Virus record (IMG/VR): IMGVR_UViG_3300045988_159010
Direction: 5' to 3' (one strand)
Source: a virus
DNA: 29,721 bases
In this document: positions 1 through 29,721 of the stretch, in pieces
How positions within the stretch are numbered: position 1 is the stretch's first letter
How the letters are laid out: each line of letters begins with the position of its first letter
Position numbers and translations under genes: made by a program
Notes under the pieces: generated by a model
The model's database searches: none
Told to the model about the DNA's origin: nothing
The model's input: only the letters and a program-made list of their open reading frames with translations

Positions 1-148
1 TGTAGAGTTTTTCTTCGAGTTCGCGGTAGAAGGCAGGCTGCCAAGGGCAGTTGAATGTAGTGGATAATTGCCATCTGCAATAATCAGTTTGAACATTGTT
101 CTTGTCAAGAAAACGGATTTCAGCATAGGGATTCCGTGCAGTTGCCAT
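1..148 (-). CDS. hypothetical protein, N-terminal part only (gene runs off the left edge)
   Basis: Minus-strand ORF whose ATG is at 148-146 (MATARNPYAEIRFLDKNNVQTDYCRWQLSTTFNC...). An AAGGA Shine-Dalgarno sits about 9 nt upstream, and it is co-directional with the three downstream minus-strand genes. Confidence 0.4.
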   Translation of the reverse strand, partial: MATARNPYAEIRFLDKNNVQTDYCRWQLSTTFNCPWQPAFYRELEEKLY

Positions 149-182
149 ATTGTATCATCCTTTCTATTGGAAGCCAAGGGTT

Positions 183-407
183 TTAACCCTTGGCTCTGTA
201 AGTTTCTTTGCCTTTCTCGAATGTGCTCATAACTTCACCAGTTTGCATATCAATGACATCTCTGTCATTCTTTGCCCATAGACTGTAAGCATGAGCCATG
301 GCTCGTGCTGCGGTTAGGCTGCGGTAGATTGTGCCATACTGACCAGTTGTGTGATTATAGATAGAGTACATGATGTTATCCCCTTTCTGATAGTCTGGTT
401 GAGCCAT
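183..407 (-). CDS. hypothetical protein (74 aa)
   Basis: Intact standard-code ORF on the minus strand with a TAA stop. Its start overlaps the stop of the upstream gene (TAATG), which suggests translational coupling. GC is visibly higher than in the rest of the window. Confidence 0.5.
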   Translation of the reverse strand: MAQPDYQKGDNIMYSIYNHTTGQYGTIYRSLTAARAMAHAYSLWAKNDRDVIDMQTGEVMSTFEKGKETYRAKG

Positions 408-742
408 TAGCTCAACCAGATCTGCTTACTTGTTGCGATAGACCAACGACGCCGACTTGCTGCCAGCCGTTCGACTTCCCACTTGACCCATTTAGAACAA
501 CCGCATTCGTCCATATCAGCGAAAATACGTTCCAGCTCCATATGGTCGCTCTTCATCGAGGATTCAGTGTAGTTTGCCTTAGCAATCTGCCGTGCAATAT
601 AGTCCTTCTGATCCAGCAGCTTGTGAAAGGTGGCTTCGCCATCAGGGTCAGAGAATTTGACCCTGTTCATGGCATCGTTGATGTGAAAGATGGTGTTCAT
701 CATAGCTTCCTTGCGTGCGATTCTTCTGTTGATACGGTTCAT
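407..742 (-). CDS. hypothetical protein (111 aa)
   Basis: Minus-strand ORF with a GGAGG Shine-Dalgarno 8 nt upstream of the ATG (GGAGGTATAACTATG on the minus strand), a TAA stop and no internal TAG. Confidence 0.55.
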   Translation of the reverse strand: MNRINRRIARKEAMMNTIFHINDAMNRVKFSDPDGEATFHKLLDQKDYIARQIAKANYTESSMKSDHMELERIFADMDECGCSKWVKWEVERLAASRRRWSIATSKQIWLS

Positions 743-795
743 AGTTATACCTCCATATAATGTTAGTTGGTTGTTAGGTGGATGGGTGAAGAAGC

Positions 796-1200
796 TTATG
801 CTTCTTCACCGTATAGTAGGTCGTGCAGTTTATAGAAGAAGTCTTCGAGCATATGTTCAAAGATATCCGCCCATTCCTCGGCCTCGTCTTGCAAGTCTGT
901 CAGCTTCTCATAGGCGGCCTCATATGCGATACATGGATTGCCAGTTTCCATATCCATGTTATAGTCCGTGTGCTCCAAGTCATATTCAGCACTATGAATA
1001 GCCCAAGTCAGGTTGTCCCACTGCGGGATATTCTTCGCCGCATATTCATGATACTTGTCCAGCATACCATCATAGTCGAAGCTATTGCCAAGCATATGGT
1101 ATTGCTTGACATATGCTATCAAGTCTTGTGCCTGTTCTGCTAACTCTGCTTTGATAGCTTTCTGTTTGTCCTGTTCGCTTGTTTTAATTGCATATACCAT
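796..1200 (-). CDS. hypothetical acidic protein (134 aa)
   Basis: Minus-strand ORF with a TAA stop. It is the first gene of a 4-gene leftward operon, and the long non-coding region 1201-1650 lies upstream of it. Confidence 0.55.
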   Translation of the reverse strand: MVYAIKTSEQDKQKAIKAELAEQAQDLIAYVKQYHMLGNSFDYDGMLDKYHEYAAKNIPQWDNLTWAIHSAEYDLEHTDYNMDMETGNPCIAYEAAYEKLTDLQDEAEEWADIFEHMLEDFFYKLHDLLYGEEA

Positions 1201-1650
1201 GATTTTACCAATCCTTTACATATTATTTGACTGTTAGTTGTCAGCTGTCCGTGGTGCTATCTGCCGTAGGCGATGGACTGCCCTACCGCTTGCACCGCAC
1301 TTTCCATGTTCTACCATTGCGTCCGCTATGCGGTGCAGACGCTCGGCTTAAATTCACTTGTCAATGTTCAACGCCGCTCGGTGCTTCGGCCTCTTTCCGG
1401 TCATTCTACTACACTTGCAAGGGCTTGCGTTGTTTGTTTTTCCCTTGCTTCGTTGTACTCATTGTACCATAGGATTTTCGGCTTGTCAAGAACTTTTTTC
1501 AAAATTTCTTGATTTTTTTTCGCTTGCTTGCGGCTTGCTTTGCGTTGTCCCGTGGTCAATTTCTGATTATAGAATAGCACCTATGCCCGAAAATGTCAAC
1601 TACTTTTTTTCAAAAATCGAAATATTTTTTTAGGGGGTTAGTCGTATCTA
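1201..1650. other. long GC-rich non-coding leader/regulatory region
   Basis: The only ORFs are overlapping, low-complexity ones in three frames with no RBS. There is a 9-bp perfect inverted repeat, TGCACCGCA at about 1296-1304 and TGCGGTGCA at about 1339-1347. GCTTGC-type short repeats occur at 1520-1545, and a 7-bp operator-like inverted repeat TCAAGAA...TTCTTGA at about 1487-1512. Confidence 0.4.
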
Positions 1651-1773
1651 ACTTGCTTCATTTGAATAAAGTAAGACAATAGACTTTAACATTTTAGTCA
1701 AGTGAAGTGGGGGGGCAGGGTTTCGTGTAAAAAAAATGGAAAAAATGGATAAATCTTCCTACCTGGCAAAATA

Positions 1774-1850
1774 ATTTCTAAAACCTTTTTTAATTTTAGA
1801 AATCGGAACAAATTTCTAAACTCATTTTTAATTTCAGAATACGGAATAAA
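1774..1850. repeat. two tandem ~38-bp direct repeats (AATTTCTAAA-N-TTTTTAATTTyAGAAwwCGGAAyAA); the first carries a perfect 10-bp inverted repeat (ATTTCTAAAA/TTTTAGAAAT)
   Basis: Unit 1 spans 1774-1811 and unit 2 spans 1812-1850, at roughly 85% identity by eye. In unit 1, 1774-1783 pairs perfectly with 1794-1803. Confidence 0.6.
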
Positions 1851-1865
1851 TTTATAAAAAAAATA

Positions 1866-1887
1866 AGCGGGAAAATATTTTCCCGCT
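1866..1887. terminator. bidirectional intrinsic terminator (perfect 22-nt palindrome AGCGGGAAAATATTTTCCCGCT)
   Basis: A perfect palindrome flanked by an A-run on the left and a T-run on the right. It is placed directly downstream of the minus-strand AbrB-like gene, whose stop is at 1921. Confidence 0.7.
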
Positions 1888-1920
1888 TTAATTTTATTCC
1901 TTAATTACTCGATATCCATT

Positions 1921-2121
1921 CTATTCCAATGTTTCTTTTGCAAGAGCTACGGCATCACTGGCTTCAGGACATTCAATACATAAAAAAGTCTTACCATCTA
2001 CTTCATCAATGTAAAATTCATAATTATGACCATTTACCATATGCAATTCTTCACGAAGTTTAGAAGGAATCATTAAACGTCCAACTGTATCAAGTTTTCT
2101 TGTATAAGCTGTTTTCAGCAT
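1921..2121 (-). CDS. AbrB/MazE/SpoVT-family transcriptional regulator (66 aa)
   Basis: The translation MLKTAYTRKLDTVGRLMIPSKLREELHMVNGHNYEFYID shows the characteristic VGRL-IP-xLRE looped-hinge motif of the SpoVT/AbrB swapped-hairpin fold. There is an AAAGGAG RBS and a consensus promoter upstream. The stop codon is TAG, with an in-frame TAA 9 codons further on. Confidence 0.75.
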   Translation of the reverse strand: MLKTAYTRKLDTVGRLMIPSKLREELHMVNGHNYEFYIDEVDGKTFLCIECPEASDAVALAKETLE

Positions 2122-2185
2122 TTTAACTCACTCCTTTCTTTTTAATTGGGAGAGTATGAGCCATCCCATAAATTTTTTATAATTC

Positions 2186-2214
2186 ATTTTACAAAATTTT
2201 TTGTTCTTTGTCAA
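2186..2214 (-). promoter_or_regulatory. sigma70/sigmaA-type promoter for the AbrB-like gene (TTGACA-N17-TAAAAT on the minus strand)
   Basis: On the plus strand, TGTCAA lies at 2209-2214 and ATTTTA at 2186-2191, with an exact 17-nt spacer. An AAAGGAGTGAG RBS precedes the ATG at 2121. Confidence 0.6.
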
Positions 2215-2243
2215 AATTTTTCTTAACAAAATCTTAACACGAA

Positions 2244-2705
2244 TTAATTAAAAGGAATAATACCTTCATTAGGGTCAATTACTCCTCGTTCTTGATGAAA
2301 GCGATAATTGACATATCCATTTTTAAATTTATAAACTTCTACTTCAGGTATAATATATTGATCTTCTTTATCTACAATTTTAGAACCAAGAGTAATACCA
2401 ATTGGGTCACCCTCTTCTTCATATTTAGATAAATCAATAGACATTAAATCTTTTTTATTTTTAATGACATGGACTATTCCAGGCCCAATATATTTTTCTT
2501 CTAGTCCTTTATTATATTCAATATATTTCTTATCGCTTTTAAAATTCATAAAATCTTCAAGGGCTTTAGTATAGTCTTTATAAAGCTTTGCTTCAATAAT
2601 TTTACCACAAATAAATCTGGCCGCACATCCTAATCCAAGTGCCGCACCACTACCTAAAAGAAGCCCATGGACAAACTTCATTAAATCACTTCCCTTAATT
2701 TTCAA
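2244..2705 (-). CDS. hypothetical secreted or membrane-anchored protein (153 aa; alternative SD-supported start at 2681)
   Basis: Intact minus-strand ORF with a TAA stop. The N-terminus (MKIKGSDLMKFVHGLLLGSGAALGLGCAA) looks like a signal peptide or lipoprotein-like leader. The internal ATG at 2681 has an AGGGAAG Shine-Dalgarno. Confidence 0.55.
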   Translation of the reverse strand: MKIKGSDLMKFVHGLLLGSGAALGLGCAARFICGKIIEAKLYKDYTKALEDFMNFKSDKKYIEYNKGLEEKYIGPGIVHVIKNKKDLMSIDLSKYEEEGDPIGITLGSKIVDKEDQYIIPEVEVYKFKNGYVNYRFHQERGVIDPNEGIIPFN

Positions 2706-2716
2706 ATATAATATAT

Positions 2717-2872
2717 TTACTTTTTCTTACGCTCTTTGGTAGGATTATAGGCTCCTTGCTGTTTAGGATTTTCACCCCACATAATTTGATAAACAGCTCT
2801 TGTTGCACTATTAGTTGCTCTACGTTTAGCCTTAGAAGCCATACTGCCTAAAATACCACGAGGTTTTCTCAT
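2717..2872 (-). CDS. small highly basic protein (51 aa: MRKPRGILGSMASKAKRRATNSATRAVYQIMWGENPKQQGAYNPTKERKKK)
   Basis: Absent from the ORF track because it is under 60 aa, but it has a perfect consensus promoter and an AAAGGAG RBS immediately upstream. It ends in TAA and is first in the leftward early operon. Confidence 0.45.
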   Translation of the reverse strand: MRKPRGILGSMASKAKRRATNSATRAVYQIMWGENPKQQGAYNPTKERKKK

Positions 2873-2901
2873 AAAATTATCTCCTTTAATTTTATATAAA
2901 T

Positions 2902-2930
2902 ATTATATAAAAAATTTTTATAATTGTCAA
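2902..2930 (-). promoter_or_regulatory. perfect-consensus sigma70/sigmaA promoter (TTGACA-N17-TATAAT) driving the leftward early operon
   Basis: On the plus strand, TGTCAA lies at 2925-2930 and ATTATA at 2902-2907, with an exact 17-nt spacer. Confidence 0.65.
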
Positions 2931-2984
2931 TTTTACATTTTACATAATTTTTTTACTAAATACCATAAAAATTTTTGGCCATGG

Positions 2985-3013
2985 TTGACTTTGCAAATTT
3001 TTTGTGTTATAAT
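2985..3013 (+). promoter_or_regulatory. sigma70/sigmaA promoter with extended -10 (TTGACT-N17-TGtTATAAT) driving the rightward early operon
   Basis: TTGACT lies at 2985-2990 and TATAAT at 3008-3013, with a TG at -15/-14. It is divergent from the promoter at 2902-2930. The 29-mer is nearly identical to the promoter at 19406-19434. Confidence 0.65.
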
Positions 3014-3041
3014 TTTTTTAGAAGGATTGGAGGTATTAATC

Positions 3042-4106
3042 TTGATAAAATTAGATTATACTCTTGAAACTCCTGAAGAACGAAATGAATTAGTAAAAAA
3101 AATTTTAGAGGAAAATCCAAATCCTAATGAAAAGTATTTAGAAATCCTCGCAGATTATCTAATTCTATGTATGGAGAAACAAGAAAAAAAAGAAAAGAAA
3201 ATATTAACTGATAATAGATTAATGACAGTTAATAAACGTGAAACTTCTTTCGAAGGTCTTGTTTCCCAGTTAGAGAATGGTGAAGATGGTATATATAATT
3301 TAATTAATAGTGATAAAAATATGATATTTTAGCCAAAAGTTACAATTACAAAAAAAGATTTAGAAGATATTCCGAGCTTAAAACAATTAAAAGACGCTAT
3401 TACAACTTGGGAAGCAAAAATGAAAGTAGTGAGTGGTAAAGATGCTTTCACTATAAAAAAAGCATTAATAGAAATGCGTAAAGACCAATATGTTATTAAA
3501 AATGCTTATCGGAAGCCAATAGTACCAGTAAAGCTTACACGGTCCAAATATAAAATTAAATTAGATGAAGATGTAAAAATATTTGATGATGATGGATATC
3601 CAATTCCAGAAGGCGTCTCATTGATGAACCCTGAAATTTGCTCTTGCATTTTATGCAATTATTCTCGATTAAAAGAAGATAGTTGGGACCGTTTTGAAGA
3701 TGATACTTGGTATCTCATCTATGATTTTGAAAATATTTGTGATGAAGCTTTGGCTGATTATCCTATGTTAATGCGTATTGTAGAATGTAAAATTGATGGA
3801 TTACAAAATATAGAGATTCAAAAAATTTTACAAGAAGAATTTAATATTACCCACAGTTTAGAATATATATCAAGTTTATTCCGCAATAAAATACCAAAAC
3901 TTATTGCCGATAAAGCTGTTGATAAATATTTAGAGTGGTATTATACAACTCAAGAAAAAGGCAAATATAAAAAATGCAGTCGATGTGGGCAAATTAAATT
4001 AGCTCACAATAAATATTTTTCCTATAACAAAACAAGTAAAGATGGATTTTATAGTATATGTAAAAAATGCCGAAATAGTTCTCGTAAAGAAAAAATAAAA
4101 TCCTAA
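3042..4106 (+). CDS. early protein with C-terminal CxxC...CKKC zinc ribbon; one internal in-frame TAG at 3330-3332 (otherwise two genes, 3042-3332 and 3420-4106)
   Basis: A TTG start sits 8 nt after GGAGG at 3029-3033. ORFs 2985-3332 and 3420-4106 share a frame, and the 29 codons between them contain no TAA or TGA. The ATG at 3420 lacks a convincing RBS. The stop is TAA at 4104-4106 with a TGA at 4122. Confidence 0.5.
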
Positions 4107-4124
4107 AGAAAGGAGAAATATTGA

Positions 4125-5339
4125 TTGTCCAGCGAAGGTAAACAATATTATTGTGAAAAATGTAATAAAACTATGGATGGCACTTAGTTTTATACATCTA
4201 ATAATTTAGATAAATATCCCAATGATGGTAAATTACCAAAATGTAAAAAATGTATAACAATGCATGTGGATAATTGGAATCCGGATACTTATCTATGGAT
4301 ATTGCAAGAATGTGATGTTCCTTATATTCCTGAATAGTGGAATTAGTTAATGGGTAAATTTGCAAAGGATAGAGCGAAAGTCACTGGAATGACAATATTA
4401 GGTCGCTATCTCTCTGCAATGAAATTAAATCAATGGAAAGATTATAGATGGAAAGATAGTCAATTCTTGCAAGATTTACAAAATAAAAAAATAGAAGAAA
4501 CAATGAAGCAATAGGGATATGATATTCAAGATATTACTACTGCTATTCAACGAGCTTCATTCTCTTTGCCATCAGAAGAATTAAAAGAGCCGCCTCCTCC
4601 CGCGCCTCCTCCCTTAGATTTTGGGAATTCTGGGGAAGATTATTTTAAAGATAAATTAGATTTTGATGTTCCTGACTTAGGCGCAGAACTGACAGACGAA
4701 GATAAACGATATCTTTATTTAAAATGGGGAAAAGGTTATAGCCCTGATGAATGGGTGCGCTTAGAGCAATTATTTAATGAAATGATGTAGTCTTACGATA
4801 TTTAGTCTGCAGGCCATATTGATACATTAAAACTTGCCTGTAAGACATCATTAAAATCTAATTAGTTATTAGATATAGGTGATGTAGACGGCGCACAAAA
4901 GATGATTAAAATGTATGATTCTTTAATGAAGTCGGGCAAATTTACTGCCGCCTAGAATAAAGAAGAGTCTGGCGATTTCATTGATTCTGTTGGTGAATTA
5001 ATAGAAATGTGTGAGAAACAAGGTTATATCGAAAGATATTACATTGATACTCCAAATGATAAAGTAGATTTTACAATTAAAGATATGCAAAAATACACAC
5101 GCACTTTAATTGAACGAGAAACTAATCTTGGCAATATGATTGATTAGGCATTAAAACAAAACGCTAAAGAAGATGAATAGGCCAAAGAAAACGTCGAAGA
5201 TACAATTGTTGATGATGTTGATATGTCTATTGAAGATATTGAAAAAACTTTGGAAGATAAAGATATCGAAGACTTTGGCGAATTTTTAGATAATGAGACA
5301 GAGTTAGATATAGATGCTTTCTCTGATAGAGAAAATTAA
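4125..5339 (+). CDS. TAG-containing protein (404 aa) with N-terminal CxxC...CKKC zinc ribbon, a proline run and an acidic C-terminus; possible small terminase subunit by position
   Basis: I verified the frame codon by codon: 10 in-frame TAG and no TAA/TGA until the TAA at 5337-5339. A TTG start follows an AAAGGAG RBS. The stop overlaps the TerL ATG (TAATG). The function is inferred from synteny only. Confidence 0.55.
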
Positions 5340-7090
5340 TGGCATTACAAGACTTGCTTGACCTATCTACCAGTAGAAAAAAGATAGGTCTTTCTGAAGA
5401 ACGTATTAATGCCGTAATGCCAGTCATTCGTAAATATACTGCCTTTTGGCGCGAATATCCAGATTTATTTGTTGATTTTTTAGTACGAGGAACACGTACA
5501 GAATAGAAAGAAGGAGAATTTAAATTTTTCTTCTATTAGCGTGTTTTCTTACGTTGTGTTATGCGTTATCAATATGTTTATGCAGTTTTCCCTCGTGCTT
5601 ATTCTAAATCATTCTTATCAGTTATGGCATTAATGGTTAGATGTATTCTTTATCCTGGTGTTCATTTATTTGTTACTTCTGGTGGTAAGGAATAGGGCGC
5701 GAGCATCTTACATGATAAAGTTAATGAAATTTGTGATTTAATTCCTAGTTTTAAACGTGAAATTGATTGGGGCCGCGGTAAGAGCCAAGAGAGTAAAGAT
5801 AAAGTTCGTTATGTATTTAAGAATGGTTCTGTCCTTGATAACTTAGCAGCAAGAGAAAGCACCCGTGGCCAGCGTCGTCATGGCGGTTTGATGGAAGAAT
5901 GTGTAGGTATTGATGATTAGATTTTGCGTGAAGTCATTATACCGGTTATGGCAATTCCTCGTAGAGCTAAAGATGGTACAACCCATGAAGAAGAAGCAGT
6001 TAATAAGTCTTAGATTTATATTACTACTGCTGGTTATAAAAATACATATCCTTATGATAGATTGATTGGTTTGTTAGTTCGTATGATTACATAGCCTGAT
6101 AGATGTATGGTATTAGGCGGTACATGGCGAACTCCTGTCGCTGTTGGATTACAATAGAAAACATTCATTACCGACCAGAAAAATGAAGGAACTTATAATG
6201 AAGCTTCCTTTGAACGTGAATATGAATCAATTTGGTCTGGTACTGTTGAAGATGCTTTCTTTAATGCCGAAATATTTAATAGAAATAGAATATTGAATTA
6301 GCCTGAGTATGAAGCTTCTGGCCGTTCAAGTAAATTATCTTATTATATATTAAGTGTTGACGTAGGCCGTAAAGGATGCGATACTGTTGTTTGCGTATTT
6401 AAAGTAACGCCGCAACCGCATGGTGAACCGATTAAAAGTTTAGTTAATATTTATACTATGAATGATACTCATTTTGAGGATTAGGCTATTAAACTTAAAA
6501 AATTATATTATAAATATAAAGCTCGTAGAATTGTAATAGATGCTAATGGACTTGGCGTTGGTTTAGTTGATTTTATGGTTAAACCACAGATTAATCCTGA
6601 AACTTCTGAAGTAATTCCTGATTTTGGTGTTTATGGTGGAACTTAGGACGATGCGGTTTAGGAATATAAAAAGTATAAAACCAATAGTACAGAATTAGAT
6701 GTTTTATATTTGATGAAAGCTAATGCACCAATTAATACTGAAGCTCATAGCATTACTTAGTCAGTATTAAATTCTGGTAAAATTAAATTTTTAATAGATG
6801 AGCGAATGGCTAAATAGAAATTATTGACTACTAAAGTTGGTTAGAATATGACTACAGAGGCGCGGTCTGATTATTTAAGACCATTTAGTTTAACTACTTC
6901 ATTACGCGAAGAGATTATGAATTTGCGCGAAGAGAATGAAGGTTTAAATATTATTTTAAAACAAGCTAATAAAAGTATTAAAAAAGATAAATTTTCTGCA
7001 TTAGAATATGGATTATATTATATAAAAAAAATAGAAGAAGATAAAAAGAAGAAAAAATTCCGGGCTGCTGATTGGATGTTTATGAATTAA
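5339..7090 (+). CDS. terL: terminase large subunit (584 aa)
   Basis: I verified the frame codon by codon: 14 in-frame TAG and a TAA stop at 7088-7090. It has an N-terminal ATPase with a deviant Walker A (FPRAYSKSF). The C-terminal nuclease domain carries a RuvC/RNaseH-like IVIDANGLGVGLVDF motif, as is typical of TerL. Confidence 0.85.
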
Positions 7091-7099
7091 GCCGGGCAA

Positions 7100-7143
7100 C
7101 TCTTATTATTCTTTTAAATTAATTTTTAAAAGAATAATAAGAG
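7100..7143 (+). terminator. perfect 16-bp AT-rich hairpin (CTCTTATTATTCTTTT / AAAAGAATAATAAGAG, 12-nt loop) just after terL
   Basis: The inverted repeat 7100-7115 / 7128-7143 is perfect. It could be a partial terminator, an RNA-processing site or the boundary of an inserted gene. Confidence 0.45.
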
Positions 7144-7178
7144 GAATTTATTTGTAGATAAGAAAGGAGACTTAATAT

Positions 7179-7535
7179 ATGGATGCCAGTCGTGCGGAAA
7201 TTAAGATTAGAGAAATCTTAGAGGAAGCCGGCCTGAATTTTAAGATGGAATATATATTTCCAGATTTAAAAACACATAATGGTCGTCCTTTACGTTTTGA
7301 TTTTGTCATATTTGATGATGATAATAATATTGATTTTTTAATTGAATATCAAGGGAAATAGCATTATGAAGCTAGTAATAAATTTGGCGGAAAACGTGGA
7401 TTATATCAATAGCAATATAATGATAATCAAAAACGTAGATTCTGTGCTTTACATGATTTACATTTAATAGAAATTCCTTATACAGAAGAAAATTTAATTT
7501 CTTATGATTATATAATGCGAAAAGCTGGATATTAA
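7179..7535 (+). CDS. DUF559/Vsr-like PD-(D/E)xK endonuclease-fold protein (118 aa), possibly a homing-endonuclease-like insert
   Basis: It has an AGAAAGGAG RBS, 2 in-frame TAG and a TAA stop. The motif RFDFVIFDDDNNIDFLIEYQGKQHY...KRRFCALHDLHLIEIPY matches the DUF559 signature (hhDFhh...IEhDGxxH ... R...L...G..hhRh). Confidence 0.5.
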
Positions 7536-7552
7536 TTGAAAGAAGGTGAAGT

Positions 7553-9241
7553 ATGGAATTAGAAAAGGAAGAATTAACCAGAAATGAATAGATACATAAA
7601 AAAGGTTTTGACATAACTGGAGGAGTACGTGAGTATTCTGCAGTTGGCCCAAATGAATATAAGAAGATTAAGGTTGGTGTTAAGACATTAGACGATGCTG
7701 TCTTAAATCTTGGATCTTTTAGATGGGACACTTATGGTCGTCGCAATGAAAAGTATAGCCGTGAACGTATTTATACAAAGCCCATGGTTATGGATGCTTT
7801 AATTCGTAATGATATTCAAGAATTGCGAAGAATATCACGCTTCTTTTTTAGAGTAAGTGGTATTTATCAAAGAGTATGTAATTATTTTGCGAATATGTAT
7901 CGTTATGATTGGGCTATTGCTATTTAGTCTAATAATACTGACGGCTCTGCTGTTAAAGATATTAATGAAACAAAAGCAGTAAAAGATTTCTGGCGAATTT
8001 TAAATTATTTAGATAATTCTTATATTAAGAAAATTTGTGGCGATATGGCTCTTGAAGTTATCAAATGTGGAGCTTATTATGCCTATATTGTTTCCTCAAG
8101 TACTGGCTTAATTTTATAGCAACTTCCTATTGAGTATTGTCGTTCAAGATATTCAGTAGGTAATTTACCTGCTATTGAATTTGATATGAGATACTTTGAT
8201 ACTTTTGTGGATACTAATTACCGTAATAGAGTATTAAAATTATTCCCTGATGAATTTACAATAGGTTATCGTCTCTATAAGGCTGGTAAACTTTTACCTG
8301 ATGTAGCTGGTGATAATACTGGTAGTTGGTATTTGTTAGATCCACAAAGCACTATTAAGTTTGCTTTAAATGGTACTAATGATATTCCATTATTTGTAAA
8401 TGCTATTCCAGCAATTTTGGATTTAGATGCCGCACAAGATTTAGACCGCCGCAAGCAGATGCAAAAATTATTAAAGATTTTAGTTTAGAAATTACCACTT
8501 GATAAAAATGGTGATTTGATTTTTGATATTGATGAAGCTCGTGATATTCATAATAATGCTGTTGAAATGTTGCGTAGAGCTGTAGGTGTTGATGTATTAA
8601 CTACTTTTGCAGATGTAGATGCTATTGATACTTCTGATAAAAATACTTCTGCTACCACAGATGAATTAGAGCGTGTTGAACGAACTGTATATAATGCATT
8701 TGGCGTTTCGCGCAATTTATTTAATACAGATGGCAATATTGCGTTGGAAAAGTCTATCTTAGATGATGAATCTACCATGCGTAATTTAATTTTGCAATTC
8801 AACATATTTTTTGATAGAATATTATCAGTCCTGAATGTTTAGAAAAAATATAATTATAAGTTCTATATGTTAGAAACTACACAATATAATTATAAAGATT
8901 TATCTAAGATGTATAAAGAGCAAACTTAGATTGGTTTCTCTAAAATGTTACCTTAGATTGCTCTTGGATAGTCATAGAGTTTTATTCTTAATACGGCTCA
9001 TTTTGAAAATGAAGTTCTACATTTAAGTGAAGTTATGATACCGCCTCTTATGAGTTCTACATTAAATGGTGAAGATATTTTGGGTAAAAAAGATTAGAGT
9101 AGTTCTAACACTTCTCAAAATAAAACAAGCGGAAATACCACTACTGTAAAAACAGAAACTAAAGAAAGTGGTCGGCCAGAAAAAGCTAATGATGAAAAGA
9201 GTGAAAAAACAATCGCTAATCGTCAAGCGGCTGGTAAATAA
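7553..9241 (+). CDS. portal protein (562 aa)
   Basis: I verified the frame: about 10 in-frame TAG and a TAA stop at 9239-9241. The call rests on its size, on its position immediately after TerL, and on a Ser/Thr/Lys-rich low-complexity C-terminal tail of the kind seen in portals. Confidence 0.7.
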
Positions 9242-9253
9242 GGAGGATTTATA

Positions 9254-10795
9254 GTGAGACATACAAGTGTTAAGTTAGATACTCCTGTTGAGTTTATTAA
9301 TATCACTAAAATCAATCCTTTAATTTCTAAATGTTAGATTAAAGTTTGTTATGTTGGTGATAAACCAAATCGCAATAGAAGTGTTATAACAAAAGAAGTT
9401 GCTAAAGATTTAGCACAAAGTTTACCAGGTAGCCCTATTGTTGGTTATTTTAATGAAGCCAATGGTGATTATGAAGAACATAATCGTATTATTGATATTT
9501 CTAATGGTAAATTTGATATCAAAGATACTACTGTTCCTTATGGTTTTGTAGACTTAGGAGCTAAAGTATGGTTTTAGAAATTTTTAGATGATGGAAAAAA
9601 CGAGCATGAATATTTAATGACTGAAGGCTATATCTGGACAGATATCTATCCAGAAAGTAAACGTATTATTGAAAAAGGTAATAATCAATCTATGGAATTA
9701 GATGATGAAAAAATTAATGCGTATTGGTCGAAAGATAAGAATGGAATGCCCGAATTTTTTATTATAAATGAAGCAATAATTAAGAAACTTTGTATTCTTG
9801 GAGAAGATTGTGAACCTTGCTTCGAAGGAGCTAATATTACTGCACCTACGATGCATTTCTCATTTAGTGATAAATTTAATGAGCAATTATTCTCTATGAT
9901 GAAAGATTTAAAAGAATTATTAGAAGGTAAAGGAGGAACAAAAGTGTTCACAAGATATAGTGTGGAGATTGGTGATTCCATTTGGACTTCTCTTTATTCT
10001 TACATTAAGGGTTTCGGAGCAGGTAATGCAATGATTGAAGAAGTTTGCGAAGACAATGGTAATTTATTTGCTATTGTCAAGGAAGATGATAAGTTCGTTC
10101 GTTTAGATTTTTCTATGGAGAATGATACTTTCACTCCTGGTGAAGTTTCTGAATTAACTGATTATTCTGTTTCTGATAATCCTCAATTCGATCCTGAAAA
10201 AGTTGCAGAATTTGCAAAGAAAAAAAAGGACGAAAAAGATAAAGACAATAAAGAGAATAATGATAATAATAAGGAAGATCCTTCTAAAGATCAGCCAAAA
10301 GATGATGAAAAGAAGGACACTCCCGAAAATAAACCAACTGATACTTCTGATGAAGAAGAAGAACCAACTGAGGATGATGAAGAGAAAAAAAAGAAAAAGA
10401 AAGCTAAGTACTCTTTGGAAGATGTAGTTGAATATGGTTTATTAAAAGACGAGTATACCGCGCTTGAAACTAAATATAATGAATTAGTTGAAAAGCAAAC
10501 ACAACTCGAACAAGAACTTGCTTCTTTAACTCAGTTTAAGACTGAGGCTGAAAGAGAAAAGAAACAAGAAATGATTAATAGTTTCTATATGTTATCTGAT
10601 GATGATAAGAAAGATGTTGTTGCTAATATTGATACTTATTCATTAGATGATATTGAAGCAAAGCTTTCTATTATCTGTGTTCGCAATAAGGTCAATTTCG
10701 ATACTAATGAAAAGAAAGAAAATGACCCACTTACATATAATATTAATAATGATGTAAATGACGATAGCATTCCTGCTTGGATTAAGGCAGTATAG
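9254..10795 (+). CDS. head morphogenesis / scaffold-like protein (513 aa) with a poly-K/E/D low-complexity segment and a C-terminal coiled coil
   Basis: A GTG start follows GGAGG. I verified the frame: 2 TAG near the N-terminus, then an open stretch to the TAA at 10793-10795. The charged KKKKDEKDKDNKENN...EEEEPTEDDEEKKKKKK region and the coiled-coil segment (LETKYNELVEKQTQLEQELASL) fit a scaffold-like role, as does its position after the portal. Confidence 0.6.
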
Positions 10796-10843
10796 GATGT
10801 TGCGAAAACTATGGAATAATAAATTTTTAAGGAGGAAAACCTA

Positions 10844-11620
10844 ATGCTTTTAAAAGATATGCTTAAAGACCTAAGCGGCGTATCTGCTGTTAAGGGCGGC
10901 TACGTTGAATATGGCTATGGTCAGGTTGAGCCTAATCATTTAAGTGCTCAACGCACTGGTCAGATTTATGCTCAATTACCTGCTAACAGAAATATCCAGC
11001 TTCTTGAAAATGGCCAGTTTGTTAAGTATGACTATGCTGCTGGTGAGCTTGGTGAAGTTGATTTCACTGGCAAGGGCGAATGGATGTTAGTTTATAATGA
11101 AATTAAACTTTATCGTGAGGAACAAGCTGATTGCGAATTTGCTATGCGCAAAGATGATTATCAAGCTCGTTATTACAGCCCCTATGATGGCAAGCAGGAA
11201 ATTGGTACACGTCAGGCTCGCTATTTAAATGGTAAGGATGCCGAAGGTAATACTTCTATGACTATTACAGATAGTCAGGGTGTACAACATACTTATGAAT
11301 ATGATGATGTCACTGCTGGTCCTGATATTCGTGAACTCTTCTATGAAGAAGATCCTTTACACTTTGATGGTCCTTATGAGGCCCGTAGAATGCCTGCTGG
11401 CACTAATATGGTTCCTCGTGTTTTCAAGACCAATGTTGGTGATATTTTTACGACTAATACTATTGCCGAAGCTACTCTTGTAGTTGGTGATATTTTAAGT
11501 CCTCGTGCTGCTGATGGTATGCTTTCTAAGACCGGTGATGGCTCTATCCAGTGGTAGGTTGTCAAGGTTTATGAAATGCCTGATCATCAGAAGGGCGTTA
11601 AGATTATGCGAATCGCGTAA
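10844..11620 (+). CDS. head protein (258 aa), TAG-free except one near the C-terminus
   Basis: It has a very strong RBS (TTAAGGAGGAAAACCTAATG) and GC visibly higher than the neighbouring genes. The single TAG at 11555-11557 is followed by 20 more sense codons before the TAA at 11618-11620. Confidence 0.6.
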
Positions 11621-11637
11621 GAAAGGAGAGAAGAAAA

Positions 11638-12774
11638 ATGTTAGATAGAAAAAATCTTGTTCAATTAATGAAGACTGTCGCTAAGGCTGATCCTTCTACT
11701 CCTACTGCTTACAGCTTTAATGGCGAAAGCCTTTCTTATGATGCTCTTAATGAAACTCTCCGCAGAGAATTAAATGAACTTGCTGGAACTTATTCTTTAT
11801 ATCGTGATAATAAGAACCTTATTTTCTCAATGATTGAGGAAACTATTGATGAAGTTCTTCCTAAGAAAGTTGAAGAGCAATATAATCAGTTTGCTGAAGT
11901 TAAGACGTTTAAACAGGGTGACAAGCCTATTTTCCGTAGAAAGTTCAGCAACAATACTCGTGCAAAGCAATTCATCACTCGTGTCGGCCTAGCTGGTATC
12001 TATGAAGTATTCAAGCTTGGTAAGACTGAAGAATGCTTTGAAGTCCGTACAAGTGCTATCGGCGGAGCTGCTCAAATTGGCTTTGAGGAATTCCTTGATG
12101 GCCGTGTCGATTTTGGTGTTGTTACCCAGATCGTCATGGAAGGTATGGATGACCTTATCTATAAAGAAATTGCCGGTGCTTTAAAGGCTTCTGTTAACCA
12201 GTTACCTCCTGCTAACCGTTTAGTTGCTAATGGTTTTGATGAACCCGGTTTTGATAAGTTACTTATGATTGCTTCTGCTTATGGCACTCCTACTATTTAT
12301 TGCACTTATGAATTTGCTGTTCGTATGATTCCGAAGGATGCTTGGCGTTATACTGAAGCTATGAAGAATGAGCTTTGGAACACTGGCCGTCTTGCTTCCT
12401 ATAAGGGCTATAAAGTTGTTATTCTTGAGCAGGGCTTTGAAGATGCTACCAATGAAAAGAAAGTCATTGACCCAGGTTATGCTTGGATTATTCCTACTGG
12501 TGCTGATAGTAAGCCTGTAAAGGTTGCTATGGAAGGCAATACCATTGTTGATGAATATACCAATTATGATCGTAGCCGTGAAATTCAGGTTTATAAGAAA
12601 GTTGGCGTTATTGCTATGTTAGCTAATAACATCTGCTGCTATTGTGATACTGAACTTCTTGGTGATATGAAGACATGGCATCTTGATGGCGTAACTGGTA
12701 AGGTCCGTGACTATGCTGGTCAAATTACTGGTTCTCATGATACTATTGATGGCGGTAACGAAGATAAGCCGTAA
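11638..12774 (+). CDS. major capsid protein candidate (378 aa)
   Basis: It has a GAAAGGAGAG RBS, no TAG codons, and elevated GC with biased codon use, which is the signature of a highly expressed gene. A strong intrinsic terminator follows, and the gene sits at the canonical position after the scaffold-like genes. The function is inferred from position and expression signals. Confidence 0.5.
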   Translation: MLDRKNLVQLMKTVAKADPSTPTAYSFNGESLSYDALNETLRRELNELAGTYSLYRDNKNLIFSMIEETIDEVLPKKVEEQYNQFAEVKTFKQGDKPIFRRKFSNNTRAKQFITRVGLAGIYEVFKLGKTEECFEVRTSAIGGAAQIGFEEFLDGRVDFGVVTQIVMEGMDDLIYKEIAGALKASVNQLPPANRLVANGFDEPGFDKLLMIASAYGTPTIYCTYEFAVRMIPKDAWRYTEAMKNELWNTGRLASYKGYKVVILEQGFEDATNEKKVIDPGYAWIIPTGADSKPVKVAMEGNTIVDEYTNYDRSREIQVYKKVGVIAMLANNICCYCDTELLGDMKTWHLDGVTGKVRDYAGQITGSHDTIDGGNEDKP

Positions 12775-12809
12775 TTGATATTAACTAAAAATTAATATAT
12801 AATATTTTT

Positions 12810-12850
12810 AGGGGAGAATGGGGAAATCCCCTTCTCCCCTATTTTGTTTT
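12810..12850 (+). terminator. intrinsic terminator (AGGGGAGAATGGGGAAATCCCCTTCTCCCCT + ATTTTGTTTT)
   Basis: A GC-rich interrupted stem (AGGGGAGAA/TTCTCCCCT with an inner GGGGA/TCCCC) is followed by a T-rich tract directly after the capsid candidate. Confidence 0.7.
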
Positions 12851-12872
12851 ATGAGTAAAAGGAGAATAAAAA

Positions 12873-13439
12873 ATGAATAAAAAAGTTTTATTAGTTACTA
12901 ATAGAAGTGCTGGAATGGTCGTTTATACTATTCCTGAAGAAGGCATTCGTAGAGAATTCACACCTGGTGAAACTAAAAAAATTCCTTTTGAGGAATTAGA
13001 GAAGCTTGCTTACCTTAGCGGAGGCCGCACCTTAATGGAAAATTTCTTAAAAATTGTAGATACTCAAACTACAGAAGAATTGGGTATTCATACAGAACCT
13101 GAATATTATTTAGATGATGCTGGAGTTATTAAGCTCCTTACTGAGGGAACTCTTGATGAATTCCTTGATTGTCTTGATTTTGCTCCTATTGGAGTTATTG
13201 ATATGATTAAGAGCTATGCTGTATCTCTTCCTATGAGTGATTATAATAAGCGTAAAGCTCTTAAGGATAAGACTGGATTTGACCTTGATAGAGCATTAGC
13301 TAATAAGGAAGCTGAAGCTGCGGAGGATGAACAGATTACTCCAAAAGCTCCTGAACGTAGAGTGAAGACTGAAACTAAGCCTACAACGCCTCCTGGTCGT
13401 AGAACTGCTCCTCGTTATAATGTTGTAAAAGAAGGTTAA
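12873..13439 (+). CDS. hypothetical structural protein (188 aa), TAG-free
   Basis: Intact ORF with an AAAGGAGAAT RBS. The C-terminus is Pro/Thr/Arg-rich. Confidence 0.65.
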   Translation: MNKKVLLVTNRSAGMVVYTIPEEGIRREFTPGETKKIPFEELEKLAYLSGGRTLMENFLKIVDTQTTEELGIHTEPEYYLDDAGVIKLLTEGTLDEFLDCLDFAPIGVIDMIKSYAVSLPMSDYNKRKALKDKTGFDLDRALANKEAEAAEDEQITPKAPERRVKTETKPTTPPGRRTAPRYNVVKEG

Positions 13440-13461
13440 TTATAAATAAGGAGGGTTTTAT

Positions 13462-14073
13462 ATGACATATTTTTATAAAGTTTATGAACGTTTTTTAGGC
13501 AAAGTAACAGATGATATGTATTTAGAACTTACTCCTCGTGATACATTTTTAGATTTACGCCAATTACTTGTTGATAGTATTCCTGGATTTGAATTTCCGC
13601 GTAAACGATTAGATTACGTTTTAGTAGATGAAGATGCTCCTGATTTTATAAAAGGAGAGATTGATGGCGGAGATATTGATATACCATTAGGTGGAGATTT
13701 GTTTGAAGAAGTAGCTGGTAGTAATATTGATATAGATAATGCTTTTTAGGAGATATTTTCTGAGGAAAATACCTCCTATTTTAATGCCGATTTAGATGAT
13801 GAAGAAATTAATATCTTAGCTTTAATCATGGTTGAAGCTTGGGTGGAACGTCAATTGGCATCTATCGAAGTAACAAGAATGAAATATTCTGGAACAGATT
13901 TTAAATTTACTTCATAGGCAAATCATATGTAGAAATTGTTATCATTGAGAACAGAAGTAAGACGTCAGGCATTTCATATGTAGAGATTATATAAACGTCG
14001 TAAAACTGATGATGATGGATATATTAAATCCAATTGGTCTGTTCTAAGGGAGGTAAGCGCCCTTGATGACTAA
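13462..14073 (+). CDS. hypothetical head-tail joining region protein (203 aa)
   Basis: It has a TAAGGAGGG RBS. I verified the frame: 4 in-frame TAG and a TAA at 14071-14073. Confidence 0.6.
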
Positions 14074-14359
14074 ATATAATTTTGATATAGACAATAATTT
14101 AATTAATACTAATATTAATAGACTCACTAATTAGATATGGAAATTAATTCCTATGAGAGAAAATGAAGAAGATTGGTTATCTTAGTTAAATACTGTAATT
14201 ATTGAATTAACTGGTCTTGGGGAAATTTTTAATGATAGTTAGTATTTAATTCTTTTAAGTAAATTAGAAGGACTAAAAAATATTGAAATTGAATTTCCTA
14301 TTTATAGAAAGACAGTGTTTGAAGCTATTACTTTATTAAGGGGGCTTCATATTGAATAA
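14066..14359 (+). CDS. hypothetical small protein (97 aa)
   Basis: It overlaps the upstream gene by 8 nt. I verified the frame: 3 TAG and a TAA at 14357-14359. Confidence 0.5.
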
Positions 14360-15347
14360 AAATGAATATTTAGATGCAATGTATAACCGTATTCCAAAAG
14401 CCAATATGCTTACAAGATATTTATATGGCGATGGAGTAACAGGACAACAAGAACGAATGATAAGAGATAAACGTAAAACATTAAGTAGAGCTTTACTTTA
14501 TTCTTATCAAGCTGCCTTGGTAAAAAAATTATATGATGATAAAGATACTATTGAACGTCGTGCATTAATCAACCCTGATAAAACAAAATAGGATTATGAT
14601 GAAAAAATTATTTCAATTGGTTTTGAAAGTAATTTTAAAACTGGGGATATTTTTTAGTGGTTAGGTACAAATACTTATTGGTTAATTTATTTACAGGATT
14701 TAACTGAATTAGCTTATTTTCGTGGCAATATAAGACGTTGTTCTTATGAAATTGCTTGGGAAGATGAAAATAAAAATTATCATAAAACTTATGTAGCTTT
14801 GCGTGGTCCTGTTGAAACTAAAATTAATTACATCCAAAAGCATGAAATTAGTATAGATACACCTAATCATTCTTTAAATATATTATTACCTTATAATGAT
14901 GATAATGTAAAATTATGCTAGCGTTATAATAAATTTTATTTGTAGAATGACCCTAATAAAACATGTTGGCGTATTGAAGCTATTGATTTGTATTCTACTC
15001 CTGGAATAATTGAAATTAATGCTGTCGAGTATTATTCTAATGAAACTGCTGATGATATTGATAATGGCATTGTCAACGGTTTAATATAGCCGGTTCAAGA
15101 TCCTAATTCAGGTAAGGAGAATGGTATTATTGGTGATACTTTTATTAAGCCAAAAGTGGTATATGAATATAAATATAATGGAATCAAATCTGGTAAATGG
15201 ACTTGGGATAAAAAACTACCATTAACAGTTAAAGTAAACGAAGAAACAAATACTTTAAAATTACGATGGGAAACTACTTATTGTGGTTAGTTTGATTTGT
15301 TCTATGGGCCAGAATGTAAAACCATTGTAGTTGAATCTTTATTTTAA
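14352..15347 (+). CDS. hypothetical structural protein (331 aa)
   Basis: A TTG start follows AAGGGGG, with an alternative ATG at 14379. I verified the frame: 7 TAG and a TAA at 15345-15347. Confidence 0.55.
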
Positions 15348-15368
15348 AGATGAAGGAGAAATCGGAGA

Positions 15369-15959
15369 ATGAAAATTGATAATGTAAAAAATCCAGAGTC
15401 AGCATTTTTAGCCCAAGAAAAAGATATGAGAATCATAGTTGATCGTATGGCCGCGAATCAACGTTTGCGTAAATTACTTTATTATACTACTCCTGATGCA
15501 TTAAGATTGCCAGAAGTAAGTGATTAGAATTTTGTAAAAATGTTCGGTAAAAATATAAGGAATTTACCAAAATTATATATAGATAAAGATGTTTTAAATT
15601 ATATTGTTATTAGTTTTGATAACTTTGCTCCTAATGGAGACAATCCTGAATTTAGGGATAATACTATTGAATTTGATATTGTTTGTCATTATGATTAGTG
15701 GCAATTAGCTGATTCATTTTAGTTAAGACCTTATAGAATCGCTGCCGAACTTGATAGTATGTTAGATAAAAAACATTTAACTGGAATTGGGCAACTTAAT
15801 TTCATCGGAGCATAGCAAATTATATTAACTGATGAATTTGCTGGACTTTGTTTATTATATGATACAATACACGGAGGAGAAGATAAAAAATATATGCCAA
15901 ATCCTGCTGATGAACAAATGTTTATCGAGGATTATTTTAAAATGCCTAAGATGAATTAA
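15369..15959 (+). CDS. hypothetical structural protein (196 aa)
   Basis: It has a GAAGGAGAAATCGGAGA RBS. I verified the frame: 4 TAG and a TAA at 15957-15959. Confidence 0.55.
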
Positions 15960-16693
15960 TGGATTATAAACTTAGTTTAATGTGCGGAACAGATTTACCT
16001 GTTCCAGAAATTCCATTAACCCTCCATTAGCCTAAGATAAAGGAAATAGCATTAATTGGCGAAAAAGAATTTTTTACTGGTGCTTAGTGTCTTTGTATTA
16101 ATAAAAATAGTATAACAAATCAGGACAAGAATGATTTGGATACTACTACCAATTTTTAGATATTTATGATGGTAATGCTATAGAAAGATAATAATGAACG
16201 GCGTAAAGCTGCGCAATAGGTTCTATCATTACTATTCCCAAATTCAAAGTCTACATTTACTCCTAGATCTATTGTTATTTAGTATAATGAGAGTGACATT
16301 TAGATTAATATTGATGATGATAACTTTGAATTATTTTAGTCGGTAGCAAGACAAATTTTTTGTTTTGATACTAATAAAAATGGGCAAGATAATTATAATC
16401 CTGCTAATAAGAAAGCTCAAGAAATAGCTAATAAATTAATGAAAGGGCGTCAAAGGGTCGCTGAACTTAAAGGGGTTACCGATTCAAGCATTTTGAGCCA
16501 ATACGTTTCTACATTGACTATTGGATTAGATTCAATGTCGTTAGAAGATTGTATGAATTTAACATTGTATTAGTTATACGATTTAATAGAAAGATTTTCT
16601 CTTTATACTAATTGGGATATTGATGTAAAGAGTAGATTAGCAGGAGCTAAGTCAGATAAAAAACCTGACAATTGGATGAAAAACATTCATTAA
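15959..16693 (+). CDS. hypothetical structural protein (244 aa)
   Basis: Its ATG overlaps the upstream TAA. I verified the frame: 11 TAG and a TAA at 16691-16693. Confidence 0.55.
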
Positions 16694-16772
16694 CTTTGTA
16701 TAAATCGCTTTACTAATTTTTGTAGCGAGTTATATAAATAAAATTTAAATTTTATTAAGGAGGAAATAACCT

Positions 16773-17864
16773 ATGAAATTTGGTGTTCGTGAAATATGCG
16801 ATGTCGTATTAAAAGCTCGTGCTCCTATGAAGGTTGGTAATAAAGTTTTCTATGCGAACGAACCAGTTCTTTATTTCGATACATTAAAAACTTCTAGCCT
16901 TGAAGGTGCTTCTACGACCGTATATGCACAAGGCGGACGCGGCAATGCTCGTTTAGTAGCTTGGGACGGTGACCGTACTTTAACATTCACTATGGAAGAT
17001 GCTCTTATTTCTGCAGAAGGTTTCATGATTCTTGCTGGAGCTGGCCTTATTGATGCTTCTAAACAGAATACAATTAAGCAACATGTAACTGAAAAGACTA
17101 CTGCTGTGGCTCTCTCTGAAGATAAGGATAGTGTACAAATTTTTATTAAAAATTTACCATATGAACAAATTGATACTACCACGGGTGCTCATAAAGGTGA
17201 ATATTATATTTATGCTATGCGTGTTGACAATGATGAACCAGTAACTGAGCCTTATCTTCCTACAGTTATTCGTCAAACTGAGGCGGGGGCAGTTGCGAAA
17301 CCTCAAAAGTTCTATTTTGATGAAACTGAAATGAAGTATAAGACTTGTACTGATGCAGAAGCTGATACTAAGGCTAAAGCTGGTACTTAGATTTATTATG
17401 GTCTTTAGATTAAGGAAATTACTTCTGCTTATAAGATTGTTGATGAAGCTGAAGCTAATGCAGTACATAAATTAGAATTATTTAAAGATTCTGTTGTTCT
17501 TCTTGATTATTATATTGAGAAGGCTAGCAATGCTCGTCAAATTGAAATTACCGCTGAATCTTTTGGTGGCAACTTCTATCTTGAAGCTTCTACCTTATTC
17601 CGTACTCAGGATGGTGTTGATCTTCCTGCCGAATTTATAATTCCTAACTGCAAGATTCAGTCTAACTTTACTTTCAGTATGGCTGCTACTGGCGATCCTG
17701 CAACTTTCACTTTCACACTTGATGCTTTCCCAGGAACTACTCGTTTCAATCCTACTAAGAAAGTATTGGCTGCTGTTCAGGTCATTGAAGATATTGATAA
17801 TGATAGTGTCTATCGTACTCAAACTATCCATGATCCGATGCATGACAGCTATTTTGATATTTAA
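16773..17864 (+). CDS. major tail protein candidate (363 aa)
   Basis: It has a very strong RBS (TTAAGGAGGAAATAACCTATG) and only 2 TAG codons (17388, 17406). GC is elevated. A strong terminator follows after a small downstream ORF. The function is inferred from position and expression signals. Confidence 0.5.
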
Positions 17865-17866
17865 TT

Positions 17867-18031
17867 ATGATTATTAGCTCTAATGCTCCACGACCTGTTA
17901 AAGCATCTGAAGTAGAAAAAGTTATAGTTAAAAAATCAAAAAAAGAAAATAAAAATTCTCAAGAAAAAGAGAATAAAATTCCTCTTACAGAGGATGAACT
18001 TATTGATAAGATTATTAAAGGAGAGGGTTAA
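17867..18031 (+). CDS. small Lys-rich ORF (54 aa)
   Basis: The ATG lies 2 nt after the upstream TAA. There is no TAG, and the TAA at 18029-18031 is embedded in the terminator hairpin. Confidence 0.4.
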   Translation: MIISSNAPRPVKASEVEKVIVKKSKKENKNSQEKENKIPLTEDELIDKIIKGEG

Positions 18032-18049
18032 TCCCTCTCCTTTTTTTTT
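18020..18049 (+). terminator. intrinsic terminator (GGAGAGGG-TTAAT-CCCTCTCC followed by T9)
   Basis: A perfect 8-bp GC-rich stem (18020-18027 / 18033-40) is followed by a 9-T run. Confidence 0.8.
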
Positions 18050-18075
18050 ATTATGTGAAAAAGGAGATATAATAT

Positions 18076-19395
18076 ATGGCAAAATTAACAAATGCCTAGA
18101 AAAATTAGTTAGTTTATTATAAACAAAAAGGAGTTTCTTATAAAAATGAAGTAAATACTCCTACTTATTTAAGTAGTCTTTTAGAAGTATATAGAGCTGC
18201 TGCTCGACCAAATGATACAATTGCTAATAAAGAAGTTTAGGATGCTAAATTATTAGAAAAAGTTTTAAATGGAATAAAGTAGATTCAAAATAATTATACT
18301 AAAAAAATGTCTTTTTCTACTGAATCTTTAATAGAGATTGTTTAGGATTAGGCTTTAGCTGAATTACTTAATTAGTTATATACGGTAAATCCTGGATTAT
18401 TTATTGGAGGAGGTTTAATTAAAAAAGGAGCAAATAGCTATGAACGTGGTGCCTTATTAGAGAATTTTATGAATGAATTTATTACTACTATTGACTATAC
18501 TTTTTAGAATATGGAAATGCCTTATGGTCCTTTACCGTAGACTCATCGGTCTGGCCAATTAGTTGATAATATTAATATGAAAAATTTAATTACTAATATT
18601 GGTGGAGAGTTTATAGATAGCACTACAAAAACTGCAATAAATAATTTGTCTCGGTTTATTTATAAAGTTGGATAGGAAAAAAAAGATTCAGGTAATACTA
18701 CAACTGAACGTCGAAAAAATAATTTAGAAGCTACTACTATTTATACTCAAGTTAAAGAAAATGGTCGAGTTGGAGCTATTTAGGGCAAATAGATAAAAGC
18801 TGATAACACTGGTTTAAATTATAGTATTTCAATTACTGCTACAGCGACACTGTTAAATCAAGTAGTTAATGCCTTATCGATGGCTACATTCAGCGATAAA
18901 AATTATTTATCAACAGATTTTATAGGTTTAGGTAAAACTAATCCTTATCGTGTTTTTTTAACTGTGGCTGATGGAGATACAGGTTATAAATTATATAGAT
19001 ATGCTCGTATGTTAAATTGTATGGCAAAGCATTCTAAATTAGCAGAACATAATGATGTGCCTAAAATGTTTTTTAGAATTAGAGCTATTTATGAATTGAC
19101 TGGTGCTAAACAACAAGTTGGAAATACTAAGTATGCTTATTAGAGTGTAATGGCTAATTTTATTAATGATATTGGTCGTACTAAATTTTTAGTTATTAAT
19201 AATCCTAAAAAGCAAGGTTTTTTAAAAGTTTTATCAACAGCTAAATTAGCAGAAGATATAGAAATGAATTTATATTTTAATAAAAAACAAGGTTCTAGAA
19301 GTATTTTAGAAAATGATGAAAGAAGAATGTCTATGGAGCAAGCTCTATATGGTCCTATTAGTATGAATTTCAGTAAAATTTTTGAAGATTAGTAA
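18076..19395 (+). CDS. hypothetical tail-region protein (439 aa)
   Basis: It has an AAGGAG RBS. I verified the frame: about 13 in-frame TAG. It ends ...GAA GAT TAG TAA, that is, a TAG directly followed by a TAA. Confidence 0.55.
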
Positions 19396-19405
19396 AAAAA
19401 ATTTT

Positions 19406-19434
19406 TTGACTTTGGAAATTTTTTTTGTTATAAT
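19406..19434 (+). promoter_or_regulatory. sigma70/sigmaA promoter with extended -10 (TTGACT-N17-TGtTATAAT), a near-duplicate of the one at 2985
   Basis: TTGACT lies at 19406-19411 and TATAAT at 19429-19434. It differs from the 29-mer at 2985-3013 at only 2 positions. Confidence 0.6.
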
Positions 19435-19511
19435 ATATTTATAAAGGATAAAAATTAAAAAATTTGTTTCTGACAAAATTTTTAAAATATAAAGTTAAAG
19501 GAAGTGAGAAT

Positions 19512-20039
19512 GTGGCGAAAATAGCTTTTACAAAACTCTCTCTCCAGAAAAATTCAGAAATAAGAAATTGGCAATATAATGATCAAATTATTGAAGTAAA
19601 ATAGTATCTTCCAATAAAAGAGAGAATGGATATTGCTTAGTCGGTCATTCAACAAGTCATTGATTTTAATAATGAATTTTTGAATGAATTTGCTTTCCAT
19701 ATGTATATGGATTTAGCAATAGTATTTAATTATACAAATTTATCTTTTACTGATAAACAGAAAGAAGATTTGTATAAACTTTATGATTTACTTGTTGGTT
19801 CAAGGTTTATAAAAGAGTTAAAGAAACAAGTAAATTGTAATCAAATTGATGATTTAGAAGTCTATACTTATGAAATGCTTAATGGATATTATAAATATCA
19901 TAATAGTGTTTATGGGATTATGGATGCTATGAATCAGAATTATTCTAATTTAAATTTAGATGTTAATGAATTACAAGATAAGATTTCTAATCCTGAAAGT
20001 CTATCTTTAGTAAAAGATATTTTAACCAAGATGGGTTAA
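19512..20039 (+). CDS. possible tail assembly chaperone (175 aa; minimal standard-code version 19680-20039)
   Basis: A GTG start follows AAAGGAAGTGAG. There are 2 in-frame TAG and no TAA/TGA across the 56 codons upstream of the ATG at 19680. The gene sits immediately upstream of the tape measure and is bounded by its own promoter and terminator. The function is inferred from position only. Confidence 0.45.
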
Positions 20040-20081
20040 AATATCATAATTGATTTCTAATTTAAATAGGAATATTAAAAG

Positions 20082-20113
20082 GCGAGAGGCTTTGTTCCTC
20101 TCGCTTTTTCTTT
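20082..20113 (+). terminator. intrinsic terminator (GCGAGAGG-CTTTGTT-CCTCTCGC followed by TTTTTCTTT)
   Basis: A perfect 8-bp stem (20082-20089 / 20097-20104) is followed by a T-run. Confidence 0.8.
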
Positions 20114-20151
20114 GTATATAGAAATTTATAATGAGAGAAAGGAGCTATTTT

Positions 20152-23100
20152 ATGGCTAATAACAGTGCTAATTATAATGTTAATATGCGATTTACAGCTG
20201 ATACAGGTCAGGCTAAATAGCAATTACGAGATTTACAAAGTTCATTAGATACTTTAATGAATTAGATAGCAACAAAAAATATTAAATTTTTTGATGTTAA
20301 TGCCACTAAAAAAGAAATAGATGAAGCCTCGGCAGCAGTTTAGGAGTTAAAAATTGCTTTAGATTAGGCGACTAATGTTAATACTGGACGTTTAGATTTA
20401 TCAAAATTTTCAAAGAGTTTAAGTTAGAGTGGCTATACTCTTTAGGATTTTGCTACACATTTAGAGAATCTAGGTCCAACAGGTGATAAAGCATTTGTTG
20501 CGTTAGCATAGTCTGTTATTAATGCTGAAGTTCCTTTAAAAAGAACTAATGCTTTATTAGATAATTTTAAAAAAACATTAGCTAATACAGCCAAATGGCA
20601 AATTTCATCTAATTTAATGCATGGAGTATAGGGTTCTTTATAGAAAGCTTATTATTATGCAAAAGATTTAGATAAATCATTAAACGATATTCGTATAGTT
20701 ACTGGATAGAGTAGCGATCAAATGGCTTAGTTTGCTGAAAAGGCAAATAAGGCTGCTCAAGCATTAAGTACAACTACTACTAATTATACTAATGCTTCTT
20801 TAATTTATTATCAATAGGGTTTAAGTGATAAAGAAGTTGCTGATCGTACTGAAGTTACTATTAAAATGGCGAATGCAGCAGGTGAAAGTGCTTCTAAAGT
20901 ATCCGATTAGTTAACTGCTATTTGGAATAACTTCTATGATGGGAGTAAATCTCTTGAGTATTATGCAGATGTAATGACTAAACTTGGTGCATATACTGCT
21001 TCTAGTACTGATGAAATCTCAGAAGGTGTATAGAAATTCGCATCTGTTGCTAATACTATTGGTCTTAGTTATGAATATGCTACATCTGCATTAGCTACAT
21101 TAACTGCTAAAACACGTGAAAGTGCGAACACAGTAGGTAATAGCCTTAAAACTTTATTCGCTCGTATTTAGGGTTTGACTCTCGGAGAAACTCTTGAAGA
21201 TGGTACTGATTTAAATAAATATTCTAAAGCCCTTGAAAAAGTTGGTATTAGTATTAAAGACCAATAGGGTGAGTTAAAAGATATGAATACTATCCTTGAT
21301 GAAATGATGAATAAGTGGGATAGTTTAAGTCGTGCTGAACAAGTGGCTCTTGCATAGACTGTTGGTGGTGTTCGTCAATATACTCAATTAGTTAATCTTA
21401 TGGAAAATAAAGATTATTTTAAAGAGTTAGTTGGAGTGGCTAAAAATTCTGAAGGTACTTTACAAGAACAAGCTGATATTTATGCTGAAAGTTGGGAAGC
21501 TTCTAAGAAGCGAGTACAAGCTTCTCTGGAAGAAATTTATAAGCAATTAGTTAATGATAAATTTTTTATTGGATTAAATGATACATTAAGTGATACATTA
21601 AATATTACAAGTAAATTAATTGATTCATTAGGTGGATTACCTGGCGTATTAAGTGTCATTTCTACTTTAATGTTAAAGAGTTTCGGTCCTGATATTGTAA
21701 ATAACATGCAGCGTATGGCTTCTAACTTGTTTATTGATAGCGGAGCTGCTGAAAATTAGGCTGCGGTTATGAAAAAAGCGATGATTTAGACATTACAATC
21801 TTTCTCGCCTGAATCTAAAATGGAATTATCAGATTAGGGTTCTGTCACATTAGAAACTACTACAATGATTAATGCAGCTTAGGCATCTTATGATTTATAG
21901 ATAGCTAATAGTCAATTAAATGAAACAGATAAATTAAGACTTTAGACTTTACTAAAAATTTCTTAGGTTTATGGAGATATCGCTGTATAGGCTAAAAGAA
22001 GTATTGAAGTCCAGCAGCAGTAGACTTAGAATAATTTACGAGATGCAAGAAATTAGATTTTTCTTACTACTAATGAAAATTTTGGTGGAGAAACTGGCGT
22101 AAAATATTTTGATAAAAATTATAAAGCTGGACAAAAATTAATTGATAGTTTTTATAATAATAAGGTTTTAAAATAGTTAAATTCTTAGAAATTTGATAAT
22201 AGTGATTCTTATTAGAATTTTTTGGCTAAATTTGATAATATTAAAGGATTAAATACTGATTAGAGATTTGACAAATTAAATCAATTATTAAATAAAGCTA
22301 AAGGAGCTTCTAATAAGCCAAGTAATATTTAGTCTCGATATAGAAATTAGATTATAGAAGAAATAAATAATTTAAAAGATGTTAATGTAGTTTTAGATAA
22401 ATATGTAAACAATAAAGCTAGTGCCGATGGAGCAACTAGAAAATAGATTGAAGCATTACGTCAATGTTTAAATGGGTATGTAAAAGAAAAAGAAGCTTTA
22501 ATACAAAGTAATAATGCCAATAAAAAATATACAGACTCAATAAATGATTTCGAGAAAACTTTGGCAAAAAGTCAAGGAGCCGTTATGACTTTTTCTTAGG
22601 GATTGGTTTCGGGCGCGTAGGGAATCTCTTAGTTGGCTATTGGTATTAATAGTATCCATGGTGCTATATAGGCTTTAAATAGCGAAGATTTAACCTTTGG
22701 TGAAAAAGTATTTTAGATGACTACATCGCTATCTATAGCGATTCCTTCTATTATAAATGGTTTTACTAATTTACAAAAAAGTATATAGAGCATTAATAGT
22801 AGTAAAGGATTAATTGGAACAAATATTTTATAGTTAGTTACTGGGTTAAATGAAATTAAAGAGGCAAATTTAGGCGCTGAATTATAGAAATTAAGTGCAG
22901 CCAGCAATACTTCTGGTTTAAGGTTTAAAGCTTTAAAAGCTATGACTGATGCTTATAATACTAGCATGGAAGGAGCTAAAGTTGGAGCTAATGGATTAAC
23001 TAAAGCTATGGCTGAATAGGCGGCTGGTACTGCAGCTTTAAAGGCTGGTATTAAAGCTGTGGCTGGATCTTTAGGCATTTATATAGCCATCGCTGCGGCG

Positions 23101-26100
23101 ATAGCTGCAATTATTGCAGTTATAGTCCATTTAAATGAAGTAGCAAAAACTAAAACTTTAGAATCTTAGTTAGCTCGTTCTGAAGAGGCTGCTGCAAATT
23201 TTGAAAAACAATTAGAAAAAACAAAATCTAAAGCTGAAGAATTAAAAAATGTTTTTAATAATTATAAAAATATTAAAAAATCTTTAGATGAATGTACTAT
23301 AGGAACAGAAGAATGGCGAAAGAAACTTCAAGAGACTAATGAAACAGCACTAGAAATATTAAAAAATTATCCAGAATTAAAAAATATTGAAGGCGCTTGG
23401 GGTAAAAAAGACACAGGAGAAATTTGGATTGATGAATCGGCGCTAAAGGGTTTACAATCTGAATATGATAATAAAATTTTATCTCAGTCTTATAATTTAG
23501 CTAGACAAAATTAGAATAGTAATGAACTTAAAAATGCTATAGCTTGGAAAAATAATTTTAATGATATAACTTTATCTTATGGAGCTACTTTTAATGATTT
23601 AGAAGGTTCTTATCGTCCTGAAAAAGATGAAAGAACTTTTAATGCTTTAGAATATATTAGAAATAATTTCTAGAATTATAAAGGTTATTCGGATGATTTA
23701 ATTCTTAAGGATATTTACTCTTATTTAAATAAAGAGGGATATAATAATATTGAAGGTTAGGCCTATTAGGAAAAATTAACTTAGTTTATAAATGAAATTA
23801 ATCCTACTTTATAGTCTTTGATTTCTACCATAGAAGAAAATACAGATGCTACTTTGCAAGCGGAGCAAGAAAGTGTTGTCCAATAGAAATTAGGCAAAAC
23901 TAATATGTCTTCTCAAGAAGTTAAATTAACCACAGAAGCTTATAACAATGCCATTGAAGATAAAATAGCTGAAATGAAAAAAGCAACTAGCATTTGGGAT
24001 GGCAAATGGAATGGAACAATAACTTATGATGGACTAGAAATTGGTACTCATGGTGAAAATGCTCGTAACAGCCAATAGGTTAAAGATTTATGGGATGTAT
24101 ATTTAAAATCATAGGGTATTGATATAAATGATAGTGATTATAGACTAAATTAGCAAAATTCTGTAAAAGGTAAAGGACAAGATAGATATTTTGTTTATGG
24201 CCAAGACTAGAAAGTTTCTTTTGAAGAAGTTATTTAGGCAGTTGCTTAGTATGAAGTGGATTAGGGTAATTTCTTAACTGAATTAAATTAGGCAGCTACA
24301 AATTTTTTAACTAATCTTGGAAAAATTCAATACACTGATGAAACTAAGTAGAAAATTGAATCTGGAGGAACTTTAGGAAAAGGTTTAAGCAGTTTTATTG
24401 GTAATAAGGATTTAACTGAATTAACTTAGGAAGAAATAGATAATTTAGGAGAATTAACTGAGGATACTTTAAAAGAGCGTGTAGCTGCTGCTATGGGATT
24501 TGATTATGCTAAAGCTACTAAAGAATAGTTAGCTGAATTAGATGATTAGCTAATAGCTATTTATGGGGCTGTTGGAGTTGATTCCGGAGAAGAATTTGTT
24601 GAATAGTTTAATACAGCTATTATAAATTATGGAAAAGAAACAGAGAAAATTGCTAATTCATTTTATGGTAAATGGGCTACAGCAGAAAATCTAAATTCAT
24701 TTACTTTAGAGGTACAAAAAAAATTAAAATCTACTTTTGTAGATGTTTTTAGAGTAAGTGGAGAAGAAGGAATTGCTGTCTTTAAAGAAATAATATCTAA
24801 ATACGGATCTGATTTAACTCCAGAATTATTAGATTTAATTGGAGATTTTGATTGGACTTAGAGTGGAGCTATTGATAATTTTATATCAGCTTTAGAAGAT
24901 TTAGGTATTTTAACTGATGATAATACTGAAGCCTGGAAAAGATTTTCTAGTCAAATGGCTGAAGCAGCTAATAATTTACCGATAGATAAATTAACTAATT
25001 TACGAGATATTTTAGAAGATATATACAAATTATTAGGTAAAGATGTTGGTTCAATTTTTTCTTAGGAAGATATTGATAAATTAACATTAGGCGGATATGA
25101 TATTGAAGGGCATTATGCTCAAGTTGGTTCAGACGAATATGTTAAAACTAGAGATTATACTACTGAAGAAAAAAATAAAGCTTATGAACAACAAATTCAA
25201 ACTGCTAAGAAAAAAAATGAAATAATTTATGGTGCTAATGATTATAATTAGGCCTAGGTACAATCTAAAGTAGATAGTTGGGGAAAATATGGTGACAAGT
25301 ACATTTCAGGAGAATGGGATAACTTAAGTTCTTCTTATGTAAAGAGTTATATTGACAGCATTGGAGGTATTGAAAATGCTGCTACTATAACTGGATGGGA
25401 TTAGGATAATTTTTCTGATGAATATTTAAATAGTATAACTTCTTAGGAACGTGCTGAAATTGTTGATGCAATAGTAAAGGGAATTAATAGTGTTTATAAT
25501 GGACAAACTGATACTGGTGTTATAACTACTTCTCATTTATATAATAGTTCAGACTCTATAAATGAAATGACTTAGATGGAAGGGTTCCGTGATGAAGAGG
25601 GATCTGTATCAGATTCTGGAATTGAAGCTATTAGTGGAAAATTAGCCGGGTCAGAGGAAGGTTTAGAATTATTACATAAATATTAGGATGAAATAAAAAA
25701 TGTCACTAAAGGTACTGAAGAATGGGATAAAATAACTAATCAATTCATTAAAGATAGTCAAGGTTTAGAATATAAAGAATAGGCAAAAGAATTAGGAAAT
25801 TATAATGATAAATTAAAAGAAGCAAAAAAAGCTGGCGAAGATTATGAAGAAGAACTAGGTAATGTAAGAAAATAGCTCAATAAAATGCTTGATATCGAGG
25901 TAGATGATGATTTCATTGAAGAATATCAAGATTAGATTGATAAAATGCTTAGTGGTAAGACATTAGAAGAACGCCAAAGTGCCGCTAATACAATTAAATT
26001 CTAGGCTGAATTAGATAAAGAAGATATTGAATCTAAAATACCTGATGAACTTTAGAATGAAATTATGCCTATGTTATAGAATAATTTGCCTAAATTAGAA

Positions 26101-29100
26101 CTAGACGCTGAGGGAAAAATTGTAATGACTGGCGATAGTGGCCAAGCTGTAGCTGCCATCGGATAGGTAATAGCAGCTTTATAGGCTGCCGGTGTTCCTG
26201 CTGAAAGTATAGCTGAAATTTTAAGAAGCGTTTTGGGTACTGATATAACTATTAGCGGAGATGGTATAGAATAGTTTGCTGAATTAGCCAAAGCTCTAAC
26301 TTCAGGAGATTTAGAAGCTATTGCCAAGTGGTCTGAAACTTATAATGATGGTAAAGATCTTTTAAATTTAAGTGGTTCTGGCCGTACGGCTAATGTTACT
26401 CCTAATTATGCTTATGAAAATGGTGGTTCTAAAGGCGGCGGAGGCGGTGGAGGTAAATCTACTAAATCTGCTAATGATATTGGCAAAGAAATTCAAGATG
26501 AGAAATTAAAAACTTATGAAAAGAAACGTGAATTATTAGAAGCTAAACGTGATGGAGCTAATCCAGAAGATGCTGCTAAATATATTCAAGAAGAAATTGA
26601 TTTACTTGAAGAAGAACAAGATATTCTTGAAGATTAGATTAAATCTTGGAAAAAGTTATTAAAAGTTAAAGTAGAAGAATTTAATAAAGATCACCCAGAG
26701 TTTGAAATAAAACTTACTGATGATGGTGAAATTGCCAATGCATCTGAATTATGGGGCAAAGTTTGGGCGCAATATCAAAAAAATCTTGAAGATGGTATGA
26801 GTGAAGAAGACCTAAATGAATGGTTTACTAAAATTAAAGACAGTCTTGATGGTCCTATGGGTATTCAATAGAATATTGATGAAAATGTTGCTCTCATTGC
26901 TTAGAAAGAAAAAGAAGCTGCTGAACTTGAACTTGAAGCTATTACAAAATAGATTGACTGGAAAGTTAAGTAGATTGATTTTTAGATTAAACGTCTTAAC
27001 TATTATCAAGAAAAACTTCTTAAATAGGCTCATGGTAATAAATAGACTATTGAAGCAATGCTTGAAGGATTTGCTTACCAAGAGCAAGAAATGCTATAGC
27101 TCTTTGATAAAGGCGCCACATTACGCTAGGGCATTGATTAGTTAAATGCTGCGAAAGCTAAATATCCAGGTTATGAGTAGATGTTTGATGAACAAATACT
27201 TGAATACCAAAGTGATTTAATTGATGTTAATGAGGCTATTCTAGACTTACGTAATGATATTGAAGATTTGGTCTAGAACGTTTTAGATTTGGCACTTGAT
27301 GAAATTGATAAGTAGATAGAACGTCTTGATACTTATACATCAATGCTTGACCATCTTAATAATATTATTGATTTATCTGGTCGTTCAATGCTTGATATGG
27401 GATTAAAAACTTAGATTGGTGCTACTAAAGTAGAAACAATGTTAGGTAAAATGAAATCCTTAAAAGGTCAAATGGATGGTTTAACTAAAGCTACTAAAGA
27501 AGCATAGGCCGCGCTTGCTGATCGTTAGGCTGATGGAGATACATCTTCCGTAAAATTCTGGGAAAACCAAGTTGAAGTATTGAAACAAGAAACTGAAAAA
27601 GCTTCTGATGAATTTTTAGCTTCTTGGGAAGAAACTCTTGAAGCAGCTCAGGATTTATTTGAAATGCGTGTTGAAATGGCAGTTAATATATTAAGTAATG
27701 CTTTATCACCGTTTGAAACTCTTGAAGATTTCCAAGATAAATATGAAAAGGCAAAAACTATTAATGAGCAATACCTTGATGATGCTGACCGTTTATATGA
27801 GTTGAATAAATTAAATCGTTAGCTAAATTTATAGCTAGCTGATGCTAATGACCTTTTAGCTAAACAAAAACTTAGAGACATTTAGCAAGAGATTCACGAT
27901 CTTTAGGCCGATGGCGTCCAGATGAGCCAGTATGACCTTGAATACTTATAGAAAAAATATGATCTACAGCTTGCTGAGATCGCTCTTATGGAGCAGTAGA
28001 ATTCAAAAACTTCAATGCGTTTAGTGCGTGATGCCGCGGGTAATTGGACTTATGCTTATGATGCAGATGAAGAAAAAATTGAAGACGCCACATAGAAATA
28101 TGAAGATGCGGTTCATGAATTAGGTAAGTTAAGTAAGGATTATATTAATGATGTAAGTGAATAGTTAATTTAGAATCAAATTGATTTTAAAGAAGCCTTA
28201 CAAGATCTTGATAAAAACTCTGCGGATTATTCAAATCAGCTATTATCATTGCAAGAGTATTATGTTGAAAGACAAAGATATTTACTTGATGAATTAAATA
28301 AAGGTGTTGTAAATAGTGGATTAACATTCCATGATACTCTCTACGGCCAAATGACTGATTTGTATGATTATAATGATGCTTATATGTTATTTGTTAATAA
28401 TTCTAATACTACAATTAGTGAATTACAAACCAATTATAAAGATTGGCAAAAAGTTGTTGAAGCAGCAATGAACGTTGCTGGTACATCTTGGGAAACTTTC
28501 GGTTCTGATATGGGCGGCACTCTTGATAGTCTTGAAGAACATATTCAAAAATTATGTGATGAAATTGAAGAACTTGTTAATGTATTAATGGGCTATATTT
28601 CTTAGTCTATTGGAATGGTTCTTGATTGGGAATAGAAATATTCTAAGCGAACTGATGAAGAATTAGCTAAAAATGAATAGTATATTGATGGTAACTTTGG
28701 TAGTAGTGGTAGCGGCGGATTAACTTATGATATTGGTGTTGATTATAGTGCTGCTATAATTTCTTTAAGTAAAAATGGTGGTACTTATACAGATGAAAGT
28801 GGCCGTACTTGGACTACTGATGACATCAAAACTTTGAAAGATATCCGTAATTTAAAATTATCTGATATGGAATAGGAAGGTTCATAGATTTTAAAGAATG
28901 GTTCTTCTACTGATTATTGGTCTGAAGAAGAAAAGAAAGAAATTACAACTAATAAAAATGCAGAATGGTTAGATAAAGTTTTAGGAAATGGTGCAGCTTC
29001 TGGTGCCTATACAGGCAATTGGGCTAAAGGACAAGGTTTCGGACCTGATAATGGTAGAATTATTAAAGTTCATCCTAAAGAATTAATTCTTAACCAAAAA

Positions 29101-29376
29101 GATACTTCTAATATACTTCGTGCAGTTGATATTGTTCGTAATATGAATGATTGGGTTGATAAACAAGTACAATCAATGATTAATTTTGGATAGATAAAAT
29201 TAGGTAATTTGATTGATAAAACTACTCCACCTGTTTATGAAACTTAGCCAATTAAGCAAGAAGTTACTATTCAAGCAGACTTCCCAGGAGTTACTGATCA
29301 TTATGAAATTGAAGAAGCATTGTCTAATCTTAGTAATAATGCGGCTCAATATATAAGTGCAAATAAATCTAAATGA
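20152..29376 (+). CDS. tail tape measure protein, TP901-family core (about 3074 aa) with about 115 in-frame TAG codons
   Basis: It has a GAAAGGAG RBS. I read every codon of frame 1 from 20152 and found no TAA/TGA until the TGA at 29374-29376. The region 20700-21760 matches the conserved TP901-type tape measure core (...AEKANKAAQALSTTTTNYTNASLIYY..., ...LTAKTRESANTVGNSLKTLFARI..., ...GELKDMNTILDEMMNKWDSLSRAEQVALA...). There is a hydrophobic transmembrane-like segment (GIYIAIAAAIAAIIAVIVHL, about 23070-23140), extensive coiled-coil repeats and a Gly run (GGSKGGGGGGGK, about 26425). Confidence 0.85.
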
Positions 29377-29402
29377 GGAGGATTAATTTCCTCCTCATTT
29401 TT
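29374..29402 (+). terminator. hairpin/terminator overlapping the tape measure stop (TGAGGAGG-ATTAATTT-CCTCCTCA followed by TTTTT)
   Basis: A perfect 8-bp stem is followed by T5. It is probably a leaky terminator or an RNA structure between the tape measure and the distal tail genes. Confidence 0.55.
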
Positions 29403-29422
29403 GAGGAGAGAAAGGAGTTAAT

Positions 29423-29721
29423 ATGGCTTATAATAGAAAAGAAGAATATTTAGCTACTATAAAAAAGCCAAAAGAAATAACAGATGCCTTATTAGAGACT
29501 ATAGATTATATAGCACGGGCACGTGATGCTGAATTATCATTTGATAAAACTATAATTGCTGAAGTTATAAGTCTAAACGATGCCAGTACTGGAGAATATT
29601 TTGTTGAATATCAAAAAGGGAAATTTCGTGCTTATGCCCCAACTACATTAACTTATGTATATTCTAAAGGAACTAATGTATATGTAAAAGTACCAGGCGG
29701 TGATTTTACTCAAAAAAAAAC
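29423..29721 (+). CDS. tail protein, N-terminal part only (distal tail protein position; runs off the right edge)
   Basis: It has a GAAAGGAG RBS and an open frame to the end of the window (MAYNRKEEYLATIKKPKEITDALLETIDYIARARDAELSFDKTIIAEV...). The call rests on its position immediately after the tape measure. Confidence 0.5.
   Translation, partial: MAYNRKEEYLATIKKPKEITDALLETIDYIARARDAELSFDKTIIAEVISLNDASTGEYFVEYQKGKFRAYAPTTLTYVYSKGTNVYVKVPGGDFTQKK

Follow-up and report, generated by a model that had tools for sequence, protein, structure and literature searches.

A divergent promoter region separates two coding dialects in an SPbeta-like gut siphovirus that reads TAG as glutamine

The partitioning of phage genomes into an early part written in the standard code and a late, recoded part has been published for gut phages, both for phAss-1 and for the crAss-like, Lak, Garnet, Topaz and other clades analysed by Borges et al. 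(2021 preprint, doi 10.1101/2021.08.26.457843). The pattern is also a real one in the DNA considered here, a stretch of 29,721 nt (hereafter the window) that derives from the ~189-kb scaffold of an SPbeta-like siphovirus from a Peruvian gut metagenome. As in the phages of Borges et al., TAG encodes Gln, the genome is recoded in part and the structural genes constitute one recoded unit. The suppressor tRNAs of the Borges phages lie in the standard-code part, where for our phage they were seen in relatives, and the use proposed for recoding in those phages, a translational timer, is also that of the model put forward below. In contrast to these clades, our phage is not obviously a member of any named one, its code boundary lies at two divergent promoters of host type, and its major capsid genes are TAG-free. 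No lysis genes, towards which Borges et al. report a recoding bias, lie in the window.

The related large siphovirus phAss-1 (proposed genus Phassvirus; Babkin et al. 2023, PMC10607447; GenBank OQ749652) also reads TAG as Gln. Its major capsid protein is 49% identical to that of our phage and its terminase 42%, its tape measure of 3155 aa contains 110 TAGs, and its capsid cluster is TAG-free. It encodes 36 tRNAs, including three Sup-CTA, on the mostly standard-code arm, and one of these suppressor tRNAs shares a long insertion with the tRNA(CUA) of the family of our phage. The two phages are nevertheless distant (no DNA match, 30–50% amino-acid identity); the layout is the same but the module order is rearranged, several minus-arm genes of phAss-1 are recoded, and no homolog of the regulator gene g07, which opens the recoded arm of our phage, is detectable in it.

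Among the relatives that keep to the standard code throughout are Enterococcus phages EF1/EF5/H1/VRE9_1-4, Brevibacillus phage Sundance, Clostridioides difficile phages phiCD211/phiCDIF1296T, Geobacillus virus E3 and Bacillus subtilis SPbeta. They share the Yon/Yom structural protein families with our phage, and in them, as in our phage, a g07 homolog, there free of TAG, heads the packaging and structural module. The homologs in the Enterococcus, Brevibacillus and C. difficile phages are 24–41% identical over at least 88% of g07, that of Geobacillus virus E3 is 30% identical over the C-terminal 42%, and in Enterococcus phage VRE9_3 small opposite-strand genes lie to the left of the homolog. 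Assignment of our phage to the SPbeta-like group is based on the Yon/Yom families occurring in SPbeta order and on the very long tape measure (3074 aa); the YonG_N, YonD_N, YonB, YomW, YomV_2nd and YomU_Tube matches are precomputed Pfam matches on identical ENA genes. A megablast search with 25 kb as query returned no match among GenBank phages. The host is probably a gut member of the Bacillota; a search for it among genome contigs yielded only mis-binned MAG contigs with contradictory bin taxa.

The window is the meeting point of two divergently transcribed arms. On the plus strand, reading frames stay open from 4125 onward only when TAG counts as a sense codon. To the right of 4106, ORFs of 100 aa or more give a coverage of 0.38 when the standard code is applied and of 0.98 when TAG is sense, and in the latter case the terminase, portal and tape measure become full-length. 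Recoding of TGA or TAA was rejected; TGA as sense leaves the coverage at 0.39, which is no gain. The rightward virion arm (3042–29721) contains 202 in-frame TAGs, and TAG is never a stop there and accounts for about half of the Gln codons; in g08–g26 the figure is 201 of 428 (47%). The high density of in-frame TAGs that the sequence-only reading had placed from 4171 onward was thus confirmed for these genes, although g08 has its first TAG at 4185. When TAG columns were aligned with standard-code relatives, Q was found in 240 of 410 cases, followed by K (40) and E (30), and the frequency of Q was similar to that at CAA/CAG positions. TAG is therefore read as Gln.

The promoter at 2985 opens the recoded arm, which runs on the plus strand and in which a sigma/HTH-like regulator gene precedes those for terminase, portal, capsid, tail and tape measure. 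The regulator gene g07 is followed by g08 (YonG_N-like, 10 TAGs) and g09 (large terminase, 14 TAGs) at 4125–7090, and a terminator-like hairpin at 7100–7143 closes this first operon. An HNH-type endonuclease (g10, 2 TAGs), the portal (g11, 10) and a YonD_N-like gene (g12, 3) occupy 7179–10819, and the capsid cluster g13–g15 follows at 10844–13439, with the YonB-type major capsid protein at 11638–12774. The head-tail and tail genes g16–g23 (YomW, YomV, YomU; 13462–19395) use TAG for 40–100% of Gln codons except in the YomU tail tube gene (16773–17864), where two of 14 Gln codons are TAG. The arm continues with g24, g25 and the start of g26 (19512–29721); g25 (20152–29376) is the tape measure gene, with 115 TAGs and a TGA stop.

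In contrast to the sequence-only reading, which placed the code boundary at 4106/4125 and saw a small gene and a separate Zn-ribbon gene before it, the region 3042–4106 (plus strand) is a single gene, g07. It encodes a 354-aa helical/HTH protein, of which the "Zn-ribbon" is the C-terminal part, and carries a sense TAG at 3330–3332 (Gln97). The two-gene interpretation was rejected: the match to phrog_5767 (4.7e-52, residues 30–346) spans this TAG, Q97 is invariant in 22 homologs, and Q occupies the position in seven of ten standard-code relatives. Since g07 is one gene with a sense TAG, it belongs to the recoded side, and the actual boundary is the divergent intergenic region at 2873–3041. This region holds a leftward promoter (2930→2902) that matches the consensus at 12 of 12 positions and a rightward promoter (2985–3013, TTGACT-17-TGnTATAAT) that is kept in 49 of 53 distinct upstream regions, those of standard-code relatives included. 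The position of the boundary is conserved in ~60 relatives. The standard code applies throughout in 17 of the 80 relatives, in which g07 lacks TAG; in 62 of the 63 recoded relatives g07 contains 1–7 TAGs. "Sigma factor" is the annotation name of PHROG 5767, which is the only match of the protein: no Pfam or NCBIfam profile, those that would reveal sigma regions 2 and 4 included, and no PDB sequence matched it. Fold comparison gives weak evidence of a sigma factor, and this identity is unproven.

The minus-strand gene g04 (1894–2121) encodes an AbrB/MraZ/SpoVT-type regulator with an in-frame TAG at codon 67 (1921–1923), which had been taken for the stop of the gene. If this TAG terminates, the protein has 66 aa; the ENA gene call has 75 aa. 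In the ortholog of one relative (L005) codon 67 is CAG and the next eight codons (NGYRVIKE) are conserved with synonymous changes; the TAG is thus an in-frame sense codon, and the real stop is the TAA at 1894, with a terminator-like G+C hairpin having T-runs on both strands (1865–1888) 5 nt beyond it. A sigma-A-like promoter (TTGACA-17-TAAAAT, 2186–2214, minus strand) precedes the gene. The N-terminal looped-hinge-helix domain is present by curated profile (Pfam MraZ PF02381, 25.0 bits against a cut-off of 23; phrog_4681 at 1.5e-7); the scores for NCBIfam AbrB, SpoVT and MraZ were all below their cut-offs.

The presence of sense TAGs in both g04 and g07 bears on the suggestion that the AbrB-like and Zn-ribbon proteins, two of the three candidates put forward, are standard-code components of the switch. 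Neither can be made full-length before suppression, and since homologs of both are present in standard-code relatives, they are not specific to code switching. It might be supposed instead that these TAGs are selected sensors of the code state that tie late transcription or repression to the code switch, with only a 96-aa fragment of g07 and an AbrB-like protein without its last eight residues being made before suppression. The place of g07 as leading gene of the recoded arm, downstream of a host-type promoter kept throughout the family, the occurrence of at least one g07 TAG in all but one of the recoded relatives, the retention of the g04 TAG in five of six lineages of its clade with a read-through tail under purifying selection, and the three internal TAGs in the AbrB-like gene of another clade (L048/L049) are in line with this idea. 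Nevertheless, with ~13 Gln codons and a TAG/Gln of ~0.25 at least one TAG would occur by chance in ~97% of lineages, the positions of the g07 TAGs vary between clades, their TAG/Gln (0.24) is no different from that of the terminase genes, and the sigma-factor identity is unproven. We consider such a sensor function improbable, and it appears slightly more doubtful still that, through these TAGs (66 aa to 75 aa in the AbrB-like protein), the suppressor tRNA would reprogram transcription together with translation.

The leftward arm contains small genes and genes of nucleotide metabolism. The statement of the sequence-only reading that the genes of the left flank contain no in-frame TAG was confirmed: apart from g04 codon 67, none of the 19 Gln codons of the six leftward genes (183–2872) is TAG (P ~6e-6 relative to the rate in the late genes), and their orthologs have none among 156. 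Three small genes of unknown function, g01–g03 (183–1200, minus strand), have 44–48% GC, no TAG and only TAA stops; their orthologs, confined to the six closest relatives, have no TAG among 75 Gln codons. A 37-nt block that is duplicated at 1461–1599 carries two sigma-A-like promoters in tandem, 1489→1461 and 1599→1571; they precede a ~250-nt leader of g03, the fold of which was not significant (z = −1.55); an Rfam search of the window found nothing. The two remaining genes, both on the minus strand, also lack TAG: g05 (2244–2681) encodes a 145-aa protein with a hydrophobic N-terminus and without a family match in profile searches (no TAG among 17 Gln codons of orthologs), and g06 (2717–2872) a basic protein of 51 aa (no TAG among 61 Gln codons in 30 recoded relatives). 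Across the family, in a check that avoids standard-code ORF calling and in which the conservation test was limited to diverged hits, TAG/Gln was at most 0.075 in the left arm versus 0.28 in the right arm. TAG ends 45 of 715 leftward ORFs in the recoded relatives (6.3%) versus 12 of 153 in the standard-code ones (7.8%), the ORF calls being mechanical. These data support the compatibility of the TAG-poor arm with the standard code and the presence of two coding dialects in the genome. There are exceptions to the partition: in addition to the g04 TAG, 3–5 TAGs occur in other clades in the AbrB-like gene and in the gene that comes first in the leftward direction, and an HNH gene with four TAGs sits in the left arm; a recoded homing-endonuclease gene among otherwise unrecoded genes is likewise found in the phages of Borges et al.

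The elevated GC content of g01–g03 (~30% elsewhere) and their restriction to the six closest relatives raise the question of whether the TAG-free left arm is an accident of mosaicism, its modules having been imported recently from standard-code relatives and having not yet acquired TAGs. Possible donors exist among the standard-code members of the family, the content of the left arm is highly variable among relatives, and left arms are GC-richer than right arms in recoded relatives only. A prophage–host junction at the GC step near 1900 was rejected as the left flank is phage DNA, contiguous in relatives L001 and L002 (viral contigs of 107–188 kb). However, the left arm is TAG-poor in every one of the ~60 recoded relatives despite differing gene content, and g04–g06 are as AT-rich as the late genes and still TAG-poor, with no TAG among 81 Gln codons of their orthologs. 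Repeated independent recent import would be less parsimonious than selection, and we regard mosaicism as a very unlikely cause of the pattern.

In this phage the code used by a gene cannot be predicted from the class of its promoter. The near-consensus sigma-A-type promoters ascribed to the early genes were indeed found, at 2930, 2214 and 1489 on the minus strand and at 2985 on the plus strand, but the expectation that promoter class would track code use failed, equally good promoters being present in the recoded arm. One lies inside the capsid cluster (12775–12803, plus strand), and another, upstream of g24 and the tape-measure gene (19406–19434, plus strand), is identical to the g07 promoter at 27 of 29 positions, spacer included. 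All the strong promoters of both arms are of the host sigma-A type. The density of TAG in the late arm is also uneven (6 of 55 Gln codons in g12–g15 and g21 together). The capsid cluster has a higher GC and prefers CAG, with TAG at one of its 28 Gln codons; across ~50 relatives its TAG/Gln is 0.01–0.02, and phAss-1 is alike in this respect. Since the capsid genes are late and yet almost free of TAG, the absence of TAG alone is not a mark of early expression.

These observations lend some weight to an explanation in which TAG use follows the expression level or translational efficiency of a gene and not its timing. Should suppression be slow or leaky, genes that need reliable or abundant translation would purge TAG, low-copy or long proteins would tolerate it, and the boundary would reflect selection in the absence of any switch. 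Such an account would accommodate the near absence of TAG from the late capsid cluster and tail tube (TAG/Gln 0.01–0.02 in ~50 relatives) with CAG preferred, the higher GC3 of the TAG-poor genes in the gene statistics of the window, the service of one promoter class to TAG-poor and TAG-rich genes alike, and the TAGs that do occur in the left arm of some clades. It fits less well with the many small leftward genes, which are unlikely all to be highly expressed and whose orthologs nevertheless lack TAG at all 156 Gln codons, with a leftward TAG-stop rate equal to that of the standard-code relatives, which is expected only if these genes are read while TAG terminates, and with the location of the suppressor tRNA of relatives within the TAG-poor arm. 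We therefore consider it unlikely to account for the partition as a whole, if much less so than the explanations discussed above.

The tRNA(CUA) was located in tRNA clusters of seven family contigs, 59–64 kb from the boundary and on the strand of the TAG-poor arm; the clade with these clusters has 74–75% g07 identity. The suppressor tRNA whose location had been sought is in this way placed for related contigs, though not for the source lineage. No such tRNA was detected in the window, in the 30 kb to the left in a 95%-identical contig, within ±10 kb of the g07 homolog in 60 of 80 related loci, or in the next 10 kb to the left. Exact-pattern scans (three anticodon-arm patterns and one tRNA-His pattern) detected no suppressor cluster in contigs of the source lineage, and the AAA-ATPase neighbour of the tRNA cluster, used as bait protein, did not reach these contigs. 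By analogy with the relatives, a tRNA(CUA) is presumably encoded in the genome of our phage as well.

Taken together, the data are best explained by a timing mechanism operating in a code-15 (TAG = Gln) SPbeta-like siphovirus, and we hold this to be the likely reading. The leftward arm would be translatable at once by the ribosomes of the host and, tens of kb further on, would supply a tRNA cluster including a Gln-type tRNA(CUA), and full-length products of the TAG-containing genes would appear only after this tRNA has accumulated. Because the strong promoters on either arm all belong to the host sigma-A class, promoter class would not set the timing of the TAG-rich genes, and any gating in time would be exerted at translation. 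The abundant virion proteins (capsid cluster and tail tube) would avoid TAG, probably because suppression is limiting. The late switching-on of TAG suppression proposed in the sequence-only reading is in this form retained as to the two dialects and the tRNA(CUA) of relatives in the TAG-poor arm, whereas the boundary and the switch components proposed with it are not. The partition fits the published early-standard, late-recoded model.

The existing picture of why phages recode is unchanged by this phage, which may rather be considered a further, well-resolved case of TAG being recoded to Gln in part of a genome, from a Bacillota-type SPbeta-like family. It teaches that standard-code gene calling splits one regulator gene and truncates another, and that late genes, such as those of the capsid, can lack TAG. 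As recoded and standard-code members coexist in the family at 70–80% protein identity, it offers a good natural system for following the spread of recoding gene by gene.

To the right of about 4.1 kb, the standard code yields only short ORFs on the + strand of the window, whereas reading TAG as sense produces a nearly gap-free array of co-directional genes, and the share covered by ORFs of 100 aa or more rises from 0.38 to 0.98; the same test on the window gave no gain in coverage when TGA was read as sense. Profile searches find on this strand the genes of the large terminase, an HNH-type endonuclease, the portal, a YonB-type capsid protein, the tail tube protein and a tape measure of 3074 aa (20152–29376) that contains 115 in-frame TAGs. 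In the late genes from 4125 onward (g08–g26), 201 of the 428 Gln codons are TAG, which together with the coverage bears out the TAG-dense region that an earlier sequence-only reading had described to the right of about 4.1 kb. In alignments of the window proteins with ten standard-code relatives, Q stood opposite TAG in 240 of 410 cases, a rate similar to that of the CAA/CAG positions, and on these alignments TAG is glutamine in the recoded genes. If each tape-measure residue accounts for about 1.5 Å of tail, as the common rule has it, 3074 aa would correspond to a tail some 450 nm long; the counterpart in phAss-1, a published TAG-recoded phage related at the family level, has 3155 aa.

The capsid protein is identical to one encoded on scaffold_9 of ENA ERZ5855809 (189,494 bp, Peruvian gut metagenome, source samples SRR1761717), the genes of which were called in code 15 and include the SPbeta Pfam families YonG_N, YonD_N, YonB, YomW, YomV and YomU. 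On this scaffold the window corresponds, in reverse orientation, to about 57.1–86.8 kb. Homologs of the first rightward gene (g07, 3042–4106) occur in 80 IMG/VR contigs of 100–200 kb each, and among the cultured standard-code relatives are Enterococcus phages EF1 and VRE9, Brevibacillus phage Sundance and C. difficile phiCD211. Two of the related contigs, L001 and L002, match window positions 1–14,100, the GC-richer left flank included, at about 95% identity; the flank is therefore phage DNA, and its origin from the host is ruled out. Contigs of this family (L375–L422, some of 140–176 kb) were binned in MAGs labelled Mollicutes, Bacteroidales, Methanosphaera, Treponema, Alphaproteobacteria and many Bacillota, labels so contradictory that host inference from such bins is unreliable.

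The partition between the two arms is strong: none of the 19 Gln codons in the six leftward genes (g01–g06, 183–2872) is TAG (P about 6 × 10⁻⁶), against the 201 of 428 in the late arm, and the orthologs of the leftward genes have 0 of 156. The sharp code boundary of the sequence-only reading stands in this respect, while its position, to the right of g07, does not, as g07 carries a sense TAG. The match to phrog_5767 spans g07 residues 30 to 346 and crosses the TAG at 3330, so that 3042–4106 is a single gene; Gln97 is invariant across 22 database homologs; and 62 of the 63 recoded relatives have 1–7 TAGs in this gene, the 17 standard-code ones none. These observations place g07 on the recoded side, where its TAG/Gln ratio across the family (0.24) equals that of the terminase genes, and the code boundary, as read from these comparisons, is thus the 169-bp divergent intergenic region 2873–3041. 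Similar CxxC...CxxC zinc-ribbon motifs are present in the C-terminus of g07 (3960–4100) and the N-terminus of g08 (4140–4270), flanking the 18-nt junction of the two genes.

The AbrB-like gene of the left arm (g04, 1894–2121, − strand) had been thought to end at a TAG. This triplet (1921–1923) aligns with CAG in the ortholog of L005, the eight codons that follow it (NGYRVIKE, then TAA at 1894) are kept in L001, L004, L005 and L006 with synonymous differences, and ENA calls the gene at 75 aa, so the gene does not stop there. Three internal TAGs occur within the AbrB-like gene of the L048/L049 clade, and five within the first leftward gene of L054/L055. In a test independent of standard-code ORF calling, in which only ORFs conserved at ≤55% identity between loci were counted, TAG/Gln was at most 0.075 on the left arms versus 0.28 on the right arms. 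ORFs ending in TAG make up 6.3% in the left arm versus 7.8% in standard-code relatives, so that TAG still terminates there. The partition, judged by these comparisons, is strong and conserved family-wide, yet quantitative rather than absolute. HNH/homing-endonuclease genes carry in-frame TAGs wherever they are located (two at window 7179–7535, four at L085 18194–18829, five at L140 4163–4777), even inside an otherwise TAG-poor left arm and inside a tRNA cluster. The GC content of g01–g03 (window 1–1700) is 44–48% versus about 30% in most of the phage; in the L001–L080 flanks it is 0.38–0.42 on the left versus 0.33–0.34 on the right in recoded relatives, and about equal (difference 0–0.04) in most standard-code ones.

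The absence of TAG, in turn, cannot be relied on to identify early genes, since the late capsid cluster (g13–g15, 10844–13439; the YonB-type MCP with adjacent genes) and the gene of the tail tube (g21, 16773–17864) are nearly TAG-free in the window. These genes prefer CAG and have a GC content above that of the other late genes. The pattern recurs in about 50 recoded relatives (TAG/Gln 0.01–0.02) and in phAss-1, and the scarcity of TAG may reflect a limited capacity for suppression.

With 11/12 as the lowest score accepted against TTGACA-17-TATAAT, the window contains seven promoter matches, where simulations give 1.9 ± 1.3. Intergenic DNA, 7% of the window, holds six of them, each aimed at the downstream gene: three serve leftward genes and three, at 2985, 12775 and 19406, lie in the recoded arm. 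TAG-rich genes with equally good promoters were what the sequence-only reading had itself named as a refutation, so its promoter argument fails. The 19406 promoter, which precedes g24 and the tape-measure gene, is identical to that of g07 at 27 of 29 positions including the spacer, and the latter is kept in 49 of the 53 different sequences upstream of the gene, those of standard-code relatives among them. Promoter class, at the level of sequence, does not separate the two codes, and any TAG-based timing control would therefore act on translation. A tandem 38-nt repeat with a short palindrome in each copy (1773–1848), just past the terminator of the AbrB-like gene, and a duplicated 37-nt block (1484–1630) with two promoter-like sites 110 nt apart could be operator or iteron sites.

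The AbrB-like protein (AbrB/MraZ-type in profile searches) and the Zn-ribbon protein g07 had been proposed as switch components made in a host-code cytoplasm, which is contradicted by the need for TAG read-through to obtain either product at full length. Both have homologs in standard-code relatives, and neither is thus a recoding-specific device. Their TAGs may be selected sensors; at the TAG frequency of the family, chance would be expected to give each gene one TAG or more.

A suppressor tRNA was not found in the window, in the 10 kb on either side of the g07 homolog at 60 related loci out of 80, or in another 10 kb of the L001 contig. Seven contigs with a g07 homolog (L140, where the tRNA is at 7965–8054, L149, L180, L217, L221, L238 and L289) were shown by pattern scans to have a tRNA(CUA) of about 90 nt within a tRNA cluster, and we infer the presence of this tRNA in the window's own genome. 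Its body is Gln-like, with a U1·U72 mismatch and G73, and an insertion of 17 nt gives it a long variable arm, an uncommon feature among Gln tRNAs. Two contigs allow both the tRNA and the divergence point to be placed; there they are 59 and 64 kb apart, and the tRNA is on the same strand as the TAG-poor arm. The genes beside it, for an HNH endonuclease, a lysin-like NAGPA+SPOR protein and a repeat protein, are recoded. The NAGPA (phosphodiester glycosidase) and SPOR-domain protein inside the L140 tRNA cluster (5086–5973, two in-frame TAGs) is probably a lysin. L149, a TAG-recoded relative, also has a tRNA with anticodon UCA (7726–7805; 'SeC' in ARAGORN) about 1.3 kb from the CUA suppressor. The arms that were examined show no TGA recoding.

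The early-standard/late-recoded model, suppressor tRNAs and recoded homing endonucleases were already presented by Borges et al. (doi 10.1101/2021.08.26.457843); a related phage group was described by Babkin et al. (PMC10607447). The recoding pattern of the window's phage is already known from phages of the same type, of which this one is a new and well documented example, here with corrected coordinates and some useful nuances.

Follow-up and report, generated by a model that had tools for sequence, protein, structure and literature searches.

Probable host housekeeping-sigma promoters in the virion module of a TAG-recoded, SPbeta-like gut siphophage

Which polymerase transcribes the stop-codon-recoded genes of an uncultured gut phage, in what host does it do so, and how did one promoter sequence come to stand almost unchanged at two places of the same genome? 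These questions are raised by a stretch of 29,721 nucleotides from the IMG/VR virus record IMGVR_UViG_3300045988_159010 (called the window throughout), for which an earlier note, made from the letters alone, had described four promoters with exact 17-nt spacers. Reading of the sequence and a consensus scan place all four at the same positions (Table 1). Our reading as a whole, in which we have good but not complete confidence, is that these sites are promoters for the housekeeping sigma factor of the host in an SPbeta-like gut siphophage of Bacillota that reads TAG as glutamine, and that the site at 19406 is a separate internal promoter and not a recent copy of the one at 2985.

Table 1. Predicted promoters and terminators of the window and the genes discussed with them (position 1 is the first letter of the window).
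Feature	Coordinates	Strand	Description
Leftward promoter	2930..2902	(-)	TTGACA-17-TATAAT, 12/12; spacer ATTATAAAAATTTTTTA; serves gL1
Leftward promoter	2214..2186	(-)	TTGACA-17-TAAAAT, 11/12; serves gL3 (AbrB/MazE-like)
Leftward promoter	1489..1461	(-)	TTGACA-17-TACAAT + TG; 5' of early gene gL4 (1200..796)
Rightward promoter	2985..3013	(+)	TTGACT-17-TATAAT, 11/12; TGTGn (-16/extended -10); serves g01
Weaker candidate promoter	12775..12803	(+)	TTGATA-17-TATAAT; between capsid gene and g09
Internal promoter	19406..19434	(+)	TTGACT-17-TATAAT + TGn, 11/12; serves g18
Intrinsic terminator	18017..18043	(+)	11-bp stem; after tube gene block, 5' of g17
Intrinsic terminator	20077..20109	(+)	13-bp stem, 6 GC pairs, then T-run; closes g18 unit
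gL3	1921..2121	(-)	AbrB/MazE/MraZ-like small DNA-binding protein
gL1	2717..2872	(-)	51-aa basic protein, no TAG; first leftward gene; ATG at 2872
g01	3042..4106	(+)	354 aa, TTG start; GGAGG SD 3029-3033; in-frame TAG 3330-3332
g18	19512..20039	(+)	175 aa, GTG start, 2 TAGs; conserved, between g17 and tape-measure gene
g19 (tape-measure protein)	20152..29376	(+)	3074 aa, 115 in-frame TAGs; PF10145

The window belongs to a human-gut phage scaffold of about 189 kb with an SPbeta-like virion module: its capsid protein sequence is exactly matched on a scaffold of 189,494 bp that comes from a human-gut metagenome sampled in Peru and also has both rightward 29-mers and precomputed Pfam matches to the SPbeta Yon/Yom families. 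Rightward from g01 the genes encode a YonG-like protein, the large terminase, an HNH endonuclease, the portal, a YonD-like protein and the major capsid protein (YonB family), then the YomW-, YomV- and YomU-like tail proteins, the variable g17, g18 and the tape-measure protein. The Pfam families YonG_N, YonD_N, YonB, YomW, YomV and YomU stand in the gene order of SPbeta, whose own virion proteins (YonG, YonD, YonB, YomW, YomV, YomU) belong to the same families. The HNH/homing-endonuclease gene g04 (7179-7535) lies directly after the terminase gene, and in the Enterococcus phage EF1 an annotated intron with an HNH endonuclease interrupts the terminase homologue (L106, 5681-8717).

When TAG is read as sense, the ORF coverage rises from 14.7 to 36.4 kb, fragmented ORFs join up into one unbroken run of plus-strand genes that starts at 3042 and reaches the window end, and the long ORF of g19 appears. 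In alignments with standard-code relatives the TAG codons of the window face glutamine at 40% of 889 aligned positions (glutamine background 4.3%), and in the aligned genes TAG occurs as a codon 201 times, while TGA and TAA are never found in frame. Since the TAGs align with glutamine so far above background, TAG is, as judged from these alignments, a glutamine codon (code 15). The in-frame TAGs number one in g01, ten in g02, 14 in the terminase gene and two in g18. A search for tRNAs, including a suppressor tRNA(CUA), found none in the window or in 12 related loci (about 170 kb around the virion module).

At each of the four sites both hexamers match the sigma-A/sigma-70 consensus at five or six of six positions, the spacer is 17 nt long, and the site faces a gene at a distance of 28-77 nt from its start. 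A loose consensus scan of the whole window is at chance level (102 sites vs 100.8), so that the promoter argument rests on the near-perfect class, for which eight sites with at least 11 of 12 matches were found vs 2.2 ± 1.5 expected from 200 dinucleotide-preserving shuffles. TG is carried by three of these eight vs 0.1 expected, and six of them are intergenic and face a gene, even though intergenic DNA makes up only 6.8% of the window. Tracts of the form AAAATTTTT cluster likewise, with ten of the 12 copies in the window located at three promoter regions. The strong Shine-Dalgarno (SD) sites which the earlier note had seen before almost every gene are equally evident, as 23 of 26 genes (88%) have an anti-SD pairing with dG <= -8 kcal/mol at most 20 nt from the start codon, a level that random positions pass at 1.3%; the usual motif is AGGAG(G), 7-10 nt 5' of the start codon. 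Compared with the sigma-A promoters of low-GC Gram-positives and their phages, which have the same hexamers, 17-nt spacing, TGn or TGTGn, AT-rich A-tract/T-tract DNA within the promoter and upstream of it, and a strong AGGAGG ribosome site downstream, the sites of the window show no sequence-level difference. The TRTG (-16) element is typical of Gram-positive promoters, and a consensus -35 together with an extended -10 needs no activator. From this form we infer that the sigma-A holoenzyme of the host would initiate at all four sites unaided.

To judge the sites against related phages we used 47 related loci from genome bins together with IMG/VR and ENA loci, located the homologue of each window gene and scored a promoter when a site with at least 11 of 12 matches lay no more than 150 nt upstream of it, counting distinct relatives. 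Of 33 distinct relatives 82% have a promoter before their g01 homologue, and of 27 distinct relatives 74% have one before their g18 homologue, the proteins being as little as 41% (g01) and 29% (g18) identical among these relatives. The 16 other scorable virion genes have one in 0-2% of relatives, and g09, which is counted separately, in 16%. The form before g01 and g18 homologues is close to consensus, TTGAC(A/T)-17-TATAAT, and the spacer is 17 nt at nearly all orthologous sites. As expected of sites under selection, position and motif of the promoters are conserved while the DNA around them diverges, as in L005, where the 19406 promoter is a perfectly conserved island in diverged intergenic DNA. 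Spacer sequences vary among the relatives and nonetheless conform to one pattern, with TTGACatTnnaaAAAtTTTtTGgTATAAT as the consensus of the family; the shared grammar consists of TTGAC(A/T), a 17-nt spacer of the form nnnnaAAAAtTTTt (A-tract/T-tract), TGn and TATAAT.

This conservation bears directly on the two 29-mers at 2985 and 19406, which were correctly described before as differing at two positions (27 of 29 are the same; position 10 is C/G, position 20 G/T) and which are alike at 15 of 17 spacer positions. Further copies, which the earlier note had suggested to look for, do not occur in the window: at up to three mismatches it has only these two, with none in 100 shuffles, and in close IMG/VR relatives a relaxed pattern gives only two copies per genome. 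The note had taken the pair as a possible mark of a second insertion of the same type of transcription unit. A recent origin of one site from the other, whether through duplication, gene conversion or the insertion of a cassette with its transcription unit, and in either direction, would account for the 27/29 identity including the spacer, and also for the fact that paralogous identity within the subclade of the window (24-27) exceeds both the family mean of 19.7 and the 22/29 shared by the g01 promoter with its orthologue in the next clade. Nevertheless we consider it unlikely, because both promoters stand at their orthologous positions in about 30 relatives, each at its own place even where the proteins are only 30-75% identical. 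The two sites show no relation in their flanks, leaders (28 vs 77 nt) or downstream genes, and within the window no repeat shared by them extends past the promoter itself. Also the two units are unrelated, as one comprises g01 together with packaging and head genes and the other g18 alone. Moreover each set of promoters keeps a lineage trait of its own, namely TTGACTTTGC...GTG before g01, as in L060, L065 and L084, and TTGACTTTG[AG]AAAA before g18.

Between different genomes of the family, g01 and g18 promoters have 19.7 ± 3.0 of 29 positions in common. The pair of the window is at the top of the range; values of 24-27 are confined to its subclade, the pairs at 26-27/29 there lying about 2.4 SD above the family norm, and outside the subclade the two promoters of a genome agree at 14-23 of 29 positions. 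As the promoters across the phage family share one grammar, the likeness of the two 29-mers would largely reflect this grammar, and some extra homogenisation or convergence of both promoters may have occurred within the subclade of the window. By the same comparisons the 19406 promoter is best read as an old, position-specific element of a promoter-g18-terminator cassette. A different set of promoters was seen in an unrelated group of IMG/VR contigs (L016, L018, L020, L028, L029, L035, L036, L039, L040, L042, L046, L053, L054, L056, L058), in which TTGACTTTGCAAA...TATAAT is set in CTTTGCAAA / ACTTTGCAAACACAAAGT repeats that overlap the promoter and look like operators.

The capsid-defined lineage (loci L059-L105) mixes genetic codes, and most of its members are TAG-recoded. 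L079, L083, L086, L089, L102 and L105 are recoded at TGA, and the standard-code members include L060, L069, L085, L091 and EF1, so that code 15, code 4 and the standard code all occur in the lineage of the window phage. TAG-recoded, TGA-recoded and standard-code members all have these promoters in the same layout; the promoters thus track lineage and host machinery and not the genetic code.

The cassette itself begins between g17 and g18, with the promoter 77 nt before the GTG of g18, and ends in the terminator at 20077. A hairpin followed by a T-run is present between the g18 and tape-measure homologues in 28 of 28 relatives, its sequence varying by genome and its stability amounting to -16 to -27.6 kcal/mol in 27 of them and -12.9 in one. 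As this predicted terminator would stop host polymerase, transcription from the 19406 promoter would yield g18 alone, so that the gene would form a monocistronic unit immediately before that for the tape-measure protein. The structural model of g18 (pLDDT 82) gave no significant PDB match, and neither Pfam nor NCBIfam matches were found in local libraries; that g18 might be a tail-assembly chaperone is an idea from its gene position. Between the tube gene and g18 the relatives have a hypervariable slot, in which g17 (18076-19395; 14 TAGs, no family match) is found at 97%, then at 50% identity and then becomes undetectable; EF1 lacks it altogether. Within the g18 leader (19449-19483) there is a conserved AT-only inverted repeat of the form TTAAAAAATTT-N8-12-AAATTTTTTAA with a variable centre, which also occurs in the orthologous leaders of L005, L010, L011, L019, L038 and L059. 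Because its RNA hairpin does not exceed shuffled sequences in stability (z = -0.3), this repeat, if functional, may be a candidate binding site at the DNA level.

The promoters at 2985..3013 and 2930..2902 lie in a divergent control region (2873-3041), with the early genes in standard code running leftward from it and the recoded virion module, headed by g01, running rightward. Four relatives with 90-96% identity elsewhere show no change at positions 2980-3050, and the promoter at 2930..2902 is kept in four close relatives. Its gene gL1 has an AGGAG SD and begins 29 nt past the -10 element, and neither gL1, gL2 and gL3 nor the block of 45% GC has an internal TAG. Small standard-code genes continue leftward for at least 9 kb past the left end of the window, and these 9 kb have nine more leftward promoters with at least 11 of 12 matches, four of them perfect and many with TGTGn, each preceding one small standard-code gene. 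Judged by its sequence, the extended left region has the layout expected of an early region that is read by the host polymerase, and the leftward promoters, with 2930-2902 at the head of the leftward genes, would supply the early proteins from small standard-code genes of higher GC.

Several further observations were made in this region. In L107 (window coordinates -9141 to -2732) a repeated unit consists of a consensus promoter, often with TGTGn, and a near-identical leader, ..caaaaggaaaggaaWtgataMMATG, which precedes successive small genes. Composition and coding change at the divergent promoter region, as seen in positions 1-1800 of the window and in L107 about 9.2 kb further left: the leftward early block has 34-45% GC, small intact standard-code ORFs and mostly 3-8 TAG/kb on the coding strand, and the virion module mostly 28-33% GC and typically about 20-36 TAG/kb. 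A chimeric assembly or a host flank as the source of the 45% GC left end was ruled out, because in three IMG/VR relatives and in four independent assemblies this block runs on without a break into the phage module. The leader of gL4 (1201-1460, minus strand), about 255 nt long and relatively GC-rich, lies between the promoter at 1489..1461 and gL4; Rfam gave no match for it, and it folds no better than shuffled sequences do (z = -1.6). Rfam searches at gathering thresholds over the whole window and at E <= 1 over 1-3100 brought up no meaningful family, as all matches were sub-threshold and on a terminator at 1865-1888, and a search for operator-like repeats in 1850-3060 returned only AT-rich, low-complexity matches.

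On the rightward side the promoter at 2985..3013 ends 28 nt before the TTG start of g01 and would start the virion module there, probably also serving the packaging and head genes downstream. The first gene of the module, g01, matches PHROG 5767 ('sigma factor') and consists of a helical body with a zinc ribbon at the C-terminus; further tests did not confirm that it is a sigma factor. CxxC...CxxC zinc-ribbon motifs are alike at the C-terminus of g01 (4040-4106) and the N-terminus of g02 (4125-4260), and an alignment over 43 aa pairs the C-terminus of g01 with the N-terminal part of SPbeta YonG (39.5%, E = 0.002). The annotation makes g01 the candidate for a phage-specified factor that reads the promoters in an autoregulated late circuit. 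We regard this as very unlikely, as the hexamers exactly match the housekeeping consensus and the same promoter type serves about a dozen small standard-code early genes. In addition, most recoded relatives have in-frame TAGs in g01, at codon 97 and elsewhere, codon 97 being glutamine in 13 relatives; full-length g01 therefore depends on amber suppression and would not be made before the code switch. Reading by the host polymerase is thus the explanation that we keep for the promoters, and another polymerase besides that of the host may act on the virion module.

As to the host, the use of SD sites, the sigma-A promoters, the Yon/Yom families and the cultured relatives indirectly support the low-GC Gram-positive (Firmicutes/Bacillota) assignment that had been proposed earlier. 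Cultured phages with a similar capsid protein all infect Enterococcus, Staphylococcus, Mammaliicoccus, Bacillus or Clostridioides, while a megablast of 25 kb against the phage collection gave no match. From the 47 metagenome-assembled genome (MAG) bins which hold relatives, 36 are labelled Bacillota or Mollicutes, and the closest bin match (98% capsid identity) is in a low-GC Mollicutes bin. The labels of the other 11 are Bacteroidota (Bacteroidales, Prevotella), Treponema, Gastranaerophilales, Collinsella, Succinivibrio and Methanobrevibacter, and since labels are scattered over such unrelated taxa, binning is unreliable as host evidence. Neither TTGACA/TATAAT promoters nor SD use is exclusive to Bacillota. 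It is true that these two points would allow for a host among Bacteroidota, Spirochaetota or Melainabacteria, but such a host is highly improbable, given that the binned contigs are phage-sized with no prophage or integration junction seen among the MAG-binned contigs of the genome scan, that Bacteroidota use neither signal, that the virion gene families come from Bacillota phages and the cultured relatives all infect Bacillota, and that the bin of the closest match points to low-GC Mollicutes. A Bacteroidetes host in particular is unlikely because these bacteria do without SD usage and have TAnnTTTG promoters (PMC6847099, PMC7797042, PMC3155529), in agreement with the earlier note, which had them use neither signal. 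The host is thus, as far as sequence can tell, most probably a low-GC member of Bacillota.

Such a host had been called unusual for TAG-recoded phages, a view which does not hold because Firmicutes as well as Bacteroidetes hosts have been predicted for alternatively coded gut clades by Borges et al. (bioRxiv 10.1101/2021.08.26.457843), who also show a TAG-recoded prophage in an Oscillospiraceae genome. Their clades resemble the window phage in combining standard-code early genes with TAG-recoded structural genes, and their work holds no analysis of promoters. Similarly, a Clostridia host has been predicted for the TAG-recoded human-gut phages of the phAss-1 group (proposed name 'Phassvirus'; Babkin et al. 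2023, PMC10607447), so that a Firmicutes host was already to be expected from the literature. phAss-1 is the nearest described relative, also being a siphovirus from the human gut with TAG-recoded virion genes and a tape-measure protein of about 3100 aa. It shares the capsid family with the window phage at 48.8% identity, with no nucleotide-level match, and is thus a distant one; its genome has 136 kb vs about 189 kb. By tblastn no homologue of g01 or g18 was found in the stretch of phAss-1 examined, and promoters are not mentioned in the phAss-1 paper (PMC10607447).

A closer view of the promoters is offered by the EF1 group (MF001358 and relatives), whose members have been cultured on E. faecalis and E. 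faecium. In EF1 the module from g01 to the tape-measure gene (g01-g19) is collinear with that of the window at 20-52% protein identity, and a 12/12 promoter with TG lies 43 nt upstream of the g01 homologue, which serves as a positive control from a phage of known host. Unlike the window phage, EF1 uses the standard code with no in-frame TAG and no g17-like gene, and instead of a strong promoter before the g18 homologue it has a terminator after the tube gene. SPbeta, despite its similar virion proteins, has no consensus sigma-A promoters at positions matching those of the window, and its late operon is transcribed by its own polymerase YonO from a start upstream of yonK (PMC5467207). A homologue of YonO was not found by tblastn in phAss-1 or EF1.

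If the host polymerase does read these sites, activator-free promoters directly precede TAG-interrupted genes, and virion transcripts could therefore exist from the start of infection. This leads to the tentative and rather doubtful idea that in the recoded members the timing of the virion genes is set mainly at the level of translation. Full-length proteins would then be made only once an amber suppressor is expressed, and the terminators at 18017 and 20077 would keep the host polymerase out of the tape-measure gene. Promoter, g18 and terminator would form an island for the host polymerase in a module that is otherwise read by a terminator-insensitive activity.

In summary, sigma-A promoters and SD sites are ordinary and expected features of a Firmicutes-type phage, and what the promoter map of the family and the conserved g18 cassette add to the knowledge of such phages is tidy but modest. 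For an abundant lineage of uncultured gut phages of about 190 kb, for which a capsid search returned more than 7,500 related proteins, the analysis provides a sequence-based host assignment at the level of the phylum (Bacillota), with a cultured relative as a check, as well as a concrete map of the places in the virion module at which the host polymerase would be expected to initiate and to terminate. With one promoter layout in its TAG-recoded, TGA-recoded and standard-code members, the lineage is moreover a convenient natural series, which could be used to ask whether the recoding of stop codons holds back the translation of late genes.

Follow-up and report, generated by a model that had tools for sequence, protein, structure and literature searches.

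Is a reading frame that is broken by one TAG codon a single gene or two, and does the TAG do anything other than encode an amino acid? Positions 3042-4106 of IMGVR_UViG_3300045988_159010, a stretch of viral DNA of 29,721 nucleotides given as one strand and here called the window, raise both questions. Read directly, the locus opens with a TTG start at 3042, preceded by a GGAGG Shine-Dalgarno sequence at 3029-3033 (8 nt 5′ of the start, and kept in relatives). Ninety-six codons follow, and then an in-frame TAG at 3330-3332. The next 29 codons (3333-3419) contain neither TAA nor TGA, and they lead in an identical frame into a second ORF of 228 amino acids (3420-4106), whose ATG has a weak GGGAAG 5′ of it and which closes on the TAA at 4104-4106. 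The C-terminus of the 3042-4106 product carries the signature CSRC...CKKC.

A preliminary description of this DNA had reported the same frame, the same open linker and the same weak GGGAAG, all of which we confirm. It went on to propose that the cell makes a 96-aa protein while TAG is a stop and a 355-aa protein with a zinc ribbon once TAG is suppressed, and that the locus may be a sensor or effector of a switch in genetic code. The zinc ribbon stands; the long form has 354 amino acids, the 355th codon being the TAA. The proposed switch fares less well. In our assessment it is very probable that in this phage lineage TAG no longer means stop but glutamine (genetic code 15), that the TAG at 3330-3332 is Gln97, and that 3042-4106 is a single gene of 354 residues on the plus strand.

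The gene at 3042-4106 and its product

The most direct way to ask whether the two ORFs belong together is to look at homologs. When glutamine is written at the TAG, the translation matches the PHROG 5767 profile in a single stretch, residues 30-346 against profile positions 76-392 of 393 (E=4.7e-52). With tblastn, contiguous matches were obtained to the Enterococcus phages VRE9_1-4, EF1, EF5 and H1 (residues 2-348, about 40% identity) and to Brevibacillus phage Sundance (residues 3-344, 28% identity), and residues 31-343 were matched in Clostridioides phage phiCD211 (24% identity). The closest record at the protein level is the unannotated MT836163, with 58% identity; at the nucleotide level, 25 kb of the window had no megablast match among GenBank phages. 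An IMG/VR scan confirmed about 150 relatives, of which we examined 80 loci; each is contiguous from residue 1 to about residue 349, at 67-99% identity. There is no split homolog among the cultured phages and these 80 loci. The long form is thus a real conserved protein, and on the evidence of its homologs 3042-4106 is one gene, in which the linker and the second ORF are the remainder of the same protein.

What kind of protein is this? The family carries the label "sigma factor" in PHROG and in the GenBank annotation of the cultured phages. We found no Pfam sigma domain at E<=1, and the NCBIfam model TIGR02937 gave a weak match to one of 14 family members (E=0.0038). A search of the family profile against PDB sequences returned no sigma factor and no solved relative. 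As no sigma region 2 or 4 is recognisable by profile, membership of the sigma-70 family is unestablished, and we refer to the gene as sigma-like for convenience. SigN/ZpdN of pBS32 (PMC6751061) came into consideration as a candidate relative. The N-terminal half of the protein is conserved, the C-terminal domain is helical and HTH-like, and a zinc ribbon of the form CxxC...CxxC (residues 312-343, positions 3975-4070) lies at the terminus. The four cysteines C312, C315, C340 and C343 are invariant, Sundance and phiCD211 included. AlphaFold models reach a pLDDT of 75-77, with a confident helical C-terminal domain and zinc ribbon, and a poorly modelled segment at residues 55-99, which is highly conserved and holds Gln97. 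A Foldseek search with the AlphaFold models found nothing significant; the zinc ribbon gave a local match to Hpy99I (41 columns, 27% identity) and weak PHROG matches to zinc ribbons of the HNH and endonuclease VII type. We therefore describe the product as a member of the PHROG 5767 family and a putative DNA-binding regulator with an HTH-like domain and a zinc ribbon, which presumably acts as a transcription factor.

TAG as a glutamine codon

The reassignment of TAG is evident well beyond this gene. Summed over six frames, ORFs of at least 100 codons amount to 14.7 kb under the standard code and to 36.4 kb when TAG is read as sense. The packaging, head and tail module on the plus strand (4125-29376) is restored by this change, and the ORFs after 4106 can be assigned through PHROG to a PHROG 3314 protein, the large terminase subunit (TerL), a portal, a capsid-like protein, a virion protein and a protein of tape-measure size. 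The gene next after 4106 has 10 in-frame TAGs and TerL has 14. The tape-measure gene (20152-29376) has 3,074 codons from the ATG at 20152, with 115 TAGs that make up 55% of its Gln codons; measured from stop to stop, the ORF is 3,109 codons long with 116 in-frame TAGs. In total the genes downstream of 4106 hold 199 in-frame TAGs against 223 CAA and CAG codons. All genes stop on TAA except the tape-measure gene, which stops on TGA. At the TAG sites of five downstream genes, standard-code relatives have glutamine opposite in 187 of 362 aligned positions (52%), against a background of 3.2%. The TerL protein is 47% identical to that of Geobacillus phage E3, 45% to those of the Enterococcus EF1/VRE9 phages, 42% to that of phAss-1 and 36% to that of Sundance, relationships that point to a large siphovirus-type phage of Bacillota.

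Codon 97 lies in the near-invariant motif I-F-Q-P-K. The two residues directly after the TAG, P98 and K99, are invariant in a 14-sequence alignment that includes Sundance and phiCD211, and F96 and P98 are invariant in 51 unique relatives. At position 97 these 51 sequences have Q in 31 cases, TAG in 18, K in one and R in one. None has TAA or TGA, the two codons which the preliminary description had named as evidence against its own proposal. Among the 42 recoded relatives the codon is TAG in 18, CAA in 22 and CAG in 2; among the nine with the standard code it is CAA in six and CAG, AAA and AGA in one each (Gln in 7/9). TAG or CAA/CAG is therefore found in 49/51, and, judged by this alignment, TAG and CAA/CAG are interchangeable spellings of glutamine in the PHROG 5767 gene.

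Do related phages keep the TAG at this site? They do so in part. Clustering at 90% identity gives 27 lineages, 21 recoded and six with the standard code, and TAG97 is present in eight of the 21 recoded clusters, with CAA or CAG in the other 13. At least one TAG occurs somewhere in the gene in 21/21 recoded lineages, and none in 6/6 standard-code lineages. Across all loci the number of TAGs per gene runs from 0 to 7, at codons such as 9, 16, 20, 76, 93, 97, 115, 149, 217, 255, 260 and 304, and the columns in which TAG is frequent (97, 115, 149, 255 and 260) are columns of invariant Gln. The first TAG may fall anywhere from codon 9 to codon 255, with predicted truncated products of 8 to 254 aa. 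The 96-aa isoform is therefore unconserved, and a gate built on it would lack site specificity. With no conserved short product, the idea of a switch between a 96-aa and a 355-aa isoform is not supported.

One locus stands out in this alignment. L073 has a lone TAG at a Cys column (residue 205 of the window's protein) that is otherwise invariant (50/50 sequences), a misfit with TAG as Gln, due perhaps to a sequencing error, perhaps to a true substitution.

Does the gene differ from its neighbours in how heavily it is recoded? TAG accounts for 0.10 of its Gln codons (1/10), against 0.47 for all downstream genes together. Gene by gene, the late module runs from 0.00 (the capsid-like gene 11638-12774) to 0.61 (TerL), setting aside one 96-codon ORF in which all three Gln-type codons are TAG. 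Over 40 unique recoded relatives the median TAG share is 0.21 in the PHROG 5767 gene and 0.29 in the 8 kb downstream. For the window's clade, one TAG in ten Gln codons is below the binomial expectation from the neighbours' 0.47 (nominal P=0.017). This low count could be a mild avoidance, but the spread between genes is large and the capsid-like genes have no TAGs at all. The gene at 3042-4106 is recoded to about the same degree as its neighbours, with no enrichment and no clear sparing. Here TAG serves generally as a Gln codon, about 200 times in the window, and its usage is not elevated in this gene relative to the late neighbours. A dedicated sensor or isoform role is thus not supported, and the lack of positional conservation in the aligned sequences argues against it.

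Some further observations concern the same module and the same family. There are no TAGs in the capsid-like gene 11638-12774 or in its neighbour 12873-13439, and one in 10844-11620; this scarcity, compared with the tape-measure gene, is what one would see if the most highly expressed genes avoided TAG. Between TerL and a small ORF at 7176-7535 lies an AT-rich perfect hairpin of 19 bp (7100-7143). The small ORF has two TAGs and, from its translation, the look of a putative small nuclease, and the pair could represent a terminator, or else the edge of an inserted mobile element. Within one gene family, at 67-80% protein identity, recoded lineages are found intermingled with standard-code ones (L005-L084). 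For example, the standard-code locus L013 groups at the 80% level with L071, a recoded locus with seven TAGs. Two loci, L055 and L074, are intermediate, with a downstream TAG share of only 6-7%. Such interleaved and intermediate loci look like snapshots of the gain or loss of recoding.

Regulatory context and alternative readings

The gene is preceded by a consensus promoter of the sigma-A/sigma-70 type at 2985-3013, with a TTGACT box, a 17-nt spacer and a TG-extended TATAAT (11/12 consensus positions matched, plus the TG extension). A TTGAC(A/T)-17-TATAAT element followed by a GGAGG ribosome-binding site lies 5′ of the gene in nearly all of the relatives shown, recoded or not. A second copy of this 29-nt promoter-like element is located at 19406-19434 on the plus strand, before the tail-chaperone and tape-measure genes. 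The two copies are nearly identical, with a chance expectation of none, and the pattern TTGACTTTGSAAATTTTTTNTGTTATAAT has exactly these two matches in the window (2985-3013 and 19406-19434) and 0 in 100 shuffles. The A/T-rich spacer motif AAAATTTT recurs across many diverged relatives, which suggests a phage-specific class of promoter.

How, then, would the protein be made? We propose that the gene is transcribed from the sigma-A-type promoter, and that the full-length protein would be made once UAG is read as Gln; the presumed decoder is a suppressor tRNA(CUA) which the phage encodes beyond the window. Should UAG still terminate translation in early infection, the gene would yield a fragment of 96 aa, just as every other recoded gene would yield a fragment, and we see no sign that the 96-aa fragment functions as an isoform. 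ARAGORN, which detects the CTA tRNA of phAss-1, found no tRNA in the whole window, no suppressor tRNA in 27 related loci and no tRNA in about 70 kb (56-126 kb) of the closest relative's 188-kb contig, IMGVR_UViG_3300045988_152007. As neither the window nor that part of the relative contains a suppressor tRNA, we only infer the decoding agent; the timing of expression of the gene is inferred as well.

Upstream, the picture changes. The minus-strand genes of the window at 407-2705 have no TAG, with the exception of a divergent AbrB/SpoVT-like regulator gene (1894-2121, minus strand), which has its own in-frame TAG at 1921-1923. Its product is 66 aa long with TAG as a stop and 75 aa with TAG as Gln. 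After the TAG it continues NGYRVIKE; in the relative L009 a Q encoded by CAA/CAG is followed by NGYKVIKEQD, and standard-code homologs run about 20 residues beyond the point of the TAG. The AbrB-like gene is a conserved neighbour of the sigma-like gene in many relatives. The statement that the TAG at 3330-3332 is the only one in an early module is therefore mistaken on two counts: the AbrB-like gene has a TAG as well, and the gene at 3042-4106 opens the TAG-rich rightward module.

The module that is really free of TAG is found further to the left: on the contig of the nearest relative (L086/L097) about 15 leftward genes have no TAGs. These upstream TAG contents come from direct per-ORF counts, ORF coverage under both codes being too noisy for small genes. 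By motif reading of their translations, the TAG-free leftward genes include putative HAD-like, nucleoside deoxyribosyltransferase, exonuclease and RNA-ligase-like proteins, and the module is presumably an early gene set that is compatible with the standard code.

Several side observations can be made in this region. An HNH homing-endonuclease gene with four in-frame TAGs sits amid the TAG-free leftward module (L086 19846-20469, L097 12127-12759), a parallel to the recoded homing endonuclease that Borges et al. (bioRxiv 10.1101/2021.08.26.457843) pointed out. Positions 1-1600 of the window form an island of high GC content (42-48%, compared with 26-31% for the flanks), which the closest relatives, L005 and L006, share at about 90% identity; the minus-strand ORFs 407-742 and 796-1200 within it have no PHROG match. 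At 1215-1900, about 650-700 bp are without a clean ORF in the frames translated, even with TAG as sense. A search of the window and of the ORF-poor 1150-1950 against Rfam gave only sub-threshold matches, on a bidirectional terminator-like hairpin at 1865-1888. This ORF-poor stretch may represent the remains of a decayed gene, or else an RNA not yet characterised.

Could the TAG nevertheless act as a regulatory amber gate? In such a scheme host RNA polymerase would transcribe the gene from the start of infection, and its TAG or TAGs would block the full-length protein until a suppressor tRNA has accumulated, thus coupling the activation of late genes to the code switch. The consensus promoter with its TG extension, together with the strong ribosome-binding site in nearly all relatives shown, is consistent with early transcription. 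In all 21 recoded lineages the gene has at least one TAG, always 5′ of the C-terminal zinc ribbon, the roughly 15 TAG-free leftward genes of the closest relative fit an early phase under the standard code, and the divergent AbrB-like regulator is TAG-bearing too. A general model, in which in-frame recoded stops delay late genes until suppression is active, has already been published (Borges et al., bioRxiv 10.1101/2021.08.26.457843), and would apply equally to this gene and to its neighbours. A gate particular to this gene runs into the evidence given above. Codon 97 is CAA or CAG in most recoded lineages, and there is no conserved short isoform. TAG is not enriched in the gene, either as a family median or in the window. 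Drift alone would be expected to put one or more TAGs into a gene that has about 13 Gln codons, at a TAG share of 0.2-0.3. The same 29-nt element also precedes the tape-measure operon, so that the promoter gives no early label to the gene at 3042-4106, and the role of the protein as a late-gene activator is itself putative. We consider such a gate unlikely.

A related idea takes the two divergent regulators together. The sigma-like and AbrB-like genes, each TAG-bearing and each with a consensus host-type promoter, stand at the boundary between the TAG-free leftward and the TAG-rich rightward module, and they might form a joint translational checkpoint at which late transcription is licensed only after UAG suppression. 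If this were true, the code switch would be an upstream input to the transcriptional cascade, more than a parallel brake. We rate this proposal as slightly more doubtful still than a gate at the one gene.

A very improbable reading is that the TAG is a true stop, so that a 96-aa protein is followed by a separate 228-aa protein from the ATG at 3420. Standard-code gene calling does give both ORFs, and the weak GGGAAG lies before the ATG. The ATG is best seen as an internal Met127, which is not conserved as a start: among 51 unique relatives residue 127 is Leu in 41 and Met in seven. The 29 intervening codons are residues 98-126, ordinary coding sequence with no intergenic spacer. Their mean protein identity to relatives is 75%, comparable to the remaining gene, their nucleotide differences by codon position (126/101/252) have a third-position excess, and their synonymous fraction is 0.42 compared with 0.48 in the C-terminal part. 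The linker is thus under purifying selection in frame. The swapping of TAG with CAA and CAG at an invariant Gln, the 199 further in-frame TAGs in conserved genes and the want of any split homolog also speak against two genes. The openness of the linker had been given roughly a 10% chance in the preliminary description, an underestimate: 29-codon runs are open in 18% of cases in a mononucleotide shuffle and in 32% of cases over all frames of the real sequence. Open runs of this length are common in this DNA, so the open linker by itself is weak evidence, and it is the homology that carries the proof.

That codon 97 is a nonsense mutation, a mark of a pseudogene or a sequencing error has next to no chance of being right, as only the standard-code stop codon itself speaks for it, and TAG97 recurs in eight clusters at least 10% apart in protein sequence, from independent metagenomes, with purifying selection on both sides of the TAG.

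Comparison with known systems

The nearest cultured counterparts of the gene are the PHROG 5767 genes of the Enterococcus phages VRE9_1-4, EF1, EF5 and H1, of Sundance (gp013) and of phiCD211. The homology extends over nearly the whole length and includes the zinc ribbon, and the gene occupies the same position, upstream of the PhoH, PHROG 3314 and terminase block. Unlike the window, these phages follow the standard code, with no TAG in frame. At residue 97, VRE9_3 has Thr and MT836163 has Lys.

The isoform proposal has its own models. In read-through pairs such as the coat and A1 proteins of Qbeta or gag-pol of MuLV, the stop has a fixed position, both products are needed and read-through is of low efficiency. 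On paper the locus is similar, since one frame would give a short and a long product depending on how a stop is decoded. It differs in that neither the position of the TAG nor the short product is conserved, and in that TAG is a sense codon throughout the genome.

A closer parallel is found in the gut phages that read TAG as Gln, which include crAss-like phages and the Lak, Garnet and Amethyst clades (Borges et al., bioRxiv 10.1101/2021.08.26.457843; Peters et al., PMC9523058). As in these code-15 phages, the TAGs of the window are concentrated in packaging, structural and tail genes, they align with Gln, a neighbouring module is free of TAG, and close relatives use the standard code. Unlike the code-15 crAss-like and Lak phages, the window belongs to a large siphovirus of Bacillota of the SPbeta/EF1/E3-like kind, and decoding is here predicted from sequence, with a presumed suppressor tRNA.

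A good example of a recoded phage on this side of the comparison is phAss-1, with the proposed "Phassvirus" group (Babkin et al. 2023, PMC10607447; OQ749652). This gut phage measures about 136 kb, encodes a tape-measure protein of about 3,150 aa and reads TAG as Gln in 41 ORFs. Enterococcus phage EF1 is among its relatives; to the window phAss-1 is only distantly related, with a TerL that is 42% identical to the window's. A megablast of 25 kb of the window found no nucleotide similarity to phAss-1, and no homolog of the sigma-like gene was detected in the first 30 kb of phAss-1. Whereas phAss-1 has an annotated tRNA-Sup-CTA in an array of 33 tRNAs, the 70 kb surrounding the gene in the window's lineage yielded no tRNA. 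The array of phAss-1 lies tens of kb from its TerL gene.

For annotation, these comparisons have a practical side. The standard code splits the gene into ORFs of 96 aa and 228 aa and shreds the rest of the window, and translation table 15 recovers a conserved 354-aa regulator and, with it, the packaging and structural module in full. Recoding extends to the regulator genes that head the late module just as it does to the genes around them, and no new mechanism emerges. The lineage is abundant in IMG/VR and has close relatives with the standard code. With the window phage, new and uncultured, the phages known to have recoded TAG to glutamine gain a further lineage of large Bacillota gut phages.

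Follow-up and report, generated by a model that had tools for sequence, protein, structure and literature searches.

TAG as a probable glutamine codon in the late operon of an SPbeta-like gut siphovirus

Introduction

Recoding of the TAG stop codon to glutamine is already established in phages (Borges et al., bioRxiv 10.1101/2021.08.26.457843; Peters et al., 2022), including phAss-1, a distant relative of the virus considered here. The clades described by Borges et al., namely Lak, crAss-like, Garnet, Amethyst, Sapphire, Agate, and Topaz, comprise gut phages of low GC content that use TAG for glutamine in their structural and lysis genes, whereas their remaining genes can be read with the standard code. 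In only 40% of the recoded genomes could a suppressor tRNA for TAG be detected, and standard-code hosts are predicted for most such phages (Borges et al., bioRxiv 10.1101/2021.08.26.457843). According to Peters et al. (2022, PMC9523058), code 15 has been validated proteomically in crAss-like phages, the sole direct protein-level proof, and the same reassignment is found there in late genes. These phages are an unrelated podovirus lineage that infects Bacteroidota.

The closest recoded system is phAss-1 (OQ749652), a human-gut siphovirus with three tRNA-Sup-CTA genes, in which TerL, portal, tape measure, and other virion genes are recoded from TAG to glutamine (Babkin et al., 2023, PMC10607447). 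Its GenBank record is still fragmented. Members of the proposed genus Phassvirus around phAss-1 share 80–86% nucleotide identity (PMC10607447). A second group of relatives consists of SPbeta-like or related siphoviruses of standard-code Bacillota: Geobacillus E3, Enterococcus EF1 and VRE9_4, Brevibacillus Sundance, Bacillus PBC2 and FADO, and Lactococcus 949, with genomes of 115–170 kb.

This work deals with a stretch of 29,721 nucleotides from the IMG/VR record IMGVR_UViG_3300045988_159010, hereafter the window. A preliminary description of this DNA had proposed that TAG is read as glutamine from position 4107 to the end, and the proposal is evaluated here together with the identity of the genes, the distribution of TAG among them, and the possible decoding agent.

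Gene Organization and Lineage

The window covers the point at which early and late genes diverge, together with the virion operon, in a large, low-GC SPbeta-like gut siphovirus of about 187 kb (Table 1). The gene order YonG, YonF (TerL), YonE (portal), YonD, and YonB, followed further on by YomW, YomV, YomU (tube), and a giant tape measure, is that of the SPbeta-like module. Pfam gave no significant match for TerL, portal, capsid, and eight other window proteins; the annotation of such proteins rests on PHROGs and on Pfam families precomputed on orthologs, which for YonG, YonD, YonB, YomW, YomV, and YomU are 97–99% identical. TerL, portal, and tape measure had been called recognizable from the letters, and all three were matched, TerL and portal through PHROGs instead of the Pfam terminase and portal models that had been named. 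The gene placed in the TerS position does carry the 10 TAG codons ascribed to it, but encodes a YonG-like protein and no recognizable TerS.

Table 1. Features of the window, with in-frame TAG codons per gene.
Feature	Position	Strand	Length (aa)	TAG	Evidence and remarks
Sigma-70-type promoter-like site	2902–2930	-			Perfect TTGACA-17-TATAAT (12/12); faces small, almost TAG-free early genes
Near-consensus sigma-70-type promoter-like site	2985–3013	+			TTGACT-17-TATAAT with upstream TG (11/12); precedes sigma-like gene
Sigma-factor-like gene	3042–4106	+	354	1	TTG start after GGAGG RBS; phrog_5767 'sigma factor', E = 1.4e-46
YonG-like gene	4173–5339	+	388	10	phrog_3314; PF27269 YonG_N on ortholog
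Terminase large subunit (SPbeta YonF-like)	5339–7090	+	583	14	phrog_2; tblastn 32–47% identity to cultured-phage TerL
HNH/homing endonuclease	7179–7535	+	118	2	phrog_9084, phrog_559
Portal protein	7553–9241	+	562	10	phrog_2739, E = 7.9e-74, residues 83–559
YonD-like gene, scaffold position	9254–10819	+	521	3	AAGGAGG, then GTG start; phrog_3313; PF27290 YonD_N on orthologs
Virion-module gene	10844–11620	+	258	1	
YonB-like probable major capsid protein	11638–12774	+	378	0	PF27364 YonB on ortholog
Virion-module gene	12873–13439	+	188	0	
Head/tail-completion-position gene	13462–14073	+		4	
Head/tail-completion-position gene	14066–14359	+		3	
Head/tail-completion-position gene	14379–15347	+		6	
YomW-like gene	15369–15959	+		4	PF27256 on ortholog; phrog_6123
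YomV-like gene	15959–16693	+		9	PF27211 on ortholog; phrog_4051
YomU-like tail tube protein	16773–17864	+	363	2	PF27173 YomU_Tube on ortholog; phrog_2729
Chaperone-position gene 1, before tape measure	18076–19395	+	439	14	No PHROG match
Chaperone-position gene 2	19512–20039	+	175	2	GTG start; no PHROG match
Tail tape measure protein	20131–29376	+	3081	115	TGA end; PF10145, 96.3 bits, full profile; TIGR01760, 121 bits; 11 tape-measure PHROGs
Next tail gene, clipped at window end	29423–29721	+		0	0 TAG in 99 visible codons

The YonD-like orthologs were called at 512–528 aa and start directly after the portal gene. Distant homologs of the YonB-like protein are annotated as 'major capsid protein' in the Bacillus phages Thrax1, Thrax3, and Kirov; a PDB sequence search with this capsid candidate was empty, and its single-sequence AlphaFold model was unusable (pLDDT 37). 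The sigma-like protein had neither a Pfam match nor a PDB sequence match. The ortholog of the clipped tail gene in the relative L019 comprises 1098 aa and 25 TAG codons.

In comparison with phAss-1, the window has the same TerL/portal/YonB-like capsid module and a tape measure of similar size (3149 aa in phAss-1), in both phages the NrdG–NrdD genes lie on the opposite strand past the late module, and the capsid homolog is likewise unbroken under the standard code. However, TerL is only 42% and the capsid protein 49% identical, there is no match at the nucleotide level, the phAss-1 genome measures 133–138 kb, and the two tRNA-Sup-CTA genes found directly beside nrdD in phAss-1 have no counterpart beside nrdD in this clade. 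When 20 kb were compared by megablast with the phages of GenBank, OQ749652 included, no match was returned; this result and the TerL identity speak against a place in Phassvirus. One of the large-genome clades of Borges et al. averages 201 ± 22 kb and would suit the present lineage in size. The standard-code Bacillota siphoviruses share a related TerL, the YonG-like neighbor, the portal, and the gene order, and some have a homing endonuclease at the TerL locus; in contrast to the present phage, their TerL genes are free of in-frame TAG, which in one case serves as the stop codon.

Public assemblies often contain this phage, and its full-length genes had already been called in the large protein collection searched. 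The orthologs sit on contigs of 185–190 kb, and the proteins are conserved at 54–99% identity across many independent assemblies. Matches among species genomes were limited to metagenome bins labelled Mollicutes, Clostridium, and Muribaculaceae; these labels are inconsistent with one another and probably reflect mis-binned phage contigs, so they were discarded as indications of the host.

TAG as a Sense Codon

TAG is a sense codon in the plus-strand late operon, which runs from 3042 (one TAG) or 4173 past the end of the window. Stop-to-stop ORFs of 100 aa or more on this strand total 3783 aa under the standard code vs. 9947 aa with TAG as sense, while reading TGA as sense brings no gain (3920 aa). 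The longest of them lengthens from 405 codons to 3108. In their two non-coding frames, the late genes have 1640 TAA or TGA triplets among about 17,000 codons (about 9.6%), and at this frequency the chance of 3108 codons without either triplet is, by our own arithmetic, about 1e-136. Between 4107 and 29721, start-to-stop ORFs of at least 100 aa on this strand cover 24.4% with table 11 and also with TGA as sense (tables 4 and 25), vs. 94.9% with tables 15 and 16, a fourfold difference that bears out the claim of reassignment across the module; mean ORF length rises from 188 to 462 aa. The proposed starting point needs qualification: the recoding from 4107 is real, but the TAG-containing block of the plus strand already opens at 3042, with the sigma-like gene.

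From the YonG-like gene onwards, 17 complete genes and the one clipped by the window end contain 199 in-frame TAGs. The complete genes terminate on TAA in 16 cases and on TGA in one (the tape measure), as had been stated, and neither triplet occurs in frame. Recounting reproduced the TAG numbers reported for TerL, the YonG-like gene, and the tape measure; the gene at 15959 has 9 TAGs and not 11, and the standard code would split the region into about 216 fragments instead of about 100. The warning that a standard annotation fails was justified, as it yields some 200 fragments and misses TerL, portal, and tape measure.

Homology also runs unbroken across the TAG positions. This applies to the portal match of Table 1, to the full-length PF10145 match, to TIGR01760 over tape-measure residues 166–504, and to TerL, for which tblastn gave single unbroken alignments over 91–95% of the protein in cultured phages. 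Residues and not gaps stand opposite TAG in three orthologous genomes (gaps at 1/65, 0/66, and 0/66 sites). None of the three outcomes that the preliminary description had named as refuting was observed.

The Amino Acid Read at TAG

In the late genes TAG most probably means glutamine, judging from the residues found at homologous positions. In the three orthologous genomes, with 54–94% protein identity, non-conserved window TAGs are replaced by CAA or CAG at 24 of 52, 31 of 40, and 20 of 29 sites, and the commonest replacement is CAA, even though it lies two base changes away. Glutamine is the maximum-likelihood residue in each ortholog set, with leads of 56, 100, and 70 log units over the second-best amino acid. 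Seven cultured standard-code phages point to the same amino acid: at the 14 TAG sites of TerL, glutamine occupies 29 of 98 cells (background 3.6%), being invariant at sites 67 and 382 and invariant or nearly so at 119 and 225, while leucine, tyrosine, and serine are rare at TAG sites in homologs. These comparisons support the earlier proposal of TAG as a third glutamine codon (code 15). The statement that CAA and CAG are also in use was likewise correct, with 222 of them in the late block against 199 TAGs, so that TAG makes up 47% of the glutamine codons there. As to sequence context, base +4 is A after 80 of 198 TAGs and after 66 of 219 CAA/CAG codons, a slight difference.

Uneven Use of TAG

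TAG is not distributed evenly among the late genes: it is near-absent from the capsid, scaffold-position, and tube genes and dense in genes for low-copy proteins, among them TerL, portal, tail proteins, and tape measure. Five genes for abundant proteins contain 6 TAG vs. 49 CAA/CAG codons, and the remainder 193 vs. 173 (Fisher p = 1.4e-9); the low use of TAG in abundant-protein genes was repeated in three other lineages.

Recoding is concentrated in late and structural genes, and the early ones can be read with the standard code. The early minus-strand genes contain 1–2 TAGs per 1256–1682 codons, and their called stops are all TAA or TGA. In the closest relative, L160, the stop of one early gene is TAG, where six orthologs have TAA or TGA. 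On the other hand, an early AbrB/MraZ-like gene has a TAG nine codons ahead of its TAA, with a conserved tail beyond it, and therefore the split between early and late genes is not absolute. Among the replication genes, the PolIII-alpha-like gene has 0 TAG and NrdD has 9, which resembles the variable recoding of replication genes in the clades of Borges et al. The sigma-like gene is the first TAG-containing gene of the plus-strand block; its single TAG (3330–3332) is kept in four relatives (L001, L004, L005, and L009) and corresponds to a CAA/CAG glutamine codon in L007.

Search for the Decoding tRNA

The amber suppressor tRNA that the preliminary description expected in the rest of the genome did not turn up in the stretches covered. 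Searches of the window, Rfam included, detected no tRNA at all, and Rfam detected nothing in 102 kb of relatives either. The closest IMG/VR contig was walked in both directions with five protein anchors, which covered positions 63.2–146.4 of its 188 kb; these 83 kb contain no tRNA according to ARAGORN or Rfam. A tRNA(CUA) does occur, inside a tRNA array, in a sister clade whose NrdD region is syntenic, and a pattern scan for a CUA anticodon and T-loop had one sister-clade contig among the matches listed. An AAA-ATPase anchor beside this array retrieved the sister clade alone, and the exact sequence of its suppressor tRNA was found in 7 contigs, 0 of them from the present clade. A further contig, L284, with 17 tRNAs including a tRNA(CUA), was reached through a NAGPA/SPOR lysin anchor; it was not counted as evidence, since the only gene it has in common with the explored region is a mobile GIY-YIG gene. 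Comparison of the suppressor tRNAs with tRNA-Gln by pairwise identity gave no useful signal. No release factor or tRNA synthetase genes were seen in the parts read, in which a minority of the early-region and small ORFs was scanned for them. By analogy with related phages, we infer that a tRNA(CUA) would be the decoding agent in this phage.

Alternative Explanations

The probability that the in-frame TAGs are sequencing or assembly artefacts is practically negligible, since they recur in independent ENA, Logan, IMG/VR, and NCBI assemblies and L001 shares 56 of 67 window TAGs unchanged. That TAG is sense for a different residue, such as leucine (table 16), tyrosine, lysine, tryptophan, or pyrrolysine, is extremely improbable. 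It is true that ORF structure alone does not distinguish table 15 from table 16, that the tRNA(CUA) of related phages has 90–91 nt and a long variable arm, the mark of a tRNA class recognized by SerRS, LeuRS, and TyrRS, and that ARAGORN labels CUA tRNAs as 'Pyl', which is its default. Nevertheless, the likelihood lead of glutamine in three independent ortholog sets, the predominance of the two-step change from TAG to CAA, and the invariant glutamines of the seven standard-code TerLs, with leucine, tyrosine, and serine rare, all speak for glutamine.

The most abundant virion proteins avoid TAG, as would be expected if its reading were costly, and TAG could accordingly be imagined as mostly a stop, with rare read-through attenuating expression, or the genes as decaying pseudogenes of a dead prophage. 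An essential tape measure with 115 TAGs makes this highly improbable: by our own arithmetic, even 97% reading per site would leave about 3% of full-length product. Furthermore, in-frame TAA and TGA have not accumulated, the proteins are conserved over many independent assemblies with full-size contigs, and TAG occupies invariant functional glutamine positions of TerL. A host that natively reads TAG as glutamine, mirrored by a phage that undergoes no switch during infection, is very unlikely as well. The lack of a suppressor tRNA in 83 kb of this clade would suit such a host, but this reassignment is not known from any bacterium. The near-avoidance of TAG in the early genes, set against its heavy use for glutamine in the late ones, and the early gene of the closest relative that stops on TAG are also difficult to reconcile with a native code, the nearest cultured relatives infect standard-code Bacillota, and standard-code hosts are predicted for most recoded phages (Borges et al., bioRxiv 10.1101/2021.08.26.457843).

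A Possible Code Switch During Infection

We consider it highly probable that the window represents a late operon with TAG as glutamine in an SPbeta-like gut phage that combines a standard-code host with late suppressor decoding. Under this scheme, which follows the general model of Borges et al. (bioRxiv 10.1101/2021.08.26.457843), the host would use the standard code and the early genes would be readable under either code. At the late stage of infection, TAG would be read by a glutamine-carrying amber-suppressor tRNA(CUA); this tRNA would most likely come from another part of the phage genome and receive its glutamine from the host GlnRS, and the virion and lysis proteins could not be completed before the code switch. 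Decoding of TAG would have to be near-complete, since a finished tape measure requires TAG to be read 115 times in succession.

A variant of this scheme, which we regard as unlikely, is that the clade of about 187 kb switches code by some means other than an ordinary amber suppressor tRNA encoded by the phage, or that the switch is wired into transcription. In the latter case, the putative late sigma-like factor, which lies behind a host-type promoter and carries a TAG conserved in most relatives, would be completed, and late transcription would start, only once TAG is read. This might place a translational checkpoint ahead of the entire virion operon, and the scarcity of TAG in the capsid, scaffold-position, and tube genes might then indicate incomplete or costly decoding.

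Concluding Remarks

The established picture of phage recoding is unchanged by these findings. The locus provides a well-resolved example of recoding from the SPbeta-like lineage of Bacillota phages, and the annotation of this very common gut phage must use table 15. For the model in which a code switch times the lytic programme, it offers three testable details: the graded avoidance of TAG, the early TAG terminator, and the TAG in the candidate late sigma factor.

Amber codons in the late operon

The preliminary description had proposed that TAG is reassigned throughout the late module, and that a comparison of translation tables would reveal it. From 4107 to 29721, start-to-stop plus-strand ORFs of at least 100 amino acids cover 24% of the sequence with table 11 (standard code). 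The coverage rises to 95% once TAG is read as sense and stays at 24% if TGA is. In the whole window, with a GC content of 32%, plus-strand ORFs of at least 100 codons total 3783 aa under the standard code and 9947 aa when TAG is sense, and the longest grows from 405 to 3108 codons; no gain in plus-strand ORF length results when TGA is the sense codon instead. Given that TAA and TGA together account for about 9.6% of codons in the non-coding frames of the late genes, such long frames free of both cannot be attributed to chance.

The resulting genes, 17 complete and one cut by the window end, lie closely packed on one strand as an operon, with ribosome-binding sites and, in several cases, overlapping stop/start junctions, in agreement with the preliminary description. 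Summed over these genes there are 199 in-frame TAG and 222 CAA/CAG codons. As had also been claimed, every complete gene ends on TAA (16) or TGA (the tape measure gene), and TerL, portal and tape measure are recognizable by family matches (see the table), those of the tape measure spanning several TAG positions in each case. The TAG counts first given are exact for three genes, namely TerL (14), its upstream neighbour (10) and the tape measure (115), while the gene at 15959 contains 9 rather than 11, and the standard-code fragments amount to about 216 instead of about 100. Three starts were corrected: GTG 9254 for the YonD-like gene, GTG 19512 for the gene preceding the tape measure, and TTG 3042 for the sigma-like gene. 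Both the observation and its interpretation are correct.

Assignment of TAG to glutamine

Thirteen window genes were codon-aligned with the orthologs of L005, L007 and L009, three diverged genomes with 54-94% protein identity. At the TAG sites of the window these genomes have either TAG again or another codon, mostly CAA/CAG, which occupies 24/52, 31/40 and 20/29 of the non-TAG sites, respectively; the outcome is no different in the reverse comparison. With a likelihood model based on the substitution frequencies of each alignment itself, Gln is the best assignment in the three genomes, with margins of 56, 100 and 70 log-likelihood units over the second-best amino acid. The commonest replacement is CAA despite being two base changes away, as expected of synonymous exchange and not of mutational neighbours. 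TAG sites align with residues and not with gaps, a single gap being found among roughly 65 sites.

An independent test is provided by the TerL proteins of seven cultured standard-code phages (Geobacillus E3, Enterococcus VRE9_4, Alicyclobacillus KKP_3916, Brevibacillus Sundance, Bacillus PBC2, Bacillus FADO, and Lactococcus 949), whose TerL genes have no in-frame TAG. At the 14 TAG columns, Q fills 29 of 98 cells, compared with 3.6% overall; all seven phages have it at sites 67 and 382, and nearly all at 119 and 225. The two tests agree and show, at the level of sequence comparison, that TAG stands for Gln in the late operon, as originally suggested.

Between the window and the orthologous genome L001 (4173-16693; proteins 95-100% identical), CAA/CAG is found at 9 of 67 window TAG sites, and 7 TAGs of L001 are CAA/CAG in the window, two-step TAG/CAA differences included. 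Such differences point to rapid synonymous turnover or to recombination between strains that circulate together.

The use of TAG is graded. Five genes (YonD-like, 10844, the YonB-like capsid, 12873 and the YomU tube; 9254-13439 and 16773-17864) contain 6 TAG and 49 CAA/CAG, against 193 and 173 in the remaining late genes (Fisher p = 1.4e-9). They have a GC content of 36% versus 30%, and the same five are TAG-poor in three diverged relatives. In phAss-1, a recoded human-gut phage (OQ749652), the capsid homolog lies inside one CDS (38085-39122) of the standard-code GenBank annotation, and thus lacks in-frame TAG. The simplest reading is that TAG scarcity would reflect selection against a less efficiently read codon in the most abundantly produced proteins.

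Decoding of TAG

No tRNA or Rfam family was detected within the window, nor across 83 contiguous kb of the closest relative (188 kb). A sister clade, whose NrdD region is syntenic with that of the closest relative (65-78% nucleotide identity), has a dispersed tRNA array including tRNA(CUA) and tRNA(UCA). Its tRNA(CUA) has a long variable arm, is nearly invariant across the contigs of the clade and resembles one phAss-1 suppressor; the exact sequence is absent from contigs of the window's clade. Since long variable arms are normally found in Ser, Leu, and Tyr tRNAs, such an amber suppressor is odd for phages reading TAG as Gln. The likeliest mechanism, which we hold with fair confidence, is that a phage tRNA(CUA) encoded elsewhere in the genome, outside the regions scanned, would read TAG after being charged by the host GlnRS. 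TAG suppressors have been detected in just 40% of TAG-recoded genomes (Borges et al., bioRxiv 10.1101/2021.08.26.457843).

Organization of the late and early regions

Judging from the Pfam families of near-identical orthologs in public assemblies (YonG_N, YonD_N, YonB, YomW, YomV_2nd and YomU_Tube), the late module is of the SPbeta virion type. PHROGs also match virion structural proteins among the late genes, and three Bacillus phages carry distant homologs of the YonB-like protein under the annotation "major capsid protein". Two families without assigned function, phrog_15503 (245 positions) and phrog_24618 (230 positions), cover TerL in two separate halves, N- and C-terminal, with stronger matches than that of the terminase family; part of the sequences behind them may be standard-code fragments of recoded TerL genes. 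In related Enterococcus phages a homing endonuclease lies inside TerL (EF1) or directly after it (VRE9_4), which, together with that of the window, marks the TerL locus as a recurrent insertion site.

Features of the window and of the sister-clade contig L114 (IMGVR_UViG_3300045988_110853)
Feature	Position	Strand	Remarks
TerL	5339-7090	+	phrog_2
Homing endonuclease (HNH)	7179-7535	+	PHROGs; between TerL and portal
Portal	7553-9241	+	phrog_2739, residues 83-559
Tape measure, 3081 aa	20131-29376	+	PF10145 (whole length, 96 bits); TIGR01760 (121 bits); 11 tape-measure PHROGs
Sigma-factor-like gene	3042-4106	+	phrog_5767; upstream of operon
Promoter-like site	2985-3013	+	TTGACT-17-TATAAT with upstream TG (11/12); faces sigma-like gene
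Promoter-like site	2902-2930	minus	TTGACA-17-TATAAT, perfect (12/12); faces early genes
Seven small early genes	2872-2717, 2681-2244, 2122-1894, 1202-798, 742-407, 371-183, 148-<1	minus	
tRNA(UCA), 80 nt (sister clade, L114)	7726-7805		
tRNA(CUA), 90 nt (sister clade, L114)	9078-9167		

Past the window, the TAG-rich module goes on with at least five further tail genes (233-1201 aa, 8-27 TAGs each), followed by a holin-like gene and two small plus-strand genes, of which the second stops at about 132 kb in the 188 kb relative. Beyond this point RuvC-like, dUTPase-like, NrdG and NrdD genes lie on the opposite strand; NrdD has 9 TAGs and the neighbouring PolIII-alpha-like gene (1333 aa) none.

The genes upstream of 2900 are small, lie on the minus strand, have a GC content of 39-45% (versus 24-39% in late genes) and are almost without TAG. 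In four relatives the early genes contain 1-2 TAGs per 1256-1682 codons, with TAA or TGA at every called stop; the early region is shown to be code-neutral. An AbrB/MraZ-like early gene (2122-1894) has a TAG nine codons ahead of its TAA and a conserved tail after it. The adjacent 1215-1894 (about 680 nt) has no convincing ORF and no Rfam match; a perfect 10-bp hairpin resembling a bidirectional terminator is found at 1865-1888, and two promoter-like sites on the minus strand at 1489-1461 and 1599-1571.

At the early/late divergence point, two sigma-70-type promoter-like sites stand back to back. The sigma-like gene has one TAG only (3330-3332), kept in 4 of 5 relatives examined; in this way the start of late transcription might depend on the code switch. 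In the closest IMG/VR relative (L160, IMGVR_UViG_3300045988_152007), an early gene (10001-10360) has a TAG stop at the exact position of TAA/TGA in six orthologs, indicating that this lineage keeps TAG as a terminator in early genes and reads it as sense in late ones. Such coexistence is a prediction of a mid-infection switch.

Relatives and significance

The protein collection holds more than 7000 TerL homologs, about a hundred of them full-length (583 aa), 95-98% identical and on contigs of 185-196 kb, so its gene calls already treat the lineage as recoded. In the species-genome collection, whole phage-sized contigs of the lineage (164 and 175 kb) are filed in metagenome bins labelled Mollicutes, Clostridium sp. 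and Muribaculaceae; these public MAGs have probably taken in phage genomes through mis-binning. The window has no nucleotide match among GenBank phages. The best TerL protein match lies on an unannotated fragment of 12 kb from human faeces (62%), followed by Bacillota standard-code phages (32-47%) and phAss-1 (42%). The latter, a 136 kb phage, was described in 2023 as reading TAG as Gln in TerL, portal and a tape measure of 3149 aa, and it has three tRNA-Sup-CTA genes (PMC10607447); NCBI classifies it in the 'Caudoviricetes code 15 clade'. It shares the recoding as a distant relative. The general phenomenon was described by Borges et al., who proposed a role in timing late and lytic genes, and proteomic confirmation exists for crAss-like phages (PMC9523058). 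The recoding of the window therefore belongs to a well-known kind, already published for a distant relative. Its value is mainly practical, in that these genomes should be annotated with table 15, and it adds some details by which the code-switch model could be tested.

Follow-up and report, generated by a model that had tools for sequence, protein, structure and literature searches.

Recoded phages and other organisms with reassigned stop codons

Among gut phages, the crAss-like and Lak phages and other clades have been described as using genetic code 15, in which TAG is read as glutamine (10.1101/2021.08.26.457843; PMC9523058), and for crAss-like phages translation of UAG as Gln is supported by peptide evidence from proteomics (PMC9523058). 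In these phages, the recoded codons are concentrated in the late structural and lysis modules and a tRNA(CUA) is encoded by the phage. The text of the Borges et al. preprint (10.1101/2021.08.26.457843) makes no mention of capsid genes, while a later report (10.64898/2026.08.21.746148) cites Borges et al. for a crAss "tail tube" family with a preference for TAG. The same later report describes a recoded Crassvirales phage in which the major capsid protein (MCP) gene lacks TAG within an otherwise TAG-rich late module, which was read as diversifying selection. In phAss-1, a siphovirus that also uses code 15, Babkin et al. list the TAG-containing ORFs without an analysis of avoidance by expression level (PMC10607447).

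Two further bodies of work bear on how a reassigned codon may be distributed among genes. In ciliates, reassigned stop codons are under-used in highly expressed, higher-GC genes, with translational inefficiency or stronger constraint for canonical codons proposed as candidate causes (McGowan et al., PMC10553269). Moreover, translational selection on phage late genes, with tRNA/codon matching of the T4 type, is among the work cited in 10.1101/2021.08.26.457843.

The window encodes a late module in which TAG is read as glutamine

The window, which is the whole stretch of 29,721 nt analyzed here (IMGVR_UViG_3300045988_159010), comes from a gut phage that reads TAG as Gln, as the code 15 gut phages do. 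Coverage of the window by ORFs of 100 aa or more is 30% under the standard code and 93% when TAG is read through, compared to just 32% for TGA read-through; TAA read-through gives 73% coverage, but with many more, shorter and overlapping ORFs (76 ORFs, the longest of 412 aa). A comparison with 22 standard-code loci showed that Gln accounts for 54% of the residues that orthologs align with TAG columns of the window, followed by Glu with 9%. At the level of sequence, the window is thereby assigned to a TAG-to-Gln (code 15) recoded phage, and it represents the late (virion) module of a siphovirus. No suppressor tRNA(CUA) was found in the 29.7-kb window; tRNA(CUA) genes were found in relatives, namely on the contigs of two recoded members of the clade (L138 and L147), and phAss-1 carries three. 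Low GC content and close relationships between standard-code and recoded members are features that this clade shares with the code 15 gut phages.

By protein similarity, the window phage is related to phAss-1 and to SPbeta-like siphoviruses. In blastp comparisons with phAss-1 ORFs, identity was 42% for the large terminase (TerL), 38% for the portal, 49% for the MCP, 48% for the N-terminus of the tail tube protein and 32% for the tape measure protein (TMP), and tblastn matches were found in Enterococcus EF1-like, SPbeta-like and Tsamsa-like phages. The window phage and phAss-1 also share TAG codons in TerL and TMP as well as a giant TMP of ~3100 aa, although gene order differs in phAss-1, where the TMP block is located upstream of the head genes. 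Membership in the proposed genus Phassvirus, which requires shared synteny and a genome nucleotide identity of at least ~70%, was rejected because of the 49% MCP protein identity and the different gene order; the window phage belongs to the wider phAss-1/SPbeta-like group, as a more distant member outside this genus.

Four late genes that are nearly free of TAG

Four genes on the plus strand (10844-11620, 11638-12774, 12873-13439 and 16773-17864; the focal genes) were compared to the other 14 genes of the window. The first, 10844-11620, lies next to the MCP gene and encodes a protein of 258 aa; it is strongly codon-biased and avoids TAG, with 1 TAG, 5 CAA and 9 CAG codons. Its single TAG (codon 238 of 258) aligns with a near-invariant Gln and the next 20 residues are conserved, which together identify this TAG as a genuine sense codon. 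Across 58 recoded relatives, TAG represents 2.5% of the Gln codons in this family. Pfam and PDB searches with this protein gave no match, and its AF2 model is of low confidence.

The second gene, 11638-12774 (378 aa), contains 0 TAG, 5 CAA and 6 CAG codons, and its homologs in the Bacillus phages Thrax1, Thrax3 and Kirov are annotated as major capsid protein. No TAG was found in the MCP genes of 51 of the 58 recoded relatives, and the phAss-1 ortholog has 0 TAG, 0 CAA and 15 CAG codons; there are also standard-code relatives with MCPs of 73-81% identity. Directly 3' of the MCP stop codon, a nested GC-rich hairpin followed by a T-run (12811-12850, plus strand; inner hairpin 12820-12837) was identified, whose match to the consensus suggests a terminator- or attenuator-like function. 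The third gene, 12873-13439 (188 aa), has 0 TAG and belongs to a family in which 2.1% of the Gln codons are TAG across the 58 recoded relatives; syntenic orthologs are found in phAss-1 and in Enterococcus EF1-like phages.

The fourth gene, 16773-17864 (363 aa; 2 TAG, 8 CAA and 4 CAG codons), has homologs in the Bacillus phages KoopaTroopa, Thrax4, Thrax5 and Kirov that carry the annotation major tail protein or tail tube protein. Its homologs in Lactococcus 949-like phages are labelled virion structural protein, and it matches phrog_2729, a virion structural protein family. Both of its TAG codons are located in a variable middle insert, where standard-code orthologs have a gap, R or T. A canonical intrinsic-terminator-like hairpin with an 11-bp stem and a T-run is found on the plus strand at 18017-18052, ~150 nt past this gene. 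The presence of terminator-like hairpins downstream of both the MCP and the tail tube genes counts in favour of translational selection. The TAG counts given for the four genes by the first-pass annotation were exact, while the high copy number that it supposed for their products is backed by homolog annotations for only two of the four, the MCP and the tail tube genes. For 10844-11620, a capsid candidate in that annotation, the present assignment is limited to a gene adjacent to the MCP gene.

The comparator genes, all on the plus strand, write a large share of their glutamines as TAG. Five of them are located upstream (4125-10819) and include, according to PHROG annotations, TerL (5339-7090), an HNH gene (7179-7535), the portal gene (7553-9241) and an acidic coiled-coil protein that is a possible scaffold (9254-10819), in addition to 4125-5339, which has no named product; TAG represents 23-61% of their Gln codons. 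Another five, connector or head-tail genes with PHROG matches (13462-16693; TAG 40-100% of Gln codons), lie between the capsid block and the tail tube gene. Between the tail tube gene and TMP (18076-20039), one gene is TAG-rich (18076-19395; 14 TAG in 439 codons) and one is intermediate (19464-20039; 2 TAG in 191 codons), as are 2985-4106 and 9254-10819 in their TAG share. The TMP gene (20152-29376), for which a ribosome binding site and an ATG at 20152 give a corrected start and a length of 3074 aa, is the most TAG-rich of the large genes (115 TAG, 81 CAA and 12 CAG codons); its N-terminal region is homologous to the tape measure ORF of phAss-1, with 32% identity across 386 aa (E=7e-49). Low-copy genes had been proposed in the first-pass annotation to tolerate or exploit TAG; for TMP and TerL, the depletion of C on the coding strand (GC skew +0.2 to +0.38) can account for TAG outnumbering CAA. 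The same annotation gave 2-4% TAG for the neighbours; the actual range is 0.3-3.7% and includes several intermediate genes.

TAG is depleted in frame and across recoded lineages

The focal genes contain 3 TAG in 1187 codons, compared to 198 in 7371 codons for the other 14 genes (Fisher p=7e-10), and the difference is also found within Gln codons (3/42 versus 198/392; Fisher p=1e-8), with about half of the glutamines in neighbouring genes written as TAG. The depletion is reading-frame-specific (in-frame versus out-of-frame TAG, OR 0.17, p=6e-4; a second figure is OR 0.09). At conserved Gln columns, TAG is used in 30-60% of cases in neighbour genes and in 1-3% in focal genes. The main Gln codon of the focal genes, CAG, is one transition away from TAG, yet TAG is rare even at their strictly conserved Gln sites.

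All 20 dereplicated recoded lineages show the same depletion (each p<=2e-4), although these lineages are related to each other and pooled p-values therefore overstate their independence. In phAss-1, all four focal orthologs have 0 TAG, compared to 110 in its TMP. That the four genes stand out by chance, having been chosen for the fewest TAGs, is of negligible probability: they were picked partly post hoc and the window-only Spearman correlation is not significant, but an unsupervised axis built without Gln codons selects the same genes, and the replication in 20 of 20 lineages and phAss-1 refutes this reading.

TAG use follows codon bias across pooled lineages

The first principal component (PC1) of codon usage, computed without Gln codons, was used as a proxy for expression; it accounts for 40% of the variance within the window and for 70% across the pooled lineages. 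In the window, PC1 separates the same four focal genes, with its maximum in the MCP gene (1.26), followed by 10844-11620 (1.08), the tail tube gene (0.96) and 12873-13439 (0.49), which is an outlier with weaker general codon bias and a clade-wide PC1 of 0.10. Since 12873-13439 avoids TAG without strong codon bias at the clade level, this gene counts against an explanation by translational selection. Across 17 gene families pooled from 20 recoded lineages, the TAG share of Gln codons was negatively correlated with PC1 (rho -0.87, p=6e-6), as it was among the 13 non-focal families alone (rho -0.74). With GC3 and gene length controlled, the association persisted (partial r=-0.82); it was on such a control that the first-pass annotation had staked its claim of selection on the recoded codon. 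In the single window, the correlation was not significant (rho -0.32) and the pattern resembles two classes; the within-genome gradient that had been proposed emerges only after lineages are pooled. What does stand is that a defined group of late genes is strongly selected against TAG, to a degree that scales with an independent proxy for expression.

The focal genes favour CGT, GCT, GGT, ACT, CTT, TTC and AAG over A-ending codons, and their higher GC (0.37-0.41 versus 0.23-0.33 in the others) and distinct codon choice were confirmed. In standard-code relatives, these genes are biased in the same way (CAG log2 OR +2.65), so this bias is independent of recoding. phAss-1 itself encodes tRNAs that read several of the preferred codons: Gln(CUG) for CAG, Lys(CUU) for AAG, Arg(ACG) for CGT, Leu(GAG) for CTT and Phe(GAA) for TTC. 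By comparison, the focal genes had been credited with the strongest AGGAGG ribosome binding sites, which did not hold: their Shine-Dalgarno (SD) duplex energies (-9.3 to -13.4 kcal/mol) are equalled or surpassed by those of TAG-rich neighbours such as the portal gene (-14.1 kcal/mol), 4125-5339 (-13.4 kcal/mol) and 14063-14359 (-13.1 kcal/mol). SD strength fails to distinguish the focal genes and also counts against the explanation by translational selection.

Probable translational selection and alternative explanations

The best explanation overall is probably that translational selection purges the costly recoded TAG from heavily translated virion genes. In most late genes, TAG would be a nearly neutral synonym of CAA that arises from CAG through a single C-to-T transition, driven by mutation pressure that is AT-biased and depletes C; TAG now stands for a third to half of all glutamines. 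The MCP gene, the tail tube gene and the two genes flanking the MCP gene would be under strong translational selection, as their non-Gln codon usage indicates, in standard-code relatives too. Among the disfavoured codons, TAG is the one purged hardest from them. These genes are presumed to be highly expressed and their products to be made in many copies, as annotated homologs suggest for the MCP and the tail tube protein. UAG would be decoded by a phage-supplied suppressor tRNA(CUA) in competition with the host release factor, such that each in-frame TAG would cost yield, ribosome time and truncated subunits. This cost would grow with the number of copies made, and subunits that form lattices could also poison assembly. 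Incomplete suppression through release-factor competition is the most likely cause that we infer; by sequence, it is not separable from slow decoding by a scarce suppressor tRNA.

An alternative that appears unlikely is that TAG depletion is a by-product of a general shift towards GC and optimal codons, with no cost to TAG beyond that of any AT-rich, non-optimal codon. The focal genes are indeed higher in both GC and GC3, the TAG-rich genes of phAss-1 are its most AT3-rich, the same genes are enriched in CAG and GC in standard-code relatives, and CGA and GGG are depleted nearly as strongly as TAG. Nevertheless, no codon is depleted more strongly in the focal genes than TAG (log2 OR -4.5, versus -3.6 for CGA and GGG), and its depletion is frame-specific; as the margin over CGA and GGG is only ~1 log2 unit, TAG may just rank last among the non-optimal codons without a special termination cost. 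Against a by-product also stand the correlation with PC1 that persists under GC3 control and the PC1 loadings, which reflect chiefly changes from NNA to NNT, CGT and AAG and not a gain of GC. Furthermore, TAG and CAA are both one AT-ward transition from CAG, yet the focal genes shift 82-fold for TAG/CAG and 9-fold for CAA/CAG.

It is rather improbable that the pattern reflects timing, with the bulk subunits being translatable before or without the code switch while TAG gates only the low-copy proteins that nucleate or finish virions (i.e., portal, terminase, tape measure, connectors and lysis proteins). A published model in which recoded codons delay the translation of late and lysis genes (10.1101/2021.08.26.457843; PMC9523058) would be in line with this reading, as would the avoidance of TAG by 12873-13439 despite its weak codon bias and the alternation of TAG-free and TAG-rich genes within one co-oriented cluster. 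On the other hand, the TAG-free genes sit among TAG-rich genes of the same stage, such as the portal gene, an on/off gate predicts no graded relation with codon bias of the kind found among the non-focal families, and there is no sequence sign of earlier transcription.

Recent import of the TAG-poor genes from a standard-code phage (mosaicism), with TAG not yet accumulated, is very improbable and largely refuted. While their GC exceeds that of their neighbours and standard-code relatives exist, the four genes do not form one contiguous imported block, since five TAG-rich genes separate them; the 20 recoded lineages are all alike, even those in which three of the four proteins share only ~50-55% aa identity, as is phAss-1; synteny is conserved, and standard-code relatives show the same within-genome contrast.

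Comparison with known systems and implications

As in the code 15 gut phages, recoded codons are concentrated in the late module here, but the structural genes presumed to be most abundant are an exception in that they nearly exclude TAG. The reported TAG preference of the crAss "tail tube" family, as cited, is the opposite of what is found in the tube gene of this siphovirus, and TAG avoidance may thus fail as a rule in some recoded phages. The Crassvirales report shares a TAG-free MCP gene with the window phage; it is anecdotal, concerning a single genome with an unrelated capsid lineage, without statistics, a control for codon bias, or tail tube or flanking genes. Ciliates show the same under-use with the same candidate causes, but theirs is a eukaryotic nuclear code with an altered release factor, whereas in the window phage the code is imposed transiently by the virus. 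Sharper competition from termination would be expected in the phage, whose host presumably has the standard code and an intact RF1. Similar to classical translational selection on phage late genes, as far as it is described in the citing preprint, the presumed high-copy virion genes here use a distinct codon set, which matches tRNAs of phAss-1; by comparison, the disfavoured codon in the window phage is a former stop, and the penalty can add premature termination to slow decoding.

The avoidance of TAG by capsid and tube genes is a clear but largely expected sign of the cost of a recoded codon in heavily translated genes, a principle already known from ciliates and noted only anecdotally in phages. 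For genome annotation, it means that capsid and tube genes can be called whole with the standard code, under which the neighbouring genes break up, in agreement with Cook et al., who found 407 of 475 MCPs of code-15 genomes with table 11. For genetic-code engineering, natural selection here reveals a measurable residual cost of amber suppression, with a shift against TAG in the focal genes that is ~9 times larger than that against the non-optimal synonym CAA.

A functional split, which is speculative and which we consider unlikely, would let the TAG-free lattice subunits (capsid and tube, plus two capsid-associated proteins) build up regardless of whether the code has switched, with every low-copy nucleating or finishing protein gated by TAG. 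If this were true, the suppressor tRNA would act as an assembly or packaging checkpoint and not as a general "late gene" switch, and TAG/CAA/CAG ratios would provide an in-genome readout of suppression efficiency.

With regard to the translational selection favoured here, the finding refines the common view of recoded phages as using the alternative code for their structural genes, as the ones presumed to be most abundant are effectively code-neutral in this large clade. Since the capsid genes are effectively code-neutral, the code switch cannot gate the synthesis of capsid subunits. With standard-code and recoded relatives that coexist and carry the same gene set, this clade represents a good natural system for the study of stop-codon capture.

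Recoding and gene content of the late module

Under the standard code, the + strand of the window is reduced to short, broken ORFs. The share of the window in ORFs of at least 100 aa rises from 30% under the standard code to 93% with TAG as a sense codon; reading through TGA brings no gain in ORF coverage. The columns in which the window has TAG carry Gln at 54% in 22 standard-code relatives, and TAG can be taken from the sequence to encode Gln in the window. Rfam and tRNA scans of the window were empty, with no tRNA(CUA) found within it. Its relatives include phAss-1, a published gut phage with TAG→Gln (PMC10607447), as well as Enterococcus EF1-like, SPbeta-like and Bacillus Tsamsa-like large siphoviruses.

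The co-oriented genes make up the late module of a phage. On the + strand it runs from a sigma-factor-like gene (2985-4106) through TerL (5339-7090), an HNH protein (7179-7535), the portal (7553-9241), an acidic coiled-coil protein (9254-10819), three genes around the capsid gene (10844-11620, 11638-12774 and 12873-13439), five small connector-type genes (13462-16693), a 363-aa virion protein (16773-17864) and two more genes to a tape measure protein of about 3074-3100 aa at the downstream end. Over 3000-29721, the coding strand shows a strong, sustained positive GC skew (0.2-0.38), i.e., it is depleted in C.

The sigma-factor-like protein (phrog_5767, E=5e-52), which heads the module, has a Cys-rich, HNH- or zinc-ribbon-like C-terminal tail; its gene is low in TAG in the window (1/373 codons), which is not so clade-wide (23% of Gln codons). 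The HNH gene between TerL and portal is the best-conserved gene of the block, being present in 80/80 loci with 86% amino acid identity in recoded and 80% in standard-code relatives; it carries 2 TAG. Its PHROG label notwithstanding, an association with packaging is more likely than a role as mobile homing endonuclease. For the tape measure gene, the TTG at 20050 that starts the longest ORF is probably wrong, while the ATG at 20152 has an AAAGGAG RBS; a 13-bp terminator-like hairpin (20077-20109) lies between the preceding gene and this ATG. Upstream, 1921-2121 on the - strand encodes a 66-aa AbrB/MraZ-type small regulator with a SpoVT-AbrB fold (PF02381, E=2e-5), divergent from the late module. 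Positions 1-1700 have 45% GC vs about 30% elsewhere and contain three ORFs on the - strand, each uninterrupted in the standard code (183-407, 407-742 and 796-1200), for which neither a Pfam match nor a nucleotide match in the phage collection was found; blastn of 1-2984 against phages also gave no match. Positions 1-1700 may be an insert of foreign origin, a moron or a junction made during assembly.

TAG depletion in four late genes

The first-pass annotation claimed that highly expressed structural genes avoid TAG, and its per-gene TAG counts proved exact. The four focal genes (10844-11620, 11638-12774, 12873-13439 and 16773-17864) contain 3 TAG in 1187 codons and the other 14 genes 198 in 7371 (Fisher p=7e-10). 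As a share of Gln codons, the counts are 3/42 vs 198/392 (p=1e-8), and the difference holds for TAG vs CAA alone (p=2e-4). In the focal genes of the window, out-of-frame TAG trinucleotides are less depleted than in-frame ones (OR 0.17, p=6e-4); therefore, the effect is translational rather than avoidance of a DNA or RNA motif. The avoidance of TAG is thus confirmed, except that these genes do not have the strongest RBSs, as had also been claimed: several TAG-rich neighbours equal or exceed their Shine-Dalgarno sites, and Shine-Dalgarno strength as an expression proxy showed no relation (rho 0.09).

Homologs of 11638-12774 are labelled major capsid protein (MCP) in Bacillus phages Thrax1, Thrax3 and Kirov, and those of 16773-17864 major tail protein or tail tube protein in KoopaTroopa, Thrax4, Thrax5 and Kirov. 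The other two, 10844-11620 and 12873-13439, are conserved capsid-gene neighbours without assignable function. No Pfam match was obtained for six late proteins, among them the four focal ones, and PDB sequence and profile searches with the proteins of 11638-12774, 16773-17864 and 10844-11620 gave no match; AF2 prediction gave low-confidence models for homologs of the tail-tube and 10844-11620 proteins (pLDDT 58 and 52, respectively). Terminator-like hairpins lie directly 3' of the capsid and tail-tube genes, which fits abundant transcripts ending there. A 54-aa ORF (17868-18052) directly follows the tail-tube gene, and its end overlaps a canonical intrinsic terminator (18017-18052; 11-bp stem and T-run).

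The lone TAG of 10844-11620, at codon 238, aligns with a near-invariant Gln and has 20 conserved residues after it; therefore, it is not a stop codon. A programmed signal for short and long isoforms was considered at this site and rejected: relatives use CAA or CAG for this conserved Gln, all of them keep the C-terminus, and only the closest lineages share the TAG.

The contrast in related phages

Searching IMG/VR with the capsid protein gave 80 loci (MCP identity 71-100%), 58 TAG-recoded and 22 using the standard code. Of the matches found, IMGVR_UViG_3300029858_000001 (157.5 kb) is closest to the window, with 99.7-100% MCP identity but other TAG positions in its tube gene. Among the Gln codons of the 58 recoded loci, the share of TAG is 1.0% in the MCP, 1.7% in the tube protein and 2.1% and 2.5% in the other two focal families, vs 14-64% in all non-focal families. 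After dereplication at 95% portal-gene identity, the contrast was found in 20/20 recoded lineages (each p<=2e-4). The complete phAss-1 genome has no TAG in any of the four orthologs and 110 TAG in its tape measure gene; the Gln codons of its MCP are 0 TAG, 0 CAA and 15 CAG.

When loci L009-L025 and L072-L076 are set against the other loci, one phage family at 71-81% MCP identity to the window is seen to hold both standard-code (22 loci) and TAG-recoded members (58 loci). A small neighbour-joining tree of TerL, portal and MCP (14 taxa kept, midpoint rooting) does not fix the number of code gains or losses.

TAG avoidance follows a codon-bias axis

In a principal-component analysis of synonymous codon usage that left out the Gln codons, the four focal genes stood alone at the positive end of the main axis (PC1) in the window, at 0.49-1.26, with all others at or below 0.12. 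PC1 sets CGT, GCT, GGT, ACT, CTT, TTC and AAG against AGA, GCA, GGA, ACA, TTA, TTT and AAA, loadings that look like translational selection and not a simple rise in GC. In standard-code relatives, too, these four genes are biased in this way (CAG log2 OR +2.65; ATA, GGG and CGA avoided), and the bias therefore exists independently of recoding.

Within the window only, TAG share is weakly related to PC1 (rho -0.32, p=0.2), because the pattern looks two-class. With 17 gene families pooled over the 20 lineages, the correlation is strong (rho -0.87, p=6e-6), and it is also found among the 13 non-focal families alone (rho -0.74, p=0.004). The first-pass annotation had expected a relation with expression proxies to remain once gene length and base composition were controlled; the pooled family correlations therefore bear it out, with a partial correlation of r=-0.82 when GC3 and gene length are controlled. 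What stands of its interpretation is that TAG is under selection in step with a codon-bias proxy, while the roles of copy number and incomplete suppression are what we infer. The orthologs of 12873-13439 are an outlier to this gradient: their TAG avoidance is as strong as that of the capsid gene (2.1-2.5% of Gln codons), and their general codon bias is weak clade-wide (PC1 0.10).

Mutation or selection

Among the Gln codons, CAG alone can give rise to TAG, by a C→T transition, because the same change in CAA makes the stop codon TAA. CAG is the main Gln codon of the focal genes and, therefore, the mutational opportunity for TAG is greatest there. At strictly conserved Gln columns in the recoded lineages, however, TAG accounts for 30-60% in neighbour genes vs 1-3% in focal genes. 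CAA and TAG are each one AT-ward transition away from CAG; their ratio (TAG/CAA) is 0.72 in non-focal genes, which is close to neutral, and 0.08 in focal genes. The GC skew (+0.2 to +0.38) would favour CAG→TAG over CAG→CAA, and C depletion may account for the excess of TAG over CAA in the tape measure gene, TerL and 18076-19395 with no adaptive role for the codon. There is no need to suppose that low-copy genes exploit it.

No codon is more depleted in the focal genes than TAG (log2 OR -4.5), but CGA and GGG (-3.6) come within about one log2 unit of it, with ATA and AAA next (-2.8); the depletion could thus be a general compositional by-product. We regard this as unlikely, since relative to CAG in focal genes TAG falls 82-fold and CAA 9-fold, the depletion is frame-specific, the PC1 loadings run from NNA to NNT, and the correlation holds under GC3 control. 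Slightly less probable is a timing rule, by which bulk subunits stay translatable without a code switch; 12873-13439, which avoids TAG with little general bias, would fit such a rule, but the graded relation among non-focal genes is not predicted by it. Recent import of the TAG-poor genes from a standard-code phage is very improbable, given that the four genes are non-contiguous, that the pattern is kept at about 50% protein identity and that standard-code relatives show the same contrast. That the genes merely reflect having been picked for low TAG can practically be dismissed, as an unsupervised axis separates the same genes and relatives replicate the result.

Suppressor tRNAs and a proposed cost per TAG

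Genes for tRNA(CUA) are found in the tRNA arrays of recoded clade members and phAss-1, and phAss-1 tRNAs also read codons preferred in the focal genes (Gln-CUG, Lys-CUU, Arg-ACG, Leu-GAG and Phe-GAA). On contig IMGVR_UViG_3300045988_110853, which bears a recoded locus (L045) as well as locus L147, a tRNA with anticodon UCA (L147 7726-7805) lies in the same array as the CUA suppressor; it is opal-suppressor-like and labelled SeC by ARAGORN. TGA read-through did not improve ORF coverage in the structural region of this phage.

Selection on TAG probably works as follows. UAG would be read by a suppressor tRNA of the phage that competes with the release factor of the host, and decoding of UAG would be slower and less complete than that of CAG, so that the cost per TAG would scale with the copies made. 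For proteins that form lattices, truncated subunits may add a further cost. Release-factor competition would be the likely cause of the avoidance, although termination competition and slow decoding would look the same in sequence. As a rule of thumb, each tape-measure residue corresponds to about 1.5 Å of tail; a tape measure of ~3074 aa therefore implies a very long tail, which would need several hundred tube subunits, a number comparable to that of the capsid protein.

Relation to known recoded systems

Stop-codon recoding in gut phages, concentrated in late genes, is established (Borges preprint, 10.1101/2021.08.26.457843; Peters et al., PMC9523058), and phAss-1 and its relatives have already been described (PMC10607447). 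In ciliates, reassigned codons are less used in highly expressed genes (McGowan et al., PMC10553269). A 2026 preprint (10.64898/2026.08.21.746148) reported one recoded crAss-like phage with an MCP free of TAG, which it called surprising and explained differently from the account proposed here. Cook et al. recovered 407/475 MCPs of code-15 genomes even when table 11 was used, in indirect agreement with TAG-poor capsid genes. Capsid genes are unmentioned in the Borges preprint, and a literature search, which covered Borges et al. as a preprint, did not turn up any systematic report of recoded phages keeping the recoded codon out of their highest-copy virion genes. With recoding known, a precedent in ciliates and no such report found for phages, the finding is therefore well supported as a further, quantified case of an established principle in a familiar kind of phage, not as a new mechanism.

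Follow-up and report, generated by a model that had tools for sequence, protein, structure and literature searches.

A 9.2-kb tape measure protein gene with 115 in-frame TAG codons in a recoded gut phage, most likely a siphovirus

In the phAss-1 group, the tape measure proteins (TMPs) have 3,149, 3,150 and 3,209 aa when translated with table 15 (PMC10607447). The TMP of Bacillus phage vB_BanS-Tsamsa has 3,123 aa and its tail measures 440 nm (PMC3903500), and in P23-45 a TMP of 5,002 aa goes with a tail of 800 nm (bioRxiv 10.1101/2022.12.01.518664). For recoded phages in general, a role of the recoding in timing the expression of late genes has been put forward as a hypothesis (Borges et al., bioRxiv 10.1101/2021.08.26.457843). 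The DNA analysed here, referred to as the window, is a stretch of 29,721 nt from a virus (IMG/VR record IMGVR_UViG_3300045988_159010). Judged from its frame and its alignments, the region 20152-29376 is a single TMP gene. We are confident, short of certainty, of the explanation as a whole: one TMP gene, TAG read as Gln in the late genes, and a TAG load that is phage-wide.

The reading frame, its flanks and its code

The gene and its surroundings contain the following features.

11638..12774, + strand: major capsid gene (phrog_4088), 49% identical to that of phAss-1 and 40% to those of the Enterococcus EF1-group phages
16773..17864, + strand: tail tube gene (phrog_2729), with an orthologue on an ENA contig carrying Pfam YomU_Tube
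20077..20109, + strand: terminator-like hairpin with a 13-bp stem and a T-run, separating the TMP gene from the 137-aa gene that precedes it (consensus scan, putative function)
20139..20144, + strand: ribosome-binding site AAGGAG, 7 nt 5' of the ATG, read from the sequence
20152..29376, + strand: TMP coding sequence, 3,074 aa, 115 TAG codons as Gln, TGA stop
29374..29376, + strand: TGA stop of the TMP gene, conserved in the relatives L004-L008 and L053
29375..29393, + strand: terminator-like hairpin immediately 3' of the TMP stop

The frame runs over 9,225 nt and 3,075 codons from ATG to TGA, 3,074 of them sense, and the closest in-frame TAA 5' of the ATG is at position 20047. Its in-frame triplets include 115 TAG, no TAA and a single, terminal TGA, which confirms the uninterrupted 9.2-kb frame with about 115 TAG codons described in an earlier sequence-only reading. 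This TGA is the sole non-TAA stop among the 18 complete plus-strand genes tallied in the window. The window's open reading frames of at least 100 aa add up to 4,896 aa with code 11 versus 12,130 aa with TAG as sense; no comparable gain was seen among them with TGA as sense. The TMP gene had also been credited with the highest TAG density, which is true but only marginally so (3.74 per 100 codons, against 3.69 in the gene at 15959-16693).

In the TMP alignments TAG acts as Gln. Among the cells of standard-code relatives, the share of Gln is 24.6% in TAG columns, 22.5% in CAR-Gln columns and 5.4% in the others; TAG to CAA, in either direction, is the commonest codon swap against close relatives, and total Gln stays at about 190-230 in TMPs of any TAG count from 0 up to 115. 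No suppressor tRNA or release-factor gene was found in the window or in the approximately 9 kb beyond its start. The phAss-1 genome has a tRNA-Sup-CTA, and the decoding machinery of the window's phage is assumed from its relatives. The claim that full-length TMP requires read-through at every one of the 115 TAG codons is supported.

Layout of the protein and its relatives

Along the protein, seven segments can be distinguished.

20152..21789, + strand: conserved N-terminal TMP region, aa 1-546, which holds TIGR01760 and PF10145 and matches the VRE9_3 TMP and phAss-1 by BLASTP
23044..23151, + strand: transmembrane-like hydrophobic segment, aa 965-1000 (AGIKAVAGSLGIYIAIAAAIAAIIAVIVHL...), with a 19-aa Kyte-Doolittle mean of up to 2.87
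23152..26421, + strand: variable middle region, aa 1001-2090, with no domain detected; over the first ~780 aa it has homologues in standard-code relatives, e.g. L027
26422..26454, + strand: Gly-rich linker, aa 2091-2101 (GGSKGGGGGGG), read from the sequence; a similar linker is present in the homologue P0004
26455..28689, + strand: C-terminal helical region, aa 2102-2846, matched by ENA homologues at 89-97% identity
28690..29016, + strand: variable C-proximal slot, aa 2847-2955, made of a short Gly/Ser linker and a module of ~95 aa
29017..29373, + strand: conserved C-terminal end, aa 2956-3074, with the motifs GAYTG.W, HPKELILN..DT.NIL and FPGVTDHYEIEEA...AAQY

TIGR01760 (aa 161-497, nt 20632-21642; 124 bits, cut-off 28.8) and PF10145 (aa 199-406; E=1e-27) both exceed their cut-offs, and two TMP PHROGs of about 2,650 positions match aa 10-546. 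The TP901-family core, the transmembrane-like segment and the poly-Gly linker that had been read from the letters are thus all borne out. In the C-terminal helical region, conservation sets in near aa 2260 relative to phAss-1 and near aa 2351 relative to VRE9_3. In the AF2 model of the close homologue P0007, which corresponds to the last ~730 aa of the TMP, long helices make up about 85% as far as the C-terminal module, with low to moderate confidence (mean pLDDT 53.6). The C-terminal end is common to the whole clade.

The peptidase or lysozyme domain suggested for the C-terminal third is absent here but occurs in relatives: Pfam and NCBIfam searches detected no NlpC/P60 or other hydrolase domain in the window's TMP, and an NlpC/P60 domain of ~140 aa follows the homologous module, at the equivalent site, in the close relatives L007, L053, P0004 and P0008. 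The module of the window's TMP is homologous to theirs (hhalign 94%, E=1.3e-7).

Among 50 complete related contigs, the TMP has 2,763-3,268 aa and 0 to 115 TAG codons, and the clade includes standard-code members (0 TAG) as well as TGA-recoded ones; the phAss-1 frame is open over 3,155 codons with 110 TAG. The TMP, whose implied tail had been called extraordinarily long, is normal for its clade. It is typical, a new member of the kind already described for this phage group, and neither its length nor the implied tail is unprecedented. A contig that is 100% identical to window positions 1-11200 carries YonG_N and YonD_N, and YomU_Tube is found on L062, a relative of 83-94% identity (precomputed Pfam hits on ENA contigs in both cases). 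The PHROG order of the window's virion module equals that of VRE9_3. The gut phage, of about 189 kb and with an SPbeta-like or phAss-1-like virion module, is most likely a siphovirus; EF1 is given as 'Myoviridae' in one table, where no data are shown. The earlier view of a long-tailed phage, recoded from TAG to Gln and with one TMP gene, is supported.

Tail length, TAG load and the alternatives

By comparison with siphovirus TMPs, a few copies of this mostly helical protein would fill the tube lumen and set the tail length; the conserved C-terminal ~120 aa would sit at the tail tip, and envelope penetration would involve the hydrophobic segment together with the C-proximal module. Two measured relatives, Tsamsa and PMBT24 (TMP 1,508 aa, tail 238 nm), calibrate the ruler at 0.141-0.158 nm per residue, from which a tail of roughly 420-490 nm may be expected. 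The proposed ~450 nm falls within this range; the label 'extraordinarily long' is overstated, given the tails of Tsamsa and P23-45.

The 115 TAG codons follow from the length of the protein, its Gln content (6.8%) and a TAG preference common to all low-copy late genes of the phage. The high-copy virion genes avoid TAG (major capsid, 0 of 11 Gln codons; tail tube, 2 of 14), and in minor virion genes it makes up about half of the Gln codons. In the window, the abundant virion genes have TAG at 4 of 52 Gln codons versus 193 of 374 in the remainder (p=3.5e-10); this abundant set was picked after seeing the data, and the pattern was then repeated in three groups of relatives. With a full-length yield that goes as p^115, the TMP depends more on efficient suppression than any other product, and this dependence emerges from a code change across the whole phage rather than from a gene-specific device.

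Could the region instead hold several separate genes that only fortuitous read-through of TAG, or an error of assembly, has joined? Code 11 does split it into more than 100 pieces, the phAss-1 equivalent is annotated in GenBank as 17 small CDS, and the protein is mosaic in that the best-matching relative changes from one part to another. However, the chance of 3,074 codons free of TAA and TGA is about 10^-86, computed from base composition, and both ends and, taken together, nearly the whole length are collinear with single ORFs of standard-code phages. By BLASTP, aa 1-546, 2351-2805 and 2950-3068 are collinear with the 2,673-aa standard-code TMP of Enterococcus phage VRE9_3 (the first match covering its aa 1-550, the last its aa 2556-2670); aa 9-1781 align with L027, which has the standard code and 0 TAG, at 31% identity, and aa 1819-3074 with a single frame of L008 at 65%. 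There are no internal repeats and there is no break in the alignment to L004-L006 (67-68% overall identity over about 2,950 residues). In independent ENA assemblies, window positions 1-11200 match a contig of 189,494 bp at 100% identity and two others at 97.5%. This reading, to which we attach hardly any probability, is effectively refuted. With the single gene retained, it is conceivable but improbable that much of the TMP is cargo, i.e. folded domains, and that the tail accordingly falls well short of ~450 nm. Residues 1100-1800 are poorer in helix formers and richer in aromatic residues; low helix-former content in parts of aa ~1000-2100 means that some length may not act as a ruler. A module predicted to be folded lies close to the C-terminus (AF2 pLDDT 65-87 in P0007), at the site that holds NlpC/P60 in close relatives, and giant TMPs can carry enzymes, as in the TMP-RNAP fusion of P23-45 (bioRxiv 10.1101/2022.12.01.518664) and in TMPs with embedded hydrolases. 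Against this, single-sequence and profile searches of Pfam, NCBIfam, PHROG and PDB sequences match nothing beyond the TMP core, and Tsamsa, whose distantly related TMP is of equal size, has a measured tail of 440 nm. Moreover, TMP length stays within +/-10% among the 50 relatives although their sequences have turned over extensively, a pattern to be expected under selection for length as such.

Slightly less probable still is the 'built-in translational timer' of the sequence-only reading, in which the TAG load of the TMP was selected so that tails are finished only near perfect suppression, delaying their assembly. With p=0.99 the computed yield would indeed be 31%, and with p=0.95 it would drop to 0.3%; the TAG codons begin at codon 23, so that nothing useful is made before suppression; the tip-binding C-terminus, by analogy with other siphoviruses, is encoded beyond the last of the 115 TAG; in-frame TAG is missing from the minus-strand genes at the window start, as an early/late model expects; and the general hypothesis is already in print. 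Yet the TAG share of Gln codons in the TMP gene (115 of 208, 0.55) does not exceed that of the other minor late genes (78 of 166, 0.47; Fisher p=0.12), TerL standing at 0.61 and gene 18076 at 0.58. Relatives with moderate or light recoding have a TMP share (0.31 and 0.15, respectively) below that of most neighbouring minor late genes, the same ~3,000-aa TMP occurs without TAG in standard-code and TGA-recoded relatives, and TAG positions track the Gln codon distribution along the gene (KS p=0.17). A timer specific to the TMP is thus not supported by the data.

Comparison with known systems

Hydrolase-bearing TMPs such as SPbeta YomI, which is annotated as transglycosylase/TMP, differ from the window's TMP in which no such domain is detectable; they resemble its close relatives in having a hydrolase near the C-terminus, and the virion module here is SPbeta-like (YonG_N, YonD_N, YomU_Tube). 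Tsamsa, likewise a giant siphovirus, has a genome of 168 kb and equals the window's phage in TMP size, but it uses the standard code, infects Bacillus and is temperate. Tsamsa itself lay outside the compared records; the giant Bacillus siphoviruses PBC2, Thrax1, Thrax5 and Sophrita, taken to be its relatives, are distantly homologous in the capsid and the TMP core, their TMPs being alignable in the core region alone. The recoded gut phages of Borges et al. (bioRxiv 10.1101/2021.08.26.457843) also concentrate TAG-to-Gln in late and structural genes and form clades in which the standard code occurs alongside TAG and TGA recoding; lysis genes are stressed there, whereas here the contrast is between capsid and tube genes and those of the minor virion proteins.

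The Enterococcus phages VRE9_1-4, EF1, EF5 and H1 share the PHROG order 4088, 3853, 29637, 31155, 6123, 4051, 2729 followed by the TMP, and both TMP ends are collinear (phrog_34405); they were cultured on Enterococcus, use the standard code (0 TAG) and have a TMP that is 400 aa shorter, with about 23-27% identity. The phage phAss-1 of the proposed genus 'Phassvirus' (Babkin et al. 2023, PMC10607447; OQ749652, 'Caudoviricetes code 15 clade') is distant, with 49% identity in the capsid protein, no match at the nucleotide level, another gene order around the TMP and a genome of 136 kb compared with ~189 kb here, and the window's phage is not a member of that genus. Nevertheless, phAss-1 is also a human-gut phage with TAG as Gln (table 15), its capsid gene is essentially TAG-free, and the TMPs of its group have 3,149-3,209 aa and about 110 TAG codons, with homology to the window's TMP in the N-terminal core and the C-terminal third, where aa 2260-3071 of the window's TMP correspond to phAss-1 2278-3148.

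Reading frame and gene identity

With TAG read as sense, the gene of the tail tape measure protein (TMP), 20152-29376 (+), is one uninterrupted frame, as the sequence-only reading had described it: its 3,075 codons run from ATG to TGA, the 3,074 sense codons include 115 TAG, and the codon count gives 0 TAA and a TGA at the end only. By base composition, a stretch of 3,074 codons free of both TAA and TGA would occur with a probability of about 10^-86. Over the whole window, ORFs of at least 100 aa sum to 12,130 aa with TAG as sense versus 4,896 aa with code 11, and reading TGA as sense gave no comparable gain in the ORF total. The TMP ATG has an AAGGAG ribosome-binding site 7 nt before it. Among the 18 complete plus-strand genes tallied in the window, 17 end with TAA, one (the TMP gene) ends with TGA, and none is terminated by TAG. 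The TGA stop of the TMP (29374-29376) is kept in the heavily recoded relatives, IMG/VR loci L004-L008 and L053; TAA is the TMP stop in the checked loci L027 (standard code), L038 (moderately recoded) and L011 (lightly recoded).

The proposed TP901-family tape measure core was recovered by two models, TIGR01760 (aa 161-497, 124.1 bits against a curated cut-off of 28.8) and PF10145 (aa 199-406, 97.6 bits against a curated cut-off of 33.2, E=1e-27), and two tape-measure PHROGs with profiles of about 2,650 positions match aa 10-546. In the window, a tube-like gene (16773-17864) is followed by two genes and then by the TMP. The PHROG order of these neighbours is that of VRE9_3, a standard-code Enterococcus phage in which 'tail protein' genes follow the TMP. 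An orthologous ENA contig carries YomU_Tube upstream of the TMP and three genes of >1,000 aa downstream.

It could be argued that the 9.2 kb comprise several genes fused by chance TAG readthrough. However, the TMP of VRE9_3 is one annotated ORF of 2,673 aa in the standard code, and by BLASTP the window TMP aa 1-546, 2351-2805 and 2950-3068 are collinear with its aa 1-550, 1886-2319 and 2556-2670. In a scan of IMG/VR, 53 related loci were obtained. The closest relatives, L004-L006, share 67-68% identity with the window TMP over about 2,950 aligned residues; the L027 TMP (3,239 aa, 0 TAG) aligns to aa 9-1781 with 31% identity, L008 to aa 1819-3074 with 65% identity, and L011 to aa 2064-3067. No internal repeats were found in the window TMP. 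Since both ends and nearly all of the length match single-frame relatives, including the standard-code L027 and VRE9_3, and since repeats are lacking, a chance fusion is excluded and the gene is single, as had been claimed. The absence of internal repeats also led to rejection of internal duplication as the origin of its length. The TMP is a mosaic, with the N-terminal 1,780 aa nearest to a standard-code lineage and the C-terminal 1,250 aa nearest to another, which suggests recombination inside the gene across phages with different codes.

Terminator-like hairpins near the tube and TMP genes
18017-18043, 3' of the tube gene
20077-20109, just before the TMP gene
29375-29393, just after the TMP gene

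In total, nine terminator-like hairpins were found in window 16500-29721, where shuffled sequences gave 3.7 +/- 2.0; by attenuating transcription, the hairpins may set the tube:TMP stoichiometry. Rfam searches gave nothing credible, either for the window at the gathering threshold or for 1-2300 at E<=1.

Regions of the window TMP
aa 1-546, conserved TMP core
aa 965-1000, strongly hydrophobic, transmembrane-like segment
aa 1001-2090, variable region
aa 2091-2101, Gly run
aa 2102-2846, predicted long helices, low confidence (AlphaFold2 model of P0007, a 90%-identical homologue)
aa 2847-2955 (window 28690-29016), short Gly/Ser linker and a module of about 95 aa (P0007 module pLDDT 65-87)
aa 2956-3074, C-terminal end, conserved throughout the clade

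The transmembrane-like segment and the poly-Gly linker that had been read from the sequence are thus both present. Searches of Pfam, NCBIfam, PHROGs and the PDB, the last both by sequence and by profile, found no domain in aa 1001-2090; a search of this region against a protein database returned no match, its candidate list probably being saturated by low-complexity words. The P0007 model, which covers the counterpart of the final ~730 aa, consists mainly of helices, with a mean pLDDT of only 53.6, and Foldseek against the PDB matched it to generic helical proteins only (E>0.1). Against PDB sequences, neither the full TMP nor the middle-region profile, the tube-like protein or a 439-aa protein had a meaningful match.

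A peptidase had been suggested for the C-terminal third. In two ENA homologues (P0004 and P0008, with 89% and 97% identity to this third where it matched) and in L007 and L053, an NlpC/P60 domain of about 140 aa (E=2e-27) follows a homologous ~95-aa module; hhalign gives 94% probability and E=1.3e-7 for homology between the modules of the window and of the NlpC/P60 carriers. No lysozyme, transglycosylase or peptidase domain was detected in the window TMP by Pfam, NCBIfam or PHROGs. Therefore, the suggestion holds for these four relatives but not for the window gene. The NlpC/P60 domain is present or absent among otherwise related TMPs, the window having the version without peptidase.

TAG as a glutamine codon

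The window TMP was aligned with 11 standard-code relatives. Glutamine fills 24.6% of the alignment cells at window TAG columns, 22.5% at CAA/CAG columns and 5.4% at all others, and CAA is the commonest non-TAG partner of TAG in most comparisons with close relatives. Total glutamine (TAG + CAA + CAG) stays at about 190-230 in orthologous TMPs with 0 to 115 TAG, and the codon that falls as TAG rises is mainly CAA. An origin of TAG mainly by CAG-to-TAG change was rejected, because it is CAA, not CAG, that drops from standard-code to recoded TMPs. Gene lengths agree with the ENA gene calls on ERZ5855809 scaffold_9, a 189,494-bp contig from a Peruvian gut metagenome, which is 100% identical to window 1-11200; two other ENA contigs of ~189 kb are 97.5% identical to the same part.

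Over loci L004-L056, the TAG load of the TMP is graded: 0, 6, 21-39, 56-60 and 88-115. It is 0 in L027-L034 (L031 itself having 6), L039, L042, L046 and L052. These graded loads resemble a natural series of stop-codon capture. Five TMPs of the same clade (L035, L036, L037, L047 and L051; TMP ~9509-18181) contain 14-21 TGA in frame, lack TAG and have just 7-11 TGG, and the TGA columns of L035, L036 and L047 are Trp in 13-38% of standard-code cells versus a background of 0.3-0.6%. Therefore, within one clade the same giant TMP is shared by phages of three kinds: standard-code, TAG-recoded and TGA-recoded.

No tRNA gene was found in the window, in ~9 kb past its start or in the 21-kb loci scanned for relatives, the window and its extension amounting to ~40 kb of the ~189-kb genome. 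Phass-1 (phAss-1, a table-15 gut phage; locus L002) carries tRNA-Sup-CTA, and three tRNA-Sup(CTA) genes are reported for the phAss-1 group (PMC10607447).

At the window start (1-2726, -), five small genes without in-frame TAG diverge from the recoded late module, which begins near 2793; GC is 0.44-0.48 at 183-1200 versus about 0.31 elsewhere, and on the ENA contig a long run of small genes goes on past the window start. One of the genes, AbrB/MraZ-like (1921-2121, -; 66 aa; PF02381, E=2e-5), stops at a TAG when read with code 11. With TAG as glutamine it runs nine residues further before a TAA; the gene as called by ENA has 75 aa. Therefore, its product could differ between early (standard-code) and late (suppressing) phases.

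TAG usage and the timer question

As had been stated, synthesis of the TMP depends on efficient amber suppression: with readthrough p per codon, the full-length yield is p^115, or 31% at 99% readthrough and 0.3% at 95%. The gene was further taken to be a built-in translational timer for tail assembly. This is overstated, because the TAG share of the TMP is like that of other minor late genes (55% of glutamine codons versus 47% pooled over the others, p=0.12) and because relatives with the standard code or with TGA recoding produce this TMP without TAG. The terminase (61%), gene 18076 (58%) and gene 15959 (56%) have similar shares, and TAG positions track the distribution of glutamine codons along the TMP gene (KS p=0.17).

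TAG codons among glutamine codons in the low-TAG genes
capsid, 11638-12774, 0 of 11
gene 12873, 0 of 2
tube, 16773-17864, 2 of 14
gene 9617, 1 of 10
gene 10844, 1 of 15

What stands out is that TAG is avoided by those genes whose expression should be highest. In the five genes listed (9617-13439 and 16773-17864), a set picked after the data were seen, TAG makes up 4 of 52 glutamine codons versus 193 of 374 elsewhere (p=3.5e-10); the split between low-TAG and minor genes then recurred in the orthologues of three independent relative groups, of heavy, moderate and light recoding. The TAG share of the TMP itself is 0.31 in the moderate and 0.15 in the light group, below most neighbouring minor genes. 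The 115 TAG codons are best read as the product of length, glutamine content and a preference that low-copy late genes share across the phage, and timing by recoding as a general hypothesis for recoded phages (Borges et al., bioRxiv 10.1101/2021.08.26.457843), not a device of the TMP gene.

If the TMP resembles those of other siphoviruses, its tip-binding C-terminus would be translated only after all the TAG codons; with this end made last, truncated products would be inert rather than makers of short tails. A broader scheme, which we consider rather improbable as a whole, would join these points. The phage-wide TAG code would turn the TMP into an ultrasensitive gate, with a yield of efficiency^115 and with the tip-binding C-terminus, assumed as in other siphoviruses, coming last; the clade with 0, 6, 21-39, 56-60 and 88-115 TAG and with TGA-recoded sisters would record stepwise codon capture; and selection would bar TAG from high-copy virion genes while tolerating or exploiting it in low-copy ones.

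The TMP gene gives a lower bound on suppression in vivo, as below about 99% readthrough per codon little full-length TMP could be made. A more useful product is the comparative set of 50 orthologous giant TMPs in standard code, with graded TAG and with TGA recoding, in which capsid and tube genes consistently avoid TAG. The series suits the study of stop-codon capture and of codon choice versus expression level.

Tail length and known phages

The TMPs of 50 complete relatives measure 2,763-3,268 aa (median about 2,970), and comparison with these related contigs, which had been proposed as a check, places the 3,074 aa of the window within the range. Published ratios are 0.141 nm per residue for the Bacillus siphovirus Tsamsa (TMP 3,123 aa, tail 440 nm; PMC3903500), 0.158 for PMBT24 (1,508 aa, 238 nm; PMC11035940) and 0.16 for P23-45 (5,002 aa, 800 nm; bioRxiv 10.1101/2022.12.01.518664). 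The factors of Tsamsa and PMBT24 predict a tail of about 420-490 nm for the window phage, which agrees with the earlier figure of roughly 450 nm. For the 2,673-aa TMP of the cultured EF1/VRE9 phages, about 380-420 nm would be expected, and in both cases the tail should be non-contractile. The description 'extraordinarily long' is overstated, since the 50 relatives are alike and P23-45 reaches 800 nm; such a tail is long, yet normal for the clade and no record. For the EF1/VRE9 Enterococcus phages, no electron microscopy was found in the literature.

YonG_N and YonD_N are Pfam matches on the contig identical to window 1-11200, and YomU_Tube is a match on L062 (83-94% identical), in the orthologue of gene 16773-17864; all three were seen only as precomputed matches, and a Pfam search with ten neighbouring proteins yielded nothing but DUF2726, below threshold. 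These domains therefore point to an SPbeta-like virion module, which would fit a siphovirus. Once the TMP is recognised, both the morphology (long-tailed, SPbeta-like) and the code used by this ~189-kb gut phage, which occurs in several human samples, are settled.

Standard-code gene callers shatter the TMP gene, making it a clean and extreme annotation example. In GenBank OQ749652.1 (5591-13630), the 3,149-aa TMP of Phass-1 is annotated as 17 'hypothetical protein' CDS; the equivalent frame has 3,155 codons with 110 TAG. The describing paper re-annotated that genome with table 15, reported table-15 TMPs of 3,149, 3,150 and 3,209 aa in the phAss-1 group, and named standard-code relatives, Enterococcus EF1 among them (PMC10607447). 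Phass-1 is filed by NCBI under 'Caudoviricetes code 15 clade'. Members of the proposed genus 'Phassvirus' (phAss-1, ctckW2 and ct6IQ4) share 80-86% nucleotide identity and synteny. In contrast, neither megablast with window 9000-29721 nor blastn with 1-2800 gave a match in the phage collection, the window capsid protein is 49% identical to that of Phass-1, and the order of the TMP-flanking genes differs between the two. Therefore, these comparisons place the window phage outside 'Phassvirus' and in the wider group only. Its very large TMP gene is real and, in this TAG-recoded phage, is of a kind already published.
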